Positions 1 through 64,000 of a stretch of DNA of 64,000 nucleotides are shown piece after piece. Each line of letters starts with the position of its first letter. The stretch's first letter is position 1. The DNA comes from a phage: the sequence record PZ738962.1; one strand, written 5' to 3'. The notes beneath the pieces are model-generated. The model ran no database searches, was not told the DNA's origin, and was given only the letters and a program-made list of their open reading frames with translations. The position numbers and the translations under genes were made by a program.

Positions 1-188
1 ACGTCAAGTCGAGCATAAATTCCTTTTCGACGCAGTGCATGATCTTCGGTATCATAATAAAATTCGTGTTTTAGAGTGTTAGCACGATCTACTAGATTGT
101 ATCCGTCATACATTGCTACCCACAAATCACAGATTGTTTCGACGCCAATTTGTGAGTGTGCATAGTATTTTAATTCAAGTTCTTTCAT
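1..188 (-). CDS. hypothetical protein, N-terminal part only (ORF runs off window start)
   Basis: ATG at 188 preceded by AAGGG; frame open to position 1 (MKELELKYYAHSQIGVETICDLW...); immediately downstream of rnh; no family recognised. Confidence 0.4.
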   Translation of the reverse strand, partial: MKELELKYYAHSQIGVETICDLWVAMYDGYNLVDRANTLKHEFYYDTEDHALRRKGIYARLD

Positions 189-198
189 ATATCAACCC

Positions 199-1146
199 TT
201 AGAACTCACCAATTTTCTGCAACATTTTAACTAACGCATTTGTTACAAAATAGTTATAAATTTTACCGCGTGGTGCTGGTTTAGATTTCTCCCATGCTAA
301 CAAAATTTCATATTCGATGTTATCAGGAATAAATTCAAAATCAATAAGTTCGCGGTTTTCGTCAAAGCGTCGTGCTTCTTCCTCTGTCATCAAAGACTTT
401 GGATCTTCGGCATCGAAAATTTGCTCTAACCATTTGGTTGCAATTGGTTTAGCTCGTTCTCCTTCCAGTCGTGAGATAATGAAATCACTACGGCACTTGA
501 TCGAAGCTACACCGTCTTTTGCGTCACCCTTAACACATTTTACCATAAGGTCTTTGTAAGGGCTACCATATTTGCATTTCTTCCATGCTTTCTGTACTGG
601 TGCCCACTGTTTCACATTTTTGTATTTGTGCAACTGTGTGTAGTCACCATCGCCGGAGTTGATTAGCACCTGGCGACCTTCTACAGAAAACTTTTTAGTT
701 AATACAGCGATTATATCATCCGCTTCAACTTTGTCAACCTTAATAACGTGATAAGGCATGTTCTCTTTAAACTCTTCGGTGATCTTATTGATCGCAGCAA
801 AGATCATCTCCCAATCACGCGGATCTGCGTCTCGTTTTTCCTTACGGTTGCGTTTATAGTAAGGTGCGATATCACGTCGCCAGTAACCTTTGCTTGAATC
901 AAAGGCAAGTACCGTAATTGGGTATTGCTCTTTGAATTTTGTCATATTATAACGCATGGTGTCAAGGATAAGATGACGGATCATACCTTCATTAATAGGA
1001 TCTTCCGGTTTAAAGGTATGTGAGATAGTAGCAATCATAAGCTGCGACATATCAATCAAATGCACACCTTCCGGCAGTTTATCTTCTGGATCATCGAAGA
1101 AATCATTAAGTGTAGCGGTCGTTTTTGTAAATGGGTTATACGTCAT
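199..1146 (-). CDS. rnh: RNase H (5'-3' exonuclease / flap endonuclease)
   Basis: 315 aa; long collinear similarity to T4 RNase H as recalled (GYWRRD, YKxNR, EADDxIAV, SxDGDxTQLHKY, GKIYxYF). Confidence 0.9.
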   Translation of the reverse strand: MTYNPFTKTTATLNDFFDDPEDKLPEGVHLIDMSQLMIATISHTFKPEDPINEGMIRHLILDTMRYNMTKFKEQYPITVLAFDSSKGYWRRDIAPYYKRNRKEKRDADPRDWEMIFAAINKITEEFKENMPYHVIKVDKVEADDIIAVLTKKFSVEGRQVLINSGDGDYTQLHKYKNVKQWAPVQKAWKKCKYGSPYKDLMVKCVKGDAKDGVASIKCRSDFIISRLEGERAKPIATKWLEQIFDAEDPKSLMTEEEARRFDENRELIDFEFIPDNIEYEILLAWEKSKPAPRGKIYNYFVTNALVKMLQKIGEF

Positions 1147-1148
1147 AA

Positions 1149-1334
1149 TTAAGTTCTCTCCACTCTCACAACAACATATTCGCCAAACGAGTTAGATACT
1201 TCACGGTCATACCCGTACTTCTCCATAACTCGCAGAATTGCATTGTTTAATTCGGCGCGGAAATAATTGTAATCCTTATCAGGGATTCTGTCAACTACCC
1301 ATTTTGCACCTTCTGACAAATCAACTTTAACCAT
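1149..1334 (-). CDS. hypothetical small protein (61 aa)
   Basis: ATG start; stop abuts rnh start (translational coupling); no family recognised. Confidence 0.5.
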   Translation of the reverse strand: MVKVDLSEGAKWVVDRIPDKDYNYFRAELNNAILRVMEKYGYDREVSNSFGEYVVVRVERT

Positions 1335-1372
1335 AATATATCATCCTCTTTTGTTTCTATCAAGCCTTATTT

Positions 1373-1380
1373 TATAAATA
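1373..1380 (+). promoter_or_regulatory. T4-type late promoter TATAAATA upstream of gene 34
   Basis: exact TATAAATA about 29 nt before the gene 34 ATG, followed by AAGGAG. Confidence 0.6.
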
Positions 1381-1408
1381 TGAACATACTATAAAAGGAG
1401 ACCCAATA

Positions 1409-4400
1409 ATGGCAGATTTTTCTCAACATTTCAAGGCCACATTTGGCTTTGACGCTGGTAATGAAAAGGTCGTCAATGTAGCATTGGCTGATAAGAATGT
1501 CAACACCGATGCGGTCAACGTTGAATTTTTCAATTACCATAATGGTATTACTCAGTATGACACAACTCGCGGTTATGATCAATACGGAACTACAATCTAT
1601 CAAAACCGTCCGTATTATGCAAAAGAAGATATCACAAAGCCAGCAGGTGATTTTGACCCGACTAAATGGCAAGCACTGCGCACGGACCCACGTTGGGATT
1701 ATATTGCAGCAACTTCCGGTGATACTCCTTTACAGTCTGGTGATTATATCGCAGCAGATGGTCAATTTGCAAACTTGACTTTCTCTATGCCAACTAAACC
1801 AGCAGAGGGAGACACTATAACAGTAAAAGATATCGGTGGCAAGTGTGGTGTTAACGAATTATCGTTCTTGAGTACAGGACATGAGTTTTACCATAACGGT
1901 AATGTGTACAACCGAAAATGGTATTGCACTACCCCGTATGCAATGAACTATTTCATCTTTGTTCGTAATCGTTGGCATGTTTATCAGACAGGAACAGAGC
2001 CACGCGGTGTGTACGCACAGCCAGCGATTGATGCTATTCAAATGCAGAATGGTGATCAGGTATTTCGTCGTAGTTCGTTGGGTAATATTACCTTAGTGCT
2101 TCCTAAGTTTGCCAACAATGGCGACATGATCCAGACTACAGACCTTGACGGATTAACCGCAACCAACCACGTTACGGTTAAAGTTCATGAGCACGCAGAA
2201 GAACAATCAATTGGCACGTCCGGTCTAAAAGAGATTATCGGTAAGCGTAGCGGTCATGGTGTATTCATCTTTGACAAGACGGAAAACTTATGGCGTTTGT
2301 GGGATGGTGATCAGTCTGTTCGTCTTAAACCGATCATCAATGACACTCGCTTGCAACCTAATAGTTATGTTGCTGTATTTGGTGGTCGTGATGTTACTCT
2401 GACGCTGCCGACCAATGTCGAGCCGGGTGATCGTATTCAAGTTTCTATGCAGTATATGAACGGAAACCAGAATTGCCGTATTATCACCGCCACAGAGGAT
2501 ACAAAAATCCTTATGCAGAAAAACATGGTTCAGTTTCCTAAGCGTAGCGAGTACCCATTCAATGGGACCGATACATGGACGGGAGTATCTGAATTGTCTT
2601 TCAACGCTGCAAATGATTATGTACCTTATCTGGAGTTCTCTTATTCAGAAGGTGATGATGGTAAGAAATACTGGTTGGTGGCACATGCTCACCCGATTGT
2701 AGAACGAGTAGATCCGACTCGTAAAGATCGTGTTGGTGTAATTGCACTGGCTACCCAAACTGAAACGAATAAAAACCATGAAGAGAATCCTAGCGACGAA
2801 GTTGCAGTAACACCAAAAATGCTGGCTAATAAAACCGCCAACGAAACTCGACGCGGTATTGCTCGCATTGCGACTCAAGCGGAAACGCATCAAGATACTG
2901 GTTCCAACTTCCTGGATGATGTTATCGTTACGCCTAAAAAGTTAAATGACTGTGTTGCTACCGAAGCCCGTCGTGGTGTGATGGAAATTGCAACCCAGCA
3001 CGAAACCAATGAAGGTTTAGACGATACCCGCGCTATTACTCCTAAGAAATTAGAAGAACGTCGCGCTTCCGAAGATCTCGCTGGTATTGCTGAAATTGTT
3101 CAGGCTGGCGGCAGTGCTGCCGCTCGACGTGGCGAAGCTGGTACAGGGATCTATAACATCAATGACCATGCTAAAATTGTTACGCCAAAAAACATCAACG
3201 AAGTCAAGGCGACCGAAACTTCCCGTGGTGTTGGCTATCTGGCAACTGACGCGGAAGTGCAAGGGGCTACAGAATCAACCCCGCAAGATGCTTTACTCAT
3301 CACGACTCGCACGCTAACGAAACGTACTGCTACCGAATCGCGCACTGGTATCGCTGAAATTGCAACTCAGGAAGAAACAAACTTAGGTCAAAGTGATAAC
3401 CATATCATCACGCCTAAAAAGCTGCATACTCGCCGCGCAACGGAAACTTTACATGGTTTAGCAGAAATTGCAACTCAGCCGGAATTTGACGAAGGTCTTG
3501 ATGATGCTCGCATTTCTACCCCATTGAAGATTAAAACCTTCTTTGAGAATGCACAGCGTTTGAAAGTAGATCCAACTCAGGGTCTTAACCTTACTGGTGA
3601 TTTGTGGCAAGGTATCATGATCAGCGGTCTGGATGCAACCGAAGACACAAAAGGTGTCGCTAAAGTTGCGACTACTCAGCTTACTGACGCTGGTCAAGAT
3701 GATACTACAATCATCACGCCTAAAAAGCTGCAAGGCAAAAAGGCCACCGAAGGTAAAGAAGGCATTATCCGAGTTGGTACTCAAGCCGAAACCGTGGCTG
3801 GTATTATGGACAATGTAGCAATTTCTCCGAAGAACTTCAAATATGTTGTTCAGACAGAGGATACATGGAAAGCAACCGAAGCGCGTCGTGGATTCTTGAA
3901 AGTTGCTACTCAGGAAAACTGTTTTGTTGGTGATAATCTGCAAGGTTCTACTCAAGAACTAGGAAACTACCAGCATGACGGAATTGCTGTTACCCCTAAA
4001 GGATTAAACTACGCACTTGCTAATTTCTTACCTAAGATGGCAACCGCTCAGAATAGTTTGAAATTGGGTAACGTAGAGGCCGCTAAATGGGCGCGTAGAG
4101 ACATTGACCAGACCATAGAGAGCAATTACACGTTTAATAAAAACGTTAACGTGAAGGGCGATTTAGAGTGCTTAAAATCAGGTTCCTTTGAAACTCTGTA
4201 TGTGACTAAGAACTCTACTGATGATCCGAGTAATGGTCATCTGGTGTTGGGTGAGCGTGGAGTTGACGGTCACACCGGAATTACTCTGCATGGCACAACC
4301 GCATCGGAAGGCATGAAAAACTCCTGGTCTATTATCGTTGGTGGTACTGGAACGGCGCAAGCAGTTAATAGTGGCGCTATCGCTTTCGGTCAAATCAATG

Positions 4401-5149
4401 ATGGTGGAGTCGTCGAGCATTACGCCTTTGCTATGGAACACACTGGCGACGCGACAGCATATAGAAACTTAATGGCAGGTCGTAACCTGTATGCAAAACA
4501 AGGCGGTTTATACATTGTTGACCTGTCTAATCCGGCAATGACTCGTTCCTCAGATGGTATGCTGAATATCGGTCACGGTGGAAGTGTTAACATCAAGGCA
4601 GGTTCTCAAACGTTAACTACAGAGATCGCAGGGCAGAAATATCAGATCGTACACGCAGGAAACGCCGACGAAGTTCTTAACCGTCGGTTTGTTAAGAATG
4701 CTGGCGATACAATGGTCGGTAAGCTGACTATGGATAATGCGCCTATTGTTTCTGTTAAACATGAAGCTAGCGCGGCAACCGCTCCGGCAATCGGTAACAT
4801 CGGTTTCTGGAATATGCGAGTTACTACCCAGAACATCAAAGAAACTTATCCAGAGAAGAAAAACGGTACTCTGATGCAATGGGGTACTGACGCGGACGGG
4901 CTTACTCAGCTTTGGTCCCCTGATGGTACTCATAAACATTATATCCGTTCCGGTACTGGTGGTCAATGGACCGCATGGGGTGAAATTTACACCAAACAGA
5001 ATAAGCCTACCGCTCAGGAAATCGGGGCAGTAGTTGCAGAAGGTGGTTTAATGAACTCTATGACGGTTCGTGATTGGATCAAAGTTGGTAATGTTAAAAT
5101 CATCGCCAATAATCTGACTCGTACCGTAGATTTTATCTGGGAAGACTAA
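1409..5149 (+). CDS. 34: long tail fibre proximal subunit gp34
   Basis: 1246 aa; N-terminus and repeated ATQxET...ITPKKL motifs match T4 gp34 as recalled; position between rnh and 35. Confidence 0.9.
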   Translation: MADFSQHFKATFGFDAGNEKVVNVALADKNVNTDAVNVEFFNYHNGITQYDTTRGYDQYGTTIYQNRPYYAKEDITKPAGDFDPTKWQALRTDPRWDYIAATSGDTPLQSGDYIAADGQFANLTFSMPTKPAEGDTITVKDIGGKCGVNELSFLSTGHEFYHNGNVYNRKWYCTTPYAMNYFIFVRNRWHVYQTGTEPRGVYAQPAIDAIQMQNGDQVFRRSSLGNITLVLPKFANNGDMIQTTDLDGLTATNHVTVKVHEHAEEQSIGTSGLKEIIGKRSGHGVFIFDKTENLWRLWDGDQSVRLKPIINDTRLQPNSYVAVFGGRDVTLTLPTNVEPGDRIQVSMQYMNGNQNCRIITATEDTKILMQKNMVQFPKRSEYPFNGTDTWTGVSELSFNAANDYVPYLEFSYSEGDDGKKYWLVAHAHPIVERVDPTRKDRVGVIALATQTETNKNHEENPSDEVAVTPKMLANKTANETRRGIARIATQAETHQDTGSNFLDDVIVTPKKLNDCVATEARRGVMEIATQHETNEGLDDTRAITPKKLEERRASEDLAGIAEIVQAGGSAAARRGEAGTGIYNINDHAKIVTPKNINEVKATETSRGVGYLATDAEVQGATESTPQDALLITTRTLTKRTATESRTGIAEIATQEETNLGQSDNHIITPKKLHTRRATETLHGLAEIATQPEFDEGLDDARISTPLKIKTFFENAQRLKVDPTQGLNLTGDLWQGIMISGLDATEDTKGVAKVATTQLTDAGQDDTTIITPKKLQGKKATEGKEGIIRVGTQAETVAGIMDNVAISPKNFKYVVQTEDTWKATEARRGFLKVATQENCFVGDNLQGSTQELGNYQHDGIAVTPKGLNYALANFLPKMATAQNSLKLGNVEAAKWARRDIDQTIESNYTFNKNVNVKGDLECLKSGSFETLYVTKNSTDDPSNGHLVLGERGVDGHTGITLHGTTASEGMKNSWSIIVGGTGTAQAVNSGAIAFGQINDGGVVEHYAFAMEHTGDATAYRNLMAGRNLYAKQGGLYIVDLSNPAMTRSSDGMLNIGHGGSVNIKAGSQTLTTEIAGQKYQIVHAGNADEVLNRRFVKNAGDTMVGKLTMDNAPIVSVKHEASAATAPAIGNIGFWNMRVTTQNIKETYPEKKNGTLMQWGTDADGLTQLWSPDGTHKHYIRSGTGGQWTAWGEIYTKQNKPTAQEIGAVVAEGGLMNSMTVRDWIKVGNVKIIANNLTRTVDFIWED

Positions 5150-5154
5150 TTAAA

Positions 5155-5172
5155 GGGGGGCGAAAGCCCCCC
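5155..5172 (+). terminator. GC-rich stem-loop (GGGGGGC-GAAA-GCCCCCC) between 34 and 35; possible attenuator or RNA stability element
   Basis: perfect 7-bp GC stem with GNRA-type loop 5 nt after gene 34 stop; no clear U-tract. Confidence 0.4.
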
Positions 5173-5184
5173 TATGGGGTTATT

Positions 5185-6324
5185 ATGACACAAGATATAG
5201 AATTACGCAATACTGGAATTAGGTTTGCGCATTTCGACGAAGACTCTGCGACATTTACCAGCATTTCAGAAAATAACTCTGTGATGTATAAGCTGGAAGT
5301 GCGCGGATCTAATGCGGATTCTACCAAACCAGCAAGAATTAGATTTAATGGAGTGGAGATCGTTGGCACTGGCTATGAAAATGGCCTAAATTTTAAAGTT
5401 CTTACTCCAACTGGACAACTACACGAAGAAAAGGTATTCTATGGTCGCGGTGCTGTTTTGGCAATGCGTGATTATCTTTCTTTGCTGAAAGGTGACTATA
5501 TCATTGCGATGGCAACGCACGGAGAATTGTTTGCAGATCCGATCAGTGATGGTGTATTCTCTAAGCTGGGATCTGTATCATTCCCGAATCACATTTTGCT
5601 ACAGCAAATGCCTCGTGTATCATATGCAGCAATTTATTCTACTAAAATGGGTAAAATTGTGTGCGAAGGGATGCAAGCAACTCACGGGGAAGGACAAGAT
5701 TCATCTATACAAATTGAGAAAGTCTATGATACTATAGATGATCTTGCTATAACAGGAACACCACAACGATTTTTAGATTATCCGGTTGAGTATGTTAGCG
5801 AAGATGCCGAACATTTCGAGCTAATACAATGGCCTCATGATGAGACCAGCGCCCCACTTGAGGATTTTAACATAAAGGCAGGTGACAAACTATCAATATC
5901 CTTTGAATTGTTCCGTGATAGTGCCGCAGCCGCAGCCAACGTAACAGCGCGTTTCTATCACAACTACTTCACCGATGGACAATATCAAACTGGTGTTCGG
6001 TACAATGCCAGCAAAAAAGACCAATGGGAAAAGTTTGAAGCAGTCTATACAGTACCGGAAGGAGTTGATAGTGTAGTAACTGGTTGTATCAGATATCCAA
6101 CCAACTCCAATGAAGGTATTGTTAAAATTAGAAACATACTAATAACGCCGATCAGTGGAGTCGTCAAAACTACTGGTCCTACTTCATTTGGTGTTAATGG
6201 TGTTAGAACAACTCATATTCAGGATAACGGTGATTTTACTAACCCTGTAATGAGTCTTCTTAAGCTGCCTAGAGATAATAAACACATCACATCCAACAAC
6301 TTTAAAGAGTTCGATGTTGATTAA
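5185..6324 (+). CDS. 35: long tail fibre hinge connector gp35
   Basis: 379 aa; similarity to T4 gp35 as recalled (VSYAAxY, FGVNGxR near C-terminus); synteny 34-35-36-37. Confidence 0.85.
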   Translation: MTQDIELRNTGIRFAHFDEDSATFTSISENNSVMYKLEVRGSNADSTKPARIRFNGVEIVGTGYENGLNFKVLTPTGQLHEEKVFYGRGAVLAMRDYLSLLKGDYIIAMATHGELFADPISDGVFSKLGSVSFPNHILLQQMPRVSYAAIYSTKMGKIVCEGMQATHGEGQDSSIQIEKVYDTIDDLAITGTPQRFLDYPVEYVSEDAEHFELIQWPHDETSAPLEDFNIKAGDKLSISFELFRDSAAAAANVTARFYHNYFTDGQYQTGVRYNASKKDQWEKFEAVYTVPEGVDSVVTGCIRYPTNSNEGIVKIRNILITPISGVVKTTGPTSFGVNGVRTTHIQDNGDFTNPVMSLLKLPRDNKHITSNNFKEFDVD

Positions 6325-6334
6325 CATTTTTAAC

Positions 6335-6366
6335 AAGCCGATCCATGTGGTCGGCTTTATTTTTAT
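6335..6366 (+). terminator. intrinsic terminator after gene 35
   Basis: hairpin AAGCCGATCC-ATGT-GGTCGGCTT followed by TATTTTTAT. Confidence 0.6.
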
Positions 6367-6484
6367 ACAGTTGGTTAAATTGTAACCAAAACGAAGAAAG
6401 ATCTTTAGAATAATAAAAATTTGTTTCGGTTAAAAAGTAGTCAGTGCCTACGGCACGTCGCGAAGCGATATTTTGTTAACATTC

Positions 6485-6492
6485 TATAAATA
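6485..6492 (+). promoter_or_regulatory. T4-type late promoter TATAAATA upstream of gene 36
   Basis: exact TATAAATA 34 nt before the gene 36 ATG. Confidence 0.6.
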
Positions 6493-6525
6493 CTCGGAAC
6501 TATAACTAATTTTTGAGGTTACTTT

Positions 6526-8016
6526 ATGGCAGATTTGAAATATGGATCTACTGTAGGTGGATCTCCCATTTGGACGCAAGGAAACTTGACGATCCAGCCA
6601 GCAGGGGATCAGCTTTTCTACAAAGGTCATAAAATCTATACCGCTTTTGATAGACCTTCGGCTACCGATTTTGATGCTGTTAGTGCATCCGAAGGTGGCA
6701 CATTTCAAAAGCAAGTTCATTTCGAGGAAGGTTTAAGCGTAGGTAGCGCATCGGCAGGTGAAACCAAAAAGAATGGTATCTTTAAAGGTCAGAGCGACGC
6801 TGCTAATTTTGACGGCGTAAGCTGGGGTTTGCATTCATGGAAGTCAATCGGCTTTGTTAATGCCCGTGATGGCGTTATTATGGCGTATATTGACACCACA
6901 ACGGGCGAATTTAAGTCTAAAGGGACTATCGAAGGGACAACCATTAAAGACACAGGTCAACGCGTCTATAGCCCTGTTAATAAACCAACGAATAATGATT
7001 TGGATTTAGTTTCCCGTCGCGGTGATACTCTCTCAGGAACGTATAATTTAAACACTGTCACTGTTAAACTATCGGTTGATTCGAAATTAATTGCAAGGGA
7101 ACGTGATTTAATTAATTTTGATGCGACTAAGATCTATTATGGTAACGTTCTTGATACGTTGGTCTTCCGAAGTAAAGATGAGCCTACCATTTTTGTTAAT
7201 GGCAAAGAAGGTCGTTTTTATCACACCAACAATAAACCAACTAAAGCCGATGTTGGGCTAGGCAATGTCACCAATGATGCACAGGTTAAACGTGCTGGTG
7301 ATATTATGGAAGGTAACTTGCAAGCGCCTAGAATGTTGGCGACAAACGATCCTGCTGGTCCTAATGAATTGGTTCGTTTGAGCTACTTTGAGAGAAAATC
7401 AATGGTAGCAAATCCAACCATCATTGGAAACGTTGATTGGAACACTCTTATTAATCGCGGTATCTATCGTGTGGAAAATGCTGGGTCGGGTACTAATAAA
7501 CCGTCTGATAGCTATTATAATGGCGTTTTGATGGTATATCGCCCAGAAGATGCGGTCGGTACTCGTCGAATTGTTCAGGTGTATTATCCTGAATCTATTG
7601 ACCATCCGATGTGCTGGCGTTCGTGTTCTAATGAATCATGGACTGCATGGAACTATGTAGATCACCGTAAATTAGCCGATATTCGCTATGTTAACGTAAC
7701 TGGCGATACCATGACAGGACCGTTAACTGTTCCGGCTGCAAACGGTGTTAGAACGGCTATAGGTGCATATAATGGTGATAACTACTATGCTGGGTTAAAT
7801 AGTGCCGATGGCACGGCTATGATTCACCGTATCAGCGATATTAAAGCCACTGAAAAATTGGGTATTACACATGATTCGAAAGCTGTTTTCGTTAAATCGC
7901 GTGGAAATACTCAAGCCACAGACCGCTATGAACTTTACCACGAAGGGCATAAACCTACCCCTGCCGAAGTTGGAGCGGTTCCACTTAATGCGGTGATTGA
8001 TTTTGGTACTTTCTAA
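6526..8016 (+). CDS. 36: long tail fibre distal connector gp36 (extended relative to T4)
   Basis: 496 aa; N-terminus MADLKYGSTVGGSPIWTQGN matches T4 gp36 start as recalled; T4 protein is much shorter. Confidence 0.8.
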   Translation: MADLKYGSTVGGSPIWTQGNLTIQPAGDQLFYKGHKIYTAFDRPSATDFDAVSASEGGTFQKQVHFEEGLSVGSASAGETKKNGIFKGQSDAANFDGVSWGLHSWKSIGFVNARDGVIMAYIDTTTGEFKSKGTIEGTTIKDTGQRVYSPVNKPTNNDLDLVSRRGDTLSGTYNLNTVTVKLSVDSKLIARERDLINFDATKIYYGNVLDTLVFRSKDEPTIFVNGKEGRFYHTNNKPTKADVGLGNVTNDAQVKRAGDIMEGNLQAPRMLATNDPAGPNELVRLSYFERKSMVANPTIIGNVDWNTLINRGIYRVENAGSGTNKPSDSYYNGVLMVYRPEDAVGTRRIVQVYYPESIDHPMCWRSCSNESWTAWNYVDHRKLADIRYVNVTGDTMTGPLTVPAANGVRTAIGAYNGDNYYAGLNSADGTAMIHRISDIKATEKLGITHDSKAVFVKSRGNTQATDRYELYHEGHKPTPAEVGAVPLNAVIDFGTF

Positions 8017-8021
8017 TTTTA

Positions 8022-8046
8022 GCGGGGATTATCTCCCCGCTTTTCT
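8022..8046 (+). terminator. intrinsic terminator after gene 36
   Basis: hairpin GCGGGGA-TTATC-TCCCCGC followed by TTTTCT. Confidence 0.55.
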
Positions 8047-8086
8047 AAATAATATTATTCTAATAACCGTTTAAGGATTTTATAAA

Positions 8087-11029
8087 ATGGCAGATTTAAG
8101 CAGAATCCAATTTAAACGCACTAGCACTAAAGGTCGTAAACCGGATGCTAGTACGATGAATCCGGGGGAATTGGCAATCAACCTTGCGGATCAATATCTT
8201 CTTACTAAAAATGATTCCGGTACTATTATCAATTTAAGTTGTCCTCCGGTTTATGACCGCGATGTTACAATGGCGGGTAAGGTTAAAGGTAATAATTATA
8301 TCTTAAGTAAAACCGCTAACTATCTGGAAGATCAGACAGCGAGAGATCTTAACTACTTTGGTGCTTTCCGTACCAATGGTCTTGATGGTCTTCTCGAACT
8401 CACGCTAAACGTTCCTCACTCTTCCGGTGTCCAACATGGTCGAGGATTTACTTTCCAGTATGGACATACTGGATCACGAGTAGAAACCTATGGCTATAAT
8501 AGAGAAGGTCAAAAAGCATTTAGCTATAAAATGTATCACGAAGGTGATAAACCAACTCCAGGAGAATTGAACGTCTATAGCAAACAAGAAGTTGACCGTA
8601 TGTTTGTTAAGAACGTTAAACTTGCTACATCTCCTAGTGATATCGTTGAAGGCTATTTTAAATTAGCAACTGCAATGATTCCACAAAACGGTCTTAGCGT
8701 ATTTTTCCGTATTCATGGTGGTAACGGATATAACGTTACTGCATACGATCAAGTTGATATTGTAGAAATTGTTATTCGCAGTGGAAATGGTCGCCCTAAA
8801 GGTGTTAACGTTATTGCATATCGCCGAAATACAAACAAATCATTTGATGTTTTGGCTGTTAATACTTCTGGTGATAACTATGATATCTATGTGAAATATC
8901 AGCGTTACACTGATAACGTTATTGTTGAATTTGGTAAAAGTGTTGGTGTTAATCTGGTAGTTCATGACGTTCCAGATTTTGTTGCTGAACGTCCTGCTGG
9001 TGATAATGTTATTGGCGGTCGTGCTGTAACTCTTTTCAACACCGAAAACAAACGAGGTGTGTTGAGTTTTGACGATAACACACAAAATAGTTATGATATT
9101 GTTCACTTGAGTAATGATAGGGGTACTGGACGAAAATATATTCGTAAATTCCGTAGCAACTATAATGAAATGATTTGGCATGAGACGGTTCAAGGTTCTA
9201 CTTATCGACTCGCCACGGGTAGTACAGATGCTCAGGAGATTCTAACCGTTGAATCTAGTAGCTCTATTTCTGGGACTCATAAAGGTAATATTCTTTCTGG
9301 TCGAATGATGTTGGGTGGCGGTAGTAATGTTATTACCTTGCGGCGTCCTGCTGGTCAATCCAACCATATTGCGTTTCAAGATAATCGTACTGGAGCTATT
9401 ACCCGTCAAGGGTGGATCGGTTATGGTAATGCTGATACTAACGTTTTTGAATGGTATAGTGATGTAGGTGGTAGTTCTATTCGTCACCACATCGACGGAC
9501 AGATCGAACTTGCAACCGGTAACACAAAACGCGTTTATACTAACGCTCAATTCATCTCAATGAATAGCGACGCCTACCGTATGATCTACGGTAATTATGG
9601 TGCATTCTGGCGTAATGATGGTGGTAAAGTTTATCTTCTTTCTACTGCCGAAAATGATACATTGGGCGGATGGAACGGCAACCGACCATTTATTTACGAT
9701 TTAACAACTGGTAAAGTTACTTTAGGTGGAGACGGTAACGAAGGCGCATTAGTTCTCGAAAGAGATAGCCGTGCGGCTAGATTTGCTGGCGACATTTACG
9801 TTGGCAAAGGGATGTTAACATTTGATGCCGGACGATTAAATTCTCGCGATTACTTCCGGTTTAACCATTGGGGCGATAGCAATAACGCGCGTGATAACAT
9901 TTTACAGCTTGACGATAGCATAGGTGCACACTTCACCACTGAACGTACTTTAGCAACTGGTGCAATTAAAACTAAATTCTTCGGTAATTTGGAATCTGCT
10001 GGTCAAATTAAATGGGGTAAAGGGACCGCCACATCTACGTTTACTCTACGTGTATGGGGTAGCGATAGCCGTAAACAAATATTTGAATGCGGCGATGAAA
10101 GCGGGTGGCATTGGTATACCCAACGCGCTGGCGGTCCAGATACTTCTGCAATTGAGTTTGCCATCAACGGTACTGTTCGGCCTCAAGCAATTCACACTGG
10201 CGGTAATATCACTATCAACGGTGCTGATATTGAGTTTCGTCGCACTGGCAATAAGCACATCTGGTTTAGAGATCCGAACGGTTTAGAATTGGGTCTGTTG
10301 TACTGCGATGATGCTGGTGTTATGCGTATGCGCGGTGAGAAACAAACCGAAGTCTGGAAATTCGGCGGTAAGATGATTCAACTTGAAACTGGTACTGTTT
10401 CCGGTGGAGGTAATGGCCTGATTCGTGGTTCTGTTGCTGGTGGTAGTTGGACTAGCTGGCGTGATCGTGCTTCCGGTTTACAGGTAGACTGTCAACAATC
10501 AACCGATTCCGCTCATAACGTATGGAAAGCAACCCATCAAGGTAAATATCATATAGCAGCAATGGGTGTACACGTTCCTAGCGGTACTATCGGAAATGCT
10601 ATGGTGCGTATGCACGTACACGATGCAACTTTTGACTGGGGTGCGAGCGGTGACTTCCAAGCAAGCCGTAATGGTAATTTTAACGATGTTTATATTCGTT
10701 CTGATGCTCGCCTTAAAATCAACAAGGAAGAGTATAAGGAGAATGCCACCGATAAAGTTAATCGCTTGACGGTATACACCTATGACAAGGTTAAATCTTT
10801 AACCGACCGTACTGTCATTGCTCATGAAGTTGGTATTATTGCTCAGGATCTTGAGAAAGAATTGCCGGAAGCAGTAACAACTTCTAAGGTCGGCGATCCT
10901 GATAAGCCAGAAGAGATCTTAACAATTTCTAACTCTGCTGTCAACGCTCTTTTAATTAAGGCGTTTCAGGAAATGAGCGAAGAATTGAAAGCCGTTAAAG
11001 CTGAACTAGCGGAACTTAAAAAGAATTAA
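8087..11029 (+). CDS. 37: long tail fibre distal subunit gp37 with C-terminal intramolecular chaperone domain
   Basis: 980 aa; N-terminus MADLSRIQFKR...GELAINL matches T4 gp37 pattern; C-terminus carries an SDARLK...GIIAQDL motif plus coiled coil. Confidence 0.85.
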   Translation: MADLSRIQFKRTSTKGRKPDASTMNPGELAINLADQYLLTKNDSGTIINLSCPPVYDRDVTMAGKVKGNNYILSKTANYLEDQTARDLNYFGAFRTNGLDGLLELTLNVPHSSGVQHGRGFTFQYGHTGSRVETYGYNREGQKAFSYKMYHEGDKPTPGELNVYSKQEVDRMFVKNVKLATSPSDIVEGYFKLATAMIPQNGLSVFFRIHGGNGYNVTAYDQVDIVEIVIRSGNGRPKGVNVIAYRRNTNKSFDVLAVNTSGDNYDIYVKYQRYTDNVIVEFGKSVGVNLVVHDVPDFVAERPAGDNVIGGRAVTLFNTENKRGVLSFDDNTQNSYDIVHLSNDRGTGRKYIRKFRSNYNEMIWHETVQGSTYRLATGSTDAQEILTVESSSSISGTHKGNILSGRMMLGGGSNVITLRRPAGQSNHIAFQDNRTGAITRQGWIGYGNADTNVFEWYSDVGGSSIRHHIDGQIELATGNTKRVYTNAQFISMNSDAYRMIYGNYGAFWRNDGGKVYLLSTAENDTLGGWNGNRPFIYDLTTGKVTLGGDGNEGALVLERDSRAARFAGDIYVGKGMLTFDAGRLNSRDYFRFNHWGDSNNARDNILQLDDSIGAHFTTERTLATGAIKTKFFGNLESAGQIKWGKGTATSTFTLRVWGSDSRKQIFECGDESGWHWYTQRAGGPDTSAIEFAINGTVRPQAIHTGGNITINGADIEFRRTGNKHIWFRDPNGLELGLLYCDDAGVMRMRGEKQTEVWKFGGKMIQLETGTVSGGGNGLIRGSVAGGSWTSWRDRASGLQVDCQQSTDSAHNVWKATHQGKYHIAAMGVHVPSGTIGNAMVRMHVHDATFDWGASGDFQASRNGNFNDVYIRSDARLKINKEEYKENATDKVNRLTVYTYDKVKSLTDRTVIAHEVGIIAQDLEKELPEAVTTSKVGDPDKPEEILTISNSAVNALLIKAFQEMSEELKAVKAELAELKKN
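10700..11026 (+). other. peptidase S74-like intramolecular chaperone (auto-cleaving) domain at gp37 C-terminus
   Basis: SDARLKINKEEY...VYTYDK...GIIAQDLEKELPEAV...coiled coil; matches the conserved SDxRxK / GxIAQ signature of endosialidase and T5 pb1 C-terminal chaperone domains. Confidence 0.65.
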
Positions 11030-11071
11030 GGAAAAATCCCAGGGAAGGGAAACTATTAAGGAGAAACGGCT

Positions 11072-11311
11072 ATGGTCTATAATATCGTCATTGGTGCTTT
11101 GTCTAGTTTCGGAATGAAACTATTATCAAAGTTAATTAGTGAAAAGATGCTCACTAAAATTTTCTTCTATTGCGCTCGTCGTCTTGCGGCCTATACCAAT
11201 ACGCCAATTGATGATCGTTTTGTGGAAGAACTTTATAAGGAGTTTAATAAAGATCAATCAGAAGATAGCAACGAGAAAGATAAACCTAGTGATAGTCAAG
11301 TACCTAAATAA
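11072..11311 (+). CDS. hypothetical small membrane protein (79 aa) between 37 and t
   Basis: ATG with AAGGAGAAACGGCT upstream; hydrophobic N-terminal helix then charged tail; overlapping alternative frame 11139..11327 judged less likely. Confidence 0.45.
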   Translation: MVYNIVIGALSSFGMKLLSKLISEKMLTKIFFYCARRLAAYTNTPIDDRFVEELYKEFNKDQSEDSNEKDKPSDSQVPK

Positions 11312-11344
11312 GAGTACACTGTCATAGTTATCTTAGGGCATTAT

Positions 11345-12001
11345 ATGCAAGTTTCTGAAAAAGAGAAAGACTTTGCTATCTCAAATGTCCTGCGCGCTAT
11401 TTTCACAACTAAAAGCACGGAGTTGCTCGTACTTCGTGTTTTTGCTGCCGTCGTGTTGTCCATATTAGCATTTGTCGTTTATAGTAAAAACGAGTTATTT
11501 GCGCTTTATAAAGAGACTCGTTATGAGACTTATGCTCACGTTCTCCAGGTAGAGAAAGACCGCAATTTTGATAATGCAGCACAGGAGCAGTTACAGATAG
11601 TTCATGTGTCGGCTGATGCCGATTTTTCTGCTGTTTTTAGCTTTCGTCCGAAAAACCTAAACTATTTTGTTGATTTGGTGGCATATGAAGGAAAGCTACC
11701 GCATACGATCGATGAAAAGAATTTAGGCGGGTTCCCTATCAATAAAACGAGTGAAGAATATCGTAGGCATCTTTTAGGTAAATCATATTTTACCGATAAA
11801 GATTTCCAGTATATTCCATCGAGGGAGAAAAAATTAGAGAATATCGATATAGGGTTTATGTATTCTTGTCCTATATTCAATCTCGATAATGTCTATTCTG
11901 GTAGTATCGCCATTGCATGGAAGAATAAACCGGATATTGACATTGAGAATTTGGATACTCTTTGCAATCAATCTGCCAGAATCCTCGGAAGGATTAGATA
12001 A
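11345..12001 (+). CDS. t: holin (lysis inhibition-sensitive T holin)
   Basis: 218 aa; strong similarity to T4 T as recalled (LEQLQIVHVSADADFSAVFSFRPKNLNYFVDLVAYEGKLP, FMYSCPIFNLDNVYSG, ARILGR). Confidence 0.9.
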   Translation: MQVSEKEKDFAISNVLRAIFTTKSTELLVLRVFAAVVLSILAFVVYSKNELFALYKETRYETYAHVLQVEKDRNFDNAAQEQLQIVHVSADADFSAVFSFRPKNLNYFVDLVAYEGKLPHTIDEKNLGGFPINKTSEEYRRHLLGKSYFTDKDFQYIPSREKKLENIDIGFMYSCPIFNLDNVYSGSIAIAWKNKPDIDIENLDTLCNQSARILGRIR

Positions 12002-12006
12002 CTTAA

Positions 12007-12040
12007 AGGGGAAGCCTTTCGGCCTCCCCTTCTTTTTTAT
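12007..12040. terminator. terminator hairpin at the convergence point of plus-strand late module and minus-strand early genes
   Basis: AGGGGAAGCC-TTTC-GGCCTCCCCT followed by TCTTTTTTA on plus strand; minus-strand gene 12037..12285 ends adjacent. Confidence 0.55.
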
Positions 12041-12285
12041 TGGCGCATAGAAGCCCCTGAATCACATTTTGACGCTGTATGATGAAAACAGGTAGCGTAC
12101 CAGTCATCGGCTTGTTTGTCTTCGTCAGAAAACGCGTAATTTCGTTGTATGCCGTTTTCTACTTTGACCAGCGCAATAGCTGTTTCTGGAAGATCAATCA
12201 ATCGGACAAAATCGCCATCTTCCCATTCTACACGAGCAATATCATAACCCATCTCAAAGTATACAATCGCTTGTTCTAATTTCAT
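12037..12285 (-). CDS. hypothetical small protein, possible DUF2829 (Tad2-like) fold
   Basis: 82 aa; pattern M-x-L-E-Q-A-I...G-x-x-I-A-R-x-x-W...DDW resembles DUF2829 N- and C-terminal motifs from memory; start overlaps upstream stop (ATGA). Confidence 0.5.
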   Translation of the reverse strand: MKLEQAIVYFEMGYDIARVEWEDGDFVRLIDLPETAIALVKVENGIQRNYAFSDEDKQADDWYATCFHHTASKCDSGASMRQ

Positions 12286-12593
12286 TCTGGAAACTTCCCG
12301 TAAATGTTCTCTGCCAACATACGCGCATCGCTAATGATATCTTTCATGCTATGACCGTAGTGTTCAGCCATTGAGTTGACACAATCAACAAAGAAATTAT
12401 AACGGCGACGGTTTAAGATTTCTTCTCTGCTATAGTTTTCATATTTGACGGTCGAGTGTGCTTTCTCGATTGCCTTGATTGCTATATTGACTTCATTGAT
12501 AATGGTTTTAGCATTGTATGCGCCACGACGGATCAGGATATTTGTCAATTCTCTTGCAATATCTTGCAATTCTTCATATTCATGTTCAAACAT
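12282..12593 (-). CDS. hypothetical protein (103 aa from ATG; track ORF extends to a TTG at 12614)
   Basis: ATG at 12593 preceded by GAGGT; coupled to downstream gene. Confidence 0.5.
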   Translation of the reverse strand: MFEHEYEELQDIARELTNILIRRGAYNAKTIINEVNIAIKAIEKAHSTVKYENYSREEILNRRRYNFFVDCVNSMAEHYGHSMKDIISDARMLAENIYGKFPE

Positions 12594-12617
12594 AATCAAC
12601 CTCGCAAAATACAATCC

Positions 12618-12950
12618 TTACAGATGAAAACCTGTTACGATCACCGCATCGATCTTACCGCTAGGAATAAACGGTTCGCCCTCTTTTATTTCAACTTTGA
12701 ATTGATGCCATTTCGCTAATACTTCTTCCGGTACACCCAGCGATTCGGCGTCTGCTTTAGTTTCATCCATAATCCAACTAGGCTGCATGAGAGCATAGTT
12801 TACATAGTCCATTTCTGGGGTCATGTCATCAATGTTAATATATTTGCAGTTGACGCGTTTCAGAATTTCAAATTCTTTATTGTCAACCTGTACCATGTAT
12901 AATTCAGTAGTTTCTGGAATCAGTTCCCACACAATCAGTACATTTTTCAT
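12618..12950 (-). CDS. hypothetical protein (110 aa)
   Basis: ATG with GTGAGGTG upstream; no family recognised. Confidence 0.55.
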   Translation of the reverse strand: MKNVLIVWELIPETTELYMVQVDNKEFEILKRVNCKYINIDDMTPEMDYVNYALMQPSWIMDETKADAESLGVPEEVLAKWHQFKVEIKEGEPFIPSGKIDAVIVTGFHL

Positions 12951-12958
12951 AGTTCACC

Positions 12959-13327
12959 TCACTTAACAAAGATTTTCTTTAATGCTTTCAGGATCGTTGC
13001 TTCCGGCGCTTCTTCCGGTGGAGGAAGCAATTCTACCACTTCCTCTTCCAACTCGATATAGTCTACCAGATATTCTACATAGAATGCAAGTGCTTCCATG
13101 AAATTAGATGCTACATCCGATTCACCACAAGCGCCTACATGCATTGTATAAACATCACTGCGATCAAGTTTGTGGATGCTTCCCAGATAGTTTCGGTTAT
13201 ACCAGACTTCCCACACTTTCAGCTTTCCGGTTTTGGTTGCTGTTTTATAATCGGTTTCGTAATGATGCAATTGACGTTGCAAATCATTGATAATAACACA
13301 TTTTTCGTAATTGTTTTGAATTTCCAT
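12959..13327 (-). CDS. hypothetical protein (122 aa)
   Basis: ATG with TGAGGATTACATC upstream; acidic C-terminus. Confidence 0.55.
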   Translation of the reverse strand: MEIQNNYEKCVIINDLQRQLHHYETDYKTATKTGKLKVWEVWYNRNYLGSIHKLDRSDVYTMHVGACGESDVASNFMEALAFYVEYLVDYIELEEEVVELLPPPEEAPEATILKALKKIFVK

Positions 13328-13337
13328 GATGTAATCC

Positions 13338-13529
13338 TCACTTATCGTTAAGAAGTTCTAAAACTTTCTGTCGTACTTTGTCAATATTAGTTGATTCAAA
13401 AACTGTACGGTATCCCCAGCTTTGACCGTATGATCGCGAGCAATCCCCATATCCCCATTGTTCAACCTGATAGTATTCAAGGAATGGGTGCTGCCGAACT
13501 ATGATACCATCGCGATTAAAAATTACCAT
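13338..13529 (-). CDS. hypothetical small protein (63 aa from ATG)
   Basis: ATG at 13529 preceded by GTGAGGATTAATATT; track start at 13544 is GTG. Confidence 0.45.
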   Translation of the reverse strand: MVIFNRDGIIVRQHPFLEYYQVEQWGYGDCSRSYGQSWGYRTVFESTNIDKVRQKVLELLNDK

Positions 13530-13553
13530 AATATTAATCCTCACGTCAACAAC

Positions 13554-13841
13554 TTATTTTCGGTTGTGGTCACGATATGTTTTAAAATATCCCTCGTACC
13601 ACGGTAAAATATCTGGATTTTTACCACTATACAGACCTTTAACCATCATGTCAATAAGGCCATCTGGTGTTTGATAGTTTCCAGCTTTTATAAGCTCTCT
13701 GATTAAAATCTCTCTGTATATGTCTTTCGGATCTTCGTAATCAACTTGTATTGTGGTTGTTGTCTCGCTTAATTTGGTTTCTGGAGTATCTTGCATCGCC
13801 TTCCACCAATCTTTTGTAATCTTCATGTTATTGAATTGCAT
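13554..13841 (-). CDS. hypothetical protein (95 aa)
   Basis: ATG with AAGAGGTTAAATT upstream. Confidence 0.5.
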   Translation of the reverse strand: MQFNNMKITKDWWKAMQDTPETKLSETTTTIQVDYEDPKDIYREILIRELIKAGNYQTPDGLIDMMVKGLYSGKNPDILPWYEGYFKTYRDHNRK

Positions 13842-13852
13842 AATTTAACCTC

Positions 13853-14611
13853 TTACTTGCAAACGTATTGATCTACATCAATTGCTCCACCGAATGTAGG
13901 ATGACGTTTTTCAAATCGAATAGTTCCGTCGTTTGGTTCGAAAACGGAGTATTCATATAGATCTTTCTTGCCAACATTCTTATAAAACCCGCCTTTAGTC
14001 ATAACGGTTTCTTGTACGTTTGCTTTGTGTACGTTGTATTCATCAATGTATACAAAATCAACCATCTTCCCATTTTTAATGGTTACTTTAAGATCCCCTG
14101 GCTGGTTTCCATATTTTGCATACAGTGGAGCCTCTTTAATTTTTGTGGAAATTCCATCTTTCATACTCCACTCATAACGAACGGTGCATTGATAGGTCAA
14201 AGTTTCGACCTTCGGTTCTTCTACCACTTTTGCCTCCTGTTTCGGTTGTTCTTCTTCAACCTTCGCAGAAGTCTCTGAATCGCTTTCTGACGCGGTTTCT
14301 TCTTTAGGTAATACATTCATCAAGTTTTGGATTTGAGCGTTATATACAGCCTCCAGTGGCTGAATCTGCCCGATATTGATCATTGTATCACGAACAGTTT
14401 TATTCCAGTTTCGTTGCTCTTGTTTCAGAGACGGATCAATCTTAACAGCCTTAACATATACTTCATGAAGTTTAGAGTCCAGTGCGGAGATAGACTCATT
14501 AGCACAAATAAACTTCTCTGATTTGGTAGTAGCTTTAGCGCAATCAAAGGACGCAGCGTTAGCACCGAAAGCAGTAGCAGAAAGAACGATAGCAGCGATA
14601 ATGTTTTTCAT
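13853..14611 (-). CDS. secreted protein with N-terminal DUF1311 (LprI-like) domain
   Basis: 252 aa; signal peptide MKNIIAAIVLSATAFGANA; FDCAKATTKSEKFICANESISALDSKLHEVY...QRNW matches DUF1311 Cys pattern; acidic linker; C-terminal domain with two Cys. Confidence 0.6.
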   Translation of the reverse strand: MKNIIAAIVLSATAFGANAASFDCAKATTKSEKFICANESISALDSKLHEVYVKAVKIDPSLKQEQRNWNKTVRDTMINIGQIQPLEAVYNAQIQNLMNVLPKEETASESDSETSAKVEEEQPKQEAKVVEEPKVETLTYQCTVRYEWSMKDGISTKIKEAPLYAKYGNQPGDLKVTIKNGKMVDFVYIDEYNVHKANVQETVMTKGGFYKNVGKKDLYEYSVFEPNDGTIRFEKRHPTFGGAIDVDQYVCK

Positions 14612-14645
14612 AATATATTCCTCAGTGTTTTGTCTTGATGGGAGT

Positions 14646-14674
14646 ATGTTACTACTCCCTTAATCCGGTGTCAA
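14646..14674 (-). promoter_or_regulatory. PeSL-type early promoter (TTGACA-N17-TAACAT) with GGGAGTA/TACTCCC stem-loop
   Basis: minus-strand TTGACA, 17-bp spacer, -10-like hexamer; inverted repeat spans spacer and -10; drives 13853..14611. Confidence 0.55.
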
Positions 14675-14685
14675 CTACTTTTAAA

Positions 14686-14985
14686 TTATTTTCGCCATTC
14701 ACCGGAAACAATAAAGTTTGTAAAGTGATCGTGGTCCATGATAACGTCATTAAGTACCATATGTGGATACACTTTAGTGATAATTTTACTAAGTACCATA
14801 TGCGGATATGCTTTAGTGTAATCACGTTTACGATCAGTCATCCAGTCAACGAAAGTTGGTGCAAAGTACGGTACACCGTCAGACGATGCCATATTAAACC
14901 CTTTATCAACCATAAATGCAGCCGCCCTAAGATTTTTAATTGAAGTAGTGCGACTAATTTCAAAAACTTTATCGGTAAAATTCAT
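14686..14985 (-). CDS. hypothetical protein (99 aa from ATG) containing an internal 39-bp tandem repeat
   Basis: ATG at 14985; contains KAYPHMVLS...KVYPHMVLN repeat encoded by imperfect direct repeat 14751..14822. Confidence 0.45.
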   Translation of the reverse strand: MNFTDKVFEISRTTSIKNLRAAAFMVDKGFNMASSDGVPYFAPTFVDWMTDRKRDYTKAYPHMVLSKIITKVYPHMVLNDVIMDHDHFTNFIVSGEWRK

Positions 14986-14986
14986 T

Positions 14987-15196
14987 TTAAGCCCCCGCTC
15001 GTGCATTAATACGCATTTTCTGTATAGCCATGATCTGGTTTACTGCTTCTTCTTTACGTTCTTGCGTGATAATGTGACCAGATTCCGCAAACTCTCCAGC
15101 AACTTCTTCTACGATCTCGCGAACTTGAGAACGTCCAAAGATGCGGTTTCCTTCGTAGCTCATAAACTCTGTTACTACTTGCTCGATAGATTTCAT
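14987..15196 (-). CDS. hypothetical small protein (69 aa)
   Basis: ATG preceded by GGAGAATCAC leader of a PeSL cassette. Confidence 0.55.
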   Translation of the reverse strand: MKSIEQVVTEFMSYEGNRIFGRSQVREIVEEVAGEFAESGHIITQERKEEAVNQIMAIQKMRINARAGA

Positions 15197-15225
15197 GTGA
15201 TTCTCCTTTCGTTTGGTATGGGAGT

Positions 15226-15254
15226 ATGTTACTACTCCCTTATCTTTACGTCAA
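15226..15254 (-). promoter_or_regulatory. PeSL-type early promoter (TTGACG-N17-TAACAT) with GGGAGTA/TACTCCC stem-loop
   Basis: same architecture and near-identical sequence as copy at 14646; drives 14987..15196. Confidence 0.55.
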
Positions 15255-15261
15255 CTAGTTT

Positions 15262-15504
15262 TTAGAAATTTTTCGCTTCTTCTTCGGTCATCATCACCGC
15301 GCATTCGTGCATAACTTTGAAAACCGGGTCAATCATATCGAATGCTTCGCTGGACAGTTTACGAGAAGCGATTTTGATTGCTTCAACGTCTTCTACTACA
15401 GGAACAAAAACAGTTTTCAGTTCGTCGAGCACGGCAGCTTCTTTTTCATTCAGGAAGATCCCAGCGTCGTACAGTGCAACTTCGATAACATTAACTTTAA
15501 CCAT
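15262..15504 (-). CDS. hypothetical small acidic protein (80 aa from ATG)
   Basis: ATG at 15504 preceded by GGAGGAAATAAAA; longer track ORF would run through the promoter. Confidence 0.5.
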   Translation of the reverse strand: MVKVNVIEVALYDAGIFLNEKEAAVLDELKTVFVPVVEDVEAIKIASRKLSSEAFDMIDPVFKVMHECAVMMTEEEAKNF

Positions 15505-15538
15505 TTTTATTTCCTCCAGTTCGTTTCGGTATGGGAGT

Positions 15539-15567
15539 ATAATACTACCGATGACCTTTGGCGTCAA
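15539..15567 (-). promoter_or_regulatory. PeSL-type early promoter (TTGACG-N17-TATTAT), degenerate stem-loop
   Basis: TTGACG, 17-bp spacer, TATTAT; conserved leader ACTCCCATACC...GGAGG; drives 15262..15504. Confidence 0.5.
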
Positions 15568-15769
15568 CTGCTTTTTTATTATTTTCGTGAAAATTTTTCG
15601 TCGCCTCATGTGCTTTTCGCTGGGCTTCTTGTTGTGCTTGCTGGCGTGCTGCCTCTTGTGAAGCCATAACGGAAGCATTTGCAGCAGTTACAGCCGCTAC
15701 CATCGCTGCGGTATTAGCATTTACAGTACATGCACTAGCCAGCAAAGCAATTGCAATCATTTTCTTCAT
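15545..15769 (-). CDS. small secreted or lipoprotein-like protein (74 aa)
   Basis: N-terminal signal-like MKKMIAIALLASACT then Ala/Gln-rich low-complexity region; ATG with AAGGGGAAAC upstream. Confidence 0.45.
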   Translation of the reverse strand: MKKMIAIALLASACTVNANTAAMVAAVTAANASVMASQEAARQQAQQEAQRKAHEATKNFHENNKKAVDAKGHR

Positions 15770-15936
15770 AGTTTCCCCTTTAGGTTATCTTCGACCTTCA
15801 CCCATTCCGCGTATTCTTGCGCGGCTACTTTCGGATTTAGTCCGTCTTCGTACATTGCTTCAAGTAATTCTTCGTCGGTGGGCTTATACCCTAGATAAGC
15901 CTTCACCTGATTTTTCCAAATTTTATACCAGTTCAT
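15766..15936 (-). CDS. hypothetical small protein (56 aa from ATG)
   Basis: ATG at 15936 immediately after upstream stop (TGATAATATG). Confidence 0.4.
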   Translation of the reverse strand: MNWYKIWKNQVKAYLGYKPTDEELLEAMYEDGLNPKVAAQEYAEWVKVEDNLKGKL

Positions 15937-15940
15937 ATTA

Positions 15941-16213
15941 TCACCAGTCAAGAGCGCGTGTCTCTGCGTCTTCCCATGCTTGATCCATAACAGCCTTGAA
16001 AACATATTCTAAAGTATCATCTTTAGAGAATCCGAAGACCTTAGACGGAATATCTTCAATTGCTACTCCCGCGACTTCTGCATTACGCGCTTGGCAATAA
16101 TGCAACTCTAAGTTATCGAGATAGCGACCGCCTAATTTCTCCATATCATCCCAGCATTTCCAGTAACCTACTTTATTTGCAATCGCTAACACCTTGCTGT
16201 TTTCGTTGTTCAT
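15941..16213 (-). CDS. hypothetical protein (90 aa from ATG)
   Basis: ATG at 16213 preceded by GGAGAATCAAAG leader. Confidence 0.5.
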   Translation of the reverse strand: MNNENSKVLAIANKVGYWKCWDDMEKLGGRYLDNLELHYCQARNAEVAGVAIEDIPSKVFGFSKDDTLEYVFKAVMDQAWEDAETRALDW

Positions 16214-16244
16214 CTTTGATTCTCCTTTTGTTTGGTATGTGTGT

Positions 16245-16273
16245 ATTATGCAATGATGGATTTGTGAAGTCAA
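16245..16273 (-). promoter_or_regulatory. PeSL-type early promoter (TTGACT-N17-CATAAT)
   Basis: TTGACT, 17-bp spacer, CATAAT, conserved ACACACATACCAAAC...GGAGAATCA leader; drives 15941..16213. Confidence 0.55.
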
Positions 16274-16280
16274 CAACTTT

Positions 16281-16314
16281 TTAAAATAAAAAAGCCGACC
16301 ACACGGATCGGCTT
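16281..16314 (-). terminator. intrinsic terminator (minus strand) after gene 16324..16719
   Basis: hairpin AAGCCGATCC-GTGT-GGTCGGCTT followed by U-run on minus strand; near-identical to the plus-strand terminator at 6335. Confidence 0.6.
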
Positions 16315-16323
16315 AATAATCAG

Positions 16324-16719
16324 TTACTTACTAAATTTCTTTTTGGCTTCGTCTACCGCATGAGATGCCAGTACCGCAGCCGCATGTGCACTTTTATCTG
16401 TGTTGCAGAGAACGCCCAGATAAACATCACGCCAAAGTTTAATCATCTCGTAGATCATATCAATATCATTTTCTTGTTTGTTGGCGATGCTATTCGTCGT
16501 TATCTGGTAAGGTAACGGCTTGATCTGTACTGGTTCCGCCATCGGGCTAATCGGTTTCGGATCAGTCATAATAGGTGCTGTTGTGGGTGGTGTTTTCCAT
16601 ACGTCATTATTCCACGGTTTAATCGTTGTATCGTAAAGTTTATAAGGATTTTTGTCTGGATTAACCATCCAGGCATGATGAGTACCCAAACCATTTGAAG
16701 TGATGCGTCGTTCAGTCAT
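16324..16719 (-). CDS. hypothetical protein (131 aa)
   Basis: ATG with GGAGGGAAAGT upstream; Pro/Thr-rich middle region. Confidence 0.55.
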   Translation of the reverse strand: MTERRITSNGLGTHHAWMVNPDKNPYKLYDTTIKPWNNDVWKTPPTTAPIMTDPKPISPMAEPVQIKPLPYQITTNSIANKQENDIDMIYEMIKLWRDVYLGVLCNTDKSAHAAAVLASHAVDEAKKKFSK

Positions 16720-16915
16720 ACTTTCCCTCCAAAAATTCTTTCATCAAATAGTCTATCGTTGCTCTGTGTTCTGGTGTGTTTGTTATCTCTGCTAACTTAT
16801 TCAGAGATTCAATAGTGATCCGGTTGGCTTCTTCCATAGTCTCAACGACCATTGGCACAATCTTTTTATTGTTGTACACAAATGCAATATAACCGCCTTC
16901 TGGATATTCTTTCAT
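16712..16915 (-). CDS. hypothetical small protein (67 aa from ATG)
   Basis: ATG at 16915 preceded by AAGAAGGG; directly upstream of gene 52 stop. Confidence 0.45.
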   Translation of the reverse strand: MKEYPEGGYIAFVYNNKKIVPMVVETMEEANRITIESLNKLAEITNTPEHRATIDYLMKEFLEGKYD

Positions 16916-16917
16916 AA

Positions 16918-18264
16918 TCAACCCTTCTTAAGTTCTTTAAGATCTTTCTTATATTCCTTCATTGCGGTCGTCTTTGTCCAATACTCATATTCACTATGAT
17001 GTTTATCGGAATCTTTGACCAGTCGATCATACTCTTCTTGAGTAACGCTATACAATGGCATAGAAACTAGCTTATCGGCGTATGGACGCAGTTTTTCATG
17101 TCCATTGATGGATTGCATTACCTCGGCCTTTTTCTTGCCCTGTAGCTCGATTTCGCCCTTAATTACGCGGTCGATAAATTCAGCTTTAGCCATTGCATAA
17201 TTGTATGCTTCCAGTGTTTCCGCTTGCATCAATTCAATGCGTTTATCGACATACCCTAATCGGATTTCGACGAATCGACGGATCAGATCGCTCGCTTTCT
17301 CGAATACTTCAACTAAACCACGTTCATTAACCACTACGATATTCTGGGCTACTAACTGCGTTAGTTTAAAATCCTTCATGATTTGCTCATGTCGAGCGGA
17401 TTCATCTTCGCTTTTGAAATAATCGCGTTTCAGTGTTACTTCAAATCTGAATCCGTCCTTAGAGCAACGGTCATTATACGATACAATCAGATCTTTTTCT
17501 TCCAGTGCATCAAGTACCGCTACATATTCTTCACGGTCGAACTTATAAGGAACTTCTGATATTGTCAGCTTAGTCTTGCCGTTTAGTTCATATGTACCCT
17601 CAAGAATCACACCATCGCGATCATCTCGCGGGATAACTTTACCCGTGAATTTCGGGAATTGAACACTAGGTTCTTTATCCAGTTTTCCGGCAAGTGCTAG
17701 CTCTGTGCATTCAATGAGGCTTTCCAGTGAATGCGGTAAAATGTCAGTTTTATACCCTGTAGCAATACCACTAATACCATTAGCCAATACCATTGGCACA
17801 ACTGGCAAGTAGAACGCTGGCGGGATGTGTTCCAGATCTTCGTGCTTGGGTGCGCAATTCATATCTTTATAGATTTTAAAGAAGTTTTCATGCACGCGAG
17901 CAAAGATATAACGTGCCGCACCTGCTTTCTGGACTAAACGCGATCCGAAGTTACCTTGACCGTCAAGCAGTGGAGTATTATTGCTCCATGTATTCGCCAT
18001 AAGTGATCCGGCTTCTACGGCATTAGTTTCCCCGTGGTGATAACCCAACTCGGCAACACCAGATCCAATATCTGCCATCTTACGGAATTTCTTACGGTCG
18101 CCTTTACTCTTTTGCAAAGCACATTCCATAACAAAGCGTTGCACTGGTTTAAGCCCATCTACTAATTGAGGAATCCCGCGTTCCTCGGCAGAATAGATCG
18201 CATATTCCTTAGCTTCATTATGTACAATGCTTTCAAGGCTGCGGTAAGTAACTGATTTATTCAT
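16918..18264 (-). CDS. 52: DNA topoisomerase II medium subunit gp52 (GyrA-like)
   Basis: GyrA signature DGLKPVQRF and long similarity to T4 gp52 as recalled; start set to ATG at 18264 (GAGGTG upstream) to match T4 N-terminus. Confidence 0.9.
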   Translation of the reverse strand: MNKSVTYRSLESIVHNEAKEYAIYSAEERGIPQLVDGLKPVQRFVMECALQKSKGDRKKFRKMADIGSGVAELGYHHGETNAVEAGSLMANTWSNNTPLLDGQGNFGSRLVQKAGAARYIFARVHENFFKIYKDMNCAPKHEDLEHIPPAFYLPVVPMVLANGISGIATGYKTDILPHSLESLIECTELALAGKLDKEPSVQFPKFTGKVIPRDDRDGVILEGTYELNGKTKLTISEVPYKFDREEYVAVLDALEEKDLIVSYNDRCSKDGFRFEVTLKRDYFKSEDESARHEQIMKDFKLTQLVAQNIVVVNERGLVEVFEKASDLIRRFVEIRLGYVDKRIELMQAETLEAYNYAMAKAEFIDRVIKGEIELQGKKKAEVMQSINGHEKLRPYADKLVSMPLYSVTQEEYDRLVKDSDKHHSEYEYWTKTTAMKEYKKDLKELKKG

Positions 18265-18271
18265 CTTCACC

Positions 18272-18634
18272 TCATACACGCTTACAAATCACATTCTTTA
18301 CTTTATCAGATTTATCAGCCCAATCCAATAGCCATTTTAACGGAAGGATTGACACAATAAACGGGGCAGCAATCAAAGCAAACATGATACACCTGATAAT
18401 CAGGAAAACGCAAGTGACAAAACTAGCGATAGTGATCCCGACAAAACAAAATACCATAGAAAACAGAGTAATGATATAGAAAGGCCAGAATACCCACTCC
18501 CGCATCTTAACGCCTTTGTATTCTCTGAATTGCTTAAAATCTACAAACAACTCTCGGATAGACGCGTACAGGACAGAAAAATCATCTTTCATTGCTCTGA
18601 ATGAGCAATCTTCTATTTTAGAATGACCTAGCAT
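18272..18634 (-). CDS. hypothetical membrane protein (120 aa)
   Basis: two long hydrophobic segments (WVFWPFYIITLFSMVFCFVGITIASFVTCVFLII, FALIAAPFIVSILPL). Confidence 0.5.
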   Translation of the reverse strand: MLGHSKIEDCSFRAMKDDFSVLYASIRELFVDFKQFREYKGVKMREWVFWPFYIITLFSMVFCFVGITIASFVTCVFLIIRCIMFALIAAPFIVSILPLKWLLDWADKSDKVKNVICKRV

Positions 18635-18636
18635 TA

Positions 18637-18930
18637 TTAACCGCCTTTAACCATTGATACAGGAATTGTTTTCTGATTTGTGTATAAGTGGCCTACTTCA
18701 ATTTTTTCTTGAATCACCACGACGTTACAATATCCACTGTCTTTAAGTTTTCTGATAATGACTCGCTTTTGTTCGTCGGTGATAGGATTGACTGTTCTCA
18801 CCAATTCACCGCAAATAATAGCACCATCTTTACAATTACCAGTAACTTTCATGCTACGACCGTGAACAACAACCACGTCACCGTAAATCACATTTTCGTC
18901 GTCATATTTGGTAATAACCGTGACCGTCAT
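18637..18930 (-). CDS. hypothetical protein (97 aa)
   Basis: ATG with AGAGGGAATACATT upstream. Confidence 0.5.
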   Translation of the reverse strand: MTVTVITKYDDENVIYGDVVVVHGRSMKVTGNCKDGAIICGELVRTVNPITDEQKRVIIRKLKDSGYCNVVVIQEKIEVGHLYTNQKTIPVSMVKGG

Positions 18931-18949
18931 AATGTATTCCCTCTAAGAA

Positions 18950-18968
18950 AGGCCGCGCAAAGCGGCCT
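18950..18968 (-). terminator. stem-loop / terminator (minus strand) between 18976..19302 and 18637..18930
   Basis: AGGCCGC-GCAAA-GCGGCCT followed by UUUCUUA on minus strand. Confidence 0.5.
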
Positions 18969-18975
18969 ATGTTGA

Positions 18976-19302
18976 TTATTGTTCTACAGTATAACCGTTG
19001 TTTTCAAGCCATGCAATAACAATCTTCTCACCAATTTCATCGAGCATTTCATCAGATCCATATTCTTTGATGAAAATCGATGGATCGTTATTGCTTACTA
19101 CGTGCTGAATCACAACATGTTCAGGAATTGCGTCTAGTAGTTCGCTATGATCATACTCATTAACGATATCTTCAACACTAACATTATTAACCAAATCAAC
19201 ATCATCCATAGTCACAGTAACGCGACCGGACGGACGCAATGAATATTGGCTACTTTCAACTTCAACATGTGCACTTTCGCAAGTAACTTTCATATCAACC
19301 AT
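18976..19302 (-). CDS. hypothetical highly acidic protein (108 aa from ATG)
   Basis: ATG at 19302 preceded by CAGAGGAATTGATT; strongly Asp/Glu-rich. Confidence 0.5.
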   Translation of the reverse strand: MVDMKVTCESAHVEVESSQYSLRPSGRVTVTMDDVDLVNNVSVEDIVNEYDHSELLDAIPEHVVIQHVVSNNDPSIFIKEYGSDEMLDEIGEKIVIAWLENNGYTVEQ

Positions 19303-19316
19303 AATCAATTCCTCTG

Positions 19317-20309
19317 TTAGTAATGGCTAAAACCTTCGGTCACATCTTCAACCACATAGTAACGATGACAGCGCATTTTGGCATTTGCATAATCTTTCGG
19401 GATACTTACAACGTGACGCGGATCAACTTTGCATTTAATGATTCGGCCTCGTCCACCGCCATAGTGCGGAATATAGTGTTTCGCTGCAACGTGGAGGCCA
19501 TTAGAGCAAGTGCGATCATCATCTGGGTCCACGTCTTTACGCTTCATTTTAACCGTGCGACCTGGGCTATTATCAAACGTATGCGTAAAGAAATCTTTAT
19601 AATCAACATCAACACGTTTCCATGCATAGAAACAACCATCTTCCACGATCTCAATGTCGTTGTGCTCTAAGAAGTCAAATAGACGATCTACGGCCTTACG
19701 GCTAGGGTTTTTCTTGCACTTCTCAAAGAAGTTCAGATAGTGCGTATATGGCTTATTCTCTTTAATCGACTCCACAACTCGACGAGTCAGATTATTATCA
19801 AGAACAATATTATGATAATACACAATACCATTTTCGATACGGAAAGCGCCGTGATAATATACTTCAACCGCTTTCTTAATGTCAATCAGCGTAATTGCTT
19901 TAATAAAATCATTCTGCTTAATTGCTTCCAGTGCTTCATTAAAGTTAACATGTGATGGATCAGCAGTATAAACAATGTCACCACATGTAATAGTAATAAA
20001 CTTAGTTGAGGCTATGGCTACGATTTTTGAGGAAGTAGTCACGGGCTTTTTTGCGCGTTCACCGCCTTTTCCTTTACTGGTTTTACGGCGTGCTTTACGT
20101 TTTTCTAGTGCCTTGCGACCTTCCGCTACTGCGTCTTTCTGAATCAGTAATACACGGGAGGCAGTACGACGAGATACCCCAAATGCTGCCGCAAGTGCTT
20201 CGCGGGTAGTAAACTTACCTTCGCCCCACTGTTTAGCCAGTTTGATTTGTTTTTCAGAATCCAGGCATTGAACGTTACGGTCAGAGACGGTGATTTTTGC
20301 TTTAGTCAT
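19317..20309 (-). CDS. rIIB: rIIB protein
   Basis: strong similarity to T4 rIIB as recalled (DRLFDFLEHNDIEIVEDGCFYAWK, TFDNSPG, CSNGLHV, VDPRHVVSIP); N-terminal HTH; start at ATG 20309 (AGAGGA upstream). Confidence 0.9.
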   Translation of the reverse strand: MTKAKITVSDRNVQCLDSEKQIKLAKQWGEGKFTTREALAAAFGVSRRTASRVLLIQKDAVAEGRKALEKRKARRKTSKGKGGERAKKPVTTSSKIVAIASTKFITITCGDIVYTADPSHVNFNEALEAIKQNDFIKAITLIDIKKAVEVYYHGAFRIENGIVYYHNIVLDNNLTRRVVESIKENKPYTHYLNFFEKCKKNPSRKAVDRLFDFLEHNDIEIVEDGCFYAWKRVDVDYKDFFTHTFDNSPGRTVKMKRKDVDPDDDRTCSNGLHVAAKHYIPHYGGGRGRIIKCKVDPRHVVSIPKDYANAKMRCHRYYVVEDVTEGFSHY

Positions 20310-20371
20310 AGTATTCATTCCTCTATTAGTTGGGCGACTATCGCCGCCCGATTCACATCATTATACCAGAA

Positions 20372-20503
20372 TTATTTTGCTTCTACAACCTTGCGGATTG
20401 TGCGGTCTGATACATTATAGATTCGTGCCAGTTCGCCTTTAGTCAAGCCGCGAGCGTATTGTTTACGGATGGTTTCTTTCTGGATAGCGGTCAGTTTAGT
20501 CAT
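20372..20503 (-). CDS. small HTH protein (43 aa) resembling the rIIB N-terminal region
   Basis: MTKLTAIQKETIRKQYARGLTKGELARIYNVSDRTIRKVVEAK; AAGAGGTG SD; below track length cutoff; HTH pattern parallels rIIB residues about 20-55. Confidence 0.5.
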   Translation of the reverse strand: MTKLTAIQKETIRKQYARGLTKGELARIYNVSDRTIRKVVEAK

Positions 20504-20514
20504 AATATCACCTC

Positions 20515-22623
20515 TTAAAATTTAACATTCTTAACCAGTTTCATAAAGTCTTGTGCGCGTTTGTCGTTATGCAGAATACGATACCAGTTATCTACAATAT
20601 CATACAGTAACGGGCTATTCTCTTTAAACTTCGCACAAACTGCTTTAATTCGTTCGTTTGCTGCCGTGAATTTTTCATCACAAATCTTTTTAGTTTCTTC
20701 GTCCATAATCCAACGGGTGTGAAGGAGTAACTTGGAAACCACTTTATTATAATGACGACCGTACAGTCTGTCAATAAATTCTGGAACACAGCGTTCTAGT
20801 TCATCGTCATGAAACAACATAGTGATCACACCCAGATATTCGCCATACCCCAGATGATTGGTCTTAACCTTCTTAGCCAGACCAGCCAGCTTACCGCGAA
20901 CAAATTCTAGCGCACATTCCAATTGTTCGTCAACGAGATATTTTTGTGTCTCGTTTCGAGTAATAATATACTTTGTTACCCCGAAGTAGTCAAGCGCCGT
21001 GTGTAATGTATTTTCACTATGGATCGATTTACGACTACGGCTTTCGAATGCATCACCTACGCGGAACATGTGCAAGCCTGATAACTCGCGAATCTCTGCT
21101 GCTTTCATGTGATGGCTGGTTTTATGCCAACTGTCACCAATCTTTTCCATAATATACACGTTAGGCAGCTTGGGAGTAGCTTCACGTTGTGTACGCTCGG
21201 TCTTCTCCGGTTTAACTGCTTTAGCACGCAGATCATCGGCCTCGGACACTTTAATCACGGTCATTTCAGATTCATCATAATACTGTTTGATGTACTCGAA
21301 AGTCTCCATATGTTTTTCGTTGCGCTGACGGAACACCAGTACCTTTTTATTGATTCCGTATTCCTGGACCATGCCGTTAAGAGTCAGTGCACGCAGTTTC
21401 GGTTTATCGGTATCATCAATAAGACACGTAATATCTTCTTTATGCATCCATACAAAATGCGTAATGTTGTATTGACTGCTAACGAAAGCAGGGCGCAATT
21501 TACTGATTGTGTGACGAGTACGATACAGAGTATACACCTGACCTTCTACGTCATTAGGCGAATCTTTACCAGCATTCACAAACTTATTATAGATTGCTAC
21601 CGGATCATCCCATTGTCCGATCTTACCCATCTTGCTAATAATATTGCGTTGAGTCGATGAATACTCGCTCATAAATTGCGCAAGTTTACGCTCTGTTTTA
21701 ATGTTGGCGATCTTCTCTTTGACCTTTTCCAACATCATTTCATTGATTTCTGCAATGCGTTTTTCGATGTTCGCTTTAGTCTCAATTGACAAGTGAACTT
21801 CTTCACGCGATGGCATCAGGTCCAGATCACCCAACTCAAAATTAATGTAAATGGTCTGGTGCTGGCGGTTTACAGCTTCTAACCATGTTCCGCGAACATA
21901 TTCATACGGGATCGGATACTGAATCTTACCCATGATTGCATATACTACATAGGAATCGTTATCACGCCCATTACAAACATAATAATTATCAAAGCTAGGG
22001 AAATAATTAATTTCGATTGCATTGATATTAGGTTTGTGTTCCCCAAAATGACGCAGTACAAATTGCGCTTCTCGATGCCATGTCTGAATATCTTTTTCTT
22101 TCACCGGAATAGTGATTTTCAGACCATTGTCTTCATAGGTCGGTTCGTCGAAAATCTGCACCATTTTCGGCATAGAGTTTTGCACAAATGCCGTAAAGCC
22201 ATAAGCGCGACCATTGTAGTAGTTTACGATTGTAAAGGTGTCGGTGTAGCTATAAGCAGATTTCGCACCCAAACCAAAAGATCCGATATAATCATTAGTT
22301 TGGTCTTTTGTTGATTCAAAGTAAACCGTAAACAGTTGTTCTAATTCTTTCTTAGACGGAATACCAGTACCATAATCACGCACAGAAAAATACGGTTCGA
22401 TTGCAGTTGGTAAATGAATATCAAACGGACGATCTAAGGTTCCGGCTTCTTTGTGAGTGTCGGTAGCATTGCACGAATACTCACGGACGCAAGCACGTTC
22501 ACAATATTGATAAGTGTTCTTAGAAAGCACCATAAAAGCCTTGCTACTTGCTTTCAGTGAAAAATCAACCGCACCGCTCAAGTCACTGCCAAATACTTCT
22601 TCATTATCAATATGCATTTTCAT
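20515..22623 (-). CDS. rIIA: rIIA protein (GHKL-type ATPase fold)
   Basis: 702 aa; N-terminal ATPase-like motifs (DYGTGIP, GSFGLGAKSAYSYTDTFTI) and size/position as for T4 rIIA. Confidence 0.85.
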   Translation of the reverse strand: MKMHIDNEEVFGSDLSGAVDFSLKASSKAFMVLSKNTYQYCERACVREYSCNATDTHKEAGTLDRPFDIHLPTAIEPYFSVRDYGTGIPSKKELEQLFTVYFESTKDQTNDYIGSFGLGAKSAYSYTDTFTIVNYYNGRAYGFTAFVQNSMPKMVQIFDEPTYEDNGLKITIPVKEKDIQTWHREAQFVLRHFGEHKPNINAIEINYFPSFDNYYVCNGRDNDSYVVYAIMGKIQYPIPYEYVRGTWLEAVNRQHQTIYINFELGDLDLMPSREEVHLSIETKANIEKRIAEINEMMLEKVKEKIANIKTERKLAQFMSEYSSTQRNIISKMGKIGQWDDPVAIYNKFVNAGKDSPNDVEGQVYTLYRTRHTISKLRPAFVSSQYNITHFVWMHKEDITCLIDDTDKPKLRALTLNGMVQEYGINKKVLVFRQRNEKHMETFEYIKQYYDESEMTVIKVSEADDLRAKAVKPEKTERTQREATPKLPNVYIMEKIGDSWHKTSHHMKAAEIRELSGLHMFRVGDAFESRSRKSIHSENTLHTALDYFGVTKYIITRNETQKYLVDEQLECALEFVRGKLAGLAKKVKTNHLGYGEYLGVITMLFHDDELERCVPEFIDRLYGRHYNKVVSKLLLHTRWIMDEETKKICDEKFTAANERIKAVCAKFKENSPLLYDIVDNWYRILHNDKRAQDFMKLVKNVKF

Positions 22624-22637
22624 AATATAATCCTCAC

Positions 22638-22895
22638 TTAATTAAAATCTTCTTTGTCCATCTCTGCGTAGATTACATCCCACGCCCATAAATCAATAAA
22701 CGCATTATATGTCACGGTGCAATCGTTGTCAATCACTTCTTTCGCATATTTCTTGATGTTTTCGTAGGAAACTTGCGGGTCAATTTTGTGTTTACGAAGG
22801 TGCGCATATTCATATCTCAGACATTTCATAAACAGGTCCATCGATTTCTTTTCTCGATGACACTTGGCGATCATAAAATCAAAACTTCGACTCAT
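22638..22895 (-). CDS. hypothetical protein (85 aa)
   Basis: ATG with AAGGAG upstream. Confidence 0.5.
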   Translation of the reverse strand: MSRSFDFMIAKCHREKKSMDLFMKCLRYEYAHLRKHKIDPQVSYENIKKYAKEVIDNDCTVTYNAFIDLWAWDVIYAEMDKEDFN

Positions 22896-22906
22896 TTTTC
22901 TACTCC

Positions 22907-23101
22907 TTATACATTTTCAATTACCCATTGCAGATGGGCTTCTGCGTCAACCAGTTCAGCGCGGCTTTTCTCTAAGCACTTGCTGTATTCTTTACGTTCC
23001 CACTCGGCAATTTCGTTTTTCAGGACTTCTTCATAGTAAGCAATTACGCCTTTCAGGTCTGAAACTTTACGGCTTGCCAATTCGATGTAATGGTTACGCA
23101 T
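22907..23101 (-). CDS. hypothetical small protein (64 aa)
   Basis: ATG preceded by GGAGAATCAAA leader. Confidence 0.5.
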   Translation of the reverse strand: MRNHYIELASRKVSDLKGVIAYYEEVLKNEIAEWERKEYSKCLEKSRAELVDAEAHLQWVIENV

Positions 23102-23288
23102 TTTGATTCTCCTTTGTTACTAGATAACGAATTTGGTCTTGTATTGCGATCAGTTCCCAGCGTGCTACTTTCATCATGGAAACTGACTCTTTGAACATAA
23201 TATTAGCTTTTTCCTTCTCCCCTGTCAAGTAGAGTTCTGCAATTTTTTCACAAAATTTTTGAGTTTCTTCATTCTTAAACGGTTTCAT
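23094..23288 (-). CDS. hypothetical small protein (64 aa from ATG)
   Basis: ATG at 23288 downstream of PeSL promoter; track start at 23297 is TTG. Confidence 0.45.
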   Translation of the reverse strand: MKPFKNEETQKFCEKIAELYLTGEKEKANIMFKESVSMMKVARWELIAIQDQIRYLVTKENQNA

Positions 23289-23318
23289 ATAAGTCAACCT
23301 TTTGTTTTCGATGGGGAC

Positions 23319-23347
23319 ATTATGATATATCCCCGATCCAGTGTCAA
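23319..23347 (-). promoter_or_regulatory. PeSL-type early promoter (TTGACA-N17-CATAAT) with GGGGA.../...TCCCC stem-loop
   Basis: TTGACA, 17-bp spacer, CATAAT; inverted repeat GGGGATATATCATAATGTCCCC. Confidence 0.55.
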
Positions 23348-23354
23348 CAGATTT

Positions 23355-23654
23355 TTAATCTTTTTTCAGTGCATCCATTACTCGCTCTGCGATCAGTTCT
23401 CGTAAGCACTGATAACCATGATATTTGATGGCAATGTCACGCAGATCATTAACCAGTTCCCGTACTTCATGGTCTTTCAGATCGTCTCTGTATTTCGATT
23501 TAACCGTGTCTTTAGGTGGATTGTGGATAACCTGAAAACCTTGTTCTGCAATCACTGCGGCTTCTCGCTGGCGTTCATGCTGTACTGTATTTTTGATCAG
23601 GTCTGCTTCCATGAACTTTGCCATACTCATCATCATGTTATTCTTTTTGCTCAT
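23355..23654 (-). CDS. hypothetical protein (99 aa)
   Basis: ATG with GAGGATTTAATA upstream. Confidence 0.5.
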   Translation of the reverse strand: MSKKNNMMMSMAKFMEADLIKNTVQHERQREAAVIAEQGFQVIHNPPKDTVKSKYRDDLKDHEVRELVNDLRDIAIKYHGYQCLRELIAERVMDALKKD

Positions 23655-23686
23655 TATTAAATCCTCATAAAAGAAAGGGAGACTCC

Positions 23687-23715
23687 CATTATAGAGAATC
23701 TCCCTTGTATGTCAA
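23687..23715 (-). promoter_or_regulatory. PeSL-type early promoter (TTGACA-N17-ATAATG) with GGGAGA.../...TCTCCC stem-loop
   Basis: overlaps the stop of gene 39; inverted repeat GGGAGATTCTCTATAATGGGAGTCTCCC. Confidence 0.5.
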
Positions 23716-23718
23716 GTG

Positions 23719-25542
23719 TTATGATTGCATCCAAATTTTGCGTTGATCTGCATCTTCACTATAGAGCAAATCGAATAGCTCTTTATAGTTTTCCGGTAAC
23801 GTGATGATTTCCATTACAGGATCGTTGATCACGCGATGATAATCTGATTCTGTAAGCGATGCTAACCCTTTGATATATCGAATGTTGTAACCTTTGATAT
23901 TATCGCGATCGTTCTCGAAATCTTCTAGGTCATAATACCATCGAACATCATCACCTTTCTTTGGTTCAGCAATGATAATAGGTGTTTTGATAAACCGGAT
24001 TCGTCCATCTTCGAACAATTCAGGCCAACGAGCAAAGAAAGAGATCAGACTAGGTTTAATAGACCCGATGCCGTCAGTATCAGCGTCAGTCATAATCGCA
24101 ATATTTTTGTATTGCATAACTTCCAGCGCATCAACACCAAATTGCAAACCAGTGATCGCCATGATGTTAAAAATTTCGGCGTTCTTAACGATCTTTGCCT
24201 CCGGTTGTTCCCACGTTGTAAGAGTTTTGCCTCGCAACGGGAAACCTCCATGTAAATCTTGATCACGTACAGAGATCAGATAGTTGATCGCGGAATCACC
24301 TTCCGTCAAAAACAGGGTAGTTTCTGCGTCAGTTCCAATAAGGTTAGCTTTAACGTGTTTTGCCACCTTAGCCCGTTTCGCTGCCTTTGCTGCCTTAGTC
24401 GCTGCCGCTTTATCTGCTGCCTCTTTGCGTGCCAGGACTACAGCAATAATAGGCATGATAATGTTTTCTTTCTTAGCAATGACTTTAGCCAGCTTTTTAA
24501 AATCAAGATCAATATGACGCTTGATATCACCAGTTGGATTAGTCAATCGTTCTTTTGTCTGTGAATCAAAACGAAGGTTAGGCAATTCACGAACAATCAA
24601 AATACAGGTCAATCCAGACTTAACCGCAGCTTTAGTAACATCAACCTTATATTCTTTCTTGATTCGTTTTACAATCTCTTCACAAAGATCATCTGTCACG
24701 TAGTCTACGTGTGTTCCCCCGTTTTTGGTAAACAGACCATTAGCAAATGATACTGATTTAAAACCTTCACCTTCAACCGCAGGAACTAGGGCAAGTGAAA
24801 AGTTTTTATCTTCAATGACAAACGGATCATCATTGTATAGTTTAGCATAATCCTTGAACTTACTAACAATACGTTTACCATTAAACTTAAACGTGATCTT
24901 AGGAAAGATTACGCTCAATGATTGCAGACGATCATGAACAATATCTAAAACAGAGTTGTCCATCATATAACCTTCGAAGTGGTCGAAGTCTGGACAAAAT
25001 GTAACCTTCGTTCCCTTCAATTTTGATGGTTTTGATGACCATGTGATATTTTCAGCCCCGTTTGTGCATTGAACGGTCATTTCTGTTTCACCGTCACAGG
25101 TCACACCAGTAAACCAATCGCTAAAGAAATTTGACAACGACGACCCCACACCGTTCATCCCTTGCGTTAATCGATTGGTATCATCAAAGTTAGACCCTGC
25201 TTTTGTTCGTGTCCATGCGGCCACAGGTTGCGGAATCTGCGTACCCTCTGGGGTAGTAACCATATGTTGAGGAATACCGCGACCGTTGTCTGTTACCGTA
25301 ACAATATTGTTTTGGATATCGACGCTAATCACATTGGCAAATTCAAAATTAGTGCGAATCGCCTCGTCTACAGAGTTGTCGATGATCTCATCAATGATTT
25401 TAACCAGTCCTGGAACATATGAAATTTTTGTCCATTTACCGAACAGGAAACGTTGATGTTCTTCGTAAGTTGTTGATCCTATATACATTCCTGCACGCTT
25501 AAGGACATGTTCACGATCAGATAAAATGCGAAACTCACTCAT
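23719..25542 (-). CDS. 39: DNA topoisomerase II large subunit (GyrB-like; gp39 with gp60-equivalent region fused)
   Basis: 607 aa; GyrB ATPase and TOPRIM-like motifs; single uninterrupted ORF. Confidence 0.9.
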   Translation of the reverse strand: MSEFRILSDREHVLKRAGMYIGSTTYEEHQRFLFGKWTKISYVPGLVKIIDEIIDNSVDEAIRTNFEFANVISVDIQNNIVTVTDNGRGIPQHMVTTPEGTQIPQPVAAWTRTKAGSNFDDTNRLTQGMNGVGSSLSNFFSDWFTGVTCDGETEMTVQCTNGAENITWSSKPSKLKGTKVTFCPDFDHFEGYMMDNSVLDIVHDRLQSLSVIFPKITFKFNGKRIVSKFKDYAKLYNDDPFVIEDKNFSLALVPAVEGEGFKSVSFANGLFTKNGGTHVDYVTDDLCEEIVKRIKKEYKVDVTKAAVKSGLTCILIVRELPNLRFDSQTKERLTNPTGDIKRHIDLDFKKLAKVIAKKENIIMPIIAVVLARKEAADKAAATKAAKAAKRAKVAKHVKANLIGTDAETTLFLTEGDSAINYLISVRDQDLHGGFPLRGKTLTTWEQPEAKIVKNAEIFNIMAITGLQFGVDALEVMQYKNIAIMTDADTDGIGSIKPSLISFFARWPELFEDGRIRFIKTPIIIAEPKKGDDVRWYYDLEDFENDRDNIKGYNIRYIKGLASLTESDYHRVINDPVMEIITLPENYKELFDLLYSEDADQRKIWMQS

Positions 25543-25645
25543 TATTAAACCTCTTCATAACATAACCATAACTTACTGCAACCGCCACAAAGACGGCTGC
25601 AACAATCATATTAAAAATTGAGTGATTGTCAAGTATATGACTCAT
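25535..25645 (-). CDS. possible 36-aa hydrophobic peptide gene overlapping gene 39 start
   Basis: MSHILDNHSIFNMIVAAVFVAVAVSYGYVMKRFNNE; start overlaps upstream stop as ATGA; below track cutoff; could be non-coding. Confidence 0.3.
   Translation of the reverse strand: MSHILDNHSIFNMIVAAVFVAVAVSYGYVMKRFNNE
25605..25632 (-). promoter_or_regulatory. candidate sigma70-like promoter upstream of gene 39 (TTGACA-N16-TATGAT)
   Basis: TTGACA with 16-bp spacer to TATGAT. Confidence 0.35.
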
Positions 25646-25815
25646 GACACGCGCACATTTTTATCGTAATACCCGCCATTAATCCCGCGCGGGGCAGTCA
25701 ATCCCTGTTTGCATTCTTTACCGCATTCAGGGCATTCTGCCTTTTCACGCTCGGAAATTTTGCGGATTTTCTGAAATTGACCGTGTTCTTCACAAGAATA
25801 ATCGTATAATGGCAT
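25642..25815 (-). CDS. FmdB-family-like zinc-ribbon protein (57 aa from ATG)
   Basis: MPLYDYSCEEHGQF...CPECG matches the MPxYxYxCxxCG...CPxCG zinc-ribbon pattern; ATG at 25815 with AAGGGGAT upstream; track ORF start at 25896 lies inside dexA. Confidence 0.5.
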   Translation of the reverse strand: MPLYDYSCEEHGQFQKIRKISEREKAECPECGKECKQGLTAPRGINGGYYDKNVRVS

Positions 25816-25816
25816 A

Positions 25817-26485
25817 TTATCCCCTTTGTTTCTTAACTGAATTTGGATCTGGATTTTCTGGTAGGTCTTCCAGACCCATAGCATAACGTTGTGCATAGAT
25901 TAGCATAAGAATATCGCGAGCGCAATCATGAATTGCATCATGTGCGATAAAACCATCTAGCGTACCCATTGGTAACGGACACTCACACATCCCGCGATGC
26001 ATCAATGTACGCTCAATGGCGGTGCGAACATCTCGGATGTTCCAGAATCGCACAGGTTCAAGATTGAACGTCTCTCGTGTATTGTGTGCATCGCGGATCA
26101 TATCAACTAGTAACGGAATATCAAACGCATTACCGCGTGACCACATTACGGATTTAACCGGATCTACTCCTACAGATTCACAGAATGCGTTAAAACGCGC
26201 TAAACCTTCTTTAGTTGATACTTCCGTACCATTTGTGATTAATTGCTTTCTCATGCCTTCTGAGGCGGTATTCTTCCACCATTCAACCACACCATGATCA
26301 AAGATCCTTACACCTTTCTGGGAAGGAATATCAAATTTGACCAGAAAGGAATTGTCAACCAGCTCTTTAAATGTAGGTGGATTGTGCGGATCTTCTTTAA
26401 ATCCGATTGCCGCCATATTGATCACCGCCCCATCAGGCGGATAACCTAAACTTTCAAAGTCAATCATTAAATCCATTGGAAGCAT
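25817..26485 (-). CDS. dexA: exonuclease A (3'-5' DnaQ-like exonuclease)
   Basis: 222 aa; strong similarity to T4 DexA as recalled (WWKN, FDIPLLVDMIRD, LEPVRFWNIRDVRT, GTLDGFIAHDAIHDCARDILM, RYAMGLED). Confidence 0.9.
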   Translation of the reverse strand: MLPMDLMIDFESLGYPPDGAVINMAAIGFKEDPHNPPTFKELVDNSFLVKFDIPSQKGVRIFDHGVVEWWKNTASEGMRKQLITNGTEVSTKEGLARFNAFCESVGVDPVKSVMWSRGNAFDIPLLVDMIRDAHNTRETFNLEPVRFWNIRDVRTAIERTLMHRGMCECPLPMGTLDGFIAHDAIHDCARDILMLIYAQRYAMGLEDLPENPDPNSVKKQRG

Positions 26486-26486
26486 T

Positions 26487-26726
26487 TTAAATATCCTCCG
26501 CGATGTGTCGGAACAACTCCAGATCGTTTTTATCTAACACTAGATTGCATTTGGTTGACCGATAATTGCAAACATTAATCAGTAAACTTTCCATCGCCTG
26601 TACCGACTGTACTTTATGTCGAAAAGACATTACATGTTGTGCATAATCAGCGTGAATTTTATCACGATGGAATGTTACGATGGCATCTAAACATAACAGT
26701 TTATCAAGTTCATCAATAATCATCAT
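26487..26726 (-). CDS. hypothetical protein (79 aa)
   Basis: ATG start; position equivalent to T4 dexA-flanking small genes. Confidence 0.5.
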   Translation of the reverse strand: MMIIDELDKLLCLDAIVTFHRDKIHADYAQHVMSFRHKVQSVQAMESLLINVCNYRSTKCNLVLDKNDLELFRHIAEDI

Positions 26727-26727
26727 A

Positions 26728-26895
26728 TCAGTAACCCCGCTTAGTGAAGTGATCTATCATGGAATTAATACAATCGGCCTCGCTGATTCCAGATATACCC
26801 CATCCGTAGTTACCCCACCTGAAATGCATGTATACACATTCGCCATGATACGATACTTTCACTTCGTCAAATTCTGGGATACTTCGCATAATCAT
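26728..26895 (-). CDS. hypothetical small protein (55 aa from ATG)
   Basis: ATG at 26895 preceded by TTGAGGAATATT; track start is TTG. Confidence 0.4.
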   Translation of the reverse strand: MIMRSIPEFDEVKVSYHGECVYMHFRWGNYGWGISGISEADCINSMIDHFTKRGY

Positions 26896-26906
26896 AATAA
26901 TATTCC

Positions 26907-28298
26907 TCAAATATAGTCTACACGATACCGTGCACGGGTAACACCCACATATAATAACTGCATTGCCAATTCAAAGTCAACATTATCTGTACACATGCAA
27001 GGGGTATACAGGAACACACGGTCTACGCTGATTCCTTGTGACTTATGAATAGTGCAAGCTGGTAATGCTTTTACATTCAAGAACATACGCTTCATCGTCC
27101 AGAAAGAATCCCAATCCGGTTTAAAATTCGGATTCTCTTTCTTCATTTCGCGATATTGTCCGGCGACCGTATTCAGATAGATAGAGAAAATGTTCTTCTG
27201 ACGTTGTTCTGTCAGAATGTTGATTTCTACTAAATCTGGTTTATCTGTAGTTATTCCGACTGCATCTAAACCGACTTTCTGATTTAGGATTTCTTTGTCT
27301 TCGTCATCATCGACGCTTTCCACTTTCAGAGTATATCCTAAAACTGGTTGCGGATCTACCCCCGTGCAACGTAATGTAAATTCGCGCGGTATAACCTCTT
27401 TAACTCGGATCATCTCACCATTGTTAAAAATAATATTGGGAATCTTCTTCCCGCGTTCATCTCGCAGATATTCGATCAATGGTTCCTGAGTAACCAGAAT
27501 TTCATCTACAATCACTGGTTCATCGGTGTTATAAACGCGCTTACGCACAATTTCATTGAGTTTTTCGACGCTCTTGTTAGTGTAGGCCAGAATACGGTTT
27601 TCTAGAAGGTCTTCCGGCGTTTTAACGGTTTCGAAATAATGCTTCATAAACTCCGGCAGAGTTGAGCTATGGAATACACCCTCGTTACCGCACTGCTTTT
27701 CGAATACCCATTTACCATTACGGACAGCGGTCGCCACATCAATTATTGGCGCATTAGATCGTTTAATCTCTGTAAGTTCTACATTCTGAAACCTTTCATC
27801 GGTGAAGAAAGGAGAGATCGACGTTGCACCGCTCGGATCAACTGGTCGTAACTGGTACAGATCACCCACGGCAATAATAACAATTCGACCGTTGATACTC
27901 TTCATGAGAATATCAAATAGTTTCTTATCGACCATACTCGCTTCATCAACAATGATGATCTGAACATCATCTAGCTTAGGAGTATCTTTTTGCTCAAATA
28001 CTTGAGTATCTTCATAGTTGGTCGGGTTTAGTCGCAGTAGTGCATGTAAAGTAAATGCTTGACGACCTACCGCTTTACTCAAAACTTTTTTAGCCTGGTG
28101 GGTAGGCGTTGCCAAAACCACACCAGTTACACCACGGCGGACCATTTCCTGAACAATGAATTTCATCATTGCGGTTTTACCAGTACCCGCCGCACCCCGG
28201 ACAGTTGTATGCTTCTTTTGTTCAATGCGTTTCATTAGAACATCAAAAGCATGTTTTTGCCCGTCTGTTAACATATCGAAAGTTAATACTCTGCTCAT
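26907..28298 (-). CDS. dda: Dda DNA helicase (SF1)
   Basis: 463 aa; N-terminus LTDGQKHAFDVLMKRI...GAAGTGKT...ATPTHQAKKVLSK matches T4 Dda as recalled. Confidence 0.9.
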   Translation of the reverse strand: MSRVLTFDMLTDGQKHAFDVLMKRIEQKKHTTVRGAAGTGKTAMMKFIVQEMVRRGVTGVVLATPTHQAKKVLSKAVGRQAFTLHALLRLNPTNYEDTQVFEQKDTPKLDDVQIIIVDEASMVDKKLFDILMKSINGRIVIIAVGDLYQLRPVDPSGATSISPFFTDERFQNVELTEIKRSNAPIIDVATAVRNGKWVFEKQCGNEGVFHSSTLPEFMKHYFETVKTPEDLLENRILAYTNKSVEKLNEIVRKRVYNTDEPVIVDEILVTQEPLIEYLRDERGKKIPNIIFNNGEMIRVKEVIPREFTLRCTGVDPQPVLGYTLKVESVDDDEDKEILNQKVGLDAVGITTDKPDLVEINILTEQRQKNIFSIYLNTVAGQYREMKKENPNFKPDWDSFWTMKRMFLNVKALPACTIHKSQGISVDRVFLYTPCMCTDNVDFELAMQLLYVGVTRARYRVDYI

Positions 28299-28612
28299 TA
28301 TCCTAAAATCCTCACCTTGCGAACACAGATAGTATTGAGTTCTCGCCGTACCCGTTCTTTTTCATATTCAGGAATTTTATATTCGATACCATCCCGAACA
28401 ATTTCAGAAGACCGGATTATGCCAAATTTTCGTTTAGGCACAACCTTGTATTTCGGTTCACCTGCCAATAGACTCTCACAATAATCTATCTGATCACACA
28501 TTGACGCTAACGCAGCATCATGTGTTTCGCAAGTTAGGACGCGACCCTTCGCGTCCACTGAGTATTGAAAGAATCCGTCTTTATCACGATAACATACAGC
28601 AAATACATGCAT
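28298..28612 (-). CDS. hypothetical protein (104 aa), dda.1 position
   Basis: ATG; start and stop overlap neighbours (coupled). Confidence 0.5.
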   Translation of the reverse strand: MHVFAVCYRDKDGFFQYSVDAKGRVLTCETHDAALASMCDQIDYCESLLAGEPKYKVVPKRKFGIIRSSEIVRDGIEYKIPEYEKERVRRELNTICVRKVRILG

Positions 28613-29367
28613 TATAAACCTACCTTCGCTTTCATCAATTCAATCCACGACGCATCAATCGGAAGCCCGTATTTCACGCGTTCTTTTTGTGCTGGCGTTA
28701 AGTTCTCATACTTAGAAAGAGATTCAATCAAAACGCTGGTATATTTTAGCACGATTTCGGTATTGTTTGCAATAGCCTTAAGTTTTTCTTCTTTCTTGTT
28801 GATTTCGCTAAGGGCTTGCTTGAGATCTGCAATTTTCTGATAACGTTCTTCCATACGGAAGAGAGTATTTTTAATCGCTCGCTCGGCTGCCTCTGCTTTC
28901 TCCGGTTCGTTGTGCTTTTTGTGGCGCTCGATTGCTAATTTCTTTTCTTCGATTGCCATTTCCTGATTTTTGATGCGATTCTCGTTAAGTTCGATCCACT
29001 CGATGTACTTCGCACGTAGGGCAATTTCATCATCAGAAAGTTTACCGTTAGTTCCTAGTTCTTGGATCTCTTTAAGAGATTCGATAGTGTGATTGCCACG
29101 GAAAGAATTGTATTTCAGTTTAACCGGAATTACATTGCCATCAACATATCCCAGATTGCAATCAATGCGCTCTAAGGAGAGTCCGTCATCACCTTCACCG
29201 AAAGCCTCACCTGAATAGGCACAATGAGTCTGACGGTAAATGTTACGAACAGTGACTAAGCTCATAGAGAAGTCTTTGTTGCGACGTGAAGCGCCAGCCA
29301 TGATAGAGTTCAGCCGGAAAACAACCAGCGCCAATTCTTCGTTAGATTTAAAAGCAAACAGTTTCAT
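28612..29367 (-). CDS. Srd-like protein (by synteny), HNH-like Cys/His motif plus long coiled coil
   Basis: 251 aa; occupies the dda - srd - mod position of T4; HCAYSGE...ERIDCNLGYVDGNV motif; identity with T4 Srd not verified. Confidence 0.45.
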   Translation of the reverse strand: MKLFAFKSNEELALVVFRLNSIMAGASRRNKDFSMSLVTVRNIYRQTHCAYSGEAFGEGDDGLSLERIDCNLGYVDGNVIPVKLKYNSFRGNHTIESLKEIQELGTNGKLSDDEIALRAKYIEWIELNENRIKNQEMAIEEKKLAIERHKKHNEPEKAEAAERAIKNTLFRMEERYQKIADLKQALSEINKKEEKLKAIANNTEIVLKYTSVLIESLSKYENLTPAQKERVKYGLPIDASWIELMKAKVGL

Positions 29368-29396
29368 AATTGATTCTCCTTAGTTGGTATGTGTGT

Positions 29397-29425
29397 ATTA
29401 TTGTCTATCTGGTTTGTCCTGTCAA
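29397..29425 (-). promoter_or_regulatory. PeSL-type early promoter (TTGACA-N17-AATAAT)
   Basis: conserved leader ACACACATACCAAC...GGAGAATCA; drives 28612..29367. Confidence 0.5.
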
Positions 29426-29428
29426 CAC

Positions 29429-29932
29429 TTAAATTAAAGAAAATTTGTAAATCTCTATCAGATCGCCGTTACACGCGTAAACTTCCTCGATCTCATCAAG
29501 GATCATGGTCGTCCCTGTCTTGTATATGCACTCGCGCTCATCTGCCAACATAGCATACAAAGACAGTCGAGTAGTCGGATTGTCATACTCTTTAGACACC
29601 ACTCGGTCAATAGCATGTTCGTAATAATTCATGCAAGGCTTGGTAGGTTTTATTGCAATAATCTTTCCTGTTGCATAAACATCGGTTGCAAAGTCCTCTG
29701 CTGTTGATTGCAGTGGCGTAAAGCTCATAGGACGCTCTACAACGAAAGAATCGCCTACAATTAAGGTATCCAGCTTACGACCTTCTCTTTTGCTCACACC
29801 GCGATACAAGGCTTCATGATGCACTAACCGCTCAGTCTTTTCGATCAATCCATTAAGGATCGACATATCGATATTTTCTTTAGAGTTCATCACCTCATCA
29901 ATGATGTTAAGTTCTTCTGGTGTAAATTGCAT
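29429..29932 (-). CDS. ADP-ribosyltransferase (ModA/ModB-like)
   Basis: 167 aa; R-S-E triad pattern (YRG ... SFT ... ERE) typical of ADP-ribosyltransferases; position as T4 modA/modB. Confidence 0.65.
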   Translation of the reverse strand: MQFTPEELNIIDEVMNSKENIDMSILNGLIEKTERLVHHEALYRGVSKREGRKLDTLIVGDSFVVERPMSFTPLQSTAEDFATDVYATGKIIAIKPTKPCMNYYEHAIDRVVSKEYDNPTTRLSLYAMLADERECIYKTGTTMILDEIEEVYACNGDLIEIYKFSLI

Positions 29933-29965
29933 AATAAAAAAGCCTCCAATCTTTCGACGGGAGGC

Positions 29966-29994
29966 ATAATAAAACCATTATAGAGTAGTGTCAA
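29966..29994 (-). promoter_or_regulatory. early promoter (TTGACA-N17-TATTAT) with downstream leader hairpin
   Basis: TTGACA, 17 bp, TATTAT; GCCTCC...GGAGGC hairpin in leader; drives the mod gene. Confidence 0.5.
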
Positions 29995-30001
29995 CTAATT
30001 T

Positions 30002-30520
30002 TTAGTAGCCGCGTTCTTGACGGGCGAAGTTTTCAGCATTTTTCAGATAGTACAGCTTGAAGATATCCTTAGCGGTTAAACCTAAGCCCAGCATTTTAAT
30101 CAGCACAAAATGCCAGATATCGATCAATTCCATCACAATTTCGGTTTTATCGTCATCTGACAGATCAGCAAATTTACGCGCTCGTGCTTCGCCGTGGTTC
30201 TTCTTCCACACTTTAGTAATTGCGCTTGCATCTTTGCCATTTGACATGCCACCCAGGGCAACATAAAGTTCTCGTGTCTCGTCGTCGATTGCGTCATCCC
30301 ACAACTTCATCCAGTCAAGGATCTCCCCGCAAGTTTCCAGCTTATCAGGATGCGGCACCCACTCAAATTTATCAGCTAGTGCGACCTGTAAGCCTTTTTG
30401 CATATCTAACATTACTTGCAGCGGATCTTTGCCGCTAGTGATTGCCTCGGAATACGCAATACCAGCTTTAGACATAGTTTCGTCGCTAACCAGACCAGCA
30501 CAAGAATTAAATTCTGACAT
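30002..30520 (-). CDS. 56: dCTP pyrophosphatase (dCTPase/dUTPase) gp56
   Basis: strong similarity to T4 gp56 as recalled (GEDPLxxMLDMQ, LYxALGGMSNG, DIWHFxL, YYLKNxENxxRQ); start at ATG 30520. Confidence 0.9.
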   Translation of the reverse strand: MSEFNSCAGLVSDETMSKAGIAYSEAITSGKDPLQVMLDMQKGLQVALADKFEWVPHPDKLETCGEILDWMKLWDDAIDDETRELYVALGGMSNGKDASAITKVWKKNHGEARARKFADLSDDDKTEIVMELIDIWHFVLIKMLGLGLTAKDIFKLYYLKNAENFARQERGY

Positions 30521-30534
30521 ATTCACCTCATTGA

Positions 30535-31563
30535 TTAAAATTTACAATATTTCATAAACCGCATTTTAGCCATCAGACCTTGTACGGTGTTCTCTTTGAT
30601 ATATTCCATGATCTGGTCGCGTGTAGCGCCCTCGTCCTGAATCATGGCGTTAACGTCTTTAGAATGCCACGGGCAGCGATCCCACAAAACAATCTTTTCC
30701 CCTGCATTGATAAACTTTTCCAGTCGGTGCATTGTATCGGCAGACCGTGGTTCCGCATCAAGTACAAACACTCGCTGGTCTGGGAAAGGGATTTCATCTA
30801 ATCCCAACGTACCGCCAGTAATTGCACACCCGTTATCAATAAACAATGAATCGATCGGACCTTCTAAGAAATACACTGGTTTACTCGGATCGGCGCGTTC
30901 AAGACCATAGACCTTACTCGCTAACTCGTGAGTTTTAATCGTCATATATTTGGTCTTTCCGTAATCCTTTCTCAATGCTCGCCCCTGAACGGATTCTATC
31001 TTGTTCTCGCGGTTAAAGATAGGAATAACTAAACGCGGTTCAGGTTGTGGATTCTTGAAAGTATCAGCCTTAATGTGATTTGCTACCTTTTGCCATTCTC
31101 TCGTGAAATACAGAAGATCCCATTTATCGTGGGGAATGCAACGATCACTGACATACTTTATTATAGGATGATTAGCCGGAAGAGTATCTAATCTCTCGCA
31201 GAAAGGCAATGTTTGCACTTTCTTAATCTCCGGCTTTTCTACCTTTTTCAGTGGCTTGAACGTGGTGTTCTTGTGGTCGCCTTGTTCCTTCCGTCGTTCC
31301 ATAAGCCATTCCCTGAATAAGTCCGGCTTATACTGTTTGAGAAATTCACCTAACGGCTGATTGTAGTTACAGTTGAAACAGCCACAACGCAAACTATCCT
31401 TATAGGTATAGATACGGAATCGCGCTTGAGTATGATTTTTCTTTGAGTCACCGCAGATCGGACAACTACAGACCAGCGTAAATGAGCTAGTATGCAACCG
31501 TTTAAAATTTCGTTCGCCGTATATGGCTTTTTCCGCTATTTCATAATCTGCGTAGTAAATCAT
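30535..31563 (-). CDS. 61: DNA primase gp61
   Basis: 342 aa; N-terminal zinc-binding CxxC...CxxC region and primase core; same length as T4 gp61. Confidence 0.85.
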   Translation of the reverse strand: MIYYADYEIAEKAIYGERNFKRLHTSSFTLVCSCPICGDSKKNHTQARFRIYTYKDSLRCGCFNCNYNQPLGEFLKQYKPDLFREWLMERRKEQGDHKNTTFKPLKKVEKPEIKKVQTLPFCERLDTLPANHPIIKYVSDRCIPHDKWDLLYFTREWQKVANHIKADTFKNPQPEPRLVIPIFNRENKIESVQGRALRKDYGKTKYMTIKTHELASKVYGLERADPSKPVYFLEGPIDSLFIDNGCAITGGTLGLDEIPFPDQRVFVLDAEPRSADTMHRLEKFINAGEKIVLWDRCPWHSKDVNAMIQDEGATRDQIMEYIKENTVQGLMAKMRFMKYCKF

Positions 31564-31572
31564 AATAACCTC

Positions 31573-31776
31573 TTATAGCTCAAATTTCATGAAAGTTCCT
31601 ACACTTTCATTTTCATTCTCTCCGTTCTCATCTAAGCCAAATTTGTAGACACTACCATCTGGAGATGTGTAAGAGAATACACGAAAACGGCCTACCGGGT
31701 CAAGTTCTGTAAATTCATATTCTTTTCCGGCTTCAAAAAGTGCATATGTGCTTTTAAGACATTTCATCGTAATCAT
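31573..31776 (-). CDS. hypothetical small protein (67 aa)
   Basis: ATG overlapping upstream stop (ATGA). Confidence 0.5.
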   Translation of the reverse strand: MITMKCLKSTYALFEAGKEYEFTELDPVGRFRVFSYTSPDGSVYKFGLDENGENENESVGTFMKFEL

Positions 31777-31931
31777 TTAAGCGCCACCGACAACAGAATG
31801 AGAACTACACCAACATACATTGTGACCTCGGATAACTTTTCTGTTTTTGTTTTGTGTCCAGATAATCCGAAAACAACAACACCGATAATAGCGGACAGCA
31901 AGCCAACGATAAACATGATGATACTAAGCAC
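31773..31931 (-). CDS. possible small two-helix membrane protein (52 aa, GTG start)
   Basis: AAGGAG 7 nt upstream of GTG; hydrophobic VLSIIMFIVGLLSAIIGVVVFGL...MYVGVVLILLSVAL; stop overlaps next start (ATGA); below track cutoff. Confidence 0.4.
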   Translation of the reverse strand: MLSIIMFIVGLLSAIIGVVVFGLSGHKTKTEKLSEVTMYVGVVLILLSVALK

Positions 31932-32100
31932 TGTCTTTCTCCTTTTTGCGTTTTTCTTTACCCGCTACACTAGGTCCGCGATTGGTAATAGATCCGCTCG
32001 TTTCACCTGCTGCGATCTTCTCAGGATTGCCGCCAGCATCGCCAGCGGTCATATCTTCTTTGAGTTTATTTTCTTCAACAAACTGTTTAAATCCAATCAT
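31924..32100 (-). CDS. possible small protein (58 aa)
   Basis: ATG overlapping upstream stop (ATGA); hydrophilic, Gly/Lys-rich; below track cutoff; plus-strand track ORF 31798..32154 judged antisense artefact. Confidence 0.35.
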   Translation of the reverse strand: MIGFKQFVEENKLKEDMTAGDAGGNPEKIAAGETSGSITNRGPSVAGKEKRKKEKDSA

Positions 32101-32474
32101 AGAATAATCTCTTTCAGTAAGTCAACAATCTGGTCTTTCGTCAGTTTATCCTGATTCTCGACAATCTTGATAACACAAGCATTAACATCTTTTCGAGTCA
32201 CGCGGGAGATCGTTTTAATACGATGAAACGGTTCGTAGAAATATACTGCTTCATTATAGAGAGCGGATACTTTACGACGCATTTGATCTTTATCTGACAA
32301 GAAAACAAGTGCTGTTTTATGACCTTCTACACCCGCCACGTTATATAGTTCAGCAACACCCCAGCGACCTTCCGGTTCAATCATTCCGGCGTGTTTACCG
32401 TCGATAAAAATAAGAATATCTCCGTTGAATGCGGTTTTGAATGCTACATCTTCCGGCGTAATCATATTTTTCAT
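32097..32474 (-). CDS. hypothetical protein (125 aa)
   Basis: ATG with AAGGAGAC upstream. Confidence 0.55.
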   Translation of the reverse strand: MKNMITPEDVAFKTAFNGDILIFIDGKHAGMIEPEGRWGVAELYNVAGVEGHKTALVFLSDKDQMRRKVSALYNEAVYFYEPFHRIKTISRVTRKDVNACVIKIVENQDKLTKDQIVDLLKEIIL

Positions 32475-32504
32475 AATATAGTCTCCTTAGAGTTTCATTA
32501 TAAA

Positions 32505-33140
32505 TTAATCTAATGTAGAAAGCAAATGTTTTGTTTCTTTCAGTTGTCGTTCAAGATTTTTGCGTTTCTCTTTAAGTTGCATTTTAGCATTATTTCGCTC
32601 TCTTGTAACCTCTTTATCAATGCTCTTATTCCAGTTATCAATATCAGAATAAGTTGGCATACCCAGTTCTAGACCTAATGCGGTTGGATGCAGGGTAACA
32701 GTCCATAAACCGCTAATCTTCTTAAATAGGTCGGGGTGTAGTGTACTATCTACATCTTCCGGTGTCAACTCTTTTTCTTCTTTCAGTGGTGGGATCTCGT
32801 CATATGGTTCCAGTGCATTTACTTTAATATCAGATACCTCATCAAAGAATCCGCGTACATCCGCAGGAAATACACAAGCAATTTCCCAACCGCGATCACG
32901 CAGAGAAGTAATATTTTTCACTCCCCCACCATGTGTGATGATTGAGGTGACATTGCCATCAAGGTCCACCGAATTTACGAGAAATGGCTTATCGTCTGTC
33001 AGATCATTATAAAACTGTGCTTCGGCTGTAGTCATCTCCAGAAACAGATCTCGGATCGGACGACCGTCAGGTGCGTTACCTTCCTTGAGAGTATAAAAGC
33101 GACTTACGATCCATTTTGGCGGTAAAGCATTAGCGATCAT
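32505..33140 (-). CDS. hypothetical protein (211 aa) with HGGG motif
   Basis: ATG with AGGAGATATAAC upstream; ITHGGGVKNI motif; basic coiled-coil C-terminus; no family confidently recognised. Confidence 0.55.
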   Translation of the reverse strand: MIANALPPKWIVSRFYTLKEGNAPDGRPIRDLFLEMTTAEAQFYNDLTDDKPFLVNSVDLDGNVTSIITHGGGVKNITSLRDRGWEIACVFPADVRGFFDEVSDIKVNALEPYDEIPPLKEEKELTPEDVDSTLHPDLFKKISGLWTVTLHPTALGLELGMPTYSDIDNWNKSIDKEVTRERNNAKMQLKEKRKNLERQLKETKHLLSTLD

Positions 33141-33190
33141 GTTATATCTCCTATCAAATCATTCACCAGCGCCCCGCAGGGCGCATTTTA

Positions 33191-34603
33191 TTAGAAAGTC
33201 ATGTTATTTGCTAGCTCGTCGAGTTTTTCTCGTTTCTCGGCTTGTTGTGCGCTTTGTGGTTTAACTTGTGCATTCTCCTGATCTGCGATCTGGTTTGATA
33301 CTTCATACCAACGCTGATTGCCTTTTTTCACACCAACGTTAAACCGTGAATAATAGTTCTTGTCACCGTAACGAGACTTGATCTGCTTCATGAGTTGAAC
33401 GCCCATTTTAGCCAGGTCTTCGGTTTCGATAACACCCAACATAAAATCGGCTGTAGCCGGAAGACCTGCTGATTCAGCGGTATCACTCATGTTAAGGTCT
33501 GACGCATCCCAACCTGCGCGGGTAGTCTGTGCCGCAGTCCAACCAACAACATCCCACTTAACAAAAAATCCTCGCAGTTCTTCCGCAATCGCCTTAACTA
33601 GTGTGTAACTATTTTCAGAGTATACACGCAAGCGAGACGATGCGCAAATCCCCAGATAGTCAACAATCACAACATCAGGTTTAAACTGTTTCTTGAGTCG
33701 CAATTCATTCATTAACGCCTCAAAGTGATTGGAGTTCGCGCCACCAGTCGGATACTGCTTGATCATCAATTTTCCAACCGGACGATCTCCGATCTTCTTA
33801 TTCTTAACACGCTTCATACGTGCGGAATATTCCGCAAAAGAAACATTACCATTATCCAATTCATCTAATGTAATGTCAAGCAAGTTTGCGTCGATACGTT
33901 TGGCTACGACATGCTCTGCCATCTCCATTGAGATATACAATACATCATAACCACATTCCATATAATCCGCAGCAAGAGAACACAATCCAAGCGATTTACC
34001 AACATTTACACCAGCAAGCAACACATTTAGCGTTTTTCTTTCCGCCCCTCCTTTCGTGATTTTATTCAACATCGGCAGCTTAAACGGGATCTTATTCGCT
34101 TTAGTCTGATATAGCAAGAATCGTTTTTCAAAGTCATTAAACCAGTCATGACCTACATCAGAATCAAACGTAATGGATAGTGCTTCCTGCATGATCTCAG
34201 GAATAGCTCCCTCACTCGGCAATTTCTTATTCTGTTTCTCTTTTGGTAGTTGTGCGTTCGCCTGAATCTCTAGCGCCCGTGACATTGCATTATACATGGC
34301 ACGGTCACGAATAAATTTTTCTGTTTCCTTCATTAACCAATCAAGGTCTTCCGGTGTATTCTCCAGCGAATCAAGAAGAGTTTTAGCCCCTTCATATGTT
34401 GTCTGATTGCCTCTCTCCTTGTCCAAAGCAATCTGTAATGCAGTTGGCGTAGGAATATTGGAATATTCGTCTACGTGCTTTTTAATCAGCTTATAAATCA
34501 GTTTTTCTTCGTCTTCGGTGAAGTAGTCCGCTTTAAGGTGAGGCCATACATTCGTAAAGAATGCGCCATTGTAAATCAACTGTGAAAAGATAGTTTTAAT
34601 CAT
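33191..34603 (-). CDS. 41: replicative DNA helicase gp41 (DnaB-like)
   Basis: 470 aa; Walker A GVNVGKS, DnaB-like motifs; collinear with T4 gp41 as recalled. Confidence 0.9.
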   Translation of the reverse strand: MIKTIFSQLIYNGAFFTNVWPHLKADYFTEDEEKLIYKLIKKHVDEYSNIPTPTALQIALDKERGNQTTYEGAKTLLDSLENTPEDLDWLMKETEKFIRDRAMYNAMSRALEIQANAQLPKEKQNKKLPSEGAIPEIMQEALSITFDSDVGHDWFNDFEKRFLLYQTKANKIPFKLPMLNKITKGGAERKTLNVLLAGVNVGKSLGLCSLAADYMECGYDVLYISMEMAEHVVAKRIDANLLDITLDELDNGNVSFAEYSARMKRVKNKKIGDRPVGKLMIKQYPTGGANSNHFEALMNELRLKKQFKPDVVIVDYLGICASSRLRVYSENSYTLVKAIAEELRGFFVKWDVVGWTAAQTTRAGWDASDLNMSDTAESAGLPATADFMLGVIETEDLAKMGVQLMKQIKSRYGDKNYYSRFNVGVKKGNQRWYEVSNQIADQENAQVKPQSAQQAEKREKLDELANNMTF

Positions 34604-34917
34604 ACATAGCCCCCAACTACACGCATAACAAAGGTCTTGAGTTTATACCAGAAAGTTTCTTTTTTCAACTTTTCTTCTGCTTCTTTGATCTGCGCGGTTA
34701 ACGCCTTAATGACGTGTGGATATACCACATCACGATCTGACGGCGTGGAGTAGTCGACCACAATACCTTTAGTGTCTGGATCGTATTCAACATTATGAAT
34801 ATAGACAATATGATGTTCTCCCTCTTCATCAACAATTATCAATTCCTGAATAACTGTCTTCATTGCTTCTTGAATCAAACCGTGTGCTTCTTCTAAACTT
34901 GTTGGCTTCTTATCCAT
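34600..34917 (-). CDS. gp40-like protein (by position between 41 and uvsX)
   Basis: 105 aa; synteny with T4 gene 40; sequence identity not verified. Confidence 0.4.
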   Translation of the reverse strand: MDKKPTSLEEAHGLIQEAMKTVIQELIIVDEEGEHHIVYIHNVEYDPDTKGIVVDYSTPSDRDVVYPHVIKALTAQIKEAEEKLKKETFWYKLKTFVMRVVGGYV

Positions 34918-34972
34918 AATATAATCCTCTCTAGATATGAAAAAGGGGCACGTAGCCCCTTTACTACCATTG

Positions 34973-36043
34973 TTATGCTAACATATCTTCGATTTCTTTG
35001 TCAACTGCTTCGTCGCTGATCACTTGCCCCAGCTTATAATGATCGTTGATTGCTTCGTTAAACTTATCGTTTGTCAGAAGTGGTTTCCAGAACTCAATGC
35101 TATTGGTTTCTTTAGCACGGAACTTGCGTTCTTCGGTTTCCATCTCTCCGGTCTCAGTATTCAGGATTGAACGAGAATACCAGCCGTTTGACGGTTTCAC
35201 TACCCAGCCTAACTCTACAGCCAACTCCAGCAAACCGGAATAAGGATCGATACCACCGCTAAATGTTACGCTAATCGGGAACTTAGATTTTTCTTTAACG
35301 GTTCGCGATTTTTCCGCATTCAGGATAAAATCATAACCAGTAATTTCGGTTCCTTCTTTCTGCTGACGACGACCAATAATGAAAACTTCATTGGCTGAAT
35401 ACATCGCGCCAGTACCGCCGGACATAACGGTCTTACTAAACATTTCTTGCGTTTCGTAAGTGTGGTTAATAGCGATGCACGGGATATCATTCATAGTCAG
35501 ATACGGCGTAACCATACGGAACAAGCCTTTAAGTGCTTTAGCTCGCGTCATATCCTGTGCGGATTTCTCATTAATCGCGTCTTCAACTTCTTTTTTACTT
35601 GCTAAGTTACCGATTGAGTCAATAAAGATGATCACTTTATCTTCGCGGGTAATTTGCTCAAGCTGGTTCATGATTTCAAATTTAAGTTCTTCGATGTTCT
35701 TGATTGGAACATGCACCACGCGATCAGGATCTACACCCATAGATTCAAGATAAGCGGATGTAATACCGAACTCAGAATCAAAGAACAAACACGCCGCATC
35801 AGGATTCTGTTTCATGTATGCACTAACGCAAGTTAATCCCATGTTTGATTTAAAGTGCTTAGACGGACCAGCAAAGAAAATCAGACCAGATTGAAAGCCT
35901 TTTTTAAGATCACCTGAAAACGCAATATTCAGCATCGGGATCTTAGTGCGAGTATTTGTTTTTTCGTTAAAGAAGCTGGATTTAGACAGTACCGCAGTAG
36001 TTTTCAGGGTAGAGTTCTTTTTCAGTTTTTCCAGTACAGACAT
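34973..36043 (-). CDS. uvsX: UvsX recombinase (RecA-like)
   Basis: 356 aa; RecA-fold motifs (FFAGPSKHFKS Walker A-like region, IFIDSIGNL Walker B-like); synteny. Confidence 0.9.
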   Translation of the reverse strand: MSVLEKLKKNSTLKTTAVLSKSSFFNEKTNTRTKIPMLNIAFSGDLKKGFQSGLIFFAGPSKHFKSNMGLTCVSAYMKQNPDAACLFFDSEFGITSAYLESMGVDPDRVVHVPIKNIEELKFEIMNQLEQITREDKVIIFIDSIGNLASKKEVEDAINEKSAQDMTRAKALKGLFRMVTPYLTMNDIPCIAINHTYETQEMFSKTVMSGGTGAMYSANEVFIIGRRQQKEGTEITGYDFILNAEKSRTVKEKSKFPISVTFSGGIDPYSGLLELAVELGWVVKPSNGWYSRSILNTETGEMETEERKFRAKETNSIEFWKPLLTNDKFNEAINDHYKLGQVISDEAVDKEIEDMLA

Positions 36044-36054
36044 TATTAATACCT

Positions 36055-36243
36055 CTATTCAGTTAATCCGTAATACTTTAATTGCTTCATTGTTATTCGA
36101 TCTTTGTATTGCTCTTGAATTAACCGTTTCATCGCATCAACATCGATCGTCACAAATACTTCGTTGCTGTGATTTCCGTGAACTTTCTTGAAATGCTCTA
36201 TGCCTTCCTCTCGTTCACGTTTAATCTTTTCAATGTCTCTCAT
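36055..36243 (-). CDS. hypothetical small protein (62 aa from ATG)
   Basis: ATG at 36243; track start at 36282 is GTG inside a hairpin. Confidence 0.4.
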   Translation of the reverse strand: MRDIEKIKREREEGIEHFKKVHGNHSNEVFVTIDVDAMKRLIQEQYKDRITMKQLKYYGLTE

Positions 36244-36304
36244 AGTATATTTCTCACATTGGCGGGTATCGTCACCCAACACCCGCCATTATACACACTT
36301 TATC

Positions 36305-38983
36305 TTAAATGTCAAACAGGTCAGTCAGAGAAGCAACTTTTTCATATTGCAGTTTTGCAGCCGTGGTAATGTTCTCTAGTGGTTTGACGAAAGTCTTATT
36401 AAACAACAAAGGCCAGTCTAACCACTTTAACACCTCTGATTCAATTTCTGGAGGAATACGAGTACCAGACAACCAACCAAAACAGATTTCTCCAAACGGA
36501 TTTCGGTCTTTAAGCGGTACAATCATAACCTTCTCGCCTTCACGAATCGGATCTAGTCCGAATTTTCGAGCATTACGATTATAACACAATACACTCTTAA
36601 CCGCATACGGACAACCCTTAATCGGATACCCGTTTGAATCGCTGTATTTCTGTAGGTTGTTTGCCGATGATACCGCAGCAACCTCAAGATAGTCAAGTTT
36701 TCTAAACTCTTGCTCAAAAATACCGTAGTATTCCTGCAATGACTCTTCCCCTTCCTGCAACATACGGCGAATACATTCTTTCAGTGATTTCTGACATGCT
36801 TTAGGGGTGGAGCTACGTTGCGTTTCCAAGCCCATGATTTTTAGCTTAGGTTCAGCAAAGCGCGTTCCTTCCATATCCCAAACATTAAGAGCATAACGCT
36901 TTTTGCCAGTCCAGAATCCACCGATACCCGCAGATTTCAACGGAGGACCAGCAATTGCCTCACGGTCCATAAACATCAAGTGCTCATAGTTATTCATGTA
37001 CTCGCATAACTCGCGATATCCCTTGTCGATAATAGGTTCCATTCGATGTTTACCGAAATTATCAAGGAAGTCAACAAGTTTTTCGGTATCGTCGAAACGG
37101 TCTTCCCCGCCAACCTTATCAACAACATTGTTAACCAGCACATAAACGGAGTCAGTATCACAATAACGAACATATGCAAAATCAGTTGTTCCGCAAAGCT
37201 CGTTTAAGTATTCGTTAATCTTACGCTCAATCCACTGAATTGCAAGCTGACCAAACAGTGTGATCGCACTAGCGTTACGGAGATCATAAAATCGGAATTT
37301 AGGATTCCCCAACGCACCATAAAGGGAGTTGATCAAAACTTTTCGAGAAAGCTGGTTTGTATTGCACAAGATCGACTCGTCTTTACATTCTTCCAGCAAT
37401 TTCTCTAAGGCATCTTTACTTAATTCAGAAAGCATCGATTTAAACGCTTCATCGAAGTCGTGACGCACTTCAACGCTATAGCTAATGGTTCCCCCATAAA
37501 CATGATTTTCATCGTGCAGAATCGCTTTACAGAGTTCAGCATTGCGATCACATGCCAGCATCATATTTTTGTACTGCTTACGCTGATCAAATACCTTTTT
37601 AATCTCAATAGGTACGATACCATGAATATCTTTTCGATACATCCACCCGTTAGGCGAGCAAGAATACTCATCACTAGGACGTGGTGCAGTTTTATTGATA
37701 TACTCGTGCATCGGTGCAGCATCAAAAGATCCAGCGATTGTTTCAGGAGAAATATTAACCTGTCGAATAATAGATGGGTACAGACTTGTTAAGTCAAAGC
37801 TCATCATCCAACGGTAAGCATTCGGCACAGGTTCTTTTACGAATGCTCCTGGATACGTCTGCTTAGGCTGTATCTTGTTCTCTGGTACTACTTTACCCTC
37901 TGCTTTCAGAGATCCGAAGATAATAGCATCCCATACTTTCATCGGGTTATAAACATGGTTAAATTTAATCTTTGCATAGAAACATAGACTATACACAAGA
38001 TCGATAAATCCACGCTTTTTATCAATCGCCAGAACACGATCAACGTCGCCGATGTTATAATCGATGTAAAGTTGATGGTTGTCATCACGCAATTTCTTTA
38101 ACGGACCATCATAATCAACCTTACCGATTCCTGTCTCATATTCAGCAACATAATCTAACGCATATGTTGGTTGAGTCGTAAAGCTAAATTTCTTGTATAG
38201 GTCAATATAATCAAGGCTTTCGATCCCCATGATCGTAAATGCTTCACGCTCGTTGCCAAAATCATCCTGTGAGATTCGGGATTTAATCTTACCGCACGGG
38301 CTTAGACGGTTAGCGGTTCTACTTCCGAACTTATTACTGATACGTTTAATGATATATGGAATATCGAATGTTTCTGTGTTCCAGCCAGTGAAACCAACGG
38401 GTCGGTTTTCCTCAAAGAATCGGATGTATTCTAACAGCAATTCATCTTCTGTGTCATAGACGTTATAAACAACGCGATCTACAATATCAGGTCGAAGAAT
38501 AGACTTGCTAGATTCCCAGATTTCACCGTTTTTTCCTTTCAAATCAAATACAAAGAAACGATCATGTACGGAATCATAATGCGTAATTGCATCGATAGGA
38601 TATTTCGCTTCTTCTGGTTTAGGAAATTCTGGGGCAGTGACCTCGATATCAACCCATGCTACACGGATTTTATTTCGGTCATATCGAATCTCGCCTTTAT
38701 ACGTATCAGACAGATAGGAGATGATAAAATCATCCATCCCTAGCGCCTCTTGCCCCATTTCTCCCATCTTTTTACGCCATTTGTTGGCCTCGTTCATAGA
38801 GGGGAATTTTTTAGCAATGCAAGGTTTGCCATAGATATCTTTATAATTCGTAACCATACCAGGCGCGGCATGATGAAATAAAGTTGGCGTATATTCAACG
38901 TAACGCTCTTGTTCTTGTCCAGCATCATCAATATAACGCTCGTAGATCTTATCACCCACTCGCTCACATGACAGAAAATACAT
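36305..38983 (-). CDS. 43: DNA polymerase gp43 (family B)
   Basis: long collinear similarity to T4 gp43 as recalled (exo motifs, SLYPSIIRQ, YCDTDS); start at ATG 38983 with GTGAAGGAG upstream. Confidence 0.95.
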   Translation of the reverse strand: MYFLSCERVGDKIYERYIDDAGQEQERYVEYTPTLFHHAAPGMVTNYKDIYGKPCIAKKFPSMNEANKWRKKMGEMGQEALGMDDFIISYLSDTYKGEIRYDRNKIRVAWVDIEVTAPEFPKPEEAKYPIDAITHYDSVHDRFFVFDLKGKNGEIWESSKSILRPDIVDRVVYNVYDTEDELLLEYIRFFEENRPVGFTGWNTETFDIPYIIKRISNKFGSRTANRLSPCGKIKSRISQDDFGNEREAFTIMGIESLDYIDLYKKFSFTTQPTYALDYVAEYETGIGKVDYDGPLKKLRDDNHQLYIDYNIGDVDRVLAIDKKRGFIDLVYSLCFYAKIKFNHVYNPMKVWDAIIFGSLKAEGKVVPENKIQPKQTYPGAFVKEPVPNAYRWMMSFDLTSLYPSIIRQVNISPETIAGSFDAAPMHEYINKTAPRPSDEYSCSPNGWMYRKDIHGIVPIEIKKVFDQRKQYKNMMLACDRNAELCKAILHDENHVYGGTISYSVEVRHDFDEAFKSMLSELSKDALEKLLEECKDESILCNTNQLSRKVLINSLYGALGNPKFRFYDLRNASAITLFGQLAIQWIERKINEYLNELCGTTDFAYVRYCDTDSVYVLVNNVVDKVGGEDRFDDTEKLVDFLDNFGKHRMEPIIDKGYRELCEYMNNYEHLMFMDREAIAGPPLKSAGIGGFWTGKKRYALNVWDMEGTRFAEPKLKIMGLETQRSSTPKACQKSLKECIRRMLQEGEESLQEYYGIFEQEFRKLDYLEVAAVSSANNLQKYSDSNGYPIKGCPYAVKSVLCYNRNARKFGLDPIREGEKVMIVPLKDRNPFGEICFGWLSGTRIPPEIESEVLKWLDWPLLFNKTFVKPLENITTAAKLQYEKVASLTDLFDI

Positions 38984-39015
38984 AATATAAACTCCTTCAC
39001 TTACGAAAGACACTC

Positions 39016-39044
39016 ATTATAGGGGAATCGACTTAGTTTGTCAA
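39016..39044 (-). promoter_or_regulatory. consensus sigma70-type promoter for gene 43 (TTGACA-N17-TATAAT)
   Basis: perfect -35 and -10 hexamers with 17-bp spacer, about 30 nt upstream of the gene 43 ATG. Confidence 0.65.
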
Positions 39045-39065
39045 TACCCCTATCCCATCAGTATC

Positions 39066-39428
39066 TTATCGCCCGATCTGATATTTCTCGATCAGCGTCC
39101 ACTCTTCTTTCTGTTTGAAAGACAGTACACGGAAATTATTAACTTCGGTAGTTTCAAAATCACTATCAATCAGGGTACACAGATTCCACTGCGCAAGAAG
39201 TTTTGCAATGTTATTACGGCGTAATTCATCTTCCCACGTCATTTTAACACTACGACCATCTAATTTCAACAACTCCTTGAAATGAACGATGTAATAGCGC
39301 CCTTTCTTCTGGAGAATATGACAAGACTGATACAGTGTCTTGTCACGATTGTTGGCAATGCCGCAGCGGGTTAAAGTTTCCTTAATTTTAAGGAAGTTTT
39401 CAGGACTAATCAAATTAATTTCAATCAT
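39066..39428 (-). CDS. regA: translational repressor RegA
   Basis: 120 aa; near-collinear with T4 RegA as recalled (KETLTRxGIANNxDKxLYQSCHILQKKG, NNFRVxSFKQK). Confidence 0.9.
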   Translation of the reverse strand: MIEINLISPENFLKIKETLTRCGIANNRDKTLYQSCHILQKKGRYYIVHFKELLKLDGRSVKMTWEDELRRNNIAKLLAQWNLCTLIDSDFETTEVNNFRVLSFKQKEEWTLIEKYQIGR

Positions 39429-39429
39429 T

Positions 39430-40008
39430 TTACCACCTTTCTATAATCTTTTTAAGTCGTTTCCTTTCTGTCTGATTCTTAGTAACACCCGCCAAAAGTT
39501 CATCGGTCGCATACGGTTTAATGTGCTTCAATAACTTGTCCATATATCCCTTTTCATTAGCCAAATCGAGATAAAACCGGGCGTCATCCATATTTACACA
39601 ATATGCTTTCGCCACTGCCATTAAAACCAATTTTTGGTCCAATTCTTCTGTTAGTTTAGCCCATTTACCGTATCGTTTCCCCTTAGAAATACTCTGTAAG
39701 AGATAATCAAAATGCATTTGATCTGGGAGGCCATGACCGATTAAATTCATCACATACGCGCTATATAGGCAATCTGCGTGCTGGGAAAGAGCGGTGTTAA
39801 TCCATCTCTGGTTATATGCAGAATTGTTTCCCACATTAACGCGCTGTTTATCTAAGGTGATATGATCCATCAGAGCAAATAATGCATTGTCGGTTTTCTC
39901 GGTGAATGTATCCGCTAATTCAGACACCTTTTCCCAATCACGAGAGCGCCATGCAATTTCATGCTCGTTTAATTGTGTATCATCTTCACCGAAAAATTGA
40001 CCTAACAT
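39430..40008 (-). CDS. 62: clamp loader small subunit gp62
   Basis: 192 aa; similarity to T4 gp62 as recalled (QLNEHxxAW, KRYGKWAKL); synteny regA-62-44-45. Confidence 0.85.
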   Translation of the reverse strand: MLGQFFGEDDTQLNEHEIAWRSRDWEKVSELADTFTEKTDNALFALMDHITLDKQRVNVGNNSAYNQRWINTALSQHADCLYSAYVMNLIGHGLPDQMHFDYLLQSISKGKRYGKWAKLTEELDQKLVLMAVAKAYCVNMDDARFYLDLANEKGYMDKLLKHIKPYATDELLAGVTKNQTERKRLKKIIERW

Positions 40009-40982
40009 TATACGAACTCCAATTCAACCATTAATTGCATTAACAAAAAGACAATGTGAATCTCTTTATCAGCCGCGTGTGCAAACATCTGATTATTTTC
40101 ACCGATAATCTCGGTCAGACGAATAATCGACGCTGGCTTAACTTGAGTATACAACTCATTATAAAGTTTCTTGACAAATTGAGCGTATGTATTGGTATAT
40201 CGCGGTGCAAGTTTACGCACATTAGCAAACTGTTTAGTTTTAAGTGCTTCCACCACATCGGTTACTTCGGTATTGCTACTTTCGATAACCATGCTCAATA
40301 CGCCAGCATCAATTTTACCATGTTTAGCGTAGCGGTCCAAAAGTTTCATTACGCGTCGGAAGTCTGGGAAGTTCTGTTTAACCAGTTCCGCTAATACGCG
40401 CATTTCTTCTACTGGCACACCTTCTTTATCAAGAATTGCTTTACACCGGACGATCATTTCTTTCATCATGCGAAGCTGATCATCTTTAGTCGGAGATCCA
40501 AACGTGATTGGATCAAATCGAGATCGTAACGCTGGGATAATACCTTCTAGATCGTTTGCTGTGATAATGAATGTCACGTTGTTTGAGTATGCCTCAGAGA
40601 AACTACGCAAGTGTCTTTGAGCATCAGCTAGCCCCGCTCGGTCATACTCATCGATAATAACAACTTTGCCTTTTTCTCGTTTTTCTTCATCGAGTGATAC
40701 ACTCTGCGCAAAGCGTGTAATCTCATCTCGGATAAAATCAATCTTACAATCTGCGCCGTTAACAAACAGATAATCAACACCCACATCTTCGCAAAGCGCC
40801 TTAGCAACGGTTGTTTTACCAGTACCCGGCGATGGGCTATGCAGAATCATTGACGGGATTCGGCCTTGCTTAACAATCTGCGCGAAGATCTTTTTATCTG
40901 CTTCCGGCAGAATACATTCAGAAATTGATTTCGGACGGTATTTCTGTTCCCACTGAAACTCATTTTCATTAACACTCAGCAT
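40008..40982 (-). CDS. 44: clamp loader large subunit gp44 (AAA+)
   Basis: similarity to T4 gp44 as recalled (EQKYRP, HSPSPGTGKTTVAKALC, IIDEYDR); start at ATG 40982. Confidence 0.9.
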   Translation of the reverse strand: MLSVNENEFQWEQKYRPKSISECILPEADKKIFAQIVKQGRIPSMILHSPSPGTGKTTVAKALCEDVGVDYLFVNGADCKIDFIRDEITRFAQSVSLDEEKREKGKVVIIDEYDRAGLADAQRHLRSFSEAYSNNVTFIITANDLEGIIPALRSRFDPITFGSPTKDDQLRMMKEMIVRCKAILDKEGVPVEEMRVLAELVKQNFPDFRRVMKLLDRYAKHGKIDAGVLSMVIESSNTEVTDVVEALKTKQFANVRKLAPRYTNTYAQFVKKLYNELYTQVKPASIIRLTEIIGENNQMFAHAADKEIHIVFLLMQLMVELEFV

Positions 40983-41048
40983 ATAATCACCTCTCACAAA
41001 TTACATCATTAAAACGGGGAGTATTTTATACTCCCCACAAACATTATA

Positions 41049-41735
41049 TTAGTCGGTGTAGCTGGAGTCAAGGTCACACGCGATCATATAAGATACGGTT
41101 TCACTTGCCAGCCATACAGCCTTACGGCGAGTGAAGCTCAGTTTGTAATCGCCGAAGTCAGTAGCAACCAGTTTCATGTTATCTTTACGAATAAAGAAAT
41201 GGAAGTCTGCGGTTCCGGTATATTCGCCCATATCAAGACAAAACATCTCATTAGGATTATTTTTGTCAATCTCTTCCCAACCTTTGATCATCAGACGACC
41301 ATCAATCGGAAGAAATTCAAGGCGATCCACTTTAAGCTGATTGCTCATTTTCATAAGCTGTTTCAGATCGTCGTTGCTCAGTTCGTAATCTACATCGCTT
41401 GCAGGTGGAGTAACTCGGCCTTTCGGTGATACGATAGCAGCAGCACTAGCACCAGGGTAATTAATTTTCAGACGATCATTAGACACACGAATGTTACCAG
41501 TGCGGTCATCAACCGTAATATCTGCTTCATCGCCTACCAGATTCAGAATACCCAAGAAAGAGTTAAGATCATAGATCCCAATTTCGTGTTCCAGTTCTTG
41601 ATTCAGAGTCGCTTCACCATATACAACGTTTGTCATGTTTTTGGTGATCAGGACGTTTCCTTTTTTCAGGATGATACCTGGGTTAATAGCGGAAAAGTTT
41701 TTCAGGGTAGCAATGGTTTCTTTAGTCAGTTTCAT
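41049..41735 (-). CDS. 45: sliding clamp gp45
   Basis: 228 aa; N-terminus MKLTKETIATLKNF matches T4 gp45 as recalled; start at ATG 41735. Confidence 0.9.
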   Translation of the reverse strand: MKLTKETIATLKNFSAINPGIILKKGNVLITKNMTNVVYGEATLNQELEHEIGIYDLNSFLGILNLVGDEADITVDDRTGNIRVSNDRLKINYPGASAAAIVSPKGRVTPPASDVDYELSNDDLKQLMKMSNQLKVDRLEFLPIDGRLMIKGWEEIDKNNPNEMFCLDMGEYTGTADFHFFIRKDNMKLVATDFGDYKLSFTRRKAVWLASETVSYMIACDLDSSYTD

Positions 41736-41765
41736 CAAATCACCTTTATCATGTTAATCAATTAA

Positions 41766-42143
41766 TTACGGGTTTACTTCGTGTTCGTTACGAATCTTGA
41801 GCATTTTGTTTTGGAAGTTTTCCGCAGCTTTCTCATCAATAGTATGAGTATATCTGAATCCAATATATGCTGTCAAGTATTGTTGCAGAGCATAGACAGT
41901 AACAGGATTCTTTGCGGTCTTCTTGCCTTCGAGATATACCAGATCCCCGCAAGGTTCAAACGCAAGTTTACGACGAATCACATTATCAACAAACTCATCA
42001 ACAACAAAATGCCAAATGTTGCTATCGGTTCCAATATCAAAATTAACCACACTGCCACGTTTGACATAATCAAACGGTATCGGGAATAGTTTATAGTCAA
42101 GTTCGATAAACATTAATTGTTCTTTTAAGCTCATACGTTTCAT
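41766..42143 (-). CDS. hypothetical protein (125 aa from ATG), rpbA position
   Basis: ATG at 42143 with GGGAAG upstream; occupies T4 rpbA position but identity not verified. Confidence 0.45.
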   Translation of the reverse strand: MKRMSLKEQLMFIELDYKLFPIPFDYVKRGSVVNFDIGTDSNIWHFVVDEFVDNVIRRKLAFEPCGDLVYLEGKKTAKNPVTVYALQQYLTAYIGFRYTHTIDEKAAENFQNKMLKIRNEHEVNP

Positions 42144-42147
42144 TCTA

Positions 42148-42525
42148 TCACTTCCCATCAGCAATTGCGATCAGACGAGTTACTACTACGCTAGCGGCTT
42201 CAATCAGCAGTTCATCAGTGTCAATCTGATAACCCTTTTCGAGAATATCTTTACCTCGAATAGTTTTAGCGCCTTTAGCAATAGAATCATTGTAATACTT
42301 GCGCATTGCCGCGATCCATTCTTTTTGCACCATATCATCAATATGAGCGTACAGTTCAAAACGTGCTTGCTGCGGGATAACCTTCATTTTAGCTTTCTCG
42401 CTTTCCGGCATTTGCAGTACCCACGCTTTACGGATCTTGTTCATTGCTCGGTCAAATTCGAGGCTGGTTTTCTTGTTCTGAATGTCTGCTACAGTAATTT
42501 TAGCCAGGTTTGCGGAAGTAGTCAT
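42148..42525 (-). CDS. hypothetical protein (125 aa from ATG)
   Basis: ATG at 42525 with GGAGATTAATATT upstream. Confidence 0.5.
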   Translation of the reverse strand: MTTSANLAKITVADIQNKKTSLEFDRAMNKIRKAWVLQMPESEKAKMKVIPQQARFELYAHIDDMVQKEWIAAMRKYYNDSIAKGAKTIRGKDILEKGYQIDTDELLIEAASVVVTRLIAIADGK

Positions 42526-42555
42526 AATATTAATCTCCAAAATAAAATCAGTATA

Positions 42556-42786
42556 TCACGTTCTAAAGTTTGTTGCAACCCCAGCATCAGGGTAATCAAG
42601 TTTATCAAAGTTTGGGACCAGCATAAACTCATGATGACGACAAGACAACATTTTTGTTATGTCTTCATCGCTGTATATGCTGTTTTTCATATCCCCCATA
42701 CTAACTACATATTCTTCACCGGAATATAGATTGATTAAGGTATACAATTCTAACTCCGGCTGCGTTACTCTGTCAAATGTTAACAT
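42556..42786 (-). CDS. hypothetical small protein (76 aa)
   Basis: ATG; stop overlaps gene 46 start region. Confidence 0.45.
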   Translation of the reverse strand: MLTFDRVTQPELELYTLINLYSGEEYVVSMGDMKNSIYSDEDITKMLSCRHHEFMLVPNFDKLDYPDAGVATNFRT

Positions 42787-44455
42787 TCATTTCAGTGAAT
42801 CGCCCACGTTTAACCATCTTGAGATGACGGCTAAAATCATCAGGGTTATGGTCACGATGGCTGATAATATACACGTTATCATCTAACTTGTCAATGATGG
42901 AATCAAGTGCTTTTACGCCTTGAACGTCCGTAGCCCCATCATAAATTTCGTCGAGTACCAACAAAGAAATGTTAGTACCAGATACTTTACCAGCAACATC
43001 ACGCCATGTAAAGAGCATCGCAAGGTCAATACGTGCTTTTTCGCCTTGACTGAACGATGTATACGAAAACGATTCACGCCCCCGTGATTTGATTGTTTCG
43101 TTAAACTCTTCATCTAGCGTAAAGATATAATCCGCTTCCATGATATCAAGATAATACGCAATCCGATCATTGAAATATGGAATATATTTCTTGACGATAG
43201 ACGCCTTAACACCGGAATCCTTCAACATTTCTGTTACAAATCCACGGTGATATTTTTCAAGAACTAGCTTTGATTTTTCATTAGTAATCTCTACCAGTTC
43301 GTGTTCCAGTTTAGCAAGTTCTTCGGAATTGTCAACCCTTTCTTTTTGTAATTCCTGAATTGCTTTCTGGATCTGTTTAGCCCGACCTACAGATGCCGTT
43401 AAATTCGCTCTCTGTGACTCTATAGCGCGTTTAATTTCCAAGACCTTAGTTTGTGCTGTCTGGAAAGAATTGGCTTTCTCTGCGTATTCTACGCGTTTCT
43501 CGTCAATAAGAGACAGTTTATGTTCGGCTTGTGCTTTTTGTTCGCGTACAGCCTGATCATTACCCTGAATGATCGGTTGTGTGCACGTAGGACAGATCCC
43601 GCCTTTCTCATGCATATGAATAACACGGTCAAAGTTCTGGATCTGCGCACCAATCTGAGCAATAGCAGTATTGATTTTAGTCAATGCCGCGCTAGGATCT
43701 TCCGGCATAACAACCGACAATAGCTCATCTGTCAAGCGTGTTTCTTCGGCTTTAAACGCTTTAGCTGATTCTACTTCTTTCTCGTACATATTCTGCAAAC
43801 GCTGTAGATTCTCGGCACTCGCCTTGCTAGCGTCTTCTATGTACTTTTTATGAGTGTTGATTTGTTGCTGAACGTGATTAGCTTTCATTTCCTGCATTTG
43901 GATATTCTGGGTAATCTCTCGCACATACGCTTTATTCAGTTTATCCATTTCGCCTAGCGTAGCAATATCAAGCAAATCCTCGACCAGTTTACGGCGACCC
44001 GCTGCCGGAAGACTCATAAACGGAACATAACCAGCAGTGCCTAAAACAACGATCTGTTTAAAGCTGGCTAGGTTCATGCCTATGATACCTTCAAAATATT
44101 CCTGAAAGTCTTTGGTGCTTGCGCTCTCGTCGATCTTTTGACCGTCGCGATGCACTTCGAATACTTCCGGTTTTTGACCACGTTTGATATAAAACTCTTT
44201 CCCGTCCAGTTCAAACCAGACTTCGACTAACAGTTTCTTTTTGTTGACGCTGTTAATCAATTGGCCTTTCTTGATACTACGAAACGGTTTACCGAACAAC
44301 ACAAAGCAAAGCGCCTCGATCATTGTTGATTTACCAGCACCGTTAACACCAGTGATTAGTGTCTTTTTGAATCCGTCTAGCTGAATCTCAACAGGTTCAG
44401 CACCCACGCTCATTATATTTTGATAGCGCAAGGTTTTAAAATTTAACTTTGCCAT
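42773..44455 (-). CDS. 46: recombination nuclease subunit gp46 (SbcC/Rad50-like ATPase)
   Basis: strong similarity to T4 gp46 as recalled (YxNIMSVG, LITGxNGxGKSTM, FSQGEKARID, LxLDE); start at ATG 44455 with GGAG upstream. Confidence 0.95.
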   Translation of the reverse strand: MAKLNFKTLRYQNIMSVGAEPVEIQLDGFKKTLITGVNGAGKSTMIEALCFVLFGKPFRSIKKGQLINSVNKKKLLVEVWFELDGKEFYIKRGQKPEVFEVHRDGQKIDESASTKDFQEYFEGIIGMNLASFKQIVVLGTAGYVPFMSLPAAGRRKLVEDLLDIATLGEMDKLNKAYVREITQNIQMQEMKANHVQQQINTHKKYIEDASKASAENLQRLQNMYEKEVESAKAFKAEETRLTDELLSVVMPEDPSAALTKINTAIAQIGAQIQNFDRVIHMHEKGGICPTCTQPIIQGNDQAVREQKAQAEHKLSLIDEKRVEYAEKANSFQTAQTKVLEIKRAIESQRANLTASVGRAKQIQKAIQELQKERVDNSEELAKLEHELVEITNEKSKLVLEKYHRGFVTEMLKDSGVKASIVKKYIPYFNDRIAYYLDIMEADYIFTLDEEFNETIKSRGRESFSYTSFSQGEKARIDLAMLFTWRDVAGKVSGTNISLLVLDEIYDGATDVQGVKALDSIIDKLDDNVYIISHRDHNPDDFSRHLKMVKRGRFTEMNVNI

Positions 44456-44699
44456 TAATCCACTCCGCAATCACACATTCCATAATATTAAATGCTAACA
44501 CATCTTCATCAATGTTGTAAACACTTGCCGCCTTCACTTTAACTAATGTGTCTCTGCGATCTGGCAACATGATCACATAATCCAGTGTCGCAGGATCATA
44601 TGTCATAAAGGGATCAACATAAATCCCTTTATTCAATGCCAGATATTCGCGAAGACCTTCTATAACCCTGTGTCTAAGGTAGGTCATCGATAGAATCAT
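44436..44699 (-). CDS. hypothetical protein (87 aa)
   Basis: ATG; overlaps gene 46 start by about 20 nt. Confidence 0.45.
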   Translation of the reverse strand: MILSMTYLRHRVIEGLREYLALNKGIYVDPFMTYDPATLDYVIMLPDRRDTLVKVKAASVYNIDEDVLAFNIMECVIAEWINGKVKF

Positions 44700-45268
44700 T
44701 TTAGTTTATGTTCCTCTAAAAATTCTTCAATTTCACCTTGCAGGTCTTCCGCTTGCTGTTCCAGAATATCGCGAAATTCACCTACAGTCAAGCGGTAATC
44801 ACATTTCACCAGTCGATGCGGGAGAATATACCCTTTATACATTGTCTCTGACGCTTCCAGGAATACCCCACTATGCATGACAGAGATCCAACCTGTTAAC
44901 GTCAATGGAGTATTCGGAAAATAATACTTGCTGGATTGTTTCCACTGTACGAAAGCACCATATACAATCGGATTATATTCACCAACCACACTCTTAATAA
45001 TGGATTCTACTTTGTCTTTTACAAAGTCGCCAATGTCCATAGTTACCATCAAATCCTGTGGATGAATCACTTTAAGGTAACGACGATAACCGTCATCATA
45101 CCACATCTTAACCACTGGCTGACCCCACATTTTAGCAATACGCGCTTTCAGATAGCCATAGATTGGATTCTTGTGATATGATTGTTTTATTGTGTATTTG
45201 TTCACCAATTCAATAAAATGTTCAATTACCAGCGAATCAGAATCAGCCGCGACCATAGTCGTATTCAT
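44696..45268 (-). CDS. hypothetical protein (190 aa from ATG at 45268; alternative ATG at 45292)
   Basis: ATG at 45268 has GAGGAACATATT upstream. Confidence 0.5.
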   Translation of the reverse strand: MNTTMVAADSDSLVIEHFIELVNKYTIKQSYHKNPIYGYLKARIAKMWGQPVVKMWYDDGYRRYLKVIHPQDLMVTMDIGDFVKDKVESIIKSVVGEYNPIVYGAFVQWKQSSKYYFPNTPLTLTGWISVMHSGVFLEASETMYKGYILPHRLVKCDYRLTVGEFRDILEQQAEDLQGEIEEFLEEHKLK

Positions 45269-45560
45269 AATATGTTCCTCGTTCAATCTCATATTGTTTC
45301 AGGTCTTCTAAAAGTTCATCCATTGCTTGTTTCAGCACATGACGCAGCGTAAAGTAATAGCTTTCATCAAATTCTATTTCCTCGCGAGGAATAGAACGAA
45401 TCTTACACTTAACGGTAGTGTCAGTGAGTCGCTTTTCTAGCATCATCCGAACTTCTTCATGCTCTTTGGAATACCATACGTCAACGGAGATCCCCTTACG
45501 GCGAGCGAACATCGGCAACGCTGCATTAAATTCCATTACTTTTTGTGTAAGTGTTTTCAT
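45243..45560 (-). CDS. hypothetical protein (105 aa)
   Basis: ATG with ATGGAGTC upstream. Confidence 0.5.
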   Translation of the reverse strand: MKTLTQKVMEFNAALPMFARRKGISVDVWYSKEHEEVRMMLEKRLTDTTVKCKIRSIPREEIEFDESYYFTLRHVLKQAMDELLEDLKQYEIERGTYYEYDYGRG

Positions 45561-45808
45561 CGTACAGACTCCATAGATCCACGCGCAATAACATTCTGGG
45601 TAATATCAGCAATCTTACGGGATACAATGGTTGCTAGTTCCAGTCTAGTGATATTGTCTCGGTCGAAAGGAATTTCGTCATGTGTCCACATCCCGTAGTT
45701 AGAACGGAAGGATAGCATATGTTGACCATTCCGAACAACCTCAAAAACTCGGATCTTAGTAAACTTCTCTAAACTTGCGTTAAATTCTTTCAGTGCATCA
45801 GTAATCAT
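45557..45808 (-). CDS. hypothetical protein (83 aa from ATG)
   Basis: ATG at 45808 with GGAGGTTATT upstream, downstream of PeSL promoter. Confidence 0.5.
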   Translation of the reverse strand: MITDALKEFNASLEKFTKIRVFEVVRNGQHMLSFRSNYGMWTHDEIPFDRDNITRLELATIVSRKIADITQNVIARGSMESVR

Positions 45809-45833
45809 AATAACCTCCAATCAATTTTTAGAG

Positions 45834-45862
45834 AGTATAACGGGGATTTCTCCCCGCGTCAA
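45834..45862 (-). promoter_or_regulatory. PeSL-type early promoter (TTGACG-N17-TATACT) with CGGGGA.../...TCCCCG stem-loop
   Basis: immediately after gene 47 stop; inverted repeat in spacer. Confidence 0.55.
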
Positions 45863-46888
45863 CTAACTTTTTGCGCTATTTACCTCGGCTAAAAGTTCAT
45901 CAGAAATACGCTTGACCGCCGCAAGTTCTTCCGGTTCTAGGTTTTGTTCTTCCAGATATTCATATACCATCTGAATAGTGCTTTTAACTTCAATAACACC
46001 TGTTTCCTGTGATGCGCTACTCTCCAGTTTATGGACCACTTTTAGCTTGTGTACAACGGCCTCTAACGCGCTTTCTAACTTAGTTAACCCATTATCAGCA
46101 ACCGTTGCAATAAGACGCACACTAAGCCCCTTAAAGCGTTCTACATCGATTTTATCATCTGACGGGTAAGTGATACGCACATGATAAGTTTTGTCATTCT
46201 GGATAAACTCTTTTTTGTGTGTATCGGTATCGAATACCCAAAACCCACGCGGATCGTTTTCGTCACCCGCCGTTAGTGTGTATGGTGTACCGATATACGT
46301 TACATTACCGCCATCGCTGATAGTATGAAAATGACCGGAAAACACTTCACGGTATTTCTTGAGAAAGTCCGCGCTATAACCTTCGGATTTTAGCCCTTTA
46401 TAGAAATAGTAACCGGACAATTCCCAATGGCCTACACAATATTCGCTGAATGAGTTTTGAATAAACTCTAAAATCTCTGATTTATTGTCATCACAAAACC
46501 ACGGGAACAGATCAAATGATACACCATCAAAGGTAACTGTTTCCGGTTTATCGATAACCTTAATGCAATCATACTGGCTTAACACTTCACGCGGTGCGTT
46601 AGGCTGGATCTTGTTTCGTTTAAACATATCATGGTTCCCGACCGTGATATAACAAGTAATTCCAGCCTCTTCCAGTAATGGGATGACCTTAGTACGGTTA
46701 AATTTCATGGTTTCATGGGTAATTGCTTTTCGGCAATCAAACCAATCCCCTGTTTGAATCCATGTCTTAATATTATGCTCTTTGGAGTATTCAACCGCCT
46801 TCTTGATGGTATCAAGAATATACTCATGCACCCACGGATCATCGCCACCGATACCAGTATGCAGATCACCTAAAAGCAAAATTTTCAT
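45863..46888 (-). CDS. 47: recombination nuclease subunit gp47 (Mre11/SbcD-like phosphoesterase)
   Basis: 341 aa; MKILLLGDLH...GDWFD...GNHD metallophosphatase motifs; similarity to T4 gp47 as recalled. Confidence 0.9.
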   Translation of the reverse strand: MKILLLGDLHTGIGGDDPWVHEYILDTIKKAVEYSKEHNIKTWIQTGDWFDCRKAITHETMKFNRTKVIPLLEEAGITCYITVGNHDMFKRNKIQPNAPREVLSQYDCIKVIDKPETVTFDGVSFDLFPWFCDDNKSEILEFIQNSFSEYCVGHWELSGYYFYKGLKSEGYSADFLKKYREVFSGHFHTISDGGNVTYIGTPYTLTAGDENDPRGFWVFDTDTHKKEFIQNDKTYHVRITYPSDDKIDVERFKGLSVRLIATVADNGLTKLESALEAVVHKLKVVHKLESSASQETGVIEVKSTIQMVYEYLEEQNLEPEELAAVKRISDELLAEVNSAKS

Positions 46889-46930
46889 AGTCTCTTCCTC
46901 TCTTCGTTTTCGATGCTCTCACTATATCAC

Positions 46931-46956
46931 AGAAAAATAAAAAGGGAAACCCCTTT
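46931..46956 (-). terminator. intrinsic terminator (minus strand) after 46979..47266
   Basis: AAAGGG-AAAC-CCCTTT hairpin followed by U-run on minus strand. Confidence 0.5.
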
Positions 46957-46978
46957 CGGAGTCTCCCTTATAAAGCCA

Positions 46979-47266
46979 TTACAGCATACTTAATACCGTT
47001 TGCCGTGTACTAATCCACATAGCAGAAAGCAGTTCTGGCGTGTGTGGCTGTTTGTAGATATCACGTAATTTTCCGATAGCGTAGATATACGCATCACGAT
47101 TATCATCGATGATAGCTTGTTCAGCCCACCGCTTAAGGCGTGCAATCTCTCGCGAGTTCTTACGCAAGATCTTTTCCGCTTTCTTAGCGGCTTTAGCCTC
47201 TAGTTCTGCTTGTACTTTGTCTACTTCATTCACTGCAATCTGGTCATGCTGTTCATCGTAAGTCAT
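46979..47266 (-). CDS. hypothetical protein (95 aa from ATG)
   Basis: ATG at 47266 with AAGGA upstream, directly after upstream stop; track start is TTG. Confidence 0.5.
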   Translation of the reverse strand: MTYDEQHDQIAVNEVDKVQAELEAKAAKKAEKILRKNSREIARLKRWAEQAIIDDNRDAYIYAIGKLRDIYKQPHTPELLSAMWISTRQTVLSML

Positions 47267-47267
47267 G

Positions 47268-47501
47268 TTATTTTCCTTCTGGGATATAATCAATTATTAA
47301 AGAAAATTCATCTTCTGATACATTATAGCTATGTGAGATTGTACCCGTAAAGACCTCAAGATCCGGTGATTTGATATTGCACGGATCGATAATCACCGGA
47401 ACGCCGCAATCTCTCAAAAATAATTTGGCGAAATACGGCACAAGGTCAGTTTCAAACTCTGCTTCTTCCAGCAAACGGGAAATGTTAATTTTCAATCTCA
47501 T
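47268..47501 (-). CDS. hypothetical protein (77 aa)
   Basis: ATG; overlaps gene 55 stop. Confidence 0.45.
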
Positions 47502-48018
47502 AAAATTGGTCCAAGCTAGGCAATTCCTCGGTCAATACATCTTCAACCTTTGGCGCTTTCGGTTTATTGACCGATTCCTCGTAGTTGTTGATTTTATCGT
47601 AAATGTCCTGTATGAATGCCTCATCAGCAATCTGGCACATATCAGCGTCGCGTTCGTCATATACATGATGCACAAAATATTTGTATTTTGCGGCTGTCGC
47701 TGTTCTCTCTTTTTTAATGCGCTGTACAAAAGCATTAAAGCACGCTTGCGTGATGTAAGCATGAGGATTTTTATACTTTGTCTCGTCAAAATTAATCAAA
47801 CCCTTGACCGCCGCTTCGATTCCGTCGTCGATCATTTCTTCGCGCCACGTTTGACTATAACCAGAAAAGTTAAAACGACGTGATAGATTTTTAGAGATTT
47901 GCATAATTGCTAGGCCGATTTGATCGCTCATTGGAACTTGCCGACCTTCTGCTGCAATTTGTTGTTTCCAACGGCAAATTTCTTCGTAAAGCTCTTTATT
48001 GTTTACATAATCAGACAC
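47485..48018 (-). CDS. 55: late-transcription sigma factor gp55 (apparent GTG start)
   Basis: 177 aa; strong similarity to T4 gp55 as recalled ([58 protein letters not shown]); conserved N-terminus requires the GTG at 48018. Confidence 0.9.
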
Positions 48019-48058
48019 TTCGCACCCTCGCTATTATTTAGGAAATAACCCTTTCGGG

Positions 48059-49528
48059 CTATTCCCCATTACCATTATACTTTCTTTGCTTAGTTATCCA
48101 CACTCTAACCATCTCTACAGATTCGCCGTCAGACGGATCAAGAGTTTTTCCTTTTTTCTTCATGCGGTACTTAAATCCGTTAAATCTTGCATTCTCTTGC
48201 TCGTTAAAGTCGAACATCTTTTTAAATGATTTTCGCCCTTTACGCTCACCACATTCTAGCGGAATCATTCGGTCTGTTATTACATTGGCATTAGGCAGAA
48301 ACGTTTTTAGATAATCCACCAACGCCCAATCAGGAACATATAGATTAACATTCTCCTTGCTCTCGTTGTCTCTCAGGTTACAACGCAAACATAATTGAAA
48401 TGCTGGTTCCAGATAATCAGACACATGACGCGCTTTCAAAAACTCGTTTGTCGGGAGATCACAACTATTAGCAAGACCTTTTAAAATATCAATCTCCCAT
48501 CGTTGAGGGTTAAAGCTGAACATCACAGCAACATTTTTATGATGAATGTAAGAGTTAAGACCATAAGATCCGTAAGGTATCCGCTCACCAATACCATTTG
48601 TACACGCTTCACGGTCCCGATTCACGGTATAAATGAAGTCATCGCCACATTCATTTTTAACCATATCAACAAGACGTTCAAAGGTATTGTTTGTTTCTGA
48701 CTGGTGACGCGACCAGCGTTCGGAGTCCGTCATAAGGATGATGTTAACTCTATCTGTATTTTTATATTCTTTGAAATATAGTCTGGATTCTAGCGCACTC
48801 GGAACAAAATCGCAATTTGCATAGTATCGTAGATACTTCCCACTATATGTATCAAAGAGATTTGCACATGCTATCGTAACCTTTTTAAAGTCTCCCCACG
48901 TACCGTGTTTGTTATCGTTCAAGAAAACAATTTTCGACCCATTCTTCCGGTGTCCTTCGTTATGTTTTACCATAACGTTGATTTTCTTCTCTAATAACGC
49001 CTCATAAAGCCCTCTAAGAGAAGAATCGATCATATCAGTACCATCCTTTGCACTTTCTATCTTTTCTTTGATAGCGGCCTTCTCAGAGTCTTTTAGAACT
49101 AAGTTCTGTAGGCATTCCGATTCGTCGGCGATTGGTTCGCAATGCTTCGTGATAAGTTCAAGATTAGACTTAAACGGATACTCATTAAATTCAACCAGTT
49201 GAGGAACTTCATCAATGTAAAGAGCATATTCACCAAACATTTTTGAACGTTCCATATTAGATAACGCTGTATGTGTAATGAATATCACATCAGCACCGTC
49301 TTTAACTGATTGCATTATCGACGCTTGCACTGTCTTAAGGCTTCTTAGTCTTGTGCTATCAATCAAGACAGCACGACCGCCCATTCTTTTAAACTTATTG
49401 TAAGATTGTTCACTTAAAACACGAGATGGCGAAGCAATAACCGCTTTTTCTTTTGTCTCTAGGACGTGGGAAAGTATAGCATCAGTTTTCCCAGCCGCTG
49501 GCAATGCGATTAATGTTTCAATCTTCAT
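48059..49528 (-). CDS. uncharacterised P-loop NTPase, helicase-like N-terminal domain (489 aa)
   Basis: Walker A IALPAAGKT, motif Ia-like ASPSRVLSEQ, Walker B LYIDEVP; C-terminal 300 aa without recognised motifs. Confidence 0.6.
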   Translation of the reverse strand: MKIETLIALPAAGKTDAILSHVLETKEKAVIASPSRVLSEQSYNKFKRMGGRAVLIDSTRLRSLKTVQASIMQSVKDGADVIFITHTALSNMERSKMFGEYALYIDEVPQLVEFNEYPFKSNLELITKHCEPIADESECLQNLVLKDSEKAAIKEKIESAKDGTDMIDSSLRGLYEALLEKKINVMVKHNEGHRKNGSKIVFLNDNKHGTWGDFKKVTIACANLFDTYSGKYLRYYANCDFVPSALESRLYFKEYKNTDRVNIILMTDSERWSRHQSETNNTFERLVDMVKNECGDDFIYTVNRDREACTNGIGERIPYGSYGLNSYIHHKNVAVMFSFNPQRWEIDILKGLANSCDLPTNEFLKARHVSDYLEPAFQLCLRCNLRDNESKENVNLYVPDWALVDYLKTFLPNANVITDRMIPLECGERKGRKSFKKMFDFNEQENARFNGFKYRMKKKGKTLDPSDGESVEMVRVWITKQRKYNGNGE

Positions 49529-49815
49529 TAGAAACCCTTACGTCGTGCTTTCTGGCATTTCTTGATCATTTTATCAGAAATTTCGCGCTTAGGTGCAATC
49601 TCTTTCACACCGAAAGCACTAATGCCAAATTCAGAGAGAATATATTCAACTAACAATTCACGCACACGCGCTTTACCGATATTCACGCCGTTATTTTTCA
49701 GATATGTCTGGCCTTCGACTTGCATCAGATCTAAATCTGCGTCGGTAATATTGATTTCTTCCATGCGCCCAAATCGAGAATAAACCATGTGTGCGATTGC
49801 ATTGTGTACTAACAT
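49528..49815 (-). CDS. hypothetical protein (95 aa from ATG)
   Basis: ATG at 49815 with GAGTGAGGAATATATT upstream; track start is TTG. Confidence 0.5.
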   Translation of the reverse strand: MLVHNAIAHMVYSRFGRMEEINITDADLDLMQVEGQTYLKNNGVNIGKARVRELLVEYILSEFGISAFGVKEIAPKREISDKMIKKCQKARRKGF

Positions 49816-49836
49816 AATATATTCCTCACTCAAGAA

Positions 49837-49995
49837 TTACTTAATAATACTTACTTTACCAGATCCGTGACAATGAGCACAACACCCATCACCACGCAAT
49901 CCTGTTCCGTTACAGTGTTTACACTTCTTCAACGGTAAAGCCATTATAGCAAATAAAGCAATAATGAATACCGAAACTAAATTCTCAATAATCAT
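49837..49995 (-). CDS. small membrane-anchored protein with DnaJ-type zinc finger (52 aa)
   Basis: MIIENLVSVFIIALFAIMALPLKKCKHCNGTGLRGDGCCAHCHGSGKVSIIK: N-terminal hydrophobic helix then two CxxCxGxG motifs; GAGGG SD; below track cutoff. Confidence 0.5.
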   Translation of the reverse strand: MIIENLVSVFIIALFAIMALPLKKCKHCNGTGLRGDGCCAHCHGSGKVSIIK

Positions 49996-50254
49996 AAATC
50001 GCCCTCAGTTCTTTATAGCCTCCAATGTGCTCGTTGTCAATGAATATCTGGGGGTATACAAATCGGAGGCTCTTTGAGTTCAGCCTCCCCGCCAGTTCTT
50101 CAATCATATCACGGTCGGGAATAATGTCAACCCCGACCTGCTTGAATACTGGTTTAAGTGTATACGGAATACCCAGATCATCCAGTAGCTTCATTGCACT
50201 AATACAACCATAACAATGATAAGCCTCTTTCGGTATGCCGTATATCTCGATCAT
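49985..50254 (-). CDS. glutaredoxin/thioredoxin-like protein (NrdH/NrdC-like, CYGC active site)
   Basis: 89 aa; CxxC active site near N-terminus, C-terminal IGGYKELRAxY glutaredoxin signature. Confidence 0.75.
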   Translation of the reverse strand: MIEIYGIPKEAYHCYGCISAMKLLDDLGIPYTLKPVFKQVGVDIIPDRDMIEELAGRLNSKSLRFVYPQIFIDNEHIGGYKELRAIYDY

Positions 50255-50748
50255 TTCTCAGCCTTTAATCTTTCTAGTTCTTCTTCCAGTTCCTTGATCC
50301 GTTGGTCACGTTCAAAGTCACGCTGCAACTTAGTGGCGAATACTCGTTTAAACTGATTGTAATCATCGATTTTAAACACTTCTTCTTCGCCATAGCGACG
50401 TACAGAAACTTCGTAGTTATTGAATAATTGTTCCAACATTGCATCAGTAGTCAGTTCTGACGACACCACTTTAAAATAACGTTCTTCTGATTGCAAAAAC
50501 CAGTTGTGCGCGTATTCCCGTACATCATCAACATCTCGACAGGTGTATGTTTTTCCATCAATTTCAATCGCAGAAACATATTCGATATCTGAAGCAATTT
50601 TTTCAAAAGCGATAACTTTAAATGTACGGTCACCGATAAAGTCTGCTATTGCATCATTTGCAACACTGGTTGCAAATGCTTTCCGCGCTCGCTCGTTTTT
50701 CCACTGATAGGTCATACCAACAACAAACATATTACCATCAACAAACAT
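50251..50748 (-). CDS. paralog-family protein A1 (WKxxxAxxxF...IEIDG...ERYFKVV module)
   Basis: start at ATG 50748 with GAGGA upstream; 5' end contains an 18-bp perfect tandem duplication; shares module with 50750..59044 paralogs. Confidence 0.55.
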   Translation of the reverse strand: MFVDGNMFVVGMTYQWKNERARKAFATSVANDAIADFIGDRTFKVIAFEKIASDIEYVSAIEIDGKTYTCRDVDDVREYAHNWFLQSEERYFKVVSSELTTDAMLEQLFNNYEVSVRRYGEEEVFKIDDYNQFKRVFATKLQRDFERDQRIKELEEELERLKAEK

Positions 50749-50749
50749 A

Positions 50750-51574
50750 TTACCATCCTCGCTCTTTACCAATCAAAAATTCAACTTCACGACGTTTAAT
50801 GTCTTCTTGAAGGTCTTTAATCTTCTGGCGATCTTGCATGATTTCATCCATCTTGTCAAGTGCCGCAATGAAATCATCGAAACGTTCAAAGGTTTTACCT
50901 TCATTTGCTTCGCCAAATTTAACCATTGTCAGGCCGTAACGACTACTAAACAGACGTTTCAACTGTCCAACGATCTTAGAATCAGTGGTTATAACTTCCA
51001 ATTCTTCTACTTCACGAAAGAATTTTCTATCAGAATCAATAAACCAGCTAGTTCCTTTATGGTCTCTATCTTCGGTTGCGCTCATTAGAGTATGGTCTTT
51101 ACCATCAATTTCAATTACATCAATTTGCCCACATGGACGAACATTTTTAACAGTAAAAGGTCTATAATTTATTGCTCGTGCAATAACATAATTAAGATTA
51201 GATACGTTTTCAGCATAATGACAGAAGTCGGTCATAGCATTCGCATCTTTCCAAGTATAAGTTTTACCAACTTCCCATTTCTGGGGAACTTCTTCAACTT
51301 CACGAAAGAATTTTCGATCGAATGGACTAAAGAAATATGTTGCAGTCCAAATGTCTTTTCCTGTAGCAGTTTTCGCCGTATGATAAACACCGTCTAGCTC
51401 TATTGCATCAATCCAACCGTTATCATCGATCTCGATGATGGTAAATGGCTTGTCACCAATAGCTGCACTAATATCGCTGTTAAGTGGAGAAAGAACACCT
51501 TCTCCGTTAGTAATAAACTCAGTTTTAGCGTTTTCATCTTTCCAGGTGTAGGTTTTACCAATTTCCCATTTCAT
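50750..51574 (-). CDS. paralog-family protein A2 (two tandem copies of the module)
   Basis: 274 aa; MKWEIGKTYTWKD...FDRKFFREVEE then QKWEVGKTYTWKD...DSDRKFFREVEE; coiled-coil tail. Confidence 0.6.
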   Translation of the reverse strand: MKWEIGKTYTWKDENAKTEFITNGEGVLSPLNSDISAAIGDKPFTIIEIDDNGWIDAIELDGVYHTAKTATGKDIWTATYFFSPFDRKFFREVEEVPQKWEVGKTYTWKDANAMTDFCHYAENVSNLNYVIARAINYRPFTVKNVRPCGQIDVIEIDGKDHTLMSATEDRDHKGTSWFIDSDRKFFREVEELEVITTDSKIVGQLKRLFSSRYGLTMVKFGEANEGKTFERFDDFIAALDKMDEIMQDRQKIKDLQEDIKRREVEFLIGKERGW

Positions 51575-51586
51575 AATATATTCCCC

Positions 51587-52051
51587 TTAACCGATTTTAT
51601 CAAGTTCGTTTAATGCTTTCTCTGCTTCCTGTATAGCTTGCACCCTTTCCGGCATTTTGTCAAGAAAATCTTTCAACTCTTCAAAACTGGAGATATGACG
51701 CAATGCGTTAGCACCGATAGCCGCATGTGATTTGCATTCAAAGCGGATTTTATAATTATCCATCGCCAACTTGAGAAGATCAATTAATTTAGATTCTTCT
51801 GGAATAATAATTTCTTCAAATCTGCTACGGTCATGATCCAGAAACCAACAAGATAGACCTACATCGGTTGAACTCATATAAGTTCCATCATGAAGATAAA
51901 CAGACCGCACGTATCCTTTTTTCGCATCAACCGACGCAACTTTAAACGGTAATCGCAGATATTTCAAATAATCAACATCATACCATTTAAAAAATTGGTT
52001 TGCATCTTTTACATCTTTCCACGCATAGGTCTTACCAGCTTCCCATTTCAT
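51587..52051 (-). CDS. paralog-family protein A3
   Basis: start set to ATG 52051 (MKWEAGKTYAWKD) by paralog alignment; track ORF starts 5 codons upstream. Confidence 0.55.
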   Translation of the reverse strand: MKWEAGKTYAWKDVKDANQFFKWYDVDYLKYLRLPFKVASVDAKKGYVRSVYLHDGTYMSSTDVGLSCWFLDHDRSRFEEIIIPEESKLIDLLKLAMDNYKIRFECKSHAAIGANALRHISSFEELKDFLDKMPERVQAIQEAEKALNELDKIG

Positions 52052-52055
52052 AATA

Positions 52056-52583
52056 TCATCTCTCATTTTTGATACGTGATTCTAATTGGATCATACGGTC
52101 GCGCGTTTGTTTGTATTCTCGGATAGCACCGATCCGGCTAGGCATACCATCCAGTACGCTCTTAATACCTTCTAGGGTAGTGATTTTAGCAATGCTATTA
52201 TGCAACCCCATCTTATCGATCAACTGAATGTCGTAGGCTTCCATAAGCAGACCCAGACGTTCTAAAGTTAGGTCTTCTTCTTTTTCTTCAGAATCTGGAA
52301 TCTTAGGTTCAATAATAACTTCGGTAAAGAAACGACGCTCACCCGACCAAAACCACACACCGGAACAGCCAATAGGGGATTCTTTTAACGTCATAGAGTC
52401 GAAATCACTACCAATAATAGTAATTTCTCTAACATCACCATCATCGTCAAGGTCTTCTACCCTAAACGGGCGACCAGCCAACAAGTCAACAATACATCTG
52501 TTAATAGACGACGAAAATTTAGTCAGTTCGGCTTTCGACGCTTCGCATTCAATCTTGTAAGTTTTACCAACTTCCCATTCCAT
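52056..52583 (-). CDS. paralog-family protein A4
   Basis: start at ATG 52583 (MEWEVGKTYKIE) with TTGAGGTG upstream; ERRFFTEV motif. Confidence 0.55.
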   Translation of the reverse strand: MEWEVGKTYKIECEASKAELTKFSSSINRCIVDLLAGRPFRVEDLDDDGDVREITIIGSDFDSMTLKESPIGCSGVWFWSGERRFFTEVIIEPKIPDSEEKEEDLTLERLGLLMEAYDIQLIDKMGLHNSIAKITTLEGIKSVLDGMPSRIGAIREYKQTRDRMIQLESRIKNER

Positions 52584-52593
52584 AATAATCACC

Positions 52594-53096
52594 TCAAATA
52601 ATTTTCACTGGAATACTATTAACAATCTTGTATTGTACTTGATTGTCAGACCCCCGCCACGGCTTCTTCGTTGGCATATCTTTAATATAACGCCCATCGA
52701 TGAACATGTCAACTGATTCTACAATTTTTCTTTGCTCATCATTCAATTGGTCAAGGGTATAACCGGACCATAGCCAAATATCTTTATTTGGCATCCATGA
52801 TTTTACTTCATCGATGATCCGCTGTACACCCTTTAAATTGCGTTTATACAATGGATCGCCACCTAAGAATGTTAGCCCCTGAATAAAATCAGGTCTAAGC
52901 AGATCCAGAATCAATCCCATTGTATCATCGGTGAATGGTTCCCCGTTCTTAGGATTGAGTAGGCTAGCATTAAAGCAACCATCACATGCGTGTGAACATC
53001 CGGTAACGTAAAGGGAGACTCTCACTCCCTCACCGTTAACCATATCACAATCTTTAATATCGGCATAGCGTAGTTTGCCGTATGTATCAGAACTCA
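52594..53096 (-). CDS. nrdG: anaerobic ribonucleotide reductase activating protein (radical SAM)
   Basis: CxxxCxxC motif GCSHACDGC; similarity to T4 NrdG region; start at ATG 53096. Confidence 0.85.
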
Positions 53097-53239
53097 TATT
53101 CAATTACCCCGAACTCGTTTACAATCTGCGCTTTATAGTAACCACCGCGAGATGCTAATAGATAAGCTGGGCTTAGGTATTCGTATTCACGGATTTCTAC
53201 TTGTGCGTTTTCAGTTTCCCAAATCAGTAAAGTCCACAT
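53087..53239 (-). CDS. hypothetical small protein (50 aa from ATG)
   Basis: ATG at 53239 preceded by GGAGAATCAAAT leader downstream of PeSL promoter; track ORF start would lie upstream of the promoter. Confidence 0.4.
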   Translation of the reverse strand: MWTLLIWETENAQVEIREYEYLSPAYLLASRGGYYKAQIVNEFGVIEYEF

Positions 53240-53281
53240 ATTTGATTCTCCTGTAAAGTTGTATCTCGTCTTGATGAATAT

Positions 53282-53310
53282 AGTATAGGGGATCTCGCGA
53301 TCCCCGTCAA
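53282..53310 (-). promoter_or_regulatory. PeSL-type early promoter (TTGACG-N17-TATACT) with GGGGATC.../...GATCCCC stem-loop
   Basis: inverted repeat GGGGATCGCGAGATCCCC within spacer. Confidence 0.55.
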
Positions 53311-53314
53311 GCAT

Positions 53315-53842
53315 TTATTTTAAATTTTTTCGAATGTAGTCAGACCATTCCTTCCCTGTCAGTTCGGTCCCATTCTGGAAACTGAAATATTCATACGGCA
53401 TCGAGTCAAGATAAAACAGGATCATACATCGCGCCATATAATACCAATCACGATTAAAGTAAACTACGTTATCGCCAGTACCATCAGCACCTTTATCATA
53501 ACCATCGCGGGTACGGGCGACCCATTGAATAGTATCAGTTTTCTCACGGATCGTAACAGGTTCCCAATATCCAGCACATCCAGCATGACCACACGAACAA
53601 GTAAGGAAATATTGTCCTTTTGCTTTGTTGTCATCCCATTCACGATGGATTGGTTCGATCTCGTGAAACAGTGCTAAGCAATCATGATTATGCAACACTG
53701 GCTTACCATCAATCAATGCATGGAATGTATACAAACGACCAGTAGACAAATAGTTATCTTCTCGCTCTACAAGTTCAATAGCAATCTTTTTAGCTCGTTC
53801 TTTGTGTCGTTGTGCTTTACGCTTACGGTTTAATGATTTCAT
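53315..53842 (-). CDS. hypothetical Cys-rich protein (175 aa from ATG)
   Basis: ATG at 53842 with GTGTGAGGTG upstream; basic N-terminus; CSCGHAGCAGYWE cluster. Confidence 0.5.
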   Translation of the reverse strand: MKSLNRKRKAQRHKERAKKIAIELVEREDNYLSTGRLYTFHALIDGKPVLHNHDCLALFHEIEPIHREWDDNKAKGQYFLTCSCGHAGCAGYWEPVTIREKTDTIQWVARTRDGYDKGADGTGDNVVYFNRDWYYMARCMILFYLDSMPYEYFSFQNGTELTGKEWSDYIRKNLK

Positions 53843-53859
53843 ATTCACCTCACACATTA

Positions 53860-54399
53860 TCAAAGGTCGCGATATAGTACATTATGAAAATGAGAACTTG
53901 CATTACCAATATTGTAGATAATAAATTCTTCATCCGGCGCTTGCGCTACAAATTGAGTATGAGCAACCGCCACAACCTTAAAAATACGATCCGTGATCTT
54001 GTGTTTAATTTCTGCCCCTACTTCCATAGGAACATATTCATTTGTTTCTGTTTCAGTCGCAAAACAGCCATCTTCTTCATAAGCACGAACAAATCGATCG
54101 CAATCAGTACGCTTAACAAATTCAAGAGTATACAATTCTCGTGAATTGTCGGTATAGACCAATACAGAATTATTATGATAGCGAATCACATACAGGTTAT
54201 TATCATCGTCAATTACGCAAAAGCTACGGATTCCTTCGCCTTGACTCCAACAGATATTAACCACCGTTCCTCTAATAAAAAAACTTTCCTTTAAATTAAA
54301 ACTAGTCAATGTGCTAGCGTGCATTTTAACAACAACACCATCGCCAATTTCCAGTTTACGAAGTTTAACTTCTTTGTTCAGTACACAAAACATCATCAT
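53860..54399 (-). CDS. hypothetical protein (179 aa)
   Basis: ATG with ACGAGAGGACAAC upstream. Confidence 0.55.
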   Translation of the reverse strand: MMMFCVLNKEVKLRKLEIGDGVVVKMHASTLTSFNLKESFFIRGTVVNICWSQGEGIRSFCVIDDDNNLYVIRYHNNSVLVYTDNSRELYTLEFVKRTDCDRFVRAYEEDGCFATETETNEYVPMEVGAEIKHKITDRIFKVVAVAHTQFVAQAPDEEFIIYNIGNASSHFHNVLYRDL

Positions 54400-54428
54400 G
54401 TTGTCCTCTCGTTGTTTTCGATGTGAGC

Positions 54429-54456
54429 ATTATACATTAGCTAATCATGTTGTCAA
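54429..54456 (-). promoter_or_regulatory. sigma70-type early promoter (TTGACA-N16-TATAAT)
   Basis: consensus hexamers; drives 53860..54399. Confidence 0.55.
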
Positions 54457-54460
54457 CACC

Positions 54461-54494
54461 CCAAAACGAAAAAGCCGACCCTTTCGGATCGGCT
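54461..54494 (-). terminator. intrinsic terminator (minus strand) after nrdD
   Basis: hairpin AGCCGATCCGAAAGGGTCGGCT followed by UUUUCGUUUU on minus strand; same stem family as 6335 and 16292. Confidence 0.6.
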
Positions 54495-54499
54495 GAAAT

Positions 54500-56362
54500 T
54501 TACATGTGCTTAACGCGGTTTACCATCTCGGAGTGTTTCCCGTGGTTGAATGGACGCAGATCAACAGATCCAAGATATCCACTAACGCGACGGATAACAT
54601 TCATCTTTTCCAGATTGTCATTACCGCAATCAGGACAAACAAAACCAGACTCGGTCGCTCTCATTTCCTTAGTAGATCCGCATACATGACATACATCAGA
54701 AGGAGTATTAACACCGAAGTAGTGCAATTTATCCATTGCATAGTCTACTACAGTTTCAAGACCTTTCAGGTTGTTTTTCATGTCTGGGAACTCAACATAA
54801 GAGATCATGCCACCGGACGCCAGCCAGTGATAATCTTTCTCAAAGTCAATTTTCTCAAATGGAGTGACTTTCCGGTCTACGTCAAGGTGGAATGAGTTGG
54901 TGTACCAGTCTTTATCGGTAGCACCCTTAACAATACCAAATTGCTCTCGGTCCAGTCGATTAAATCGATAGCAAAGGCTCTCGGCTGGAGTACCGTAAAG
55001 ACTAAACCCAAGTCCGGTTTCGTCCTTCCATTTTTCAGTATAATGACGCAAGATCTTAAGAATATGTTTACCGTATCGCTGCGCATCTTCCGAATCAAAC
55101 GGATGAACACCAAACAGGACGCTCAATACCTCATGTAAACCAATATATCCAAGAGAGATACTAGCGCGACCATCTTTCAACACTTCCAAAATTTCATCGT
55201 TTTGATGAATACGGAAAAACGCACCTTCGGTATACAGCACCGGAGCAACATTGGCTTTAGCCCCTTTTAAAGCGTCTACGCGACTCATGAGCGCATCAAA
55301 GCAAATAGGCATACGATTGGCTAGCTCTTGTTCGAATAGCTCAATTCTGCGCATTACAGACGCTTTACCAGCACGACGCGCGGCAATAAGGGCAATACGC
55401 GGAAGATTCAGGGTCACAACACCCAAGTTATTACGTCCGTCTAATACTTCTTCGCCTTTCTCATTATGCCACACACCCAGGAAGCTACGACAACCCATCG
55501 GGCTAACCGGAACACTAGATCCGGTGATACTACGGTTATTCTTCGCAGAGATATAATCAGGGTAAAGACGCTTACTAGAACATTCCAATGCAAGTTGCTT
55601 AATGTCGTAGTTCGGATCTTCCGGTTTAAGGTTTAATCCTTCTTCTAAGAACATCACCAGCTTAGGAAACACCGGAGTGATACCATCTTTACCTAAACCT
55701 TTAGTTCGAACGTTCAGGATCGCTTTCTGAATCAGTTTTTCTTCCCAGCTAGTACCCATACCAAAGGTTAAAGTCACAAAAGGCGTTTGACCGTTGGTGG
55801 AGAACAAAGTGTTGATTTCATATTCCAACGCTTGATACCCGTCTAAAGTTTCTTTTTCTGTCTTCTCTTGTGCATAGAGAGTATCAGCTTTGATTCCGTA
55901 GGTTTCGGCATCAGCAAGGTGTTTATGATATGTTTTCTCAACATACGGTGCTAACACCTGATCGATGTTTGCGATTGTGGTCCCGCCATATTGATGACTT
56001 GCCACCTGTGCGATAATTTGAGCGGTTACAGCACAAGCAACGCCGATTGATTTCGGACTTTCGATTTGTGCGCTACCCAATTTAAAACCATTCTCTAACA
56101 TGTCTTTGAGATTAACAAGACAGCAGTTAGTAAACGGCATAGCGGGTGCATAATCCATATCATGATAATGAATGTCACCGTCTACATGCGCTTTATAGAT
56201 GTGCTCAGGTAACACGGTTTTAGCAATCTGTTTAGACACAGCACCAGCAATCAGATCTCGACGTGTCGGGAATGTTCGCGCGTCTTTGTTCGCGTTCTCT
56301 TTGCTTACTTCGTTTTCTTTACCCGTTGCGATCTCTGTAATGTCTTTGATTAGTTTTTCCAT
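54500..56362 (-). CDS. nrdD: anaerobic ribonucleoside-triphosphate reductase
   Basis: 620 aa; C-terminal glycyl-radical region RRVSGYLG and zinc-ribbon CHVCG...CPDCG; uninterrupted ORF. Confidence 0.9.
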   Translation of the reverse strand: MEKLIKDITEIATGKENEVSKENANKDARTFPTRRDLIAGAVSKQIAKTVLPEHIYKAHVDGDIHYHDMDYAPAMPFTNCCLVNLKDMLENGFKLGSAQIESPKSIGVACAVTAQIIAQVASHQYGGTTIANIDQVLAPYVEKTYHKHLADAETYGIKADTLYAQEKTEKETLDGYQALEYEINTLFSTNGQTPFVTLTFGMGTSWEEKLIQKAILNVRTKGLGKDGITPVFPKLVMFLEEGLNLKPEDPNYDIKQLALECSSKRLYPDYISAKNNRSITGSSVPVSPMGCRSFLGVWHNEKGEEVLDGRNNLGVVTLNLPRIALIAARRAGKASVMRRIELFEQELANRMPICFDALMSRVDALKGAKANVAPVLYTEGAFFRIHQNDEILEVLKDGRASISLGYIGLHEVLSVLFGVHPFDSEDAQRYGKHILKILRHYTEKWKDETGLGFSLYGTPAESLCYRFNRLDREQFGIVKGATDKDWYTNSFHLDVDRKVTPFEKIDFEKDYHWLASGGMISYVEFPDMKNNLKGLETVVDYAMDKLHYFGVNTPSDVCHVCGSTKEMRATESGFVCPDCGNDNLEKMNVIRRVSGYLGSVDLRPFNHGKHSEMVNRVKHM

Positions 56363-56375
56363 TGTATCACCTATG

Positions 56376-56396
56376 AAAAAGCGGGATTTCTCCCGC
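56376..56396 (-). terminator. intrinsic terminator (minus strand) after 56407..56901
   Basis: hairpin AGCGGGA-GAAA-TCCCGCT followed by UUUUU on minus strand. Confidence 0.55.
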
Positions 56397-56406
56397 TCGT
56401 TGATAG

Positions 56407-56901
56407 TTATTTTACCAGTTCTGCTAATTCTTTTTCTTTAGCTTCTAGTTCAGCTTTAAGCTGTTTAATCTCTTGTCGCTTCTTATTAGCGGCTTCCTGC
56501 TTACTATTTCGGATAACCTGATCTAGATACAACTCCCAATCCTGAATATTTTTGATAATGTATCCGTCAACATTAATTGGTCGGAGATTCAGTACAGCTT
56601 CCAGTTTAGTCGCAAAAACTTTAATTGCTGGCGTGAAGTATTCATATTCGTTATCTTCAAACCAATAACCTAGACTTGCATTATCAATACGAAGACGAAG
56701 TTCAAGATCAAGGTCTTTATCTTCGGTGTAAAGATCTTTCACCTGACCCAGCGAACTAACAACAACTTTAAAACGAATTTTATCTACACCACCAAACACA
56801 TCAGTAAGTATACCAGCAATTGAGCTATTAGCGCAAGATTGGTCGCTGAATGCGTCAAGGTTTTCTTTAGTTACAGTATACCAAACATCTTGTACCCACA
56901 T
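56407..56901 (-). CDS. hypothetical protein with C-terminal coiled coil (164 aa)
   Basis: ATG with GAGAGGATTATATT upstream. Confidence 0.55.
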   Translation of the reverse strand: MWVQDVWYTVTKENLDAFSDQSCANSSIAGILTDVFGGVDKIRFKVVVSSLGQVKDLYTEDKDLDLELRLRIDNASLGYWFEDNEYEYFTPAIKVFATKLEAVLNLRPINVDGYIIKNIQDWELYLDQVIRNSKQEAANKKRQEIKQLKAELEAKEKELAELVK

Positions 56902-56931
56902 AATATAATCCTCTCGTTGTTAAGTGGGAGT

Positions 56932-56959
56932 ATTATAGCATACTCCCTTCGCATGTCAA
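56932..56959 (-). promoter_or_regulatory. PeSL-type early promoter (TTGACA-N16-TATAAT) with GGGAGTA/TACTCCC stem-loop
   Basis: inverted repeat GGGAGTATGCTATAATACTCCC. Confidence 0.55.
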
Positions 56960-58134
56960 GCACTAACTTTTTTCTTTACTGCTTTCACCTTCTGGCGAAT
57001 TGCTCGAATCTCTTCGATCTCTTTTTCAGTCTCTTTAACAATTTCTTTGCGATTCTGAATATCTGTATCTAGATTATCATCAAGTTTAGGCAGCATGTCA
57101 ATCAAGAACTTTTTAAAGTCTTTCAGGTTTCGGATAACAGCACCTTCACCCATTACCGCCACGCCTACACCATCCGGCAGATCACCAAACAGCTTAACCA
57201 GTTCAGACAGATGATCATGATCTTCTAGTGCTTCTTCCGGTTCAGATGGCAGTTCAACAAAGTTATAACGTTCATCATTGCTGATCAAGTGATACCAGCA
57301 AAGACCGAAAGATTTCGGTGTATATTCTACACCATCAATTTCAACCGCGTCAACACTTCCATAATCATCTACTTTAGTTACCTTAAATCCTTGTCCCAGC
57401 TTTTGAACAATTTCAACAACATGACTTGATACAGTTTCAGCGGTAAACCAATATGGCAAATTATGCTGATTTGGTTTGTAGCGTTCACCTACTTTAAATC
57501 TCTGACCATCCGCTTGCATAGAATGAAATTGTTGTTTCGTGATTTCCGCGAAGTATTCAAATTCGCTACCGTCAAACAAGCAATTCCATTGATCACAAAA
57601 ACGGTCCGCCTTGACGGTTTCACCTTTCGCGGTGATCATGGTAGCTGATCCGTGCAATTCTTCTTCAACTAAAAAGCCATATTCGACAAAATCAACAAGT
57701 TTCATGGCTTCTTTGTGCTCTGGGTCATGCTCTCCCCAGAATCGCTTAAATTCTTGCAAACCTTCTGGGGTAAACGAATAACATTTACCTTTTTCAAAGT
57801 AAGTCGGCATTGCATCCTCTTTCTTGTTCATCGCTTCGTATGCCTCTTTTGAGATACGTTTAAAGTATTTGCGCTCATTGTGCATAATCATAGTAGACCA
57901 ATAATAAACGATATCCTCAGCGGAATAAACTACATCTCCAGCTTCAATAGTAATAACATGACCGTGGTCATCTTTTTCTAATACTTTAAAGCCCTTTTCT
58001 ACGATTTCAGCAACCCGAATATGACCACGGCGCGAAGCATCGGTCAGAATAATTGAATAGCGAGAAAAGTCTAGAAACTCATCTTTACCGCCTTCACGGA
58101 ATGCATAGTAATGACCTTCAAAGAATTTAGCCAT
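56956..58134 (-). CDS. paralog-family protein A5 (392 aa, multiple copies of the module)
   Basis: repeated x-IDG/IEAG...ERKYF-like modules (NERKYFKRISKEAYEAM, DERYNFVEL) plus coiled-coil tail. Confidence 0.55.
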   Translation of the reverse strand: MAKFFEGHYYAFREGGKDEFLDFSRYSIILTDASRRGHIRVAEIVEKGFKVLEKDDHGHVITIEAGDVVYSAEDIVYYWSTMIMHNERKYFKRISKEAYEAMNKKEDAMPTYFEKGKCYSFTPEGLQEFKRFWGEHDPEHKEAMKLVDFVEYGFLVEEELHGSATMITAKGETVKADRFCDQWNCLFDGSEFEYFAEITKQQFHSMQADGQRFKVGERYKPNQHNLPYWFTAETVSSHVVEIVQKLGQGFKVTKVDDYGSVDAVEIDGVEYTPKSFGLCWYHLISNDERYNFVELPSEPEEALEDHDHLSELVKLFGDLPDGVGVAVMGEGAVIRNLKDFKKFLIDMLPKLDDNLDTDIQNRKEIVKETEKEIEEIRAIRQKVKAVKKKVSA

Positions 58135-58165
58135 AATATAATCCTCTCGTTGTTTAGATGGGAGT

Positions 58166-58194
58166 ATCTTACTACTCCCGTTTCATCATGTCAA
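58166..58194 (-). promoter_or_regulatory. PeSL-type early promoter (TTGACA-N17-TAAGAT) with GGGAGTA/TACTCCC stem-loop
   Basis: near-identical to copies at 14646 and 15226. Confidence 0.5.
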
Positions 58195-58757
58195 GCGTTA
58201 AATGACTTTTGGATCTCTTTCAGTTCAGCTACTTTATCTGCGCTGAATTTAGCGTAGGTATCATGTCGAATAATTTCACTTTCAAGAAAGGTTTCCAGCC
58301 GAGATCTATTTTCAATAAGGAACTCTTTCAGGTCTTCTGCGTTCTTGATAAAGATTTTATTGTCGGTAATGTCATCTTCAATCGCAAAGGAGATAGAGCG
58401 AACTTTACCAAACAAGTTAATCAGATCTTCCAGAGATTCTTCTTTCTTAACTGGTTTCATTTCTTCAAACTGCTTTTTAGTGATGCGTTTAAAGTATTTG
58501 CGCTCGCTTGCATCAATCATGATTGACGCACCCTCATAATCATGAGTTTCTACCAAATACACTTTACCCATAACATTAACCGTAAGAACTTTAAAGCCCC
58601 TGTGAAGCACACCATACAGGAACTTGTTATGTTGTGGGTAGCGTTTAACAAATTCCTCTGCGGACTCAGCATTACGGAAAGTGTAATAACGACCTCGTTC
58701 AAAAACAGCATCAGTTGAAGACTTAGCCGGATACAATTTATACGTTTTCTGTACCAT
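58191..58757 (-). CDS. paralog-family protein A6
   Basis: start at ATG 58757 with AGAGGATTATATT upstream; SERKYFKRITKKQFEEM motif. Confidence 0.55.
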   Translation of the reverse strand: MVQKTYKLYPAKSSTDAVFERGRYYTFRNAESAEEFVKRYPQHNKFLYGVLHRGFKVLTVNVMGKVYLVETHDYEGASIMIDASERKYFKRITKKQFEEMKPVKKEESLEDLINLFGKVRSISFAIEDDITDNKIFIKNAEDLKEFLIENRSRLETFLESEIIRHDTYAKFSADKVAELKEIQKSFNA

Positions 58758-58771
58758 AATATAATCCTCTA

Positions 58772-59044
58772 TCATTTCACTAATTGAACAGCACGGAACA
58801 GAATGCGCTCACACGGAAGCAGCATAAATTCCCAACGCGGATCAAAGTCTTTAGCGGTGTATGTTTTCCCATCAACCGAGATTTCACTTACATAACCAAC
58901 AGGTGACACTTTAAGAACAGTAAACCCATTCTTGATGACTTCGTAGGTATCTTTCACCCCTTCGTATTCATCATCTAAGAAGTCTTTATGTGCTTGCTCA
59001 GATTTAAAAACATAGGCAACACCGGATTTAAACATCTTACGCAT
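58772..59044 (-). CDS. paralog-family protein A7 (90 aa from ATG)
   Basis: start at ATG 59044 after GGAGAATCAACA leader; ISVDGKTYTAKDF motif. Confidence 0.5.
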   Translation of the reverse strand: MRKMFKSGVAYVFKSEQAHKDFLDDEYEGVKDTYEVIKNGFTVLKVSPVGYVSEISVDGKTYTAKDFDPRWEFMLLPCERILFRAVQLVK

Positions 59045-59075
59045 TGTTGATTCTCCTTCTTGATTAGATGGGAGT

Positions 59076-59104
59076 ATTTTACTACTCCCATTTCTTATTG
59101 TCAA
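59076..59104 (-). promoter_or_regulatory. PeSL-type early promoter (TTGACA-N17-TAAAAT) with GGGAGTA/TACTCCC stem-loop
   Basis: same cassette as 58166; directly after gene 49 stop. Confidence 0.5.
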
Positions 59105-59107
59105 CTA

Positions 59108-59581
59108 CTATCTTAATCTTTGTATGAATTGTTTCTTATACTTCTTCGTGATCTCTTCTCTTGTATCAGCGTCACAATAATCGAAACCTTCTGCGTCCAT
59201 AATAGCAACCATCTCCGCGCGTGTCAAGCGTGAAAATCGTTTTACTTTATCAACAGCATATTGAGGATGTAAATGATTGTTGGTGTAGTCTCCTTTGATG
59301 TAATTAACATAGTTTGTAGCCCAAACAACGAAATCAGCACCTAAAGCACCAACACCAAACCGTTTAAAGTCTCCGGTCAACGATCCTTCTAGGCGGTTGC
59401 AACACGAATGAAGCAATCCCCTTACGCGGCCTTGCCCTTTCCCATCTAGATCGTGGTCGTGGTCAAGATGGTTTTTGCTCATATCCTCAAAAAGTGGCAA
59501 TTGACAAAGGGGGCAAATGCCCCCCTGTTTTTCGAATAGTTCTTGTTTGTACTCTTTAGCACTCTTAGCAGTCAGTAACAT
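59108..59581 (-). CDS. 49: endonuclease VII (Holliday junction resolvase) gp49
   Basis: strong similarity to T4 endo VII as recalled (MLLT-KxxKE, HLDHDH, GxVRGLL, CNxxEG, FSRL, KKQ); start at ATG 59581 with GGAGGGTG upstream. Confidence 0.9.
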   Translation of the reverse strand: MLLTAKSAKEYKQELFEKQGGICPLCQLPLFEDMSKNHLDHDHDLDGKGQGRVRGLLHSCCNRLEGSLTGDFKRFGVGALGADFVVWATNYVNYIKGDYTNNHLHPQYAVDKVKRFSRLTRAEMVAIMDAEGFDYCDADTREEITKKYKKQFIQRLR

Positions 59582-59605
59582 AAATTCACCCTCCAAAGAA
59601 GGTAT

Positions 59606-59887
59606 TTAACCATTAATCTTGTTTTTGACTACAAAGGATCGGAACTCATCAAAGCCACCGATATAATCACCGTCATAGAAAATCTGCGGCATGGTGGCAA
59701 TAACTTCTACCCCTGCGCGATCCTGAATATCGGCAATGATAGAATCAATCTTTACCGGACGACCGTTTTCGTCCACACCATCATTAACCGGAATGTAGAT
59801 GTAAGGGATCTTACGCGATTCACAAAGGCGCTTTGCATTCTGGCAATACTTACAGTTGTAACCTTCAAAACCAAAAATTTCTACCAT
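59606..59887 (-). CDS. nrdC: glutaredoxin (NrdC-like thioredoxin, CKYC active site)
   Basis: CKYC active site, MPQIFYDGDYIGGFDEFRSF C-terminus resembling T4 NrdC; start at ATG 59887. Confidence 0.75.
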   Translation of the reverse strand: MVEIFGFEGYNCKYCQNAKRLCESRKIPYIYIPVNDGVDENGRPVKIDSIIADIQDRAGVEVIATMPQIFYDGDYIGGFDEFRSFVVKNKING

Positions 59888-59895
59888 GTTATACC

Positions 59896-60708
59896 TCAAT
59901 CTACGTTAGTTACATAAACTTCTTGTGTATCAGAAGACTTGCCACCTGAACGATCTAGGCAATAGGTCTTATTCAACAGGACGCAGTTTAAATCATTCCG
60001 CTTGATAAAGTCAAGAAGATGATCATTTACCTTTCCCTTATGATGTGTGACATTACTGATACCAAACTGAAAACCACGCGCCATAATAGATTCTACCCAC
60101 TGATAGAATTTAATCTCTTCCTCGTCACTCCAGAACTTATTATATTCCGCAGAAGTGATAAGGTACGGCGGGTCCAAATAAACGAAATCACCCGGCAAGA
60201 TCTCGATCTCGTCATAACGACCAGACGTAAAACTGATTCGACCGTCTTTGTTTTCTTCCTTAAAATTCAGGACACGCTCTACCGCGTTTTCGTTAAAAGT
60301 CCGGCGACCAAAATTAGCATTAAATTCGCCCTTCCTGTTATGACGGTTAATGTTGCTAAAACTGTGCTGAATCAGAACAAACAGAGATAGCGGATCTGGA
60401 TTCTCATTATACTTCTTACGGAATGCCATGTAAGCATCTTTATCATCACGAGACAAACCATTTTCGGCAATAATCCTCTTGATCATAAAAACCGGATCAG
60501 GACACTCATCAATGGCCTTGTAAGCGTCAATTAAGCGGTGATCATAGTCATTAGCCAGCACATCCCCTTCGACGTACAGAGACACACTCAAGCCACCACA
60601 AAAGGCATCGACAAAGCGGTTATAGTGCTTAGGGAAATACTTACTAACACCAGGCAATAACTTTTCCTTATTGCCCGTATAGGGAATTAAACCTAATGCT
60701 TTCTTCAT
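59896..60708 (-). CDS. dam: DNA adenine methyltransferase (Dam)
   Basis: 270 aa; FxGxG-like SAM motif FVDAFCGGLSVSL and catalytic DPPY; collinear with T4 Dam as recalled. Confidence 0.9.
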   Translation of the reverse strand: MKKALGLIPYTGNKEKLLPGVSKYFPKHYNRFVDAFCGGLSVSLYVEGDVLANDYDHRLIDAYKAIDECPDPVFMIKRIIAENGLSRDDKDAYMAFRKKYNENPDPLSLFVLIQHSFSNINRHNRKGEFNANFGRRTFNENAVERVLNFKEENKDGRISFTSGRYDEIEILPGDFVYLDPPYLITSAEYNKFWSDEEEIKFYQWVESIMARGFQFGISNVTHHKGKVNDHLLDFIKRNDLNCVLLNKTYCLDRSGGKSSDTQEVYVTNVD

Positions 60709-60765
60709 TATCCCTTCCTCAAATAAGTTCTTTCAATTTCTACCAGTTCGAAAAATTCTTCCCAA

Positions 60766-61143
60766 TCACACGGAAAATTGCAGTTTCCAAAAATGGTCTT
60801 CATTGTAAAGTTCTTTACCGGATGGCAACTTAATATCTGTTACAGTATACCAACCGCAACAATCGCAATCACCCTCAGCAACAGAAACTTTCGTAGGAAT
60901 TTGCATCATTGCAAGATACAAAGGCACGTCGGACTGTTCAAAGATCATGTAACCTTCATGGTCAAACGAAACAAAATTATCATCACCCAAAAAAGGGATA
61001 TAGTGGTCATAGTCAGTAACAGGTTGACCGTGTAATTCCCATTCTACAATATTAATCTTACCGCTAAAAGTGATACCCATCATATCAACCATAAAATGGG
61101 TATCATCGATGTAAATCTTACTAGGAGTTGGATAAACCATCAT
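60766..61143 (-). CDS. hypothetical protein (125 aa)
   Basis: ATG start; Cys cluster EGDCDCCGW. Confidence 0.5.
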   Translation of the reverse strand: MMVYPTPSKIYIDDTHFMVDMMGITFSGKINIVEWELHGQPVTDYDHYIPFLGDDNFVSFDHEGYMIFEQSDVPLYLAMMQIPTKVSVAEGDCDCCGWYTVTDIKLPSGKELYNEDHFWKLQFSV

Positions 61144-61150
61144 ATAATCC

Positions 61151-61444
61151 TCATATCTCAGAGAATAGAATCTCTGTTAATCGTACTGACTGCTCTCTGA
61201 ATGTTAGCGTATACTCGAAAGGAAAGTCAACACCCAACTTCAAAAGAGAATAGCCTACCGCCTCTTTATGCTTGTCTGTTAGGGCAATCCTAACCAATTC
61301 CCGTTGAATCTCTTTAGGCGGTGAATGGATAGTAACACGGGTATCATGTAATGTCCAGTCACCATTTCGAATTAAGATTAACGGTTTATCATCATTGAAG
61401 ATCACCGACCCCTTTCCGGTCGGTGAGTGTTTTATATTAATCAT
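61151..61444 (-). CDS. hypothetical protein (97 aa from ATG)
   Basis: ATG at 61444; track start is TTG. Confidence 0.45.
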   Translation of the reverse strand: MINIKHSPTGKGSVIFNDDKPLILIRNGDWTLHDTRVTIHSPPKEIQRELVRIALTDKHKEAVGYSLLKLGVDFPFEYTLTFREQSVRLTEILFSEI

Positions 61445-61658
61445 CAAATTCTAAGAAATATTCTGGAACGATATAACCGTTAAAGTCATTGCACTTATAA
61501 AAGTGTGGTGCATTTAATGCTGGATGAGCATTAGTAAAGAGTTTACCCTCTAGAAACAGAATGTAATTAATAGGTCTAATACCTACAGAATCAGGGTCTA
61601 AACCTTTTTCTTTCAGTTCAGCCAGCGTTAAAACTCGTCCAGATCGTAACTTAGCCAT
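61437..61658 (-). CDS. hypothetical protein (73 aa)
   Basis: ATG; overlaps neighbours. Confidence 0.45.
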   Translation of the reverse strand: MAKLRSGRVLTLAELKEKGLDPDSVGIRPINYILFLEGKLFTNAHPALNAPHFYKCNDFNGYIVPEYFLEFDD

Positions 61659-61944
61659 GATTTACCCCTAATTCATCAAGATTATGTCGCAGCATTTCAG
61701 AGTATTTTTCTACTTCCTTGATCTTAGTGTGGATCTCCACGATCTCATCTTCACTATCAGATAGTTTAATGGCAATAGCGAGCGTGCTTTTACCAGCTTT
61801 CATAGTCTCTTTCCGTTCAACCAATAGATCCGCGTGTTTCAATAGCAATTCTTCACGTCGAACATAAGCGACGGTCAAAGCCTCATCAGCGATTTCTAAA
61901 GCATTTTCAGCGACACCAACAACCATTTTACGAGTAGACAGCAT
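61651..61944 (-). CDS. hypothetical protein (97 aa)
   Basis: ATG with AGGTGAATTT upstream. Confidence 0.5.
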   Translation of the reverse strand: MLSTRKMVVGVAENALEIADEALTVAYVRREELLLKHADLLVERKETMKAGKSTLAIAIKLSDSEDEIVEIHTKIKEVEKYSEMLRHNLDELGVNHG

Positions 61945-61958
61945 AAATTCACCTCACA

Positions 61959-62267
61959 TTATTTCACGTTAACGCCGTTATCAATCCAGCCGACGCTATT
62001 TGGTTTAACAGTTTTACCATAGGATGCATACTTAATCAAGCATGGTTTAACATCATTATCAAATCTTCCTAAACGTACTCCCAAATCAGGAATATCCATG
62101 TATGCGGCTTTATATCCCCATGTACCGTATTCAGAATCAATCTCAACCGGACGGCCTTTAAAAGCATACACTACACCGTGACGGTCAACGATAACATAGC
62201 GATAGCCAGCCGGAAGATACACAGTTTCGCCGTAAACTTTAACTGGAGTAGCAGAAGAGATAAACAT
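61959..62267 (-). CDS. hypothetical protein (102 aa from ATG)
   Basis: ATG at 62267 with GAGGATTATATT upstream, downstream of consensus promoter. Confidence 0.5.
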   Translation of the reverse strand: MFISSATPVKVYGETVYLPAGYRYVIVDRHGVVYAFKGRPVEIDSEYGTWGYKAAYMDIPDLGVRLGRFDNDVKPCLIKYASYGKTVKPNSVGWIDNGVNVK

Positions 62268-62301
62268 AATATAATCCTCACATCGTTCATTTGATGCGGT
62301 C

Positions 62302-62330
62302 ATTATATGATAACCGCATTTTCATGTCAA
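62302..62330 (-). promoter_or_regulatory. PeSL-type early promoter (TTGACA-N17-TATAAT) with GCGGT.../...ACCGC stem-loop
   Basis: consensus hexamers; inverted repeat GCGGTTATCATATAATGACCGC. Confidence 0.6.
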
Positions 62331-62336
62331 CAGTTT

Positions 62337-62645
62337 TTAAAAATCTTCTTCCGGTTTATATCGACCGTCATCGACTGGTTTTGGACTGAATCCTTTATGC
62401 GTGCGCGGCTTCGCTTCCGGTTTACCAGCAATCATCAAACCAAAACATTTCAGCCCCTTATAACACATAACAATATCAACCACGGTCCACGTTATAGGCC
62501 AGACGATTGCAGCAATACAAAATGCTCCTGTATCGACCTCTTTGGTGTCCTTGTCGAATCTGGCATACAAGCAGAATACTAGATACGAGATCATTGCACC
62601 AGTAATCCAGATATAAAGTACATTAACAATATCTTGTGTTGTCAA
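62337..62645 (-). CDS. small two-helix membrane protein (102 aa, TTG start)
   Basis: TAAGGAGG 5 nt upstream of TTG at 62645, immediately after upstream stop; two hydrophobic segments. Confidence 0.45.
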   Translation of the reverse strand: MTTQDIVNVLYIWITGAMISYLVFCLYARFDKDTKEVDTGAFCIAAIVWPITWTVVDIVMCYKGLKCFGLMIAGKPEAKPRTHKGFSPKPVDDGRYKPEEDF

Positions 62646-62655
62646 ATTGTCCTCC

Positions 62656-62934
62656 TTACATGTCTTGCAGTGCATAAAAGCATTTTTCTTCGTAGTCATA
62701 GAAAATGTCAAAGTATGCTTTTTCTACATACTCGCCATTGATCCAAGCGGCAGTAACAATCAGAGTGGTCCAGGTAGATCCGCTCTCAACGGTAAAGGTT
62801 TTAATACCCAGCTTCGCTGCCAAGTCGAACGCAAACCGGACGCAACCACGACAGGAAGTGATGTTGGAAGTTTTGATTTTAAAGCCACCGCGAGTTTTAG
62901 AAATTTCTACTTTAGCGAAAGACAGGTTGCTCAT
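62656..62934 (-). CDS. hypothetical protein (92 aa from ATG)
   Basis: ATG at 62934 after GGAGAATCAAA leader of PeSL cassette. Confidence 0.5.
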   Translation of the reverse strand: MSNLSFAKVEISKTRGGFKIKTSNITSCRGCVRFAFDLAAKLGIKTFTVESGSTWTTLIVTAAWINGEYVEKAYFDIFYDYEEKCFYALQDM

Positions 62935-62976
62935 TTTGATTCTCCTTAAGAAAGTGTGTTTCGTTTTGATGTGTGT

Positions 62977-63005
62977 AGTATAGGGGATCACCGATCCCCT
63001 GTCAA
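62977..63005 (-). promoter_or_regulatory. PeSL-type early promoter (TTGACA-N17-TATACT) with GGGGATC.../...GATCCCC stem-loop
   Basis: inverted repeat GGGGATCGGTGATCCCC; near-duplicate of 53282 copy. Confidence 0.55.
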
Positions 63006-63022
63006 CAACTTTTTTTATGATT

Positions 63023-63277
63023 TTAGTGAATTAACTCTACACCAAAATGAGGCACAGAGAACGCCTTACAAAACACATATTCATCATGTTTAGGAATCGC
63101 CCCTAACCGCTCTATTTCGCTCGCTAACACTATAAACTGTTTATCTGGTGCATATGCCTTGCGTGCTTCAACAACGCACGGAAAACGCGTTTTAGCGAGT
63201 TCGGGATAGTTTTCTGACTCCAGCAGGACAATGAATACCCTGTTACATTGATTGTAGAATCCTGTTTTTGATTTCAT
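63023..63277 (-). CDS. hypothetical protein, possible member of paralog family B (84 aa from ATG; start uncertain)
   Basis: ATG at 63277; overlaps upstream gene end; alternative ATG at 63319. Confidence 0.35.
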   Translation of the reverse strand: MKSKTGFYNQCNRVFIVLLESENYPELAKTRFPCVVEARKAYAPDKQFIVLASEIERLGAIPKHDEYVFCKAFSVPHFGVELIH

Positions 63278-63581
63278 CAAGTTTTCTTCTCTGTACAATT
63301 CGTGCAATCTTCCTTTCATGATTTCGTTGGTTCTTGTCTTCACAGTTTACCCACTCAACAAGGTCTTTACCTAACTCGAAAGCCCATTCTCGGTCTTGCT
63401 TTACGTTTTGTAGGTATGGACTTTCTGACACTCTACGAAGTGATGTTGTCGTAACAAGAATGATCTCAGGAATGGTCGGATGTTCTTTTCCATATACAAT
63501 AGGACGCGAGTTACTATCAATACCTTGTAAGAAGGTGTATCCTGAATCACTTAGAATCATATACTTTTTCATTTCACACAT
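63243..63581 (-). CDS. paralog-family protein B2 (SDSGYTF...PIVYG motif)
   Basis: ATG at 63581 overlapping upstream stop (TGATG); N-terminal region similar to 63581..63838. Confidence 0.45.
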   Translation of the reverse strand: MCEMKKYMILSDSGYTFLQGIDSNSRPIVYGKEHPTIPEIILVTTTSLRRVSESPYLQNVKQDREWAFELGKDLVEWVNCEDKNQRNHERKIARIVQRRKLDEIKNRILQSM

Positions 63582-63838
63582 CACAGTTTCCTCAACCAGT
63601 TATTAAAGCGAGTAAACCATGATGCTTTTCGTGCTTCTTTTACTTTATGTGCACGCAAACCACTGAAACACCATTCATAATCATCACTGAAACATGATTC
63701 CACAGGAACACCCGCATTTCGTAGTTCTCTGGTCTTTATCATGAATCCTTGACATAAGGGGCGACCTTCAACAATGACAGGAAGTTTAACTTTTTCCATG
63801 AAAGTATACCCAGCACGGTCAATAATTTCAATCTTCAT
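63581..63838 (-). CDS. paralog-family protein B1 (85 aa)
   Basis: ATG with GAGGATTATATT upstream; IIDRAGYTF...LPVIVEGRP...AGVP...YEWCF. Confidence 0.5.
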   Translation of the reverse strand: MKIEIIDRAGYTFMEKVKLPVIVEGRPLCQGFMIKTRELRNAGVPVESCFSDDYEWCFSGLRAHKVKEARKASWFTRFNNWLRKL

Positions 63839-63856
63839 AATATAATCCTCAATTAG

Positions 63857-64000
63857 TTATACCGCCCAGGCTTCATTTGCACGAAAACACCATTCATATT
63901 CAGGAAAATAACCTTTAATTGGTACGCCAGCTTTTTGTAGTTCCTGCGTTTCTACAAGATAATCAAGCCCATAACGACGACCTTCCACGATGATAGGAAG
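63857..64000 (-). CDS. paralog-family protein B0, C-terminal part only (ORF runs off window end)
   Basis: open frame to position 64000; ...LPIIVEGRRYGLDYLVETQELQKAGVPIKGYFPEYEWCFRANEAWAV, clear paralog of 63581..63838. Confidence 0.45.
   Translation of the reverse strand, partial: LPIIVEGRRYGLDYLVETQELQKAGVPIKGYFPEYEWCFRANEAWAV

Follow-up and report, generated by a model that had tools for sequence, protein, structure and literature searches.

The interval between holin t and gene 52 of an RB49-like coliphage: a probable Krischvirus version of a T4-type hyperplastic region

Introduction

In T4, ZZ1, Roth19, phi25-307, and UPEC01, the gene order is t-asiA-(variable ORFs)-motA-52; asiA lies beside t and motA beside 52 in T4, Mosigvirus, Klebsiella, Acinetobacter, and other T4-type phages. 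A first-pass annotation of a 64,000-nucleotide stretch of phage DNA (PZ738962.1, hereafter the window) recognized neither gene in this interval and described instead a hypervariable accessory island of about 17 cassette-flanked small ORFs. What, then, does this locus contain, and are AsiA and MotA really missing? With a probability of about 0.9, the interval is the form taken in Krischvirus (the RB49 group) by the T4-type hyperplastic region (HPR) between holin t and gene 52.

Overall organization of the interval

The source phage is a Krischvirus, i.e., an RB49-like T4-type coliphage. It shares 95–99% nucleotide identity with 56 phage records, among them RB49, Phi1, JSE, and GEC-3S, and the relatives retrieved are classed as Krischvirus. 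The interval is bordered by t and gene 52 (Table 1), and the T4 proteins t and gp52 match those of a close relative with phmmer E values of 3e-67 and 4e-146, respectively. On the minus strand, the hairpin next to t folds with -23.2 kcal/mol (z -5.4), and on the plus strand with -16.8 kcal/mol (z -3.6); the terminator annotation of its counterpart in GEC-3S covers both strands. Between these borders, the recount gave 15 small ORFs, all of them on the minus strand. Two listed ORFs had been over-extended at the N-terminus; their true starts are 15504 (ORF10) and 16213 (ORF13). ORF1 to ORF6 are tightly packed with no intergenic promoters, and ORF14 and ORF15 directly follow gene 52. The PHROGs matches of the island ORFs belong exclusively to families of unknown function.

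Table 1. Features of the t-to-52 interval and its borders (positions in the window)
Feature	Coordinates	Strand	Evidence
Holin t, left border	11345..12001	+	PF11031 Phage_holin_T, E 4.9e-61
Bidirectional hairpin terminator, between t and ORF1	12005..12032	.	fold energy
ORF1, 82 aa, Tad2-family (DUF2829)	12037..12285	-	PF11195 'Tad2-like', 27.9 bits, cut-off 25
ORF2, 103 aa, helical ORFan	12282..12593	-	phrog_9457
ORF3, 110 aa, conserved ORFan	12618..12950	-	phrog_4658
ORF4, 122 aa, T4 arn.4 orthologue	12959..13327	-	phmmer E 4.5e-6 to T4 arn.4 reading frame
ORF5, 63 aa	13338..13529	-	phrog_6957
ORF6, 95 aa, two allelic forms	13554..13841	-	phrog_15915
ORF7, 252 aa, predicted secreted two-domain protein	13853..14611	-	DUF1311/LprI match
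PeSL upstream of ORF7	14612..14690	-	fold -16.3 kcal/mol, z -3.2
ORF8, probable true start 14985	14686..15006	-	phrog_19692, aligned from residue 8
ORF9, 69 aa, conserved ORFan	14987..15196	-	phrog_14966
PeSL upstream of ORF9	15197..15261	-	TTGACG-17-TAACAT; fold z -2.2
ORF10, 80 aa, start MVKV with GGAGG Shine-Dalgarno	15262..15504	-	sequence
PeSL-like promoter upstream of ORF10, overlapping the ORF11 3' end	15505..15575	-	TTGACG-17-TATTAT
ORF11, 74 aa, signal-like N-terminus, then A/Q-rich tail	15545..15769	-	sequence
ORF12, 56 aa	15766..15936	-	phrog_8655, aligned from residue 21 of longer ORF
ORF13, 90 aa	15941..16213	-	phrog_7287, aligned from residue 26 of longer ORF
PeSL upstream of ORF13	16214..16323	-	sequence, alignment, folding
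ORF14, 131 aa, conserved ORFan	16324..16719	-	phrog_15644, E 4e-92
ORF15, 67 aa, starting directly past the gene 52 stop codon	16712..16915	-	phrog_15105
gp52, topoisomerase II medium subunit, right border	16918..18279	-	PF00521, E 7.5e-69

Search for AsiA and MotA

No recognizable asiA or motA is present between t and 52, as the first-pass annotation had proposed. None of the 15 ORFs matched the Pfam AsiA or MotA families at E ≤ 1, although PF09010, PF09114, and PF09158 do detect T4 and divergent orthologues. Custom HMMs gave best E values of 0.39 (AsiA) and 0.71 (MotA) over 3587 six-frame segments of the window and the 164,032-bp Delraymugoa genome, against 6e-20 to 9e-82 in leave-one-out controls, and they recovered the orthologues of Pseudomonas, Aeromonas, and Acinetobacter phages at E < 1e-19. 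In hhalign comparisons, no ORF exceeded a probability of 4% with AsiA or MotA, whereas controls reached 99%. The MotA-box pattern occurred once (1.6 expected), off the transcribed strand, compared with 12 occurrences against 1.7 expected in the syntenic region (1–50 kb) of T4.

These results bear on the idea that the 15 ORFans conceal a strongly diverged form of AsiA or MotA, or else a sigma70-remodelling analogue homologous to neither, and that a middle mode of transcription has been kept. ORF2, ORF9, ORF10, and ORF15 are small and predicted or likely to be helical like AsiA, and ORF2 lies near t, close to the position of asiA in T4. Moreover, AsiA of KVP40 is functional with only 27% identity to that of T4, and reviewers have proposed unrecognized MotA analogues for motA-less phages (PMC2988021). 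Yet the ORF2 and AsiA profiles aligned with a probability of just 2%, the sensitive HMM searches were empty, and the lack of MotA-box enrichment argues against a retained middle mode. Two published searches of RB49 were likewise negative: neither a motA orthologue nor a middle-promoter consensus was found (Nolan 2006, PMC1524935), and the same absence had been reported in 2002 (Desplats 2002, as cited there). A hidden regulator is very improbable, although sequence comparison speaks to homologues more than to a non-homologous analogue.

Relocation of asiA and motA beyond the window deserves hardly any credence. Only 64 kb of the ~164-kb genome is visible, and in Aeromonas phages the two genes do not adjoin each other. 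However, whole-genome absence could be judged on Delraymugoa, which is complete, colinear, and 98.6% identical over the tested region, and the profile searches of every ORF together with the genome-wide search for both genes found no homologue in the interval, the window, or this genome. With T4 AsiA and MotA as phmmer queries, this relative's complete genome gave nothing at E ≤ 1e-3, and among 60 sampled tblastn rows for each protein no accession matched the window. RB49 itself was reported negative, as noted above, and AsiA is listed for other phages only (PMC2988021). On this sequence evidence, the apparent absence of AsiA and MotA from the lineage is supported.

Promoters and PeSL cassettes

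The reading of the early promoters as sigma70-type rather than MotA-box type was borne out. The pattern TTGACN-N16-18-TANNNT was found 52 times against 9.6 expected, an approximately five-fold excess, and 48 of the 52 sites are on the minus strand. One promoter-like site lies within ORF6 (13626-13654, TTGACA-17-TATAGT, 11 of 12 matches). The island genes would be read by the host sigma70 RNA polymerase from such consensus-type early promoters.

The cassettes are PeSL elements (promoter-early stem-loops), but there are only four, at 4 of the 14 gene junctions (upstream of ORF7, ORF9, ORF10, and ORF13); thus, "cassette-flanked" holds only from ORF7 to ORF13. Their architecture comprises an AT-rich tract, -35 and -10 elements, a hairpin over the -10 element or upstream of the promoter, a common 5'UTR, and a Shine-Dalgarno sequence. 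In the ORF7 element, the AT-rich tract is accompanied by TTGACA (14669-14674), a 17-nt spacer, TAACAT (14646-14651), a GGGAGTA/TACTCCC hairpin (14640-14659), and a Shine-Dalgarno sequence. The ORF9 element carries the same hairpin over its -10 element, as shown by a 25-nt exact repeat. That of ORF13 consists of a terminator hairpin (16292-16314) with a T-run, TTGACT-17-CATAAT (16245-16273), the common 5'UTR, and a Shine-Dalgarno sequence. The hairpin upstream of ORF10 is weak and folds no better than shuffled sequence (z -0.9). Additional copies were aligned at 58120-58210 and 59030-59120 of the window. The structure of PeSLs, their measured promoter and terminator activity, and their role in indels were described by Arbiol 2010 (PMC2839356); by analogy with that work on RB49 and phi1, the island copies are probably active in both respects and early in timing.

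Variability among relatives

At least 80% of the interval was covered in 29 of 59 Krischvirus relatives, in comparison to 59 of 59 for an equal-length polymerase control. Variability is indeed far above the control, but the island is a mosaic: 7 of the 15 ORFs hardly vary across the 11 relatives compared, so that "hypervariable" fits sub-regions only.

Several variants terminate in PeSL sequence. In ECD7, the deletion of 15228-16216 is a crossover between two PeSLs within their common 5'UTR; an additional ORF with a duplicated PeSL is present in Makalu and SSG23, and both this insertion and the ECD7 deletion terminate in the ORF13 PeSL. The alleles of the ORF8 slot, which has three allelic states, and a 503-bp indel comprising ORF10 and ORF11 also have their endpoints within PeSLs, and the sites concerned are the common 5'UTR or the AT-rich tract beside the -35 element. 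Repetition of the ~70–100-bp cassettes would allow homologous recombination to delete, insert, or swap the genes that they flank, and this exchange would lead to differing gene sets among sister phages.

A possible, though rather doubtful, alternative is that the variability is mainly of non-PeSL origin, arising by illegitimate or short-homology recombination in genes and by allelic replacement from co-infecting phages or prophages, the cassettes being ordinary early promoters nearby. Three variable spots do break inside coding sequence, namely the ORF2 5' half (12408-12614), the ORF6 alleles (13568-13624), and the ORF7 C-terminal domain (13855/13872-14203/14209). Over its 5' 408 nt, but not in its 3' part, ORF7 matches an E. 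coli chromosomal gene with 95–96% identity; in the single genome inspected, this gene has phage-like neighbors, which encode a Rha-family regulator and hypothetical proteins. Furthermore, ORF5 is also found in unrelated ~136-kb coliphages (~85% nucleotide identity). Against this alternative stand the PeSL endpoints listed above and the PeSL mini-circles demonstrated experimentally in RB49 and phi1 (PMC2839356). Given the intragenic breakpoints and the presence of PeSLs at 4 of 14 junctions, PeSL recombination accounts for only part of the variation; it is compatible with the other mechanisms, not exclusive of them.

Gene content of the island

ORF1 had been described as a DUF2829-like secreted protein; the family assignment stands, but a signal peptide is absent. 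Present in 11 of 11 relatives, it exceeds the PF11195 gathering score and resembles Tad2 (Thoeris anti-defence 2) of Bacillus phage SPO1 and relatives in size (82 versus 89 aa). Its AF2 model (pLDDT 74) is nearest to the solved Tad2 structures 8SMF, 8WJE, and 8V3E, and the top 10 Foldseek hits in the PDB are all Tad2 (probability 1.00, TM 0.54–0.61). However, ORF1 is only 15–18% identical to the solved Tad2 proteins, a sequence-level search of the PDB gave no match, and, unlike SPO1 Tad2, it comes from a T4-type coliphage. ORF1 is a Tad2-family protein and a putative anti-Thoeris sponge.

The DUF1311 protein proposed earlier was recovered as ORF7, predicted from its N-terminal signal-like sequence to be secreted. 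The signal sequence is followed by a DUF1311/LprI helical domain, an acidic linker, and a variable beta-barrel. A small C-terminal beta-barrel likewise occurs in Mycobacterium tuberculosis LprI (DUF1311 + MliC), and ORF7 shares the helical domain with its conserved cysteines, and predicted secretion, with both LprI and the periplasmic DUF1311 protein ScwA of Salmonella. The cargo of the island appears to be accessory host-interaction genes, including ORF1 and ORF7. The second signal-peptide protein also held up as ORF11, whose N-terminus (MKKMIAIALLASACTVNA) is signal-like as judged by eye; PHROG and Pfam searches with it were empty. ORF10, carried by 6 of 11 relatives, had no PHROG match.

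ORF4 matches arn.4 reciprocally and also matches the motA-adjacent gene in UPEC01, phi25-307, and Roth19. In T4-type phages, arn.4 is immediately downstream of motA, and the annotation note on RB49ORF257c also bears on this assignment. Of the genes in the asiA-motA interval of T4, arn.4 is thus the one kept here.

Conservation of the remaining ORFs is uneven. ORF3 is 97–100% identical at the amino acid level across all 11 relatives. The ORF2 5' half is allelic, with 49–54% amino acid identity in RB49, Phi1, JSE, GEC-3S, Delraymugoa, and AV108, and its variable segment is unmatched in six relatives; the second ORF6 allele (46–49% amino acid identity) is found in 6 of 11. ORF8, carried by 3 of 11, contains a 39-nt tandem duplication (14739-14816) and is 81% identical in amino acids to the sequence that phi1 has at the site of ORFan 263.1; this ORFan is located inside the t-52 interval and was named a unique HPR ORFan (Arbiol 2010, PMC2839356).

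Comparison with known regions

The island and the T4 t-asiA-arn-motA-52 region have the same flanks, orientation, and small-early-gene cluster, with arn.4 in common. Unlike T4, the island is without asiA, motA, asiA.1, arn, arn.1-3, motA.1, and MotA-box promoters. The closest known counterparts are in the same genus, i.e., the HPRs with PeSLs of RB49, phi1, and JSE (Arbiol et al. 2010, PMC2839356; Comeau et al. 2014, PMC4122927), where the identical locus spans RB49 ORF253c-266c and phi1 ORF255-268. These regions exhibit the same cassette architecture, sigma70 -35/-10 elements, and indel association. Yet the isolate has its own allele set: RB49 ORF255c/256.1 is absent, and ORF8 and ORF10 with ORF11 are present. 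Its content differs from that of RB49, phi1, and JSE, but its kind does not. The absence of asiA and motA and the presence of PeSL-separated small genes agree with Nolan 2006 (citing Desplats 2002) and Arbiol 2010; the observation is therefore correct, yet already described for the RB49 group, and our conclusion repeats the published accounts of RB49, phi1, and JSE.

Genomic Setting and Layout of the t-to-52 Interval

In a megablast search, the region 11000–18300 matched 64 phage records, 56 of them at 95–99% identity, including RB49, Phi1, JSE, GEC-3S, and many recent Escherichia coli and Shigella isolates. The relatives that were fetched are classified as Krischvirus, and these close matches place the window, as judged by sequence, in an RB49-like "pseudo-T-even" coliphage. 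Its colinear counterpart in phage Delraymugoa (OR896825) is ~59.3–123.3 kb.

The borders of the interval, holin gene t and gene 52, were confirmed by matches to PF11031 and PF00521, respectively. Between them lie 15 minus-strand genes (ORF1–ORF15), rather than the ~17 ORFs proposed in the first-pass annotation. Two ORFs of the mechanical list, ORF10 and ORF13, had been called too long at the N-terminus; judging from PHROG alignments together with Shine-Dalgarno sequences, their true starts are 15504 and 16213, and that of ORF8 is probably 14985. ORF1–ORF6 overlap or are tightly packed, with no promoter in their intergenic spaces, and ORF14–ORF15 directly follow gene 52. PHROGs assigned 13 of the 15 ORFs to families of unknown function and ORF10 and ORF11 to no family. 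Ten ORFs had no match in NCBIfam, and an Rfam search of 11000–19000 found no RNA family.

Table. Positions of genes, hairpins, and cassettes in the window.
Feature	Position	Strand	Remarks
Holin gene t	11345–12001	+	PF11031, E 5e-61
Strong bidirectional hairpin	12005–12032	both	between t and ORF1
ORF1	12037–12285	-	82 aa, Tad2-like
ORF4	12959–13327	-	arn.4-like
ORF5	13338–13529	-	
ORF7	13853–14611	-	252 aa, DUF1311/LprI
Hairpin GGGAGTA-N6-TACTCCC over the -10	14640–14659	-	z -3.2
Tandem duplication in ORF8	14739–14816		39 nt, copies 82% identical
Hairpin GGGAGTA-N6-TACTCCC over the -10	15220–15239	-	z -2.2
ORF10 cassette	15505–15575	-	weak hairpin, z -0.9
ORF13 cassette, terminator-like hairpin and T-run upstream of the promoter	16292–16314	-	z -2.3
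Gene 52, topoisomerase subunit	16918–18279	-	PF00521, E 7.5e-69
Further cassette copy	58120–58210	-	alignment A1
Further cassette copy	59030–59120	-	alignment A1

Absence of AsiA and MotA

None of the 15 ORFs matched AsiA (PF09010), MotA_activ (PF09114), or MotCF (PF09158) in a Pfam scan at E ≤ 1. The same library detected T4 AsiA and T4 MotA, with query sequences identical to PDB 1JR5 and 6K4Y. The AsiA controls were matched at 1e-42 and 9e-15, the latter being AsiA of Pseudomonas phage PspYZU05, and MotA of Acinetobacter phage ZZ1 was detected with an E value of 9e-7. Our own HMMs were built from nine AsiA and seven MotA orthologues of Escherichia, Shigella, Klebsiella, Providencia, Acinetobacter, Aeromonas, and Pseudomonas phages. 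They were run against all six-frame, stop-to-stop segments of at least 30 aa (n = 3587) from the whole window and the complete 164,032-bp Delraymugoa genome. The best E values over these segments were 0.39 for AsiA and 0.71 for MotA, at the level of noise; the matched segments belong to a baseplate gene and to a large ORF close to nrdD. In leave-one-out controls against the same database, held-out orthologues were recovered at 6e-20 to 9e-82 (AsiA at 6e-20 or better, MotA at 3e-28 or better). Alignment of each ORF to the AsiA and MotA alignments with hhalign gave probabilities of at most 4% and 2%, respectively, as opposed to 99% for held-out controls.

Two ORFs were considered as candidates. 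ORF2, which is helical and lies near t, might have been a hidden AsiA; its hhalign probability of 4% was the highest of all ORFs, the profile of its homologues scored 2% against the AsiA profile, and this reading was rejected. ORF11 gave a blastp match to the linker of T4 MotA (E 8.7e-5) in a database of 11 sequences only. The matched segment is A/Q/K/E-rich low-complexity sequence, hhalign gave 0.3%, and ORF11 is not among the best matches of the MotA HMM over the 3587 segments; the similarity was dismissed. The proposal that the interval holds no recognisable asiA or motA thus stands by Pfam, PHROGs, our own HMMs, and hhalign, all negative with positive controls, and the search for motA was equally negative over the window and the Delraymugoa genome.

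Promoter Types

The MotA-box promoter consensus, (a/t)(a/t)(a/t)TGCTTtA followed after 11–13 nt by TAnnnT, was searched as TGCTTYA-N11-13-TANNNT. The 64-kb window contains one match versus 1.6 expected; it lies inside ORF8 on the non-transcribed strand, and the transcribed strand has none. The syntenic 1–50 kb of T4, used as a control, contains 12 matches versus 1.7 expected (maximum of 6 in 100 shuffles), including sites upstream of genes 45 and 46. The sigma70-type pattern TTGACN-N16-18-TANNNT occurs 52 times in the window versus 9.6 expected, a count that none of 100 shuffles exceeded, and 48 of the 52 sites are on the minus strand. Since MotA boxes are not enriched and sigma70-type promoters are, the first-pass annotation was right in describing the promoters as sigma70-consensus rather than MotA-box types.

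Two copies of the late-promoter motif TATAAATA are present in the 64 kb (4.7 expected), at 1373–1380 and 6485–6492 on the plus strand. Both are in the tail-fibre gene region, upstream of tail-fibre genes, and the interval and the early-gene block have none.

Comparison with the T4 Locus

The corresponding locus was compared in T4, Mosigvirus phi25-307, Klebsiella phage Roth19, Gaprivervirus UPEC01, and Acinetobacter phage ZZ1. In all of these phages, the order is t, asiA, variable small ORFs, motA, and 52; thus, the Krischvirus interval is the same slot minus the two regulators. ORF4 matched the T4 arn.4 reading frame in phmmer (E 4.5e-6; reciprocal match 6.5e-6) as well as genes of UPEC01 (6.4e-5), phi25-307 (1.5e-4), and Roth19 (8e-3), each match being the motA-adjacent gene. 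ORF4 is the orthologue of T4 arn.4, whose place in T4-type phages is immediately downstream of motA. A note on arn.4 is already present in the RB49 record. As a synteny marker, ORF4 is the sole gene kept from the T4 asiA–motA interval.

At E ≤ 1e-3, no homologue was found in the window and OR896825 of T4 asiA.1, arn, arn.1–3, or motA.1, of motB, srh, mrh, modA, sp (spackle), or imm, or of the hydroxymethylase gene 42, a-gt, or b-gt. The same sequences do contain homologues of srd, modB, rpbA, gene 55, regA, and dmd.

PeSL Cassettes at Four Gene Junctions

The minus-strand sequences upstream of ORF7, ORF9, ORF10, and ORF13 are mutually alignable (alignment A1). Each cassette contains an A/T-rich tract, whose start coincides with or precedes the stop codon of the gene before it, and a GTTGAC -35 element separated by 17 nt from a -10 hexamer. 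The motif CATACCAAAC is also part of the cassette, as are a GGAG Shine-Dalgarno sequence and an ATG. Among the four copies, the -35 element is TTGACA, TTGACG, or TTGACT and the -10 element TAACAT, TATTAT, or CATAAT, always 17 nt apart and preceded by an A/T-rich run. These elements are intergenic, lie just upstream of an ORFan with a Shine-Dalgarno sequence, and are repeated elsewhere (alignment A1; repeats D1 and D8 of the window). They combine sigma70-like -35 and -10 elements, ~17 nt apart and behind an AT-rich tract, with a stem-loop in or next to the promoter, weak in the ORF10 copy. The published subclasses of promoter-early stem-loop (PeSL) elements include those with a "stem-loop overlapping the -10" and a "stem-loop upstream of the -35" (PMC2839356). 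On these features, the island cassettes are PeSL elements as described for RB49 and phi1, and their promoter and terminator functions are predicted; both activities, and the formation of mini-circles, have been demonstrated experimentally for other RB49 and phi1 copies (PMC2839356).

Cassettes are present at four gene junctions only. The earlier description of the ORFs as cassette-flanked therefore holds at those four junctions and fails at the others. In the two further copies in alignment A1, the -10 is covered by the same hairpin as in two of the island copies. Other TTGAC-N17-TAnnnT sites with G/C-rich spacer palindromes are numerous in the window, e.g., at 45834, 53282, and 62977.

Variability among Krischvirus Genomes

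The 4879-bp interval is covered to at least 80% in 29 of 59 Krischvirus records, the coverage ranging from 53 to 100% in 2–6 aligned pieces, as compared with full coverage in 59/59 records for an equal-length control (uvsX, gene 43, regA, 62). Breakpoints were mapped and gene presence was scored at the locus of 11 relatives. ORF1, 3, 4, 5, 9, 14, and 15 are present in all 11, with 83–100% amino acid identity. ORF2, ORF6, and the C-terminal half of ORF7 exist in at least two allelic forms (46–67% identity). ORF12–13 were found in 10 relatives, ORF10 and ORF11 as a 503-bp unit in six, and ORF8 in three. The island is hypervariable, as had been proposed, in sub-regions but not as a whole, seven of its 15 ORFs being present in every relative.

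Several of the differences have their ends in cassettes. ECD7 lacks 15228–16216 through a crossover within the 30-nt 5'UTR common to the ORF9 and ORF13 cassettes (repeat D1), so that ORF9 is joined to the ORF13 promoter. Makalu_001 and SSG23 have an additional ORF of ~207 nt with the cassette duplicated on both sides. Between ORF9 and the ORF7 cassette, three arrangements occur: MIZ4 has an empty slot; the window and Delraymugoa have ORF8, with counterparts of 81–82% amino acid identity in Skers and Phi1; and RB49, JSE, ECD7, SSG23, and Makalu have a different cassette and a 156-nt ORF. Both ends of the ORF10/11 unit fall in the AT-rich stretch CGAAAATAAT...GTTGAC within the cassettes. All four of these events, in ECD7, in Makalu/SSG23, in the ORF8 slot, and at ORF10/11, fit the published PeSL-mediated modular shuffling. 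The other three variable spots, ORF2, ORF6, and ORF7, have intragenic end-points, and these replacements call for another mechanism.

The phi1 ORFan 263.1 has been listed among the unique ORFans of hyperplastic regions (PMC2839356). It lies within the interval at the position matching ORF8, with 81% amino acid identity. The ORFs annotated at this position in Phi1 and Skers are 261 nt long. In ORF8 itself, a tandem duplication gives rise to a repeated KxYPHMVL peptide.

Elsewhere in the window, over the region 35000–39878, the match is split by a ~1.1-kb insertion in kvi, ECD7, Cognac, MIZ4, JK32, and others, and by a shorter insertion in JSE; no insertion of this kind is present in the window. 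In some records, the annotation there comprises two DNA polymerase CDSs with an HNH or NUMOD3 endonuclease gene.

Cargo Genes

The DUF2829-like and DUF1311 proteins noticed earlier were both recovered above the Pfam gathering scores. ORF1 matched PF11195, formerly DUF2829 and now named "Tad2-like", with 27.9 bits versus a cut-off of 25, over profile positions 1–71 of 73. An exhaustive HMMER search with ORF1 gave only eight matches, three of which are long proteins aligned in 6–8 stretches each, and the alignment used for its AlphaFold model was therefore shallow (four sequences; pLDDT 74, i.e., moderate quality). In a Foldseek comparison of this model with the PDB, each of the ten best matches is a Tad2 structure, either of phage SPO1 or of a Myroides phage (probability 1.00, TM 0.54–0.61, E 5e-3 to 6e-2), and the lower matches, the next of which has a probability of 0.54, are noise. 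PDB sequence searches with ORF1, its profile, and ORF7 gave nothing useful. Tad2 proteins sequester the Thoeris signal gcADPR, and we infer that ORF1 may do the same. ORF1 adjoins the holin gene and is kept in 11/11 Krischvirus relatives.

ORF7 consists of four parts: a signal-like N-terminus (MKNIIAAIVLSATAFGANA, judged by eye), from which it is putatively secreted; a DUF1311/LprI helical domain (residues 24–76; PF07007, 26 bits versus a cut-off of 22); a disordered acidic linker; and a confidently modelled eight-stranded β-barrel with two conserved cysteines. The E. coli homologues are named 'lysozyme inhibitor LprI family protein' in RefSeq. A 'TKG' tripeptide in the barrel was weighed as a candidate MliC motif; the Tyr that precedes TKG in that motif is absent, the tripeptide is not conserved in homologues, and its reading as this motif was rejected. 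Across 17 homologues, the N-terminal ~130 residues are nearly invariant, and the barrel occurs in several very divergent sequence types. The barrel swap also separates Krischvirus genomes from each other. In its first 408 nt, ORF7 is 95–96% identical to a gene carried on the chromosome in 26 of 5426 complete E. coli genomes. In strain H2, the one genome examined, this gene (6001–6771 of locus L026) lies between a Rha-family regulator gene with hypothetical genes and, on the opposite flank, hicAB with core genes; this arrangement suggests a prophage edge.

In unrelated ~136-kb E. coli myophages (ECP26, B9-1, NHEP1, Pr121LW), a hypothetical gene shares ~85% nucleotide identity with ORF5 (region 13332–13540), which suggests horizontal transfer between phage families. 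Collectively, the cargo similarities point to gene traffic among virulent phages, other phages, and E. coli chromosomes.

A bolder reading, which we consider rather unlikely, is that the island is partly a counter-defence or exclusion locus traded among unrelated phages. ORF1 would then be a working Thoeris (gcADPR) sponge of a T4-type coliphage. ORF7, made up of a constant DUF1311 module and a polymorphic β-barrel, would act in the periplasm on incoming phages or cell-wall enzymes, e.g., as a Spackle or Imm analogue, T4 proteins that are both absent from this lineage. Its constant half would move between virulent Krischvirus and E. coli chromosomes, the one copy examined lying in phage-like sequence.

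Relation to Published Work and Significance

Nolan et al. (2006; PMC1524935) report, from Desplats et al. (2002) and from their own search, that RB49 has no motA orthologue or middle-promoter consensus, and give AsiA orthologues only for RB69, 44RR, Aeh1, and KVP40. Hinton's 2010 review (PMC2988021) has the same distribution. Cassettes and hyperplastic regions were described by Arbiol et al. in 2010 (PMC2839356) and Comeau et al. in 2014 (PMC4122927). Lack of AsiA and MotA, together with an exchange-site island, is already known for RB49, phi1, and JSE and is ordinary for the genus; therefore, the first-pass finding is a correct rediscovery. Its observation is largely right, except in the number of ORFs and in how widely they are flanked by cassettes, and its interpretation is supported.

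The Tad2-family gene beside the holin (counter-defence) and the polymorphic, putatively secreted DUF1311/β-barrel gene (superinfection exclusion) are modest leads. ORF1 and ORF7 are the only parts that may merit follow-up, and the cargo observations leave the verdict unchanged. Since both main points were already published, the chief value of the analysis is the correct annotation of this isolate. It confirms that the programme of a T4-type coliphage lineage proceeds with no AsiA/MotA sigma-appropriation step, and that small accessory genes are exchanged at the slot that AsiA and MotA frame in T4.

Follow-up and report, generated by a model that had tools for sequence, protein, structure and literature searches.

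What are the promoter-like elements with hairpins that recur along one strand of this phage DNA, and does the hairpin act in RNA or in DNA? In the window (the whole 64,000-nt stretch analysed, from record PZ738962.1), 17 strong sigma70-type promoter-hairpin elements and a weaker one lie on the minus strand, from 63005 down to 14646 (Table 1). A composite element was taken as TTGACN, a 16-17 nt spacer and a -10, plus a stable hairpin, and is named by the start of its -35. The total bears out a preliminary description of at least 18 copies, whose end points are exact: 63005 is the -35 of the first copy and 14646 the end of the -10 of the last. Their excess over chance is confirmed. The minus strand has 54 TTGACN-16..18-TAnnnT sites and the plus strand 8, versus 7.7 ± 3.0 (maximum 18) in 200 dinucleotide shuffles; 10 of them have a hairpin (perfect stem of at least 6 bp), against 0.41 (maximum 2) in shuffles, a ~25-fold excess. 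Fold z-scores of the hairpins range from -1.8 to -5.5, and the two hairpin-less controls score higher (15567 and 29425; Table 1).

The window belongs to an RB49-like coliphage of the genus Krischvirus and represents its early-gene region. Megablast matched it to 59 Krischvirus records at 95-99% identity, with 99% for Delraymugoa and 96-97% for RB49 and phi1. For the sites orthologous to 39044, 36315 and 41071, the RB49 GenBank record annotates a 'hypothetical early promoter', and for the last of them both an early and a late promoter. By sequence, the elements are the PeSLs (promoter-early stem-loops) already published for RB49 and phi1 (Arbiol et al. 2010, Genome Biol Evol 2:140; PMC2839356). 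The loci are orthologous within the same genus, and the features match the published definition one by one (PMC2839356, PMC4122927): an AT-rich tract with a stop, a promoter very close to TTGACA-N16/17-TATAAT, a stem-loop with G-run and C-run arms at any of five places, an SD and ATG, a preference for small unknown ORFs, and indels between close relatives at the elements. Gene 43 has PeSLs on both sides in the published phages (PMC2839356), and here the flanking pair is 39044 and 36315. The earlier identification as PeSLs was therefore correct, and the finding is not new. The differences from RB49 and phi1 are non-essential: the window phage has its own cassette complement, with ORF66+ORF80 and ORF106 present, the ORF51 cassette absent and a degenerate copy at 15567.

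The PeSLs and PmSLs of T4/PST and KVP40/nt-1 (Comeau et al. 2014; PMC4122927) are likewise composite promoter-terminator motifs that adjoin differential ORFs in T4-like hyperplastic regions. Their promoters differ (TTTACW..TAYWAT; TTGYVH..TAWWAT; Mot-box variants), as do their stems (AGNA..TCNT; A3-4G3..C3T3-4), and they are analogues, not sequence homologues, of the copies in the window.

PeSLs compactly punctuate the gaps between genes of the leftward early transcription unit. From 5' to 3' each consists of an A/T-rich tract, in which the upstream gene usually has its stop codon, a predicted host sigma70 promoter near consensus, a G/C-rich hairpin of 7-13 bp in one of five positions relative to the promoter, and a short leader with a strong Shine-Dalgarno and an ATG; the genes that follow are often small and uncharacterised. 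The 20 nt upstream are 72% A+T (60% in random 20-mers), the tract AAAA(G/C)T(A/T)G recurs among elements, and every hairpin starts 5-36 nt past the upstream stop codon. Three hairpins lie in the spacer, eight over the -10, one over the -35 and spacer, two upstream of the -35 (54456, 16273) and four downstream of the -10 (41071, 36315, 29994, 20388). An inverted repeat across spacer and -10, previously ascribed to each copy, is thus found in 11-12 of the 18 and not in the remainder.

The four arm pairs described beforehand are all found in the window: GGGAGTA/TACTCCC in 59104, 58194, 56959, 15254 and 14674, GGGGATC/GATCCCC in 63005 and 53310, GGGAGA../..TCTCCC in 23715, and GCGGT/ACCGC in 62330. 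The five identical -10-overlap stems (GGGAGTA/TACTCCC) by themselves carry no information on structure. A conserved leader had also been proposed, and this describes a subset of elements only. The exact leader ACACACATACCAAAC occurs once (three copies at ≤2 mismatches), GGAGAATCA lies downstream of six elements, and three are followed by an SD of another type, GAGGATTATATTATG.

Table 1. Promoter-hairpin elements and related promoters of the window, all on the minus strand (elements named by -35 start; positions are those of the window)
Element	Span	-35	-10	Hairpin	ATG	Fold z	Remarks
63005	62932..63025	TTGACA 63005-63000	TATACT 62982-62977	in spacer; AGGGGATC-ggt-GATCCCCT 63000-62982	62934	-1.84	leader contains AAGGAGAATCA
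62330	62265..62350	62330-62325	TATAAT 62307-62302	over -10; ATGCGGTTAT..ATGACCGCAT 62319-62294	62267	-3.54	-10 within loop and 3' arm
59104	59042..59124		TAAAAT 59081-59076	over -10; ATGGGAGTA-gtaaaa-TACTCCCAT 59091-59068	59044	-3.82	
58194	58132..58214		TAAGAT	over -10; GGGAGTA..TACTCCC 58179-58160	58134		TGA of -35 is stop codon of upstream ORF
56959	56899..56979		TATAAT 56937-56932	over -10; GGGAGTAT..ATACTCCC 56947-56926	56901		16-nt spacer; -35 provides TGA stop for upstream ORF
54456	54397..54499	TTGACA	TATAAT 54434-54429	upstream of -35; AGCCGATCC-gaaa-GGGTCGGCT + T-run, 54494-54473	54399		intrinsic terminator by sequence
53310	53237..53330	TTGACG	TATACT 53287-53282	in spacer; GGGGATC-gcga-GATCCCC 53305-53288	53239		GGAGAATCA
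45862	45806..45882	TTGACG	TATACT 45839-45834	in spacer; GCGGGGA-gaaa-TCCCCGT 45857-45840	45808		
41071	40980..41091	TTGACT	TATAAT 41048-41043	downstream of -10; GGGGAGTAT-aaa-ATACTCCCC 41036-41016, then GTTTTAAT	40982		upstream of gene 44
39044	38981..39064		TATAAT 39021-39016	encloses -35; ATAGGGG.ATTGAC..GTCGAT.CCCCTAT 39053-39019	38983	-4.17	upstream of gene 43
36315	36241..36335	TTGACA	TATAAT 36293-36288	downstream of -10; TGGCGGGTGTTG..CGATACCCGCCA 36288-36260	36243	-5.52	directly after gene 43
29994	29930..30014	TTGACA	TATTAT 29971-29966	downstream of -10; GCCTCC..GGAGGC 29965-29942 + T-run	29932		hairpin 3' arm doubles as SD of modB-like gene
23715	23652..23735	TTGACA	TATAAT	-10 in loop; 13 bp, AAGGGAGATTCTC-TATAAT-GGGAGTCTCCCTT 23706-23675, then TTCTTTTAT	23654	-5.01	
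23347	23286..23367	TTGACA	CATAAT 23324-23319	over -10; GGGGATAT-atcata-ATGTCCCC 23334-23313	23288	-1.90	
20388 (weaker)	20307..20395	TTGTAG 20388-20383	extended, TGgTATAAT 20365-20360	downstream of -10; GGGCGGC-gata-GTCGCCC 20349-20332	20309	-3.62	17-nt spacer; upstream of rIIB
16273	16211..16320	TTGACT	CATAAT 16250-16245	upstream of -35; AAGCCGATC..GGTCGGCTT + T-run, 16314-16292	16213		terminator-like; leader ACACACATACCAAACAAAAGGAGAATCA
15254	15194..15274	TTGACG	TAACAT 15231-15226	over -10; GGGAGTA-gtaaca-TACTCCC 15239-15220	15196		GGAGAATCA
14674	14609..14694	TTGACA	TAACAT 14651-14646	over -10; GGGAGTA-gtaaca-TACTCCC 14659-14640	14611		
15567 (degenerate)	15502..15587	TTGACG	TATTAT	3' arm TACTCCC retained; 5' arm swapped for ATCGGTA		-1.35	
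29425 (related early promoter)	29365..29445	TTGACA	AATAAT	none	29367	+0.61	PeSL-type leader ACACACATACCAACTAAGGAGAATCA

Comparison with RB49, phi1, kaaroe, SSG23, TB34 and Delraymugoa confirms cassette gain and loss in the 14.6-16.3 kb region, exactly at PeSLs 14674, 15254 and 16273, as expected from the suggestion that small ORFs are exchanged there. RB49, phi1, SSG23 and TB34 have a GGGGATC-PeSL+ORF51 cassette in place of 14687..14994, with the breakpoint at PeSL 14674 at position 14687. A 503-bp segment, 15276-15778 (ORF66, PeSL 15567 and ORF80), is missing in RB49, phi1 and TB34, and its junction falls in the A/T tract that forms the 5' part of PeSL 15254 (breakpoint 15275). SSG23 has an additional ORF68 cassette at PeSL 16273, flanked by a 38-bp leader duplicate. 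The mapped breakpoints fall outside the stem, in A/T-rich sequence immediately 5' of the -35. In 14-64 kb, larger indel loci are as often away from PeSLs as at them; those away from PeSLs are HNH endonuclease insertions (30514, 31563, 46885) and a variable stretch (26534-26772).

Could the elements instead be independent promoters and terminators or stabiliser hairpins, packed together by genome compaction, with no cassette at all? The copies would then resemble each other only through shared sigma70 and SD consensus, and the indels would stem from ordinary recombination and homing endonucleases. The hairpins fall into five positional classes and have no fewer than 12 distinct stem sequences, which fits this proposal, as do the HNH insertions distant from PeSLs, the stand-alone terminators in gaps at 56406, 46978, 34972 and 18975, and the lack of a hairpin at many of the 54 sigma70-like sites on the same strand; nor was a single structure fitting all copies found on the promoter-anchored alignment of the elements. 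However, the similarity exceeds functional consensus. Leaders of the form ACTCCC/ACACACATACC(A/G)AAC..GGAGAATCA are common to 15254, 16273, 29425 and 15567, a 20-nt hairpin core is identical in five copies, and the recurrent upstream tract is shared as well. The PeSL-leader duplicate borders the SSG23 insertion, the 503-bp segment has its ends in A/T tracts of PeSLs, the joint excess of hairpin and promoter over shuffles is large, and mini-circles with a chimeric PeSL have been detected experimentally (PMC2839356). We regard mere packing as very improbable.

The stems are shown to be kept paired by selection on the sense strand. Orthologues carry seven stem changes of the Watson-Crick to G.U type on that strand, one double compensatory change (A-T to G-C, at 39044 in SSG23) and no A.C-type transitions. 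Six changes disrupt pairing; four of these are at the ends of helices and two are internal (kaaroe at 45862; Makalu_001 at 56959). The substitution rate is 9.6% for unpaired positions of the hairpins, 2.4% for the stems and 2.7% for the flanks. The suggested selection on pairing is thus seen among orthologues. Column-wise covariation among paralogues is weak (61-64% of cells pair in the promoter-anchored alignment, versus 55-58% in shuffles) and no single structure fits, since there are three or more registers among the stems.

The preliminary description had suggested, with caution, that the hairpin may work as DNA, since it lies upstream of its own promoter's start; this position holds for 12 of the 18 copies and not for the others. 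The inverted repeat, in or beside the promoter, might extrude as a cruciform or hairpin and modulate sigma70 promoter use, or a recombination protein (endonuclease VII gp49, SbcCD-like gp46/47 or an unknown DNA-binding protein) might bind or cut there and so initiate the exchange of cassettes. Genes 46, 47 and 49 are all encoded in the window, the stems are recurrently rich in G-runs and C-runs, and indel junctions adjoin PeSLs. Yet a palindrome or cruciform in double-stranded DNA should be strand-symmetric, whereas the sense strand folds more stably in 15 of the 18 hairpins (mean -14.5 versus -12.2 kcal/mol antisense, on average 2.3 kcal/mol better; Wilcoxon p=0.0014). Each of the seven stem polymorphisms that affect one side only gives a G.T-type pair on the sense strand, where the opposite strand would have an A.C mismatch, and the mapped junctions miss the stem. 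Most stems are only 7-9 bp, which is short for cruciform extrusion at physiological supercoiling, and they vary in sequence and register, which argues against one sequence-specific protein site. Action at the DNA level therefore seems unlikely. Sense-strand folding, G.U-type variants and a hairpin just past the stop together favour an RNA hairpin in read-through transcripts.

The hairpin shares features with intrinsic (Rho-independent) terminators. It is G/C-rich, directly follows a stop and commonly has a GNRA loop (in the sense orientation, GAAA in three and GCGA in one), and a T-rich tail is also present at 54456, 16273, 29994, 23715 and 41071. Unlike such terminators, 10 of the 18 (the spacer and -10-overlap types, 23715 excepted) have no T-run and overlap the spacer or -10 of the next promoter, so that these hairpins do not resemble the canonical kind. 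The published reading of the PeSL hairpin is a terminator or attenuator. Promoter and terminator activity are reported from lacZ tests of PeSL206/205 and PeSL211/210, the published terminator activity being for one SLS only.

The best explanation, to which we assign a probability of about 0.85, is that these are Krischvirus PeSLs that combine a sigma70 promoter with an RNA-acting hairpin, and between which ORF cassettes are exchanged. Like lambdoid morons and integron cassettes, a single ORF moves with its own expression signals, in presence/absence arrays; unlike them, PeSLs have no integrase or attC, the regulatory element itself is the homology for exchange, and the cassettes are co-oriented with neighbouring early genes (PMC2839356). 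The hairpin would act in transcripts from an upstream promoter, just past the upstream stop, where it may terminate, attenuate or 3'-stabilise the upstream message. Each cassette would thereby be transcriptionally insulated, with the next promoter starting afresh. Because ~60-100 nt of similar sequence recurs every few hundred bases, phage homologous recombination could swap, delete and insert the ORFs between.

The elements are the promoter-early stem-loops (PeSLs) of RB49-like phages, as the preliminary description had proposed; every published sequence feature is present, including the gene 43 pair and the AT-rich tract. In RB49 and phi1, about 51-52 such repeated motifs were reported per genome (Arbiol et al. 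2010, PMC2839356). Each joins an early promoter of sigma70 consensus to an AT-rich region upstream, a stem-loop that is often polyG/polyC, and the Shine-Dalgarno (SD) sequence and start codon of the gene that follows, and five subclasses are distinguished by stem-loop position (PMC2839356). PeSLs favour sites upstream of ORFans in hyperplastic regions, and a pair of them flanks gene 43 in RB49 and phi1 (PMC2839356). Here, gene 43 is bordered by PeSLs 39044 and 36315 (elements are named by the window coordinate at which the minus-strand -35 starts). In the RB49 GenBank record, the sites orthologous to 39044, 36315 and 41071 each carry a ‘hypothetical early promoter’, and several of the hairpins are marked as terminators in other Krischvirus records. 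Rfam 15 gave no match at gathering score over the entire window on both strands.

The window covers early and hyperplastic regions of an RB49-like, T4-type genome. Megablast of 14000-22000 and 40000-64000 matched 59 GenBank phage records at 95-99% identity, every one from Krischvirus (RB49-like Straboviridae); the closest is Escherichia phage Delraymugoa (99.2%), and RB49 and phi1 stand at about 96-97%. Between about 12 and 64 kb, all genes lie on the minus strand. The plus-strand tail-fibre/holin region (8370-12407) is only 84% identical to RB49 and 92-94% to Delraymugoa, compared with 97-99% elsewhere, and this drop suggests that distal tail-fibre genes may have undergone mosaic exchange.

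PeSLs by hairpin position, early genes of the window, and PeSL-like composites in other phages
Feature	Location	Strand
Hairpin in spacer (3)	63005, 53310, 45862	minus
Hairpin over -10 (8)	62330, 59104, 58194, 56959, 23715, 23347, 15254, 14674	minus
Hairpin over -35 (1)	39044	minus
Hairpin upstream of -35 (2)	54456, 16273	minus
Hairpin downstream of -10 (4)	41071, 36315, 29994, 20388	minus
Early/replication genes: rIIB, rIIA, 39, dexA, dda, srd, modB, 56, 61, 41, uvsX, 43, regA, 62, 44, 45, rpbA, 46, 47, 55, nrdG, nrdD, 49, dam, and many small ORFs without known function		minus
PeSL-like composite, L173	133-1010	
PeSL-like composite, L161/L168		
PeSL-like composite, L165		
PeSL-like composite, L141		
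PeSL-like composite, L187	283-2470	
PeSL-like composite, L200 (HTVC027P)	19224-19830	

The elements were listed by scanning the minus strand and reading each intergenic gap. Seventeen combine TTGAC(A/G/T), a spacer of 16-17 nt and a -10 matching at 4/6 positions or better with a stable hairpin, and a weaker one, 20388, has a weak -35. The preliminary description had counted at least 18 copies with TTGAC(A/G) and the same spacing, which agrees with the 17 strong elements and the weaker one, except that TTGACT also occurs; its outer coordinates correspond to the -35 of the first copy (63005) and the end of the last -10 (14646). The promoters are near the sigma70 consensus (TTGACA, about 17 nt, TATAAT), several agreeing at 11-12 of 12 positions. 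Sites of the form TTGACN-16..18-TAnnnT number 54 on the minus strand and 8 on the plus strand, compared with 7.7 ± 3.0 in 200 dinucleotide shuffles, and 10 promoter-like sites also bear a perfect hairpin of at least 6 bp (0.41 in shuffles). A generic promoter scan of 44-64 kb placed all but one of the matches at 10/12 or better on the minus strand. In two PeSLs (58191-58194 and 56956-56959), the -35 TTGACA itself provides the TGA stop of the upstream ORF. Many near-consensus sigma70 sites are also predicted inside minus-strand coding sequences between 12000 and 64000 (e.g. 22732, 20774, 59227, 52712 and 57101), and two predicted perfect TTGACA-17-TATAAT sites lie within or adjoining rIIA.

All five published hairpin positions are represented, and most stems contain G/C runs (absent from 62330, 54456 and 16273). 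The inverted repeat had been described as spanning spacer and -10; it does involve the spacer, -10 or -35 in 12 copies, but lies upstream of the -35 or downstream of the -10 in the other 6, and every arm pair originally quoted exists in the window. Folding energies of the 18 hairpin regions span -11.9 to -23.7 kcal/mol, with z-scores of -1.8 to -5.5; the hairpin-less controls, degenerate PeSL 15567 and the related promoter 29425, score -1.35 and +0.61. The 20 nt upstream of the elements average 72% A+T, compared with 60% in random 20-mers (top mean 69% in 5000 draws of 19); 54456, 41071, 39044 and 36315 have no AT-rich tract.

An SD and ATG occur in every copy, 28-63 nt past the -10. The leader, previously presented as a conserved part of each copy, is conserved in subsets only: GGAGAATCA follows six elements, GAGGATTATATTATG follows three, and the exact 15-mer ACACACATACCAAAC is found once. 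Searching for the exact leader at up to 3 mismatches gave 5 matches where 1.9 are expected, so the leader is not common to all elements. Degenerate PeSL 15567 (15502-15587) keeps the 3' arm TACTCCC and has ATCGGTA where GGGAGTA is expected; its leader carries an extra G (ATACCGAAAC), giving a weak alternative CGGTA/TACCG pairing. The copy has been kept in kaaroe, SSG23 and Delraymugoa, and its appearance suggests recombination or decay.

Do the hairpins covary, as their structure-preserving variation had been taken to indicate? Among paralogous copies the signal is modest. A promoter-anchored MAFFT alignment of 12 copies has 61-64% of cells paired (55-58% in shuffles), which speaks against one consensus structure, and a covariation score of 0.19-0.22 (0.14-0.16 in shuffles). 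The stems fall in at least three registers on this alignment, and the analysis therefore moved to orthologues. Within a single register, copies 56959, 23347 and 62330 show double compensatory differences (G-C/C-G, A-T/G-C, G-C/A-T/T-A).

The orthologue counts leave out paralogues (59104 in Delraymugoa and 15254 in Makalu_001) and breaks due to misalignment at T-runs. Seven stem changes among distinct orthologue variants exchange a Watson-Crick pair with G.U (two positions in 62330 and one each in 59104, 45862, 41071, 23347 and 14674), whereas none of the transitions creates an A.C mismatch (sign test, about 0.008). One double compensatory change, A-T to G-C, occurs in 39044 of SSG23. Pairing is broken by six changes, four of them at helix ends, and substitution rates are 2.4% for stems, 2.7% for flanks and 9.6% for hairpin positions that do not pair. 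In RNA folding, mean energies are -14.5 kcal/mol for the sense strand and -12.2 for the antisense; of the 18 hairpins, 15 are stabler as sense and two less stable (Wilcoxon p = 0.0014). Sense folds contain 12 G.U pairs, compared with 6 in antisense, and their loops include three GAAA and one GCGA.

Because of this strand asymmetry, the orthologue variation and the position of the hairpins after stop codons (the upstream stop lies 5-36 nt before the hairpin, and no hairpin overlaps upstream coding sequence), the hairpin most likely acts as sense-strand RNA in transcripts arriving from upstream. The preliminary description had instead proposed action at the DNA level, on the ground that the hairpin precedes its own start site, and the idea was also raised by Arbiol et al. 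(PMC2839356). Pairing would then be equally conserved on both strands, which the stabler sense strand contradicts, and neither a cruciform nor a symmetric protein site would tolerate the one-strand G.T represented by the seven G.T-type polymorphisms, to which there is no A.C-type counterpart. Together with the placement beyond stop codons, these observations make a DNA-level role unlikely.

An RNA hairpin fits the published terminator/attenuator role on upstream transcription. Promoter activity with host RNA polymerase, stem-loop terminator/attenuator activity and mini-circles were reported from lacZ fusions and PCR for a few RB49 and phi1 elements, with terminator activity in one tested element, PeSL211/210 (PMC2839356). 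As a class, PeSLs do not have the form of intrinsic terminators (a G/C-rich hairpin, then a U-run): a T-rich tail follows only five hairpins (54456, 16273, 29994, 23715 and 41071), and the remaining spacer and -10-overlapping hairpins are followed by TATACT.. or ATC/ATA.. in place of a T-run. A generic scan of 44-64 kb also argued against ordinary intrinsic terminators, its strong minus-strand candidates being only 46969 and 54494. Since most hairpins have no U-tract, the ‘terminator’ label derives from a single tested element, and termination by T-run-less hairpins would be an extrapolation from PeSL211/210; attenuation, pausing or 3'-end protection would be equally possible.

Some individual hairpins have features of their own. 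In the PeSL of the modB-like ADP-ribosylase (29932-29994), the -10 precedes the hairpin GCCTCC..GGAGGC, which is followed by TTTTTTATT and at once by the ATG. The 3' arm of this hairpin doubles as the SD of the modB-like gene, and translation of the hairpin's own transcript could be attenuated or masked in this way. The hairpin of 41071 (41016-41036), downstream of the gene 44 early promoter, has a loop reading TATAAAATA, similar to the T4 late-promoter box TATAAATA; the orthologous site is a ‘hypothetical late promoter’ in the RB49 record, so that early and late promoters are predicted to overlap in one PeSL. Hairpins without an adjoining sigma70 promoter stand in the gaps 56141-56406, 46889-46978, 34918-34972, 18931-18975, 48019-48058 and 33141-33190, and thus not all intergenic hairpins here belong to PeSLs. 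Some with T-runs are true terminators, e.g. AAGGGAGACTCC-gaaa-GGGGTTTCCCTT (46969-46942).

Comparison of the window with Delraymugoa, RB49, phi1, kaaroe, SSG23, TB34 and Makalu_001 revealed ORF insertions, deletions and replacements between close relatives. The region 14.6-16.3 kb is an array of PeSL-ORF units that varies by presence and absence. ORF106 (14687..14994) is swapped for a GGGGATC-type PeSL and ORF51 in RB49, phi1, SSG23 and TB34; ORF66, degenerate PeSL 15567 and ORF80 (15276-15778) are missing from RB49, phi1 and TB34; and SSG23 has an additional ORF68 unit at PeSL 16273, alongside a 38-bp leader duplicate. Cassette-flanked ORFs therefore differ between relatives, as had been put forward for checking. 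The junction of the 503-bp segment falls within the A/T-rich stop-codon tract directly 5' of the -35 of PeSL 15254, the part of the element to which crossovers were assigned previously (PMC2839356). Three to four of the eight indel loci of at least 100 bp between 14 and 64 kb adjoin PeSLs (14674, 15254 and 16273), which make up about 4% of the DNA; indels are thus enriched at PeSLs, though the enrichment comes from one hyperplastic region.

Indels away from PeSLs comprise HNH insertions, the stretch 26534-26772 and small in-frame indels. The HNH homing-endonuclease gene ORF040c of RB49 (565 bp) sits at window position 46885-46889, and two such genes of TB34 (about 570-590 bp each) flank the primase gene at 30514-30526 and 31563-31572, none of them associated with a PeSL. 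The stretches 26534-26772 and 12407-12615 are also variable without a PeSL: phi1, Makalu_001 and Delraymugoa carry one more small ORF near 26724-26772, where the junction shows an overlap of 49 bp, and about 450 bp of RB49, phi1 and Delraymugoa at 12407-12615 is missing from the window.

Similar composites occur in other phages. A first IMG/VR scan with the 3' arm only (14 specified bases) returned chance matches, the 5' arm being present in 2 among the at least 121 matches listed. A second required TTGAC, GGGAGTA and TACTCCC together, and informs on distribution with a bias towards the 7 core pairs; it matched 70 loci, in Krischvirus contigs and several low-GC lineages that share the layout and have their own conserved leaders. 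The flanking extension pairs, the sole unbiased ones, are paired at 0.63/0.70/0.58, compared with 0.39/0.56/0.37 after permutation. Outside Krischvirus, each composite has a TTGACA, a conserved leader with SD and a hairpin in which the spacer pairs with the -10; in some, the stem is the same GGGAGTAT/ATACTCCC. In this biased scan, GGGAGTA(T)...(A)TACTCCC with conserved leader and SD was found in HTVC027P-related contigs and a 366-kb jumbo-phage contig related to Salmonella phage 7t3/Munch.

The closest cultured phages of both contig groups were found by tblastn and blastn; PHROGs searches on the neighbouring genes recovered terminase and portal but no taxon. Tandem copies in the HTVC027P-related contigs differ in a compensatory manner (TTAATGGGAGTATA/TATACTCCCATTAA versus TCTGGGATTATA/TATAATCCCAGA). 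In one of them (L173), which has a terminase 71% identical to its counterpart in Pelagibacter podophage HTVC027P, the compensatory differences among three tandem copies reach the -10 itself (TATACT with AGTATA versus TATAAT with ATTATA). In HTVC027P itself, gp36 and gp38 are preceded by TTGACA-N17-TAGGAT promoters whose hairpins overlap the -10, and the jumbo-phage contig (L187) carries two copies with a Krischvirus-like leader. A full-text literature search found PeSLs described only in PMC2839356 and PMC4122927, with passing mentions elsewhere, and no extension to pelagiphages or Rak2-like jumbo phages.

That a sigma70 promoter with a hairpin pairing its spacer with the -10/discriminator is a convergent, widespread phage module, and not a T4-like peculiarity, strikes us as unlikely. 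Should the recurrence be real and independent, mere compaction would not be the whole story, and a so far undescribed mechanistic coupling would be suggested. One possibility is that incoming polymerase would terminate or pause exactly on the next promoter, preventing occlusion or handing the polymerase over.

PeSLs have been known from the same phage genus since 2010, and finding them here adds nothing new in itself. For annotation, the elements delimit this genome's cassettes and define its early transcription units, and also account for the difference of the 14.6-16.3 kb region from RB49 and phi1. The strand-asymmetric evidence for selection on RNA (G.U without A.C, and better folding of the sense strand) is relevant to a DNA-binding recombination factor, on which the literature has speculated.

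Follow-up and report, generated by a model that had tools for sequence, protein, structure and literature searches.

A conserved stand-alone helix-turn-helix gene between rIIA and rIIB of Krischvirus phages is related to the RIIB N-terminal domain

Introduction

The rII locus is a founding system of molecular genetics. In phage T4 the rIIB gene starts 11 nt behind the rIIA stop codon (TAAGGAAAATT), and its product carries one N-terminal helix-turn-helix (HTH) domain (residues ~7–45, the N-terminal part of the PHROG 609 region), which we take to be the classical B1 segment. Crick and colleagues are said to have found that B1 could be scrambled without loss of rIIB function, and this first segment of T4 rIIB tolerates both frameshift scrambling and the r1589 deletion, a tolerance which would fit a separable N-terminal domain. 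Against plasmid-borne RexAB, an r1589-like rIIA–B fusion was described as hypomorphic (PMC8594841). RIIB was put forward as a DNA-binding, specific transcription factor (PMC7824862), and a RegA operator is described for T4 rIIB (AAAAUUAUGUAC; PMC3014915).

In the T4-type phages RB49 and phi1, promoter-early stem-loop (PeSL) cassettes have been described, with a proposed role as drivers of modular shuffling (Arbiol et al. 2010, PMC2839356). The gene analysed here is on record in RB49 (RB49p274, PHROG 15481), and its public entries give neither a function nor a link to RIIB. Here we describe the rII locus in a 64-kb stretch of phage DNA, which we refer to as the window, where a 43-aa open-reading frame (ORF) of this family stands between rIIA and rIIB.

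A small gene in the rII locus

The window comes from a Krischvirus, an RB49/Phi1-like T4-type coliphage: positions 19300–20700 share 99.9% identity with Escherichia phage FL15 and 98–99% with 58 further records, and all 59 matching records are RB49/Phi1-like T4-type phages of this genus. Genes are arranged on the minus strand in the order topoisomerase gene 39, several small ORFs, rIIA, the 43-aa ORF, rIIB, further small ORFs and gene 52. The rIIA gene (20515..22623, minus strand) encodes 702 aa with a GHKL-type N-terminus (phrog_612, E 4e-188), and the small ORF lies close behind its stop codon. The start of rIIB (minus strand; phrog_609, E 1.6e-106) is ambiguous: the first ATG, at 20318 (19317..20318, 333 aa), stands directly behind GAGGA; the second, at 20309 (19317..20309, 330 aa), is spaced by 9 nt and is used as the start in the RB49, KFS-EC and GEC-3S annotations. 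RIIB has an N-terminal HTH of its own (20142..20258, minus strand; residues 21–59 of the 333-aa form), apparently a diverged in-protein paralogue of the small ORF, and its helices are placed at residues 21–32, 39–45 and 50–59 in the RIIB model. The C-terminal region (19317–20033, residues ~96–333) gave a confident AlphaFold2 (AF2) model, mostly with pLDDT >90, for which Foldseek found no significant relative among solved PDB structures.

Two further observations concern the surroundings. The phrog_609 profile ('RIIB', 1055 positions) is matched by rIIA residues 20–314 at positions 23–319 as well as by RIIB at 741–1051, so this family seems to contain natural or mis-annotated RIIA–RIIB fusions. 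Downstream of rIIB, a small ORF (19141–19233, minus strand) matched the Rfam ribosomal S15 leader at 25.5 bits (gathering score 39.5, E 0.006), which is probably a chance match.

The 43-aa ORF occupies 20372..20503 on the minus strand (translation MTKLTAIQKETIRKQYARGLTKGELARIYNVSDRTIRKVVEAK), exactly where the initial annotation had placed a stand-alone gene between rIIA and rIIB. Its ATG lies 11 nt behind the rIIA stop codon, and the intervening spacer (GAGGTGATATT, 20504..20514, minus strand) carries the Shine-Dalgarno sequence GAGGTG, bearing out the strong ribosome-binding site that had been noted. The ORF ends in TAA (20372–20374), followed by a 53–62-nt spacer and then by rIIB in a different frame, and nothing links its product covalently to the C-terminal domain (PF26926-type) of RIIB. 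Fusion of the small ORF to rIIB by read-through or frameshifting was considered and rejected, given the different frames, the intervening stop codons and spacer lengths which are not multiples of three across lineages. The initiation region (GGUGAUAUUAUGAC, 20498–20514, minus strand) has AUUAUG in common with the T4 rIIB RegA operator and lacks the poly(A).

The initial annotation was mistaken in calling this ORF unannotated. It is already listed as a hypothetical protein in the RB49, GEC-3S, KFS-EC and FL15 annotations, all of its public records bear that name (RB49p274/NP_891845.1, YP_009118959.1, YP_010097294.1 and XAO14331.1), and it matches phrog_15481, a 43-residue family with no function assigned, over 43/43 positions (E 3e-34). 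The gene is identical in RB49, Phi1, GEC-3S, KFS-EC and FL15.

An HTH had also been read in the translation, and this reading is upheld by both profile and structure prediction. Pfam CENP-B_N (PF04218) scored 26 bits on the small ORF, above its curated gathering threshold of 21.2; this match is a generic HTH signal and implies no centromere-protein function. Weaker, sub-threshold Pfam matches were to Sigma70_r4, HTH_28, HTH_7 and Mor. An AF2 model, built from an alignment with RIIB proteins, predicted a three-helix HTH with helices at residues 6–18, 22–29 and 33–41 (pLDDT 87.6), and the nearest structures to this model were the DNA-bound HTHs of the IS21 transposase IstA, Hin, gamma-delta resolvase and CENP-B, with TM-scores of 0.75–0.83 (0.79 for the CENP-B_N structure 1hlv), which alone are informative, as Foldseek E-values are not significant for a 43-aa query. 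The protein is basic, with 11 Lys/Arg against 4 Asp/Glu and a net charge of about +7 by direct count. A sequence search of the PDB returned HTH matches, none of them significant, NCBIfam and PADLOC gave only generic HTH matches below threshold, and Rfam had no match at the small ORF. The HTHs of Hin/resolvase, IstA, CENP-B and homing endonucleases are small modular DNA-binding units tethered to a catalytic or oligomerising domain; unlike them, the small ORF is free-standing, with no nuclease or recombinase domain nearby.

Selection on the small gene

The ORF is very short and annotated only as a hypothetical protein, as might be said of a chance ORF or a decaying fragment without function. Its conservation, however, effectively refutes such a reading. 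All 59 Krischvirus records with matching DNA encode the small protein at ≥95% amino acid identity, and a search at the protein level added four divergent relatives of 43 aa. Together with one contig found through an rIIB relative, the contigs of these relatives provided five metagenomic lineages, which with the Krischvirus of the window make six. The slot has the same order in all five metagenomic lineages: rIIA, a 4–11-nt spacer with a Shine-Dalgarno sequence, the small ORF, a 52–70-nt spacer and rIIB. Scans of the IMG/VR and JGI metagenomes with degenerate DNA patterns brought up the small ORF in Krischvirus proper only.

Across the divergent lineages, amino acid identity to the window was 73–86% for the small ORF, compared with 39–44% for rIIA and 54–63% for rIIB. 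Synonymous differences of the small ORF from the window were near saturation (pS 0.48–0.78), non-synonymous change was far lower (pN 0.08–0.22), and its start, Shine-Dalgarno sequence and length are conserved across lineages. Within the family, helix 2, the turn and helix 3 are invariant (TKGELAR.YNVSDRTIR.VVE), whilst helix 1 varies. The small ORF is thus a genuine gene under purifying selection, and its identity above that of rIIA and rIIB, its low pN and its invariant helices mark it as the coding unit under the strongest constraint in the locus.

Relationship to the RIIB N-terminal domain

The initial annotation proposed that the small ORF mirrors the N-terminal HTH of rIIB, possibly as a partial duplication of that gene. 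Aligned to the RIIB of the same phage the likeness is weak, though above chance. BLASTP of the small ORF against its own RIIB gave no match, so profiles were needed for this comparison; a local BLOSUM62 alignment to the own RIIB N-terminus scored 41, against 20.5 ± 4.3 for shuffled sequences, of which only 2 of 2000 reached that score. With hhalign, the small-ORF family matched the RIIB N-termini of this clade at 90.8% (E 1e-6), the alignment being confined to the 21 columns of helix 2, turn and helix 3.

The likeness is strong when RIIB proteins of other T4-like phages are used instead. Against their N-termini hhalign gave 98.9% (E 1.7e-17, 48% identity over 40 columns), and BLASTP against T4 RIIB residues 7–45 gave 41% identity (E 5e-4). 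The small-ORF HMM scored up to 33.5 bits on RIIB N-termini and 2.2 bits on the RIIB of the window phage. Conversely, a profile of RIIB N-termini from other genera, run against all six-frame ORFs of the 64-kb window, found two matches only, the small ORF at 43.8 bits and the own RIIB N-terminus at 27.2 bits. In a tblastn scan of 50,697 phage genomes, the nearest matches outside Krischvirus were several hundred RIIB N-termini, with 52% identity over 39–40 residues.

Judged by these profile comparisons, the small ORF is a homologue of the T4-type RIIB N-terminal HTH and belongs to the same HTH family, and the two are predicted to have a common three-helix architecture. The small ORF is not a recent copy of the neighbouring rIIB; it resembles the canonical RIIB N-domain of other genera more than that of its own neighbour. 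Of the two HTHs it is the more canonical, and the one attached to RIIB in this clade has diverged. Its position also corresponds to that of T4 rIIB, with an equal gap behind rIIA. Unlike the T4-type domain, it is made as a polypeptide in its own right, 43 aa long and ended by a stop codon of its own, unfused to the RIIB C-domain; it coexists with a second, diverged HTH still on RIIB, and it is more conserved than RIIB. The small ORF therefore fails one defining feature of an RIIB N-domain, covalent linkage to the C-domain, and matches it in every other respect tested.

Organisation of other rII loci

Of 60 diverse rII loci drawn from IMG/VR, ~52 have rIIA and rIIB abutting (gaps of −26 to +72 nt) with no ORF between them, so the ancestral state would be rIIA followed directly by rIIB with one N-terminal HTH. 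The few inserts in the remainder were unrelated ORFs or a single HNH endonuclease. This endonuclease, a 244-aa HNH-type homing enzyme, was found in a distant T4-like phage (L033:2655-3389, IMGVR_UViG_3300047548_000827), and two other distant phages, L040 and L077, had unrelated 56- and 66-aa ORFs in the slot. The small slot ORFs of L040, L077 and L024 were examined as counterparts of the 43-aa ORF and rejected, as they are not HTH proteins. In two sequences rIIB looks frameshifted, L026:21-975 (IMGVR_UViG_2700989062_000001), where the HTH part (21..281) is read in another frame than the C-domain (160..975), and L099 (MAVA01000030.1); these are either natural or laboratory rII mutants or sequencing errors.

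The number of HTH modules per RIIB also varies, with one in most proteins and none in distant ones. Two N-terminal modules occur in the 405-aa RIIB of a distant T4-like phage (L034:3258-4475, IMGVR_UViG_3300041411_000132), and three tandem HTHs (about residues 4–44, 59–105 and 146–190) in a 459-aa RIIB (L003:4685-6064, ENA ERZ27260015 k141_60519), which also has a free 43-aa ORF upstream. In the Krischvirus RIIB, the residues which lead into the HTH (ITxSDRNVQ) align with the linker preceding the third repeat of this L003 protein, as expected if the present rIIB start sits in a former inter-repeat linker. Of the proposed partial duplication of rIIB, then, the homology, the T4-rIIB start position and the variation in HTH copy number all speak in favour, whilst a recent origin from the adjacent gene does not hold.

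Related domains beyond the rII locus

A HMMER search of 1.84 billion representative proteins with the small-ORF profile gave 304 matches. The top ranks were taken by proteins made of 4–7 tandem copies of the same HTH type (P0077–P0090 in our library, 220–720 aa, with a ~45-residue module of the form LTxxQxxxIxxxYxxGxSxxELAxxYGVSxxTIxRI). The best single-domain scores (39–49 bits) belonged to C-terminal HTHs of HNH_3/NUMOD4, GIY-YIG and T5orf172 (homing-endonuclease-like) proteins: about 20 non-rII proteins in this range, mostly with HNH/GIY-YIG C-terminal HTHs, outscored the best RIIB N-terminus (33.5 bits), and the C-terminal HTHs of HNH/GIY-YIG endonucleases gave the highest single-domain sequence scores outside the small-ORF family. 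Against a hand-picked set of endonuclease HTHs, hhalign gave the small family a score of 108.6 (99.7%, 52% identity), compared with 75.8 against RIIB N-termini, a biased comparison, as likeness to the ORF was the criterion by which the endonuclease set had been picked out of 1.84 billion proteins. All three groups, the small ORF, the RIIB N-domain and the endonuclease HTHs, thus appear to belong to one broad family, whose 40-residue module is too short for a reliable tree; a direct parent is not provable from sequence alone, and as metagenomic homing-endonuclease HTHs are at least as similar, a local origin from rIIB is not proven.

These matches raise the alternative that the gene was acquired independently, as a domesticated HTH captured elsewhere, for example the C-terminal domain left by a free-standing homing endonuclease which once stood between rIIA and rIIB, or a moron borne by a PeSL-type cassette, in which case the likeness to RIIB would reflect no more than the shared broad HTH family. 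An HNH endonuclease does occupy the slot in one distant phage (L033), and a PeSL-type cassette, proposed as a mobiliser of ORFs in RB49/phi1 (PMC2839356), flanks the small ORF on one side. Yet the scan of 50,697 phage genomes, in which no matches were pre-selected, placed RIIB N-termini nearest and HNH endonucleases only at E about 7, and in a ranking by the canonical RIIB N-profile the small ORFs came before all of the 149 best library HTHs, those of the endonucleases included. The one endonuclease-HTH protein whose surroundings were checked lies in a temperate-phage context which is not T4-like, and between rIIA and rIIB none of the six lineages has an HNH/GIY-YIG ORF or fragment which could be the remnant of a nuclease. 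In every lineage, moreover, the small ORF begins at the first residue of the module, 4–11 nt behind rIIA, which mirrors the rIIB start and is not expected of a C-terminal remnant. We consider an independent acquisition unlikely, although it deserves to be kept in view.

The spacer between the small gene and rIIB

A predicted promoter (TTGTAG-N17-TATAAT with a TG extended −10; 20360..20388, minus strand) overlaps the last codons of the small ORF with its −35 and is annotated as a promoter in GEC-3S. This rIIB-proximal promoter-like element is absent from the list of the consensus scanner, since its −35 matches at only 3/6 positions and puts it below threshold. Just downstream of the −10 lies a GC-rich hairpin (GGGCGGC-GAUA-GUCGCCC; 20332..20349, minus strand) with a 7-bp GC stem and no U-tract, and 71 nt of this region fold at −18 kcal/mol (z −2.6). 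The spacer would correspond to one of the layouts described for the PeSL cassettes of RB49/phi1, an intergenic sigma-70-like promoter followed by a G/C-rich stem-loop, here with a weak −35 (TTGTAG); the ORF–rIIB locus is not mentioned in the main text of PMC2839356. A promoter-like element and a GC hairpin lie between the small ORF and rIIB in 6/6 lineages, with hairpins that differ in sequence and position.

Upstream, a perfect sigma-70 consensus (TTGACA-17-TATAAT), also a predicted promoter, lies inside the 3′ part of rIIA (20746..20774, minus strand), ~270 nt before the small ORF, and three other lineages (four with the window) have a similar near-consensus site at −223 to −261 of the small ORF. 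A second perfect 12/12 consensus promoter is predicted just upstream of rIIA (22704–22732, minus strand).

The second idea of the initial annotation was a small regulator acting on the rII locus; as an autonomous transcription regulator, the protein would bind an operator in or near that locus, such as the promoter over its own 3′ end, and would control rIIB or early genes independently of RIIA and RIIB. The HTH fold with its invariant recognition helix would suit this role, as would the −35 overlapping the last codons of the gene and the inverted repeat directly downstream; weak profile matches to Mor, sigma-70 region 4 and phage 'late transcriptional activator' families point the same way, and a role as a specific transcription factor has been proposed for RIIB itself (PMC7824862). 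The Pfam matches to regulator families, however, are all below curated cut-offs, and the 43-aa protein is predicted to be a monomeric three-helix unit without an evident dimerisation or effector surface. The adjacent hairpin was considered as the operator of the small protein and judged an unlikely one, because it differs in every lineage whilst the recognition helix is invariant, and no conserved candidate operator was found. The tight, conserved coupling to rIIA in turn suggests stoichiometric co-production, not a trace regulator. An autonomous regulator seems to us distinctly improbable.

Discussion

We favour the reading that the 43-residue basic HTH is a functional gene which arose as a free-standing paralogue of the RIIB N-terminal HTH by duplication and fission, and which acts in trans as an accessory to RII; we give this reading a probability of roughly 0.55. 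Its components differ in standing: the reality of the gene, purifying selection, homology and synteny are observed across lineages, the three-helix fold is well supported as a model, and the duplication-and-fission route, DNA binding and cooperation with RIIA and RIIB are what we infer from them.

The ancestral locus would have had rIIA directly followed by an rIIB built as HTH, linker and C-domain, like that of T4. The HTH-coding 5′ module of rIIB would then have been duplicated in tandem, and the first copy severed by a stop codon and a promoter/stem-loop cassette of the PeSL type. This detached copy would have retained its position, the ribosome-binding site 11 nt behind rIIA and the canonical recognition helix, and the HTH copy left on RIIB would have diverged. 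In the present-day phage the small protein and RIIA would be made in step from the rIIA message, and rIIB would be served by its own promoter. Binding DNA through the invariant helix 2, turn and helix 3, the protein may act in trans as an accessory subunit of the system formed by RIIA (a GHKL-type ATPase) and RIIB, taking on the task which in other T4-like phages falls to the RIIB N-domain in cis.

The detached copy has kept the canonical helix 3, which is changed in the RIIB-linked copy, and RIIB alone triggers a CARD/gasdermin defence which phages escape by loss of RIIB (bioRxiv 10.1101/2023.05.28.542683). Both observations would be compatible with a decoy or competitor, a free HTH which mimics the RIIB N-domain to titrate a host factor or an RIIB-sensing defence, or which modulates binding by RIIB. 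This idea is purely speculative, the sequence data do not separate it from the accessory-subunit model, and we think it very improbable.

A broader proposition, which we put forward tentatively and hold to be possible though doubtful, is that the RIIB N-terminal HTH is an autonomous rII module which was released in RB49-type phages as a third rII gene. The RIIB N-terminal HTH is able to exist, strongly conserved, as a separate protein, and this conservation argues that its function is independent of covalent linkage to RIIB.

The gene itself was already in the databases, as a nameless hypothetical protein and a PHROG; the literature we searched holds no report of it as a detached RIIB N-domain paralogue, of its exceptional conservation or of the duplication-and-fission picture. 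The detached RIIB HTH is an evolutionary twist in an iconic locus, not a new mechanism, and it would add domain duplication and gene fission to the processes shaping rII. For annotation, the Krischvirus-wide 'hypothetical protein' could be renamed as an RIIB N-domain-like HTH protein. Being tiny and tractable, the protein is also a convenient means of finding out to what the rII HTH binds. If the small protein is indeed the DNA- or sensor-facing subunit of a RIIA/RIIB complex, RII would act at the level of DNA, and its 43 residues would provide a way into the long search for the molecular target of rII.
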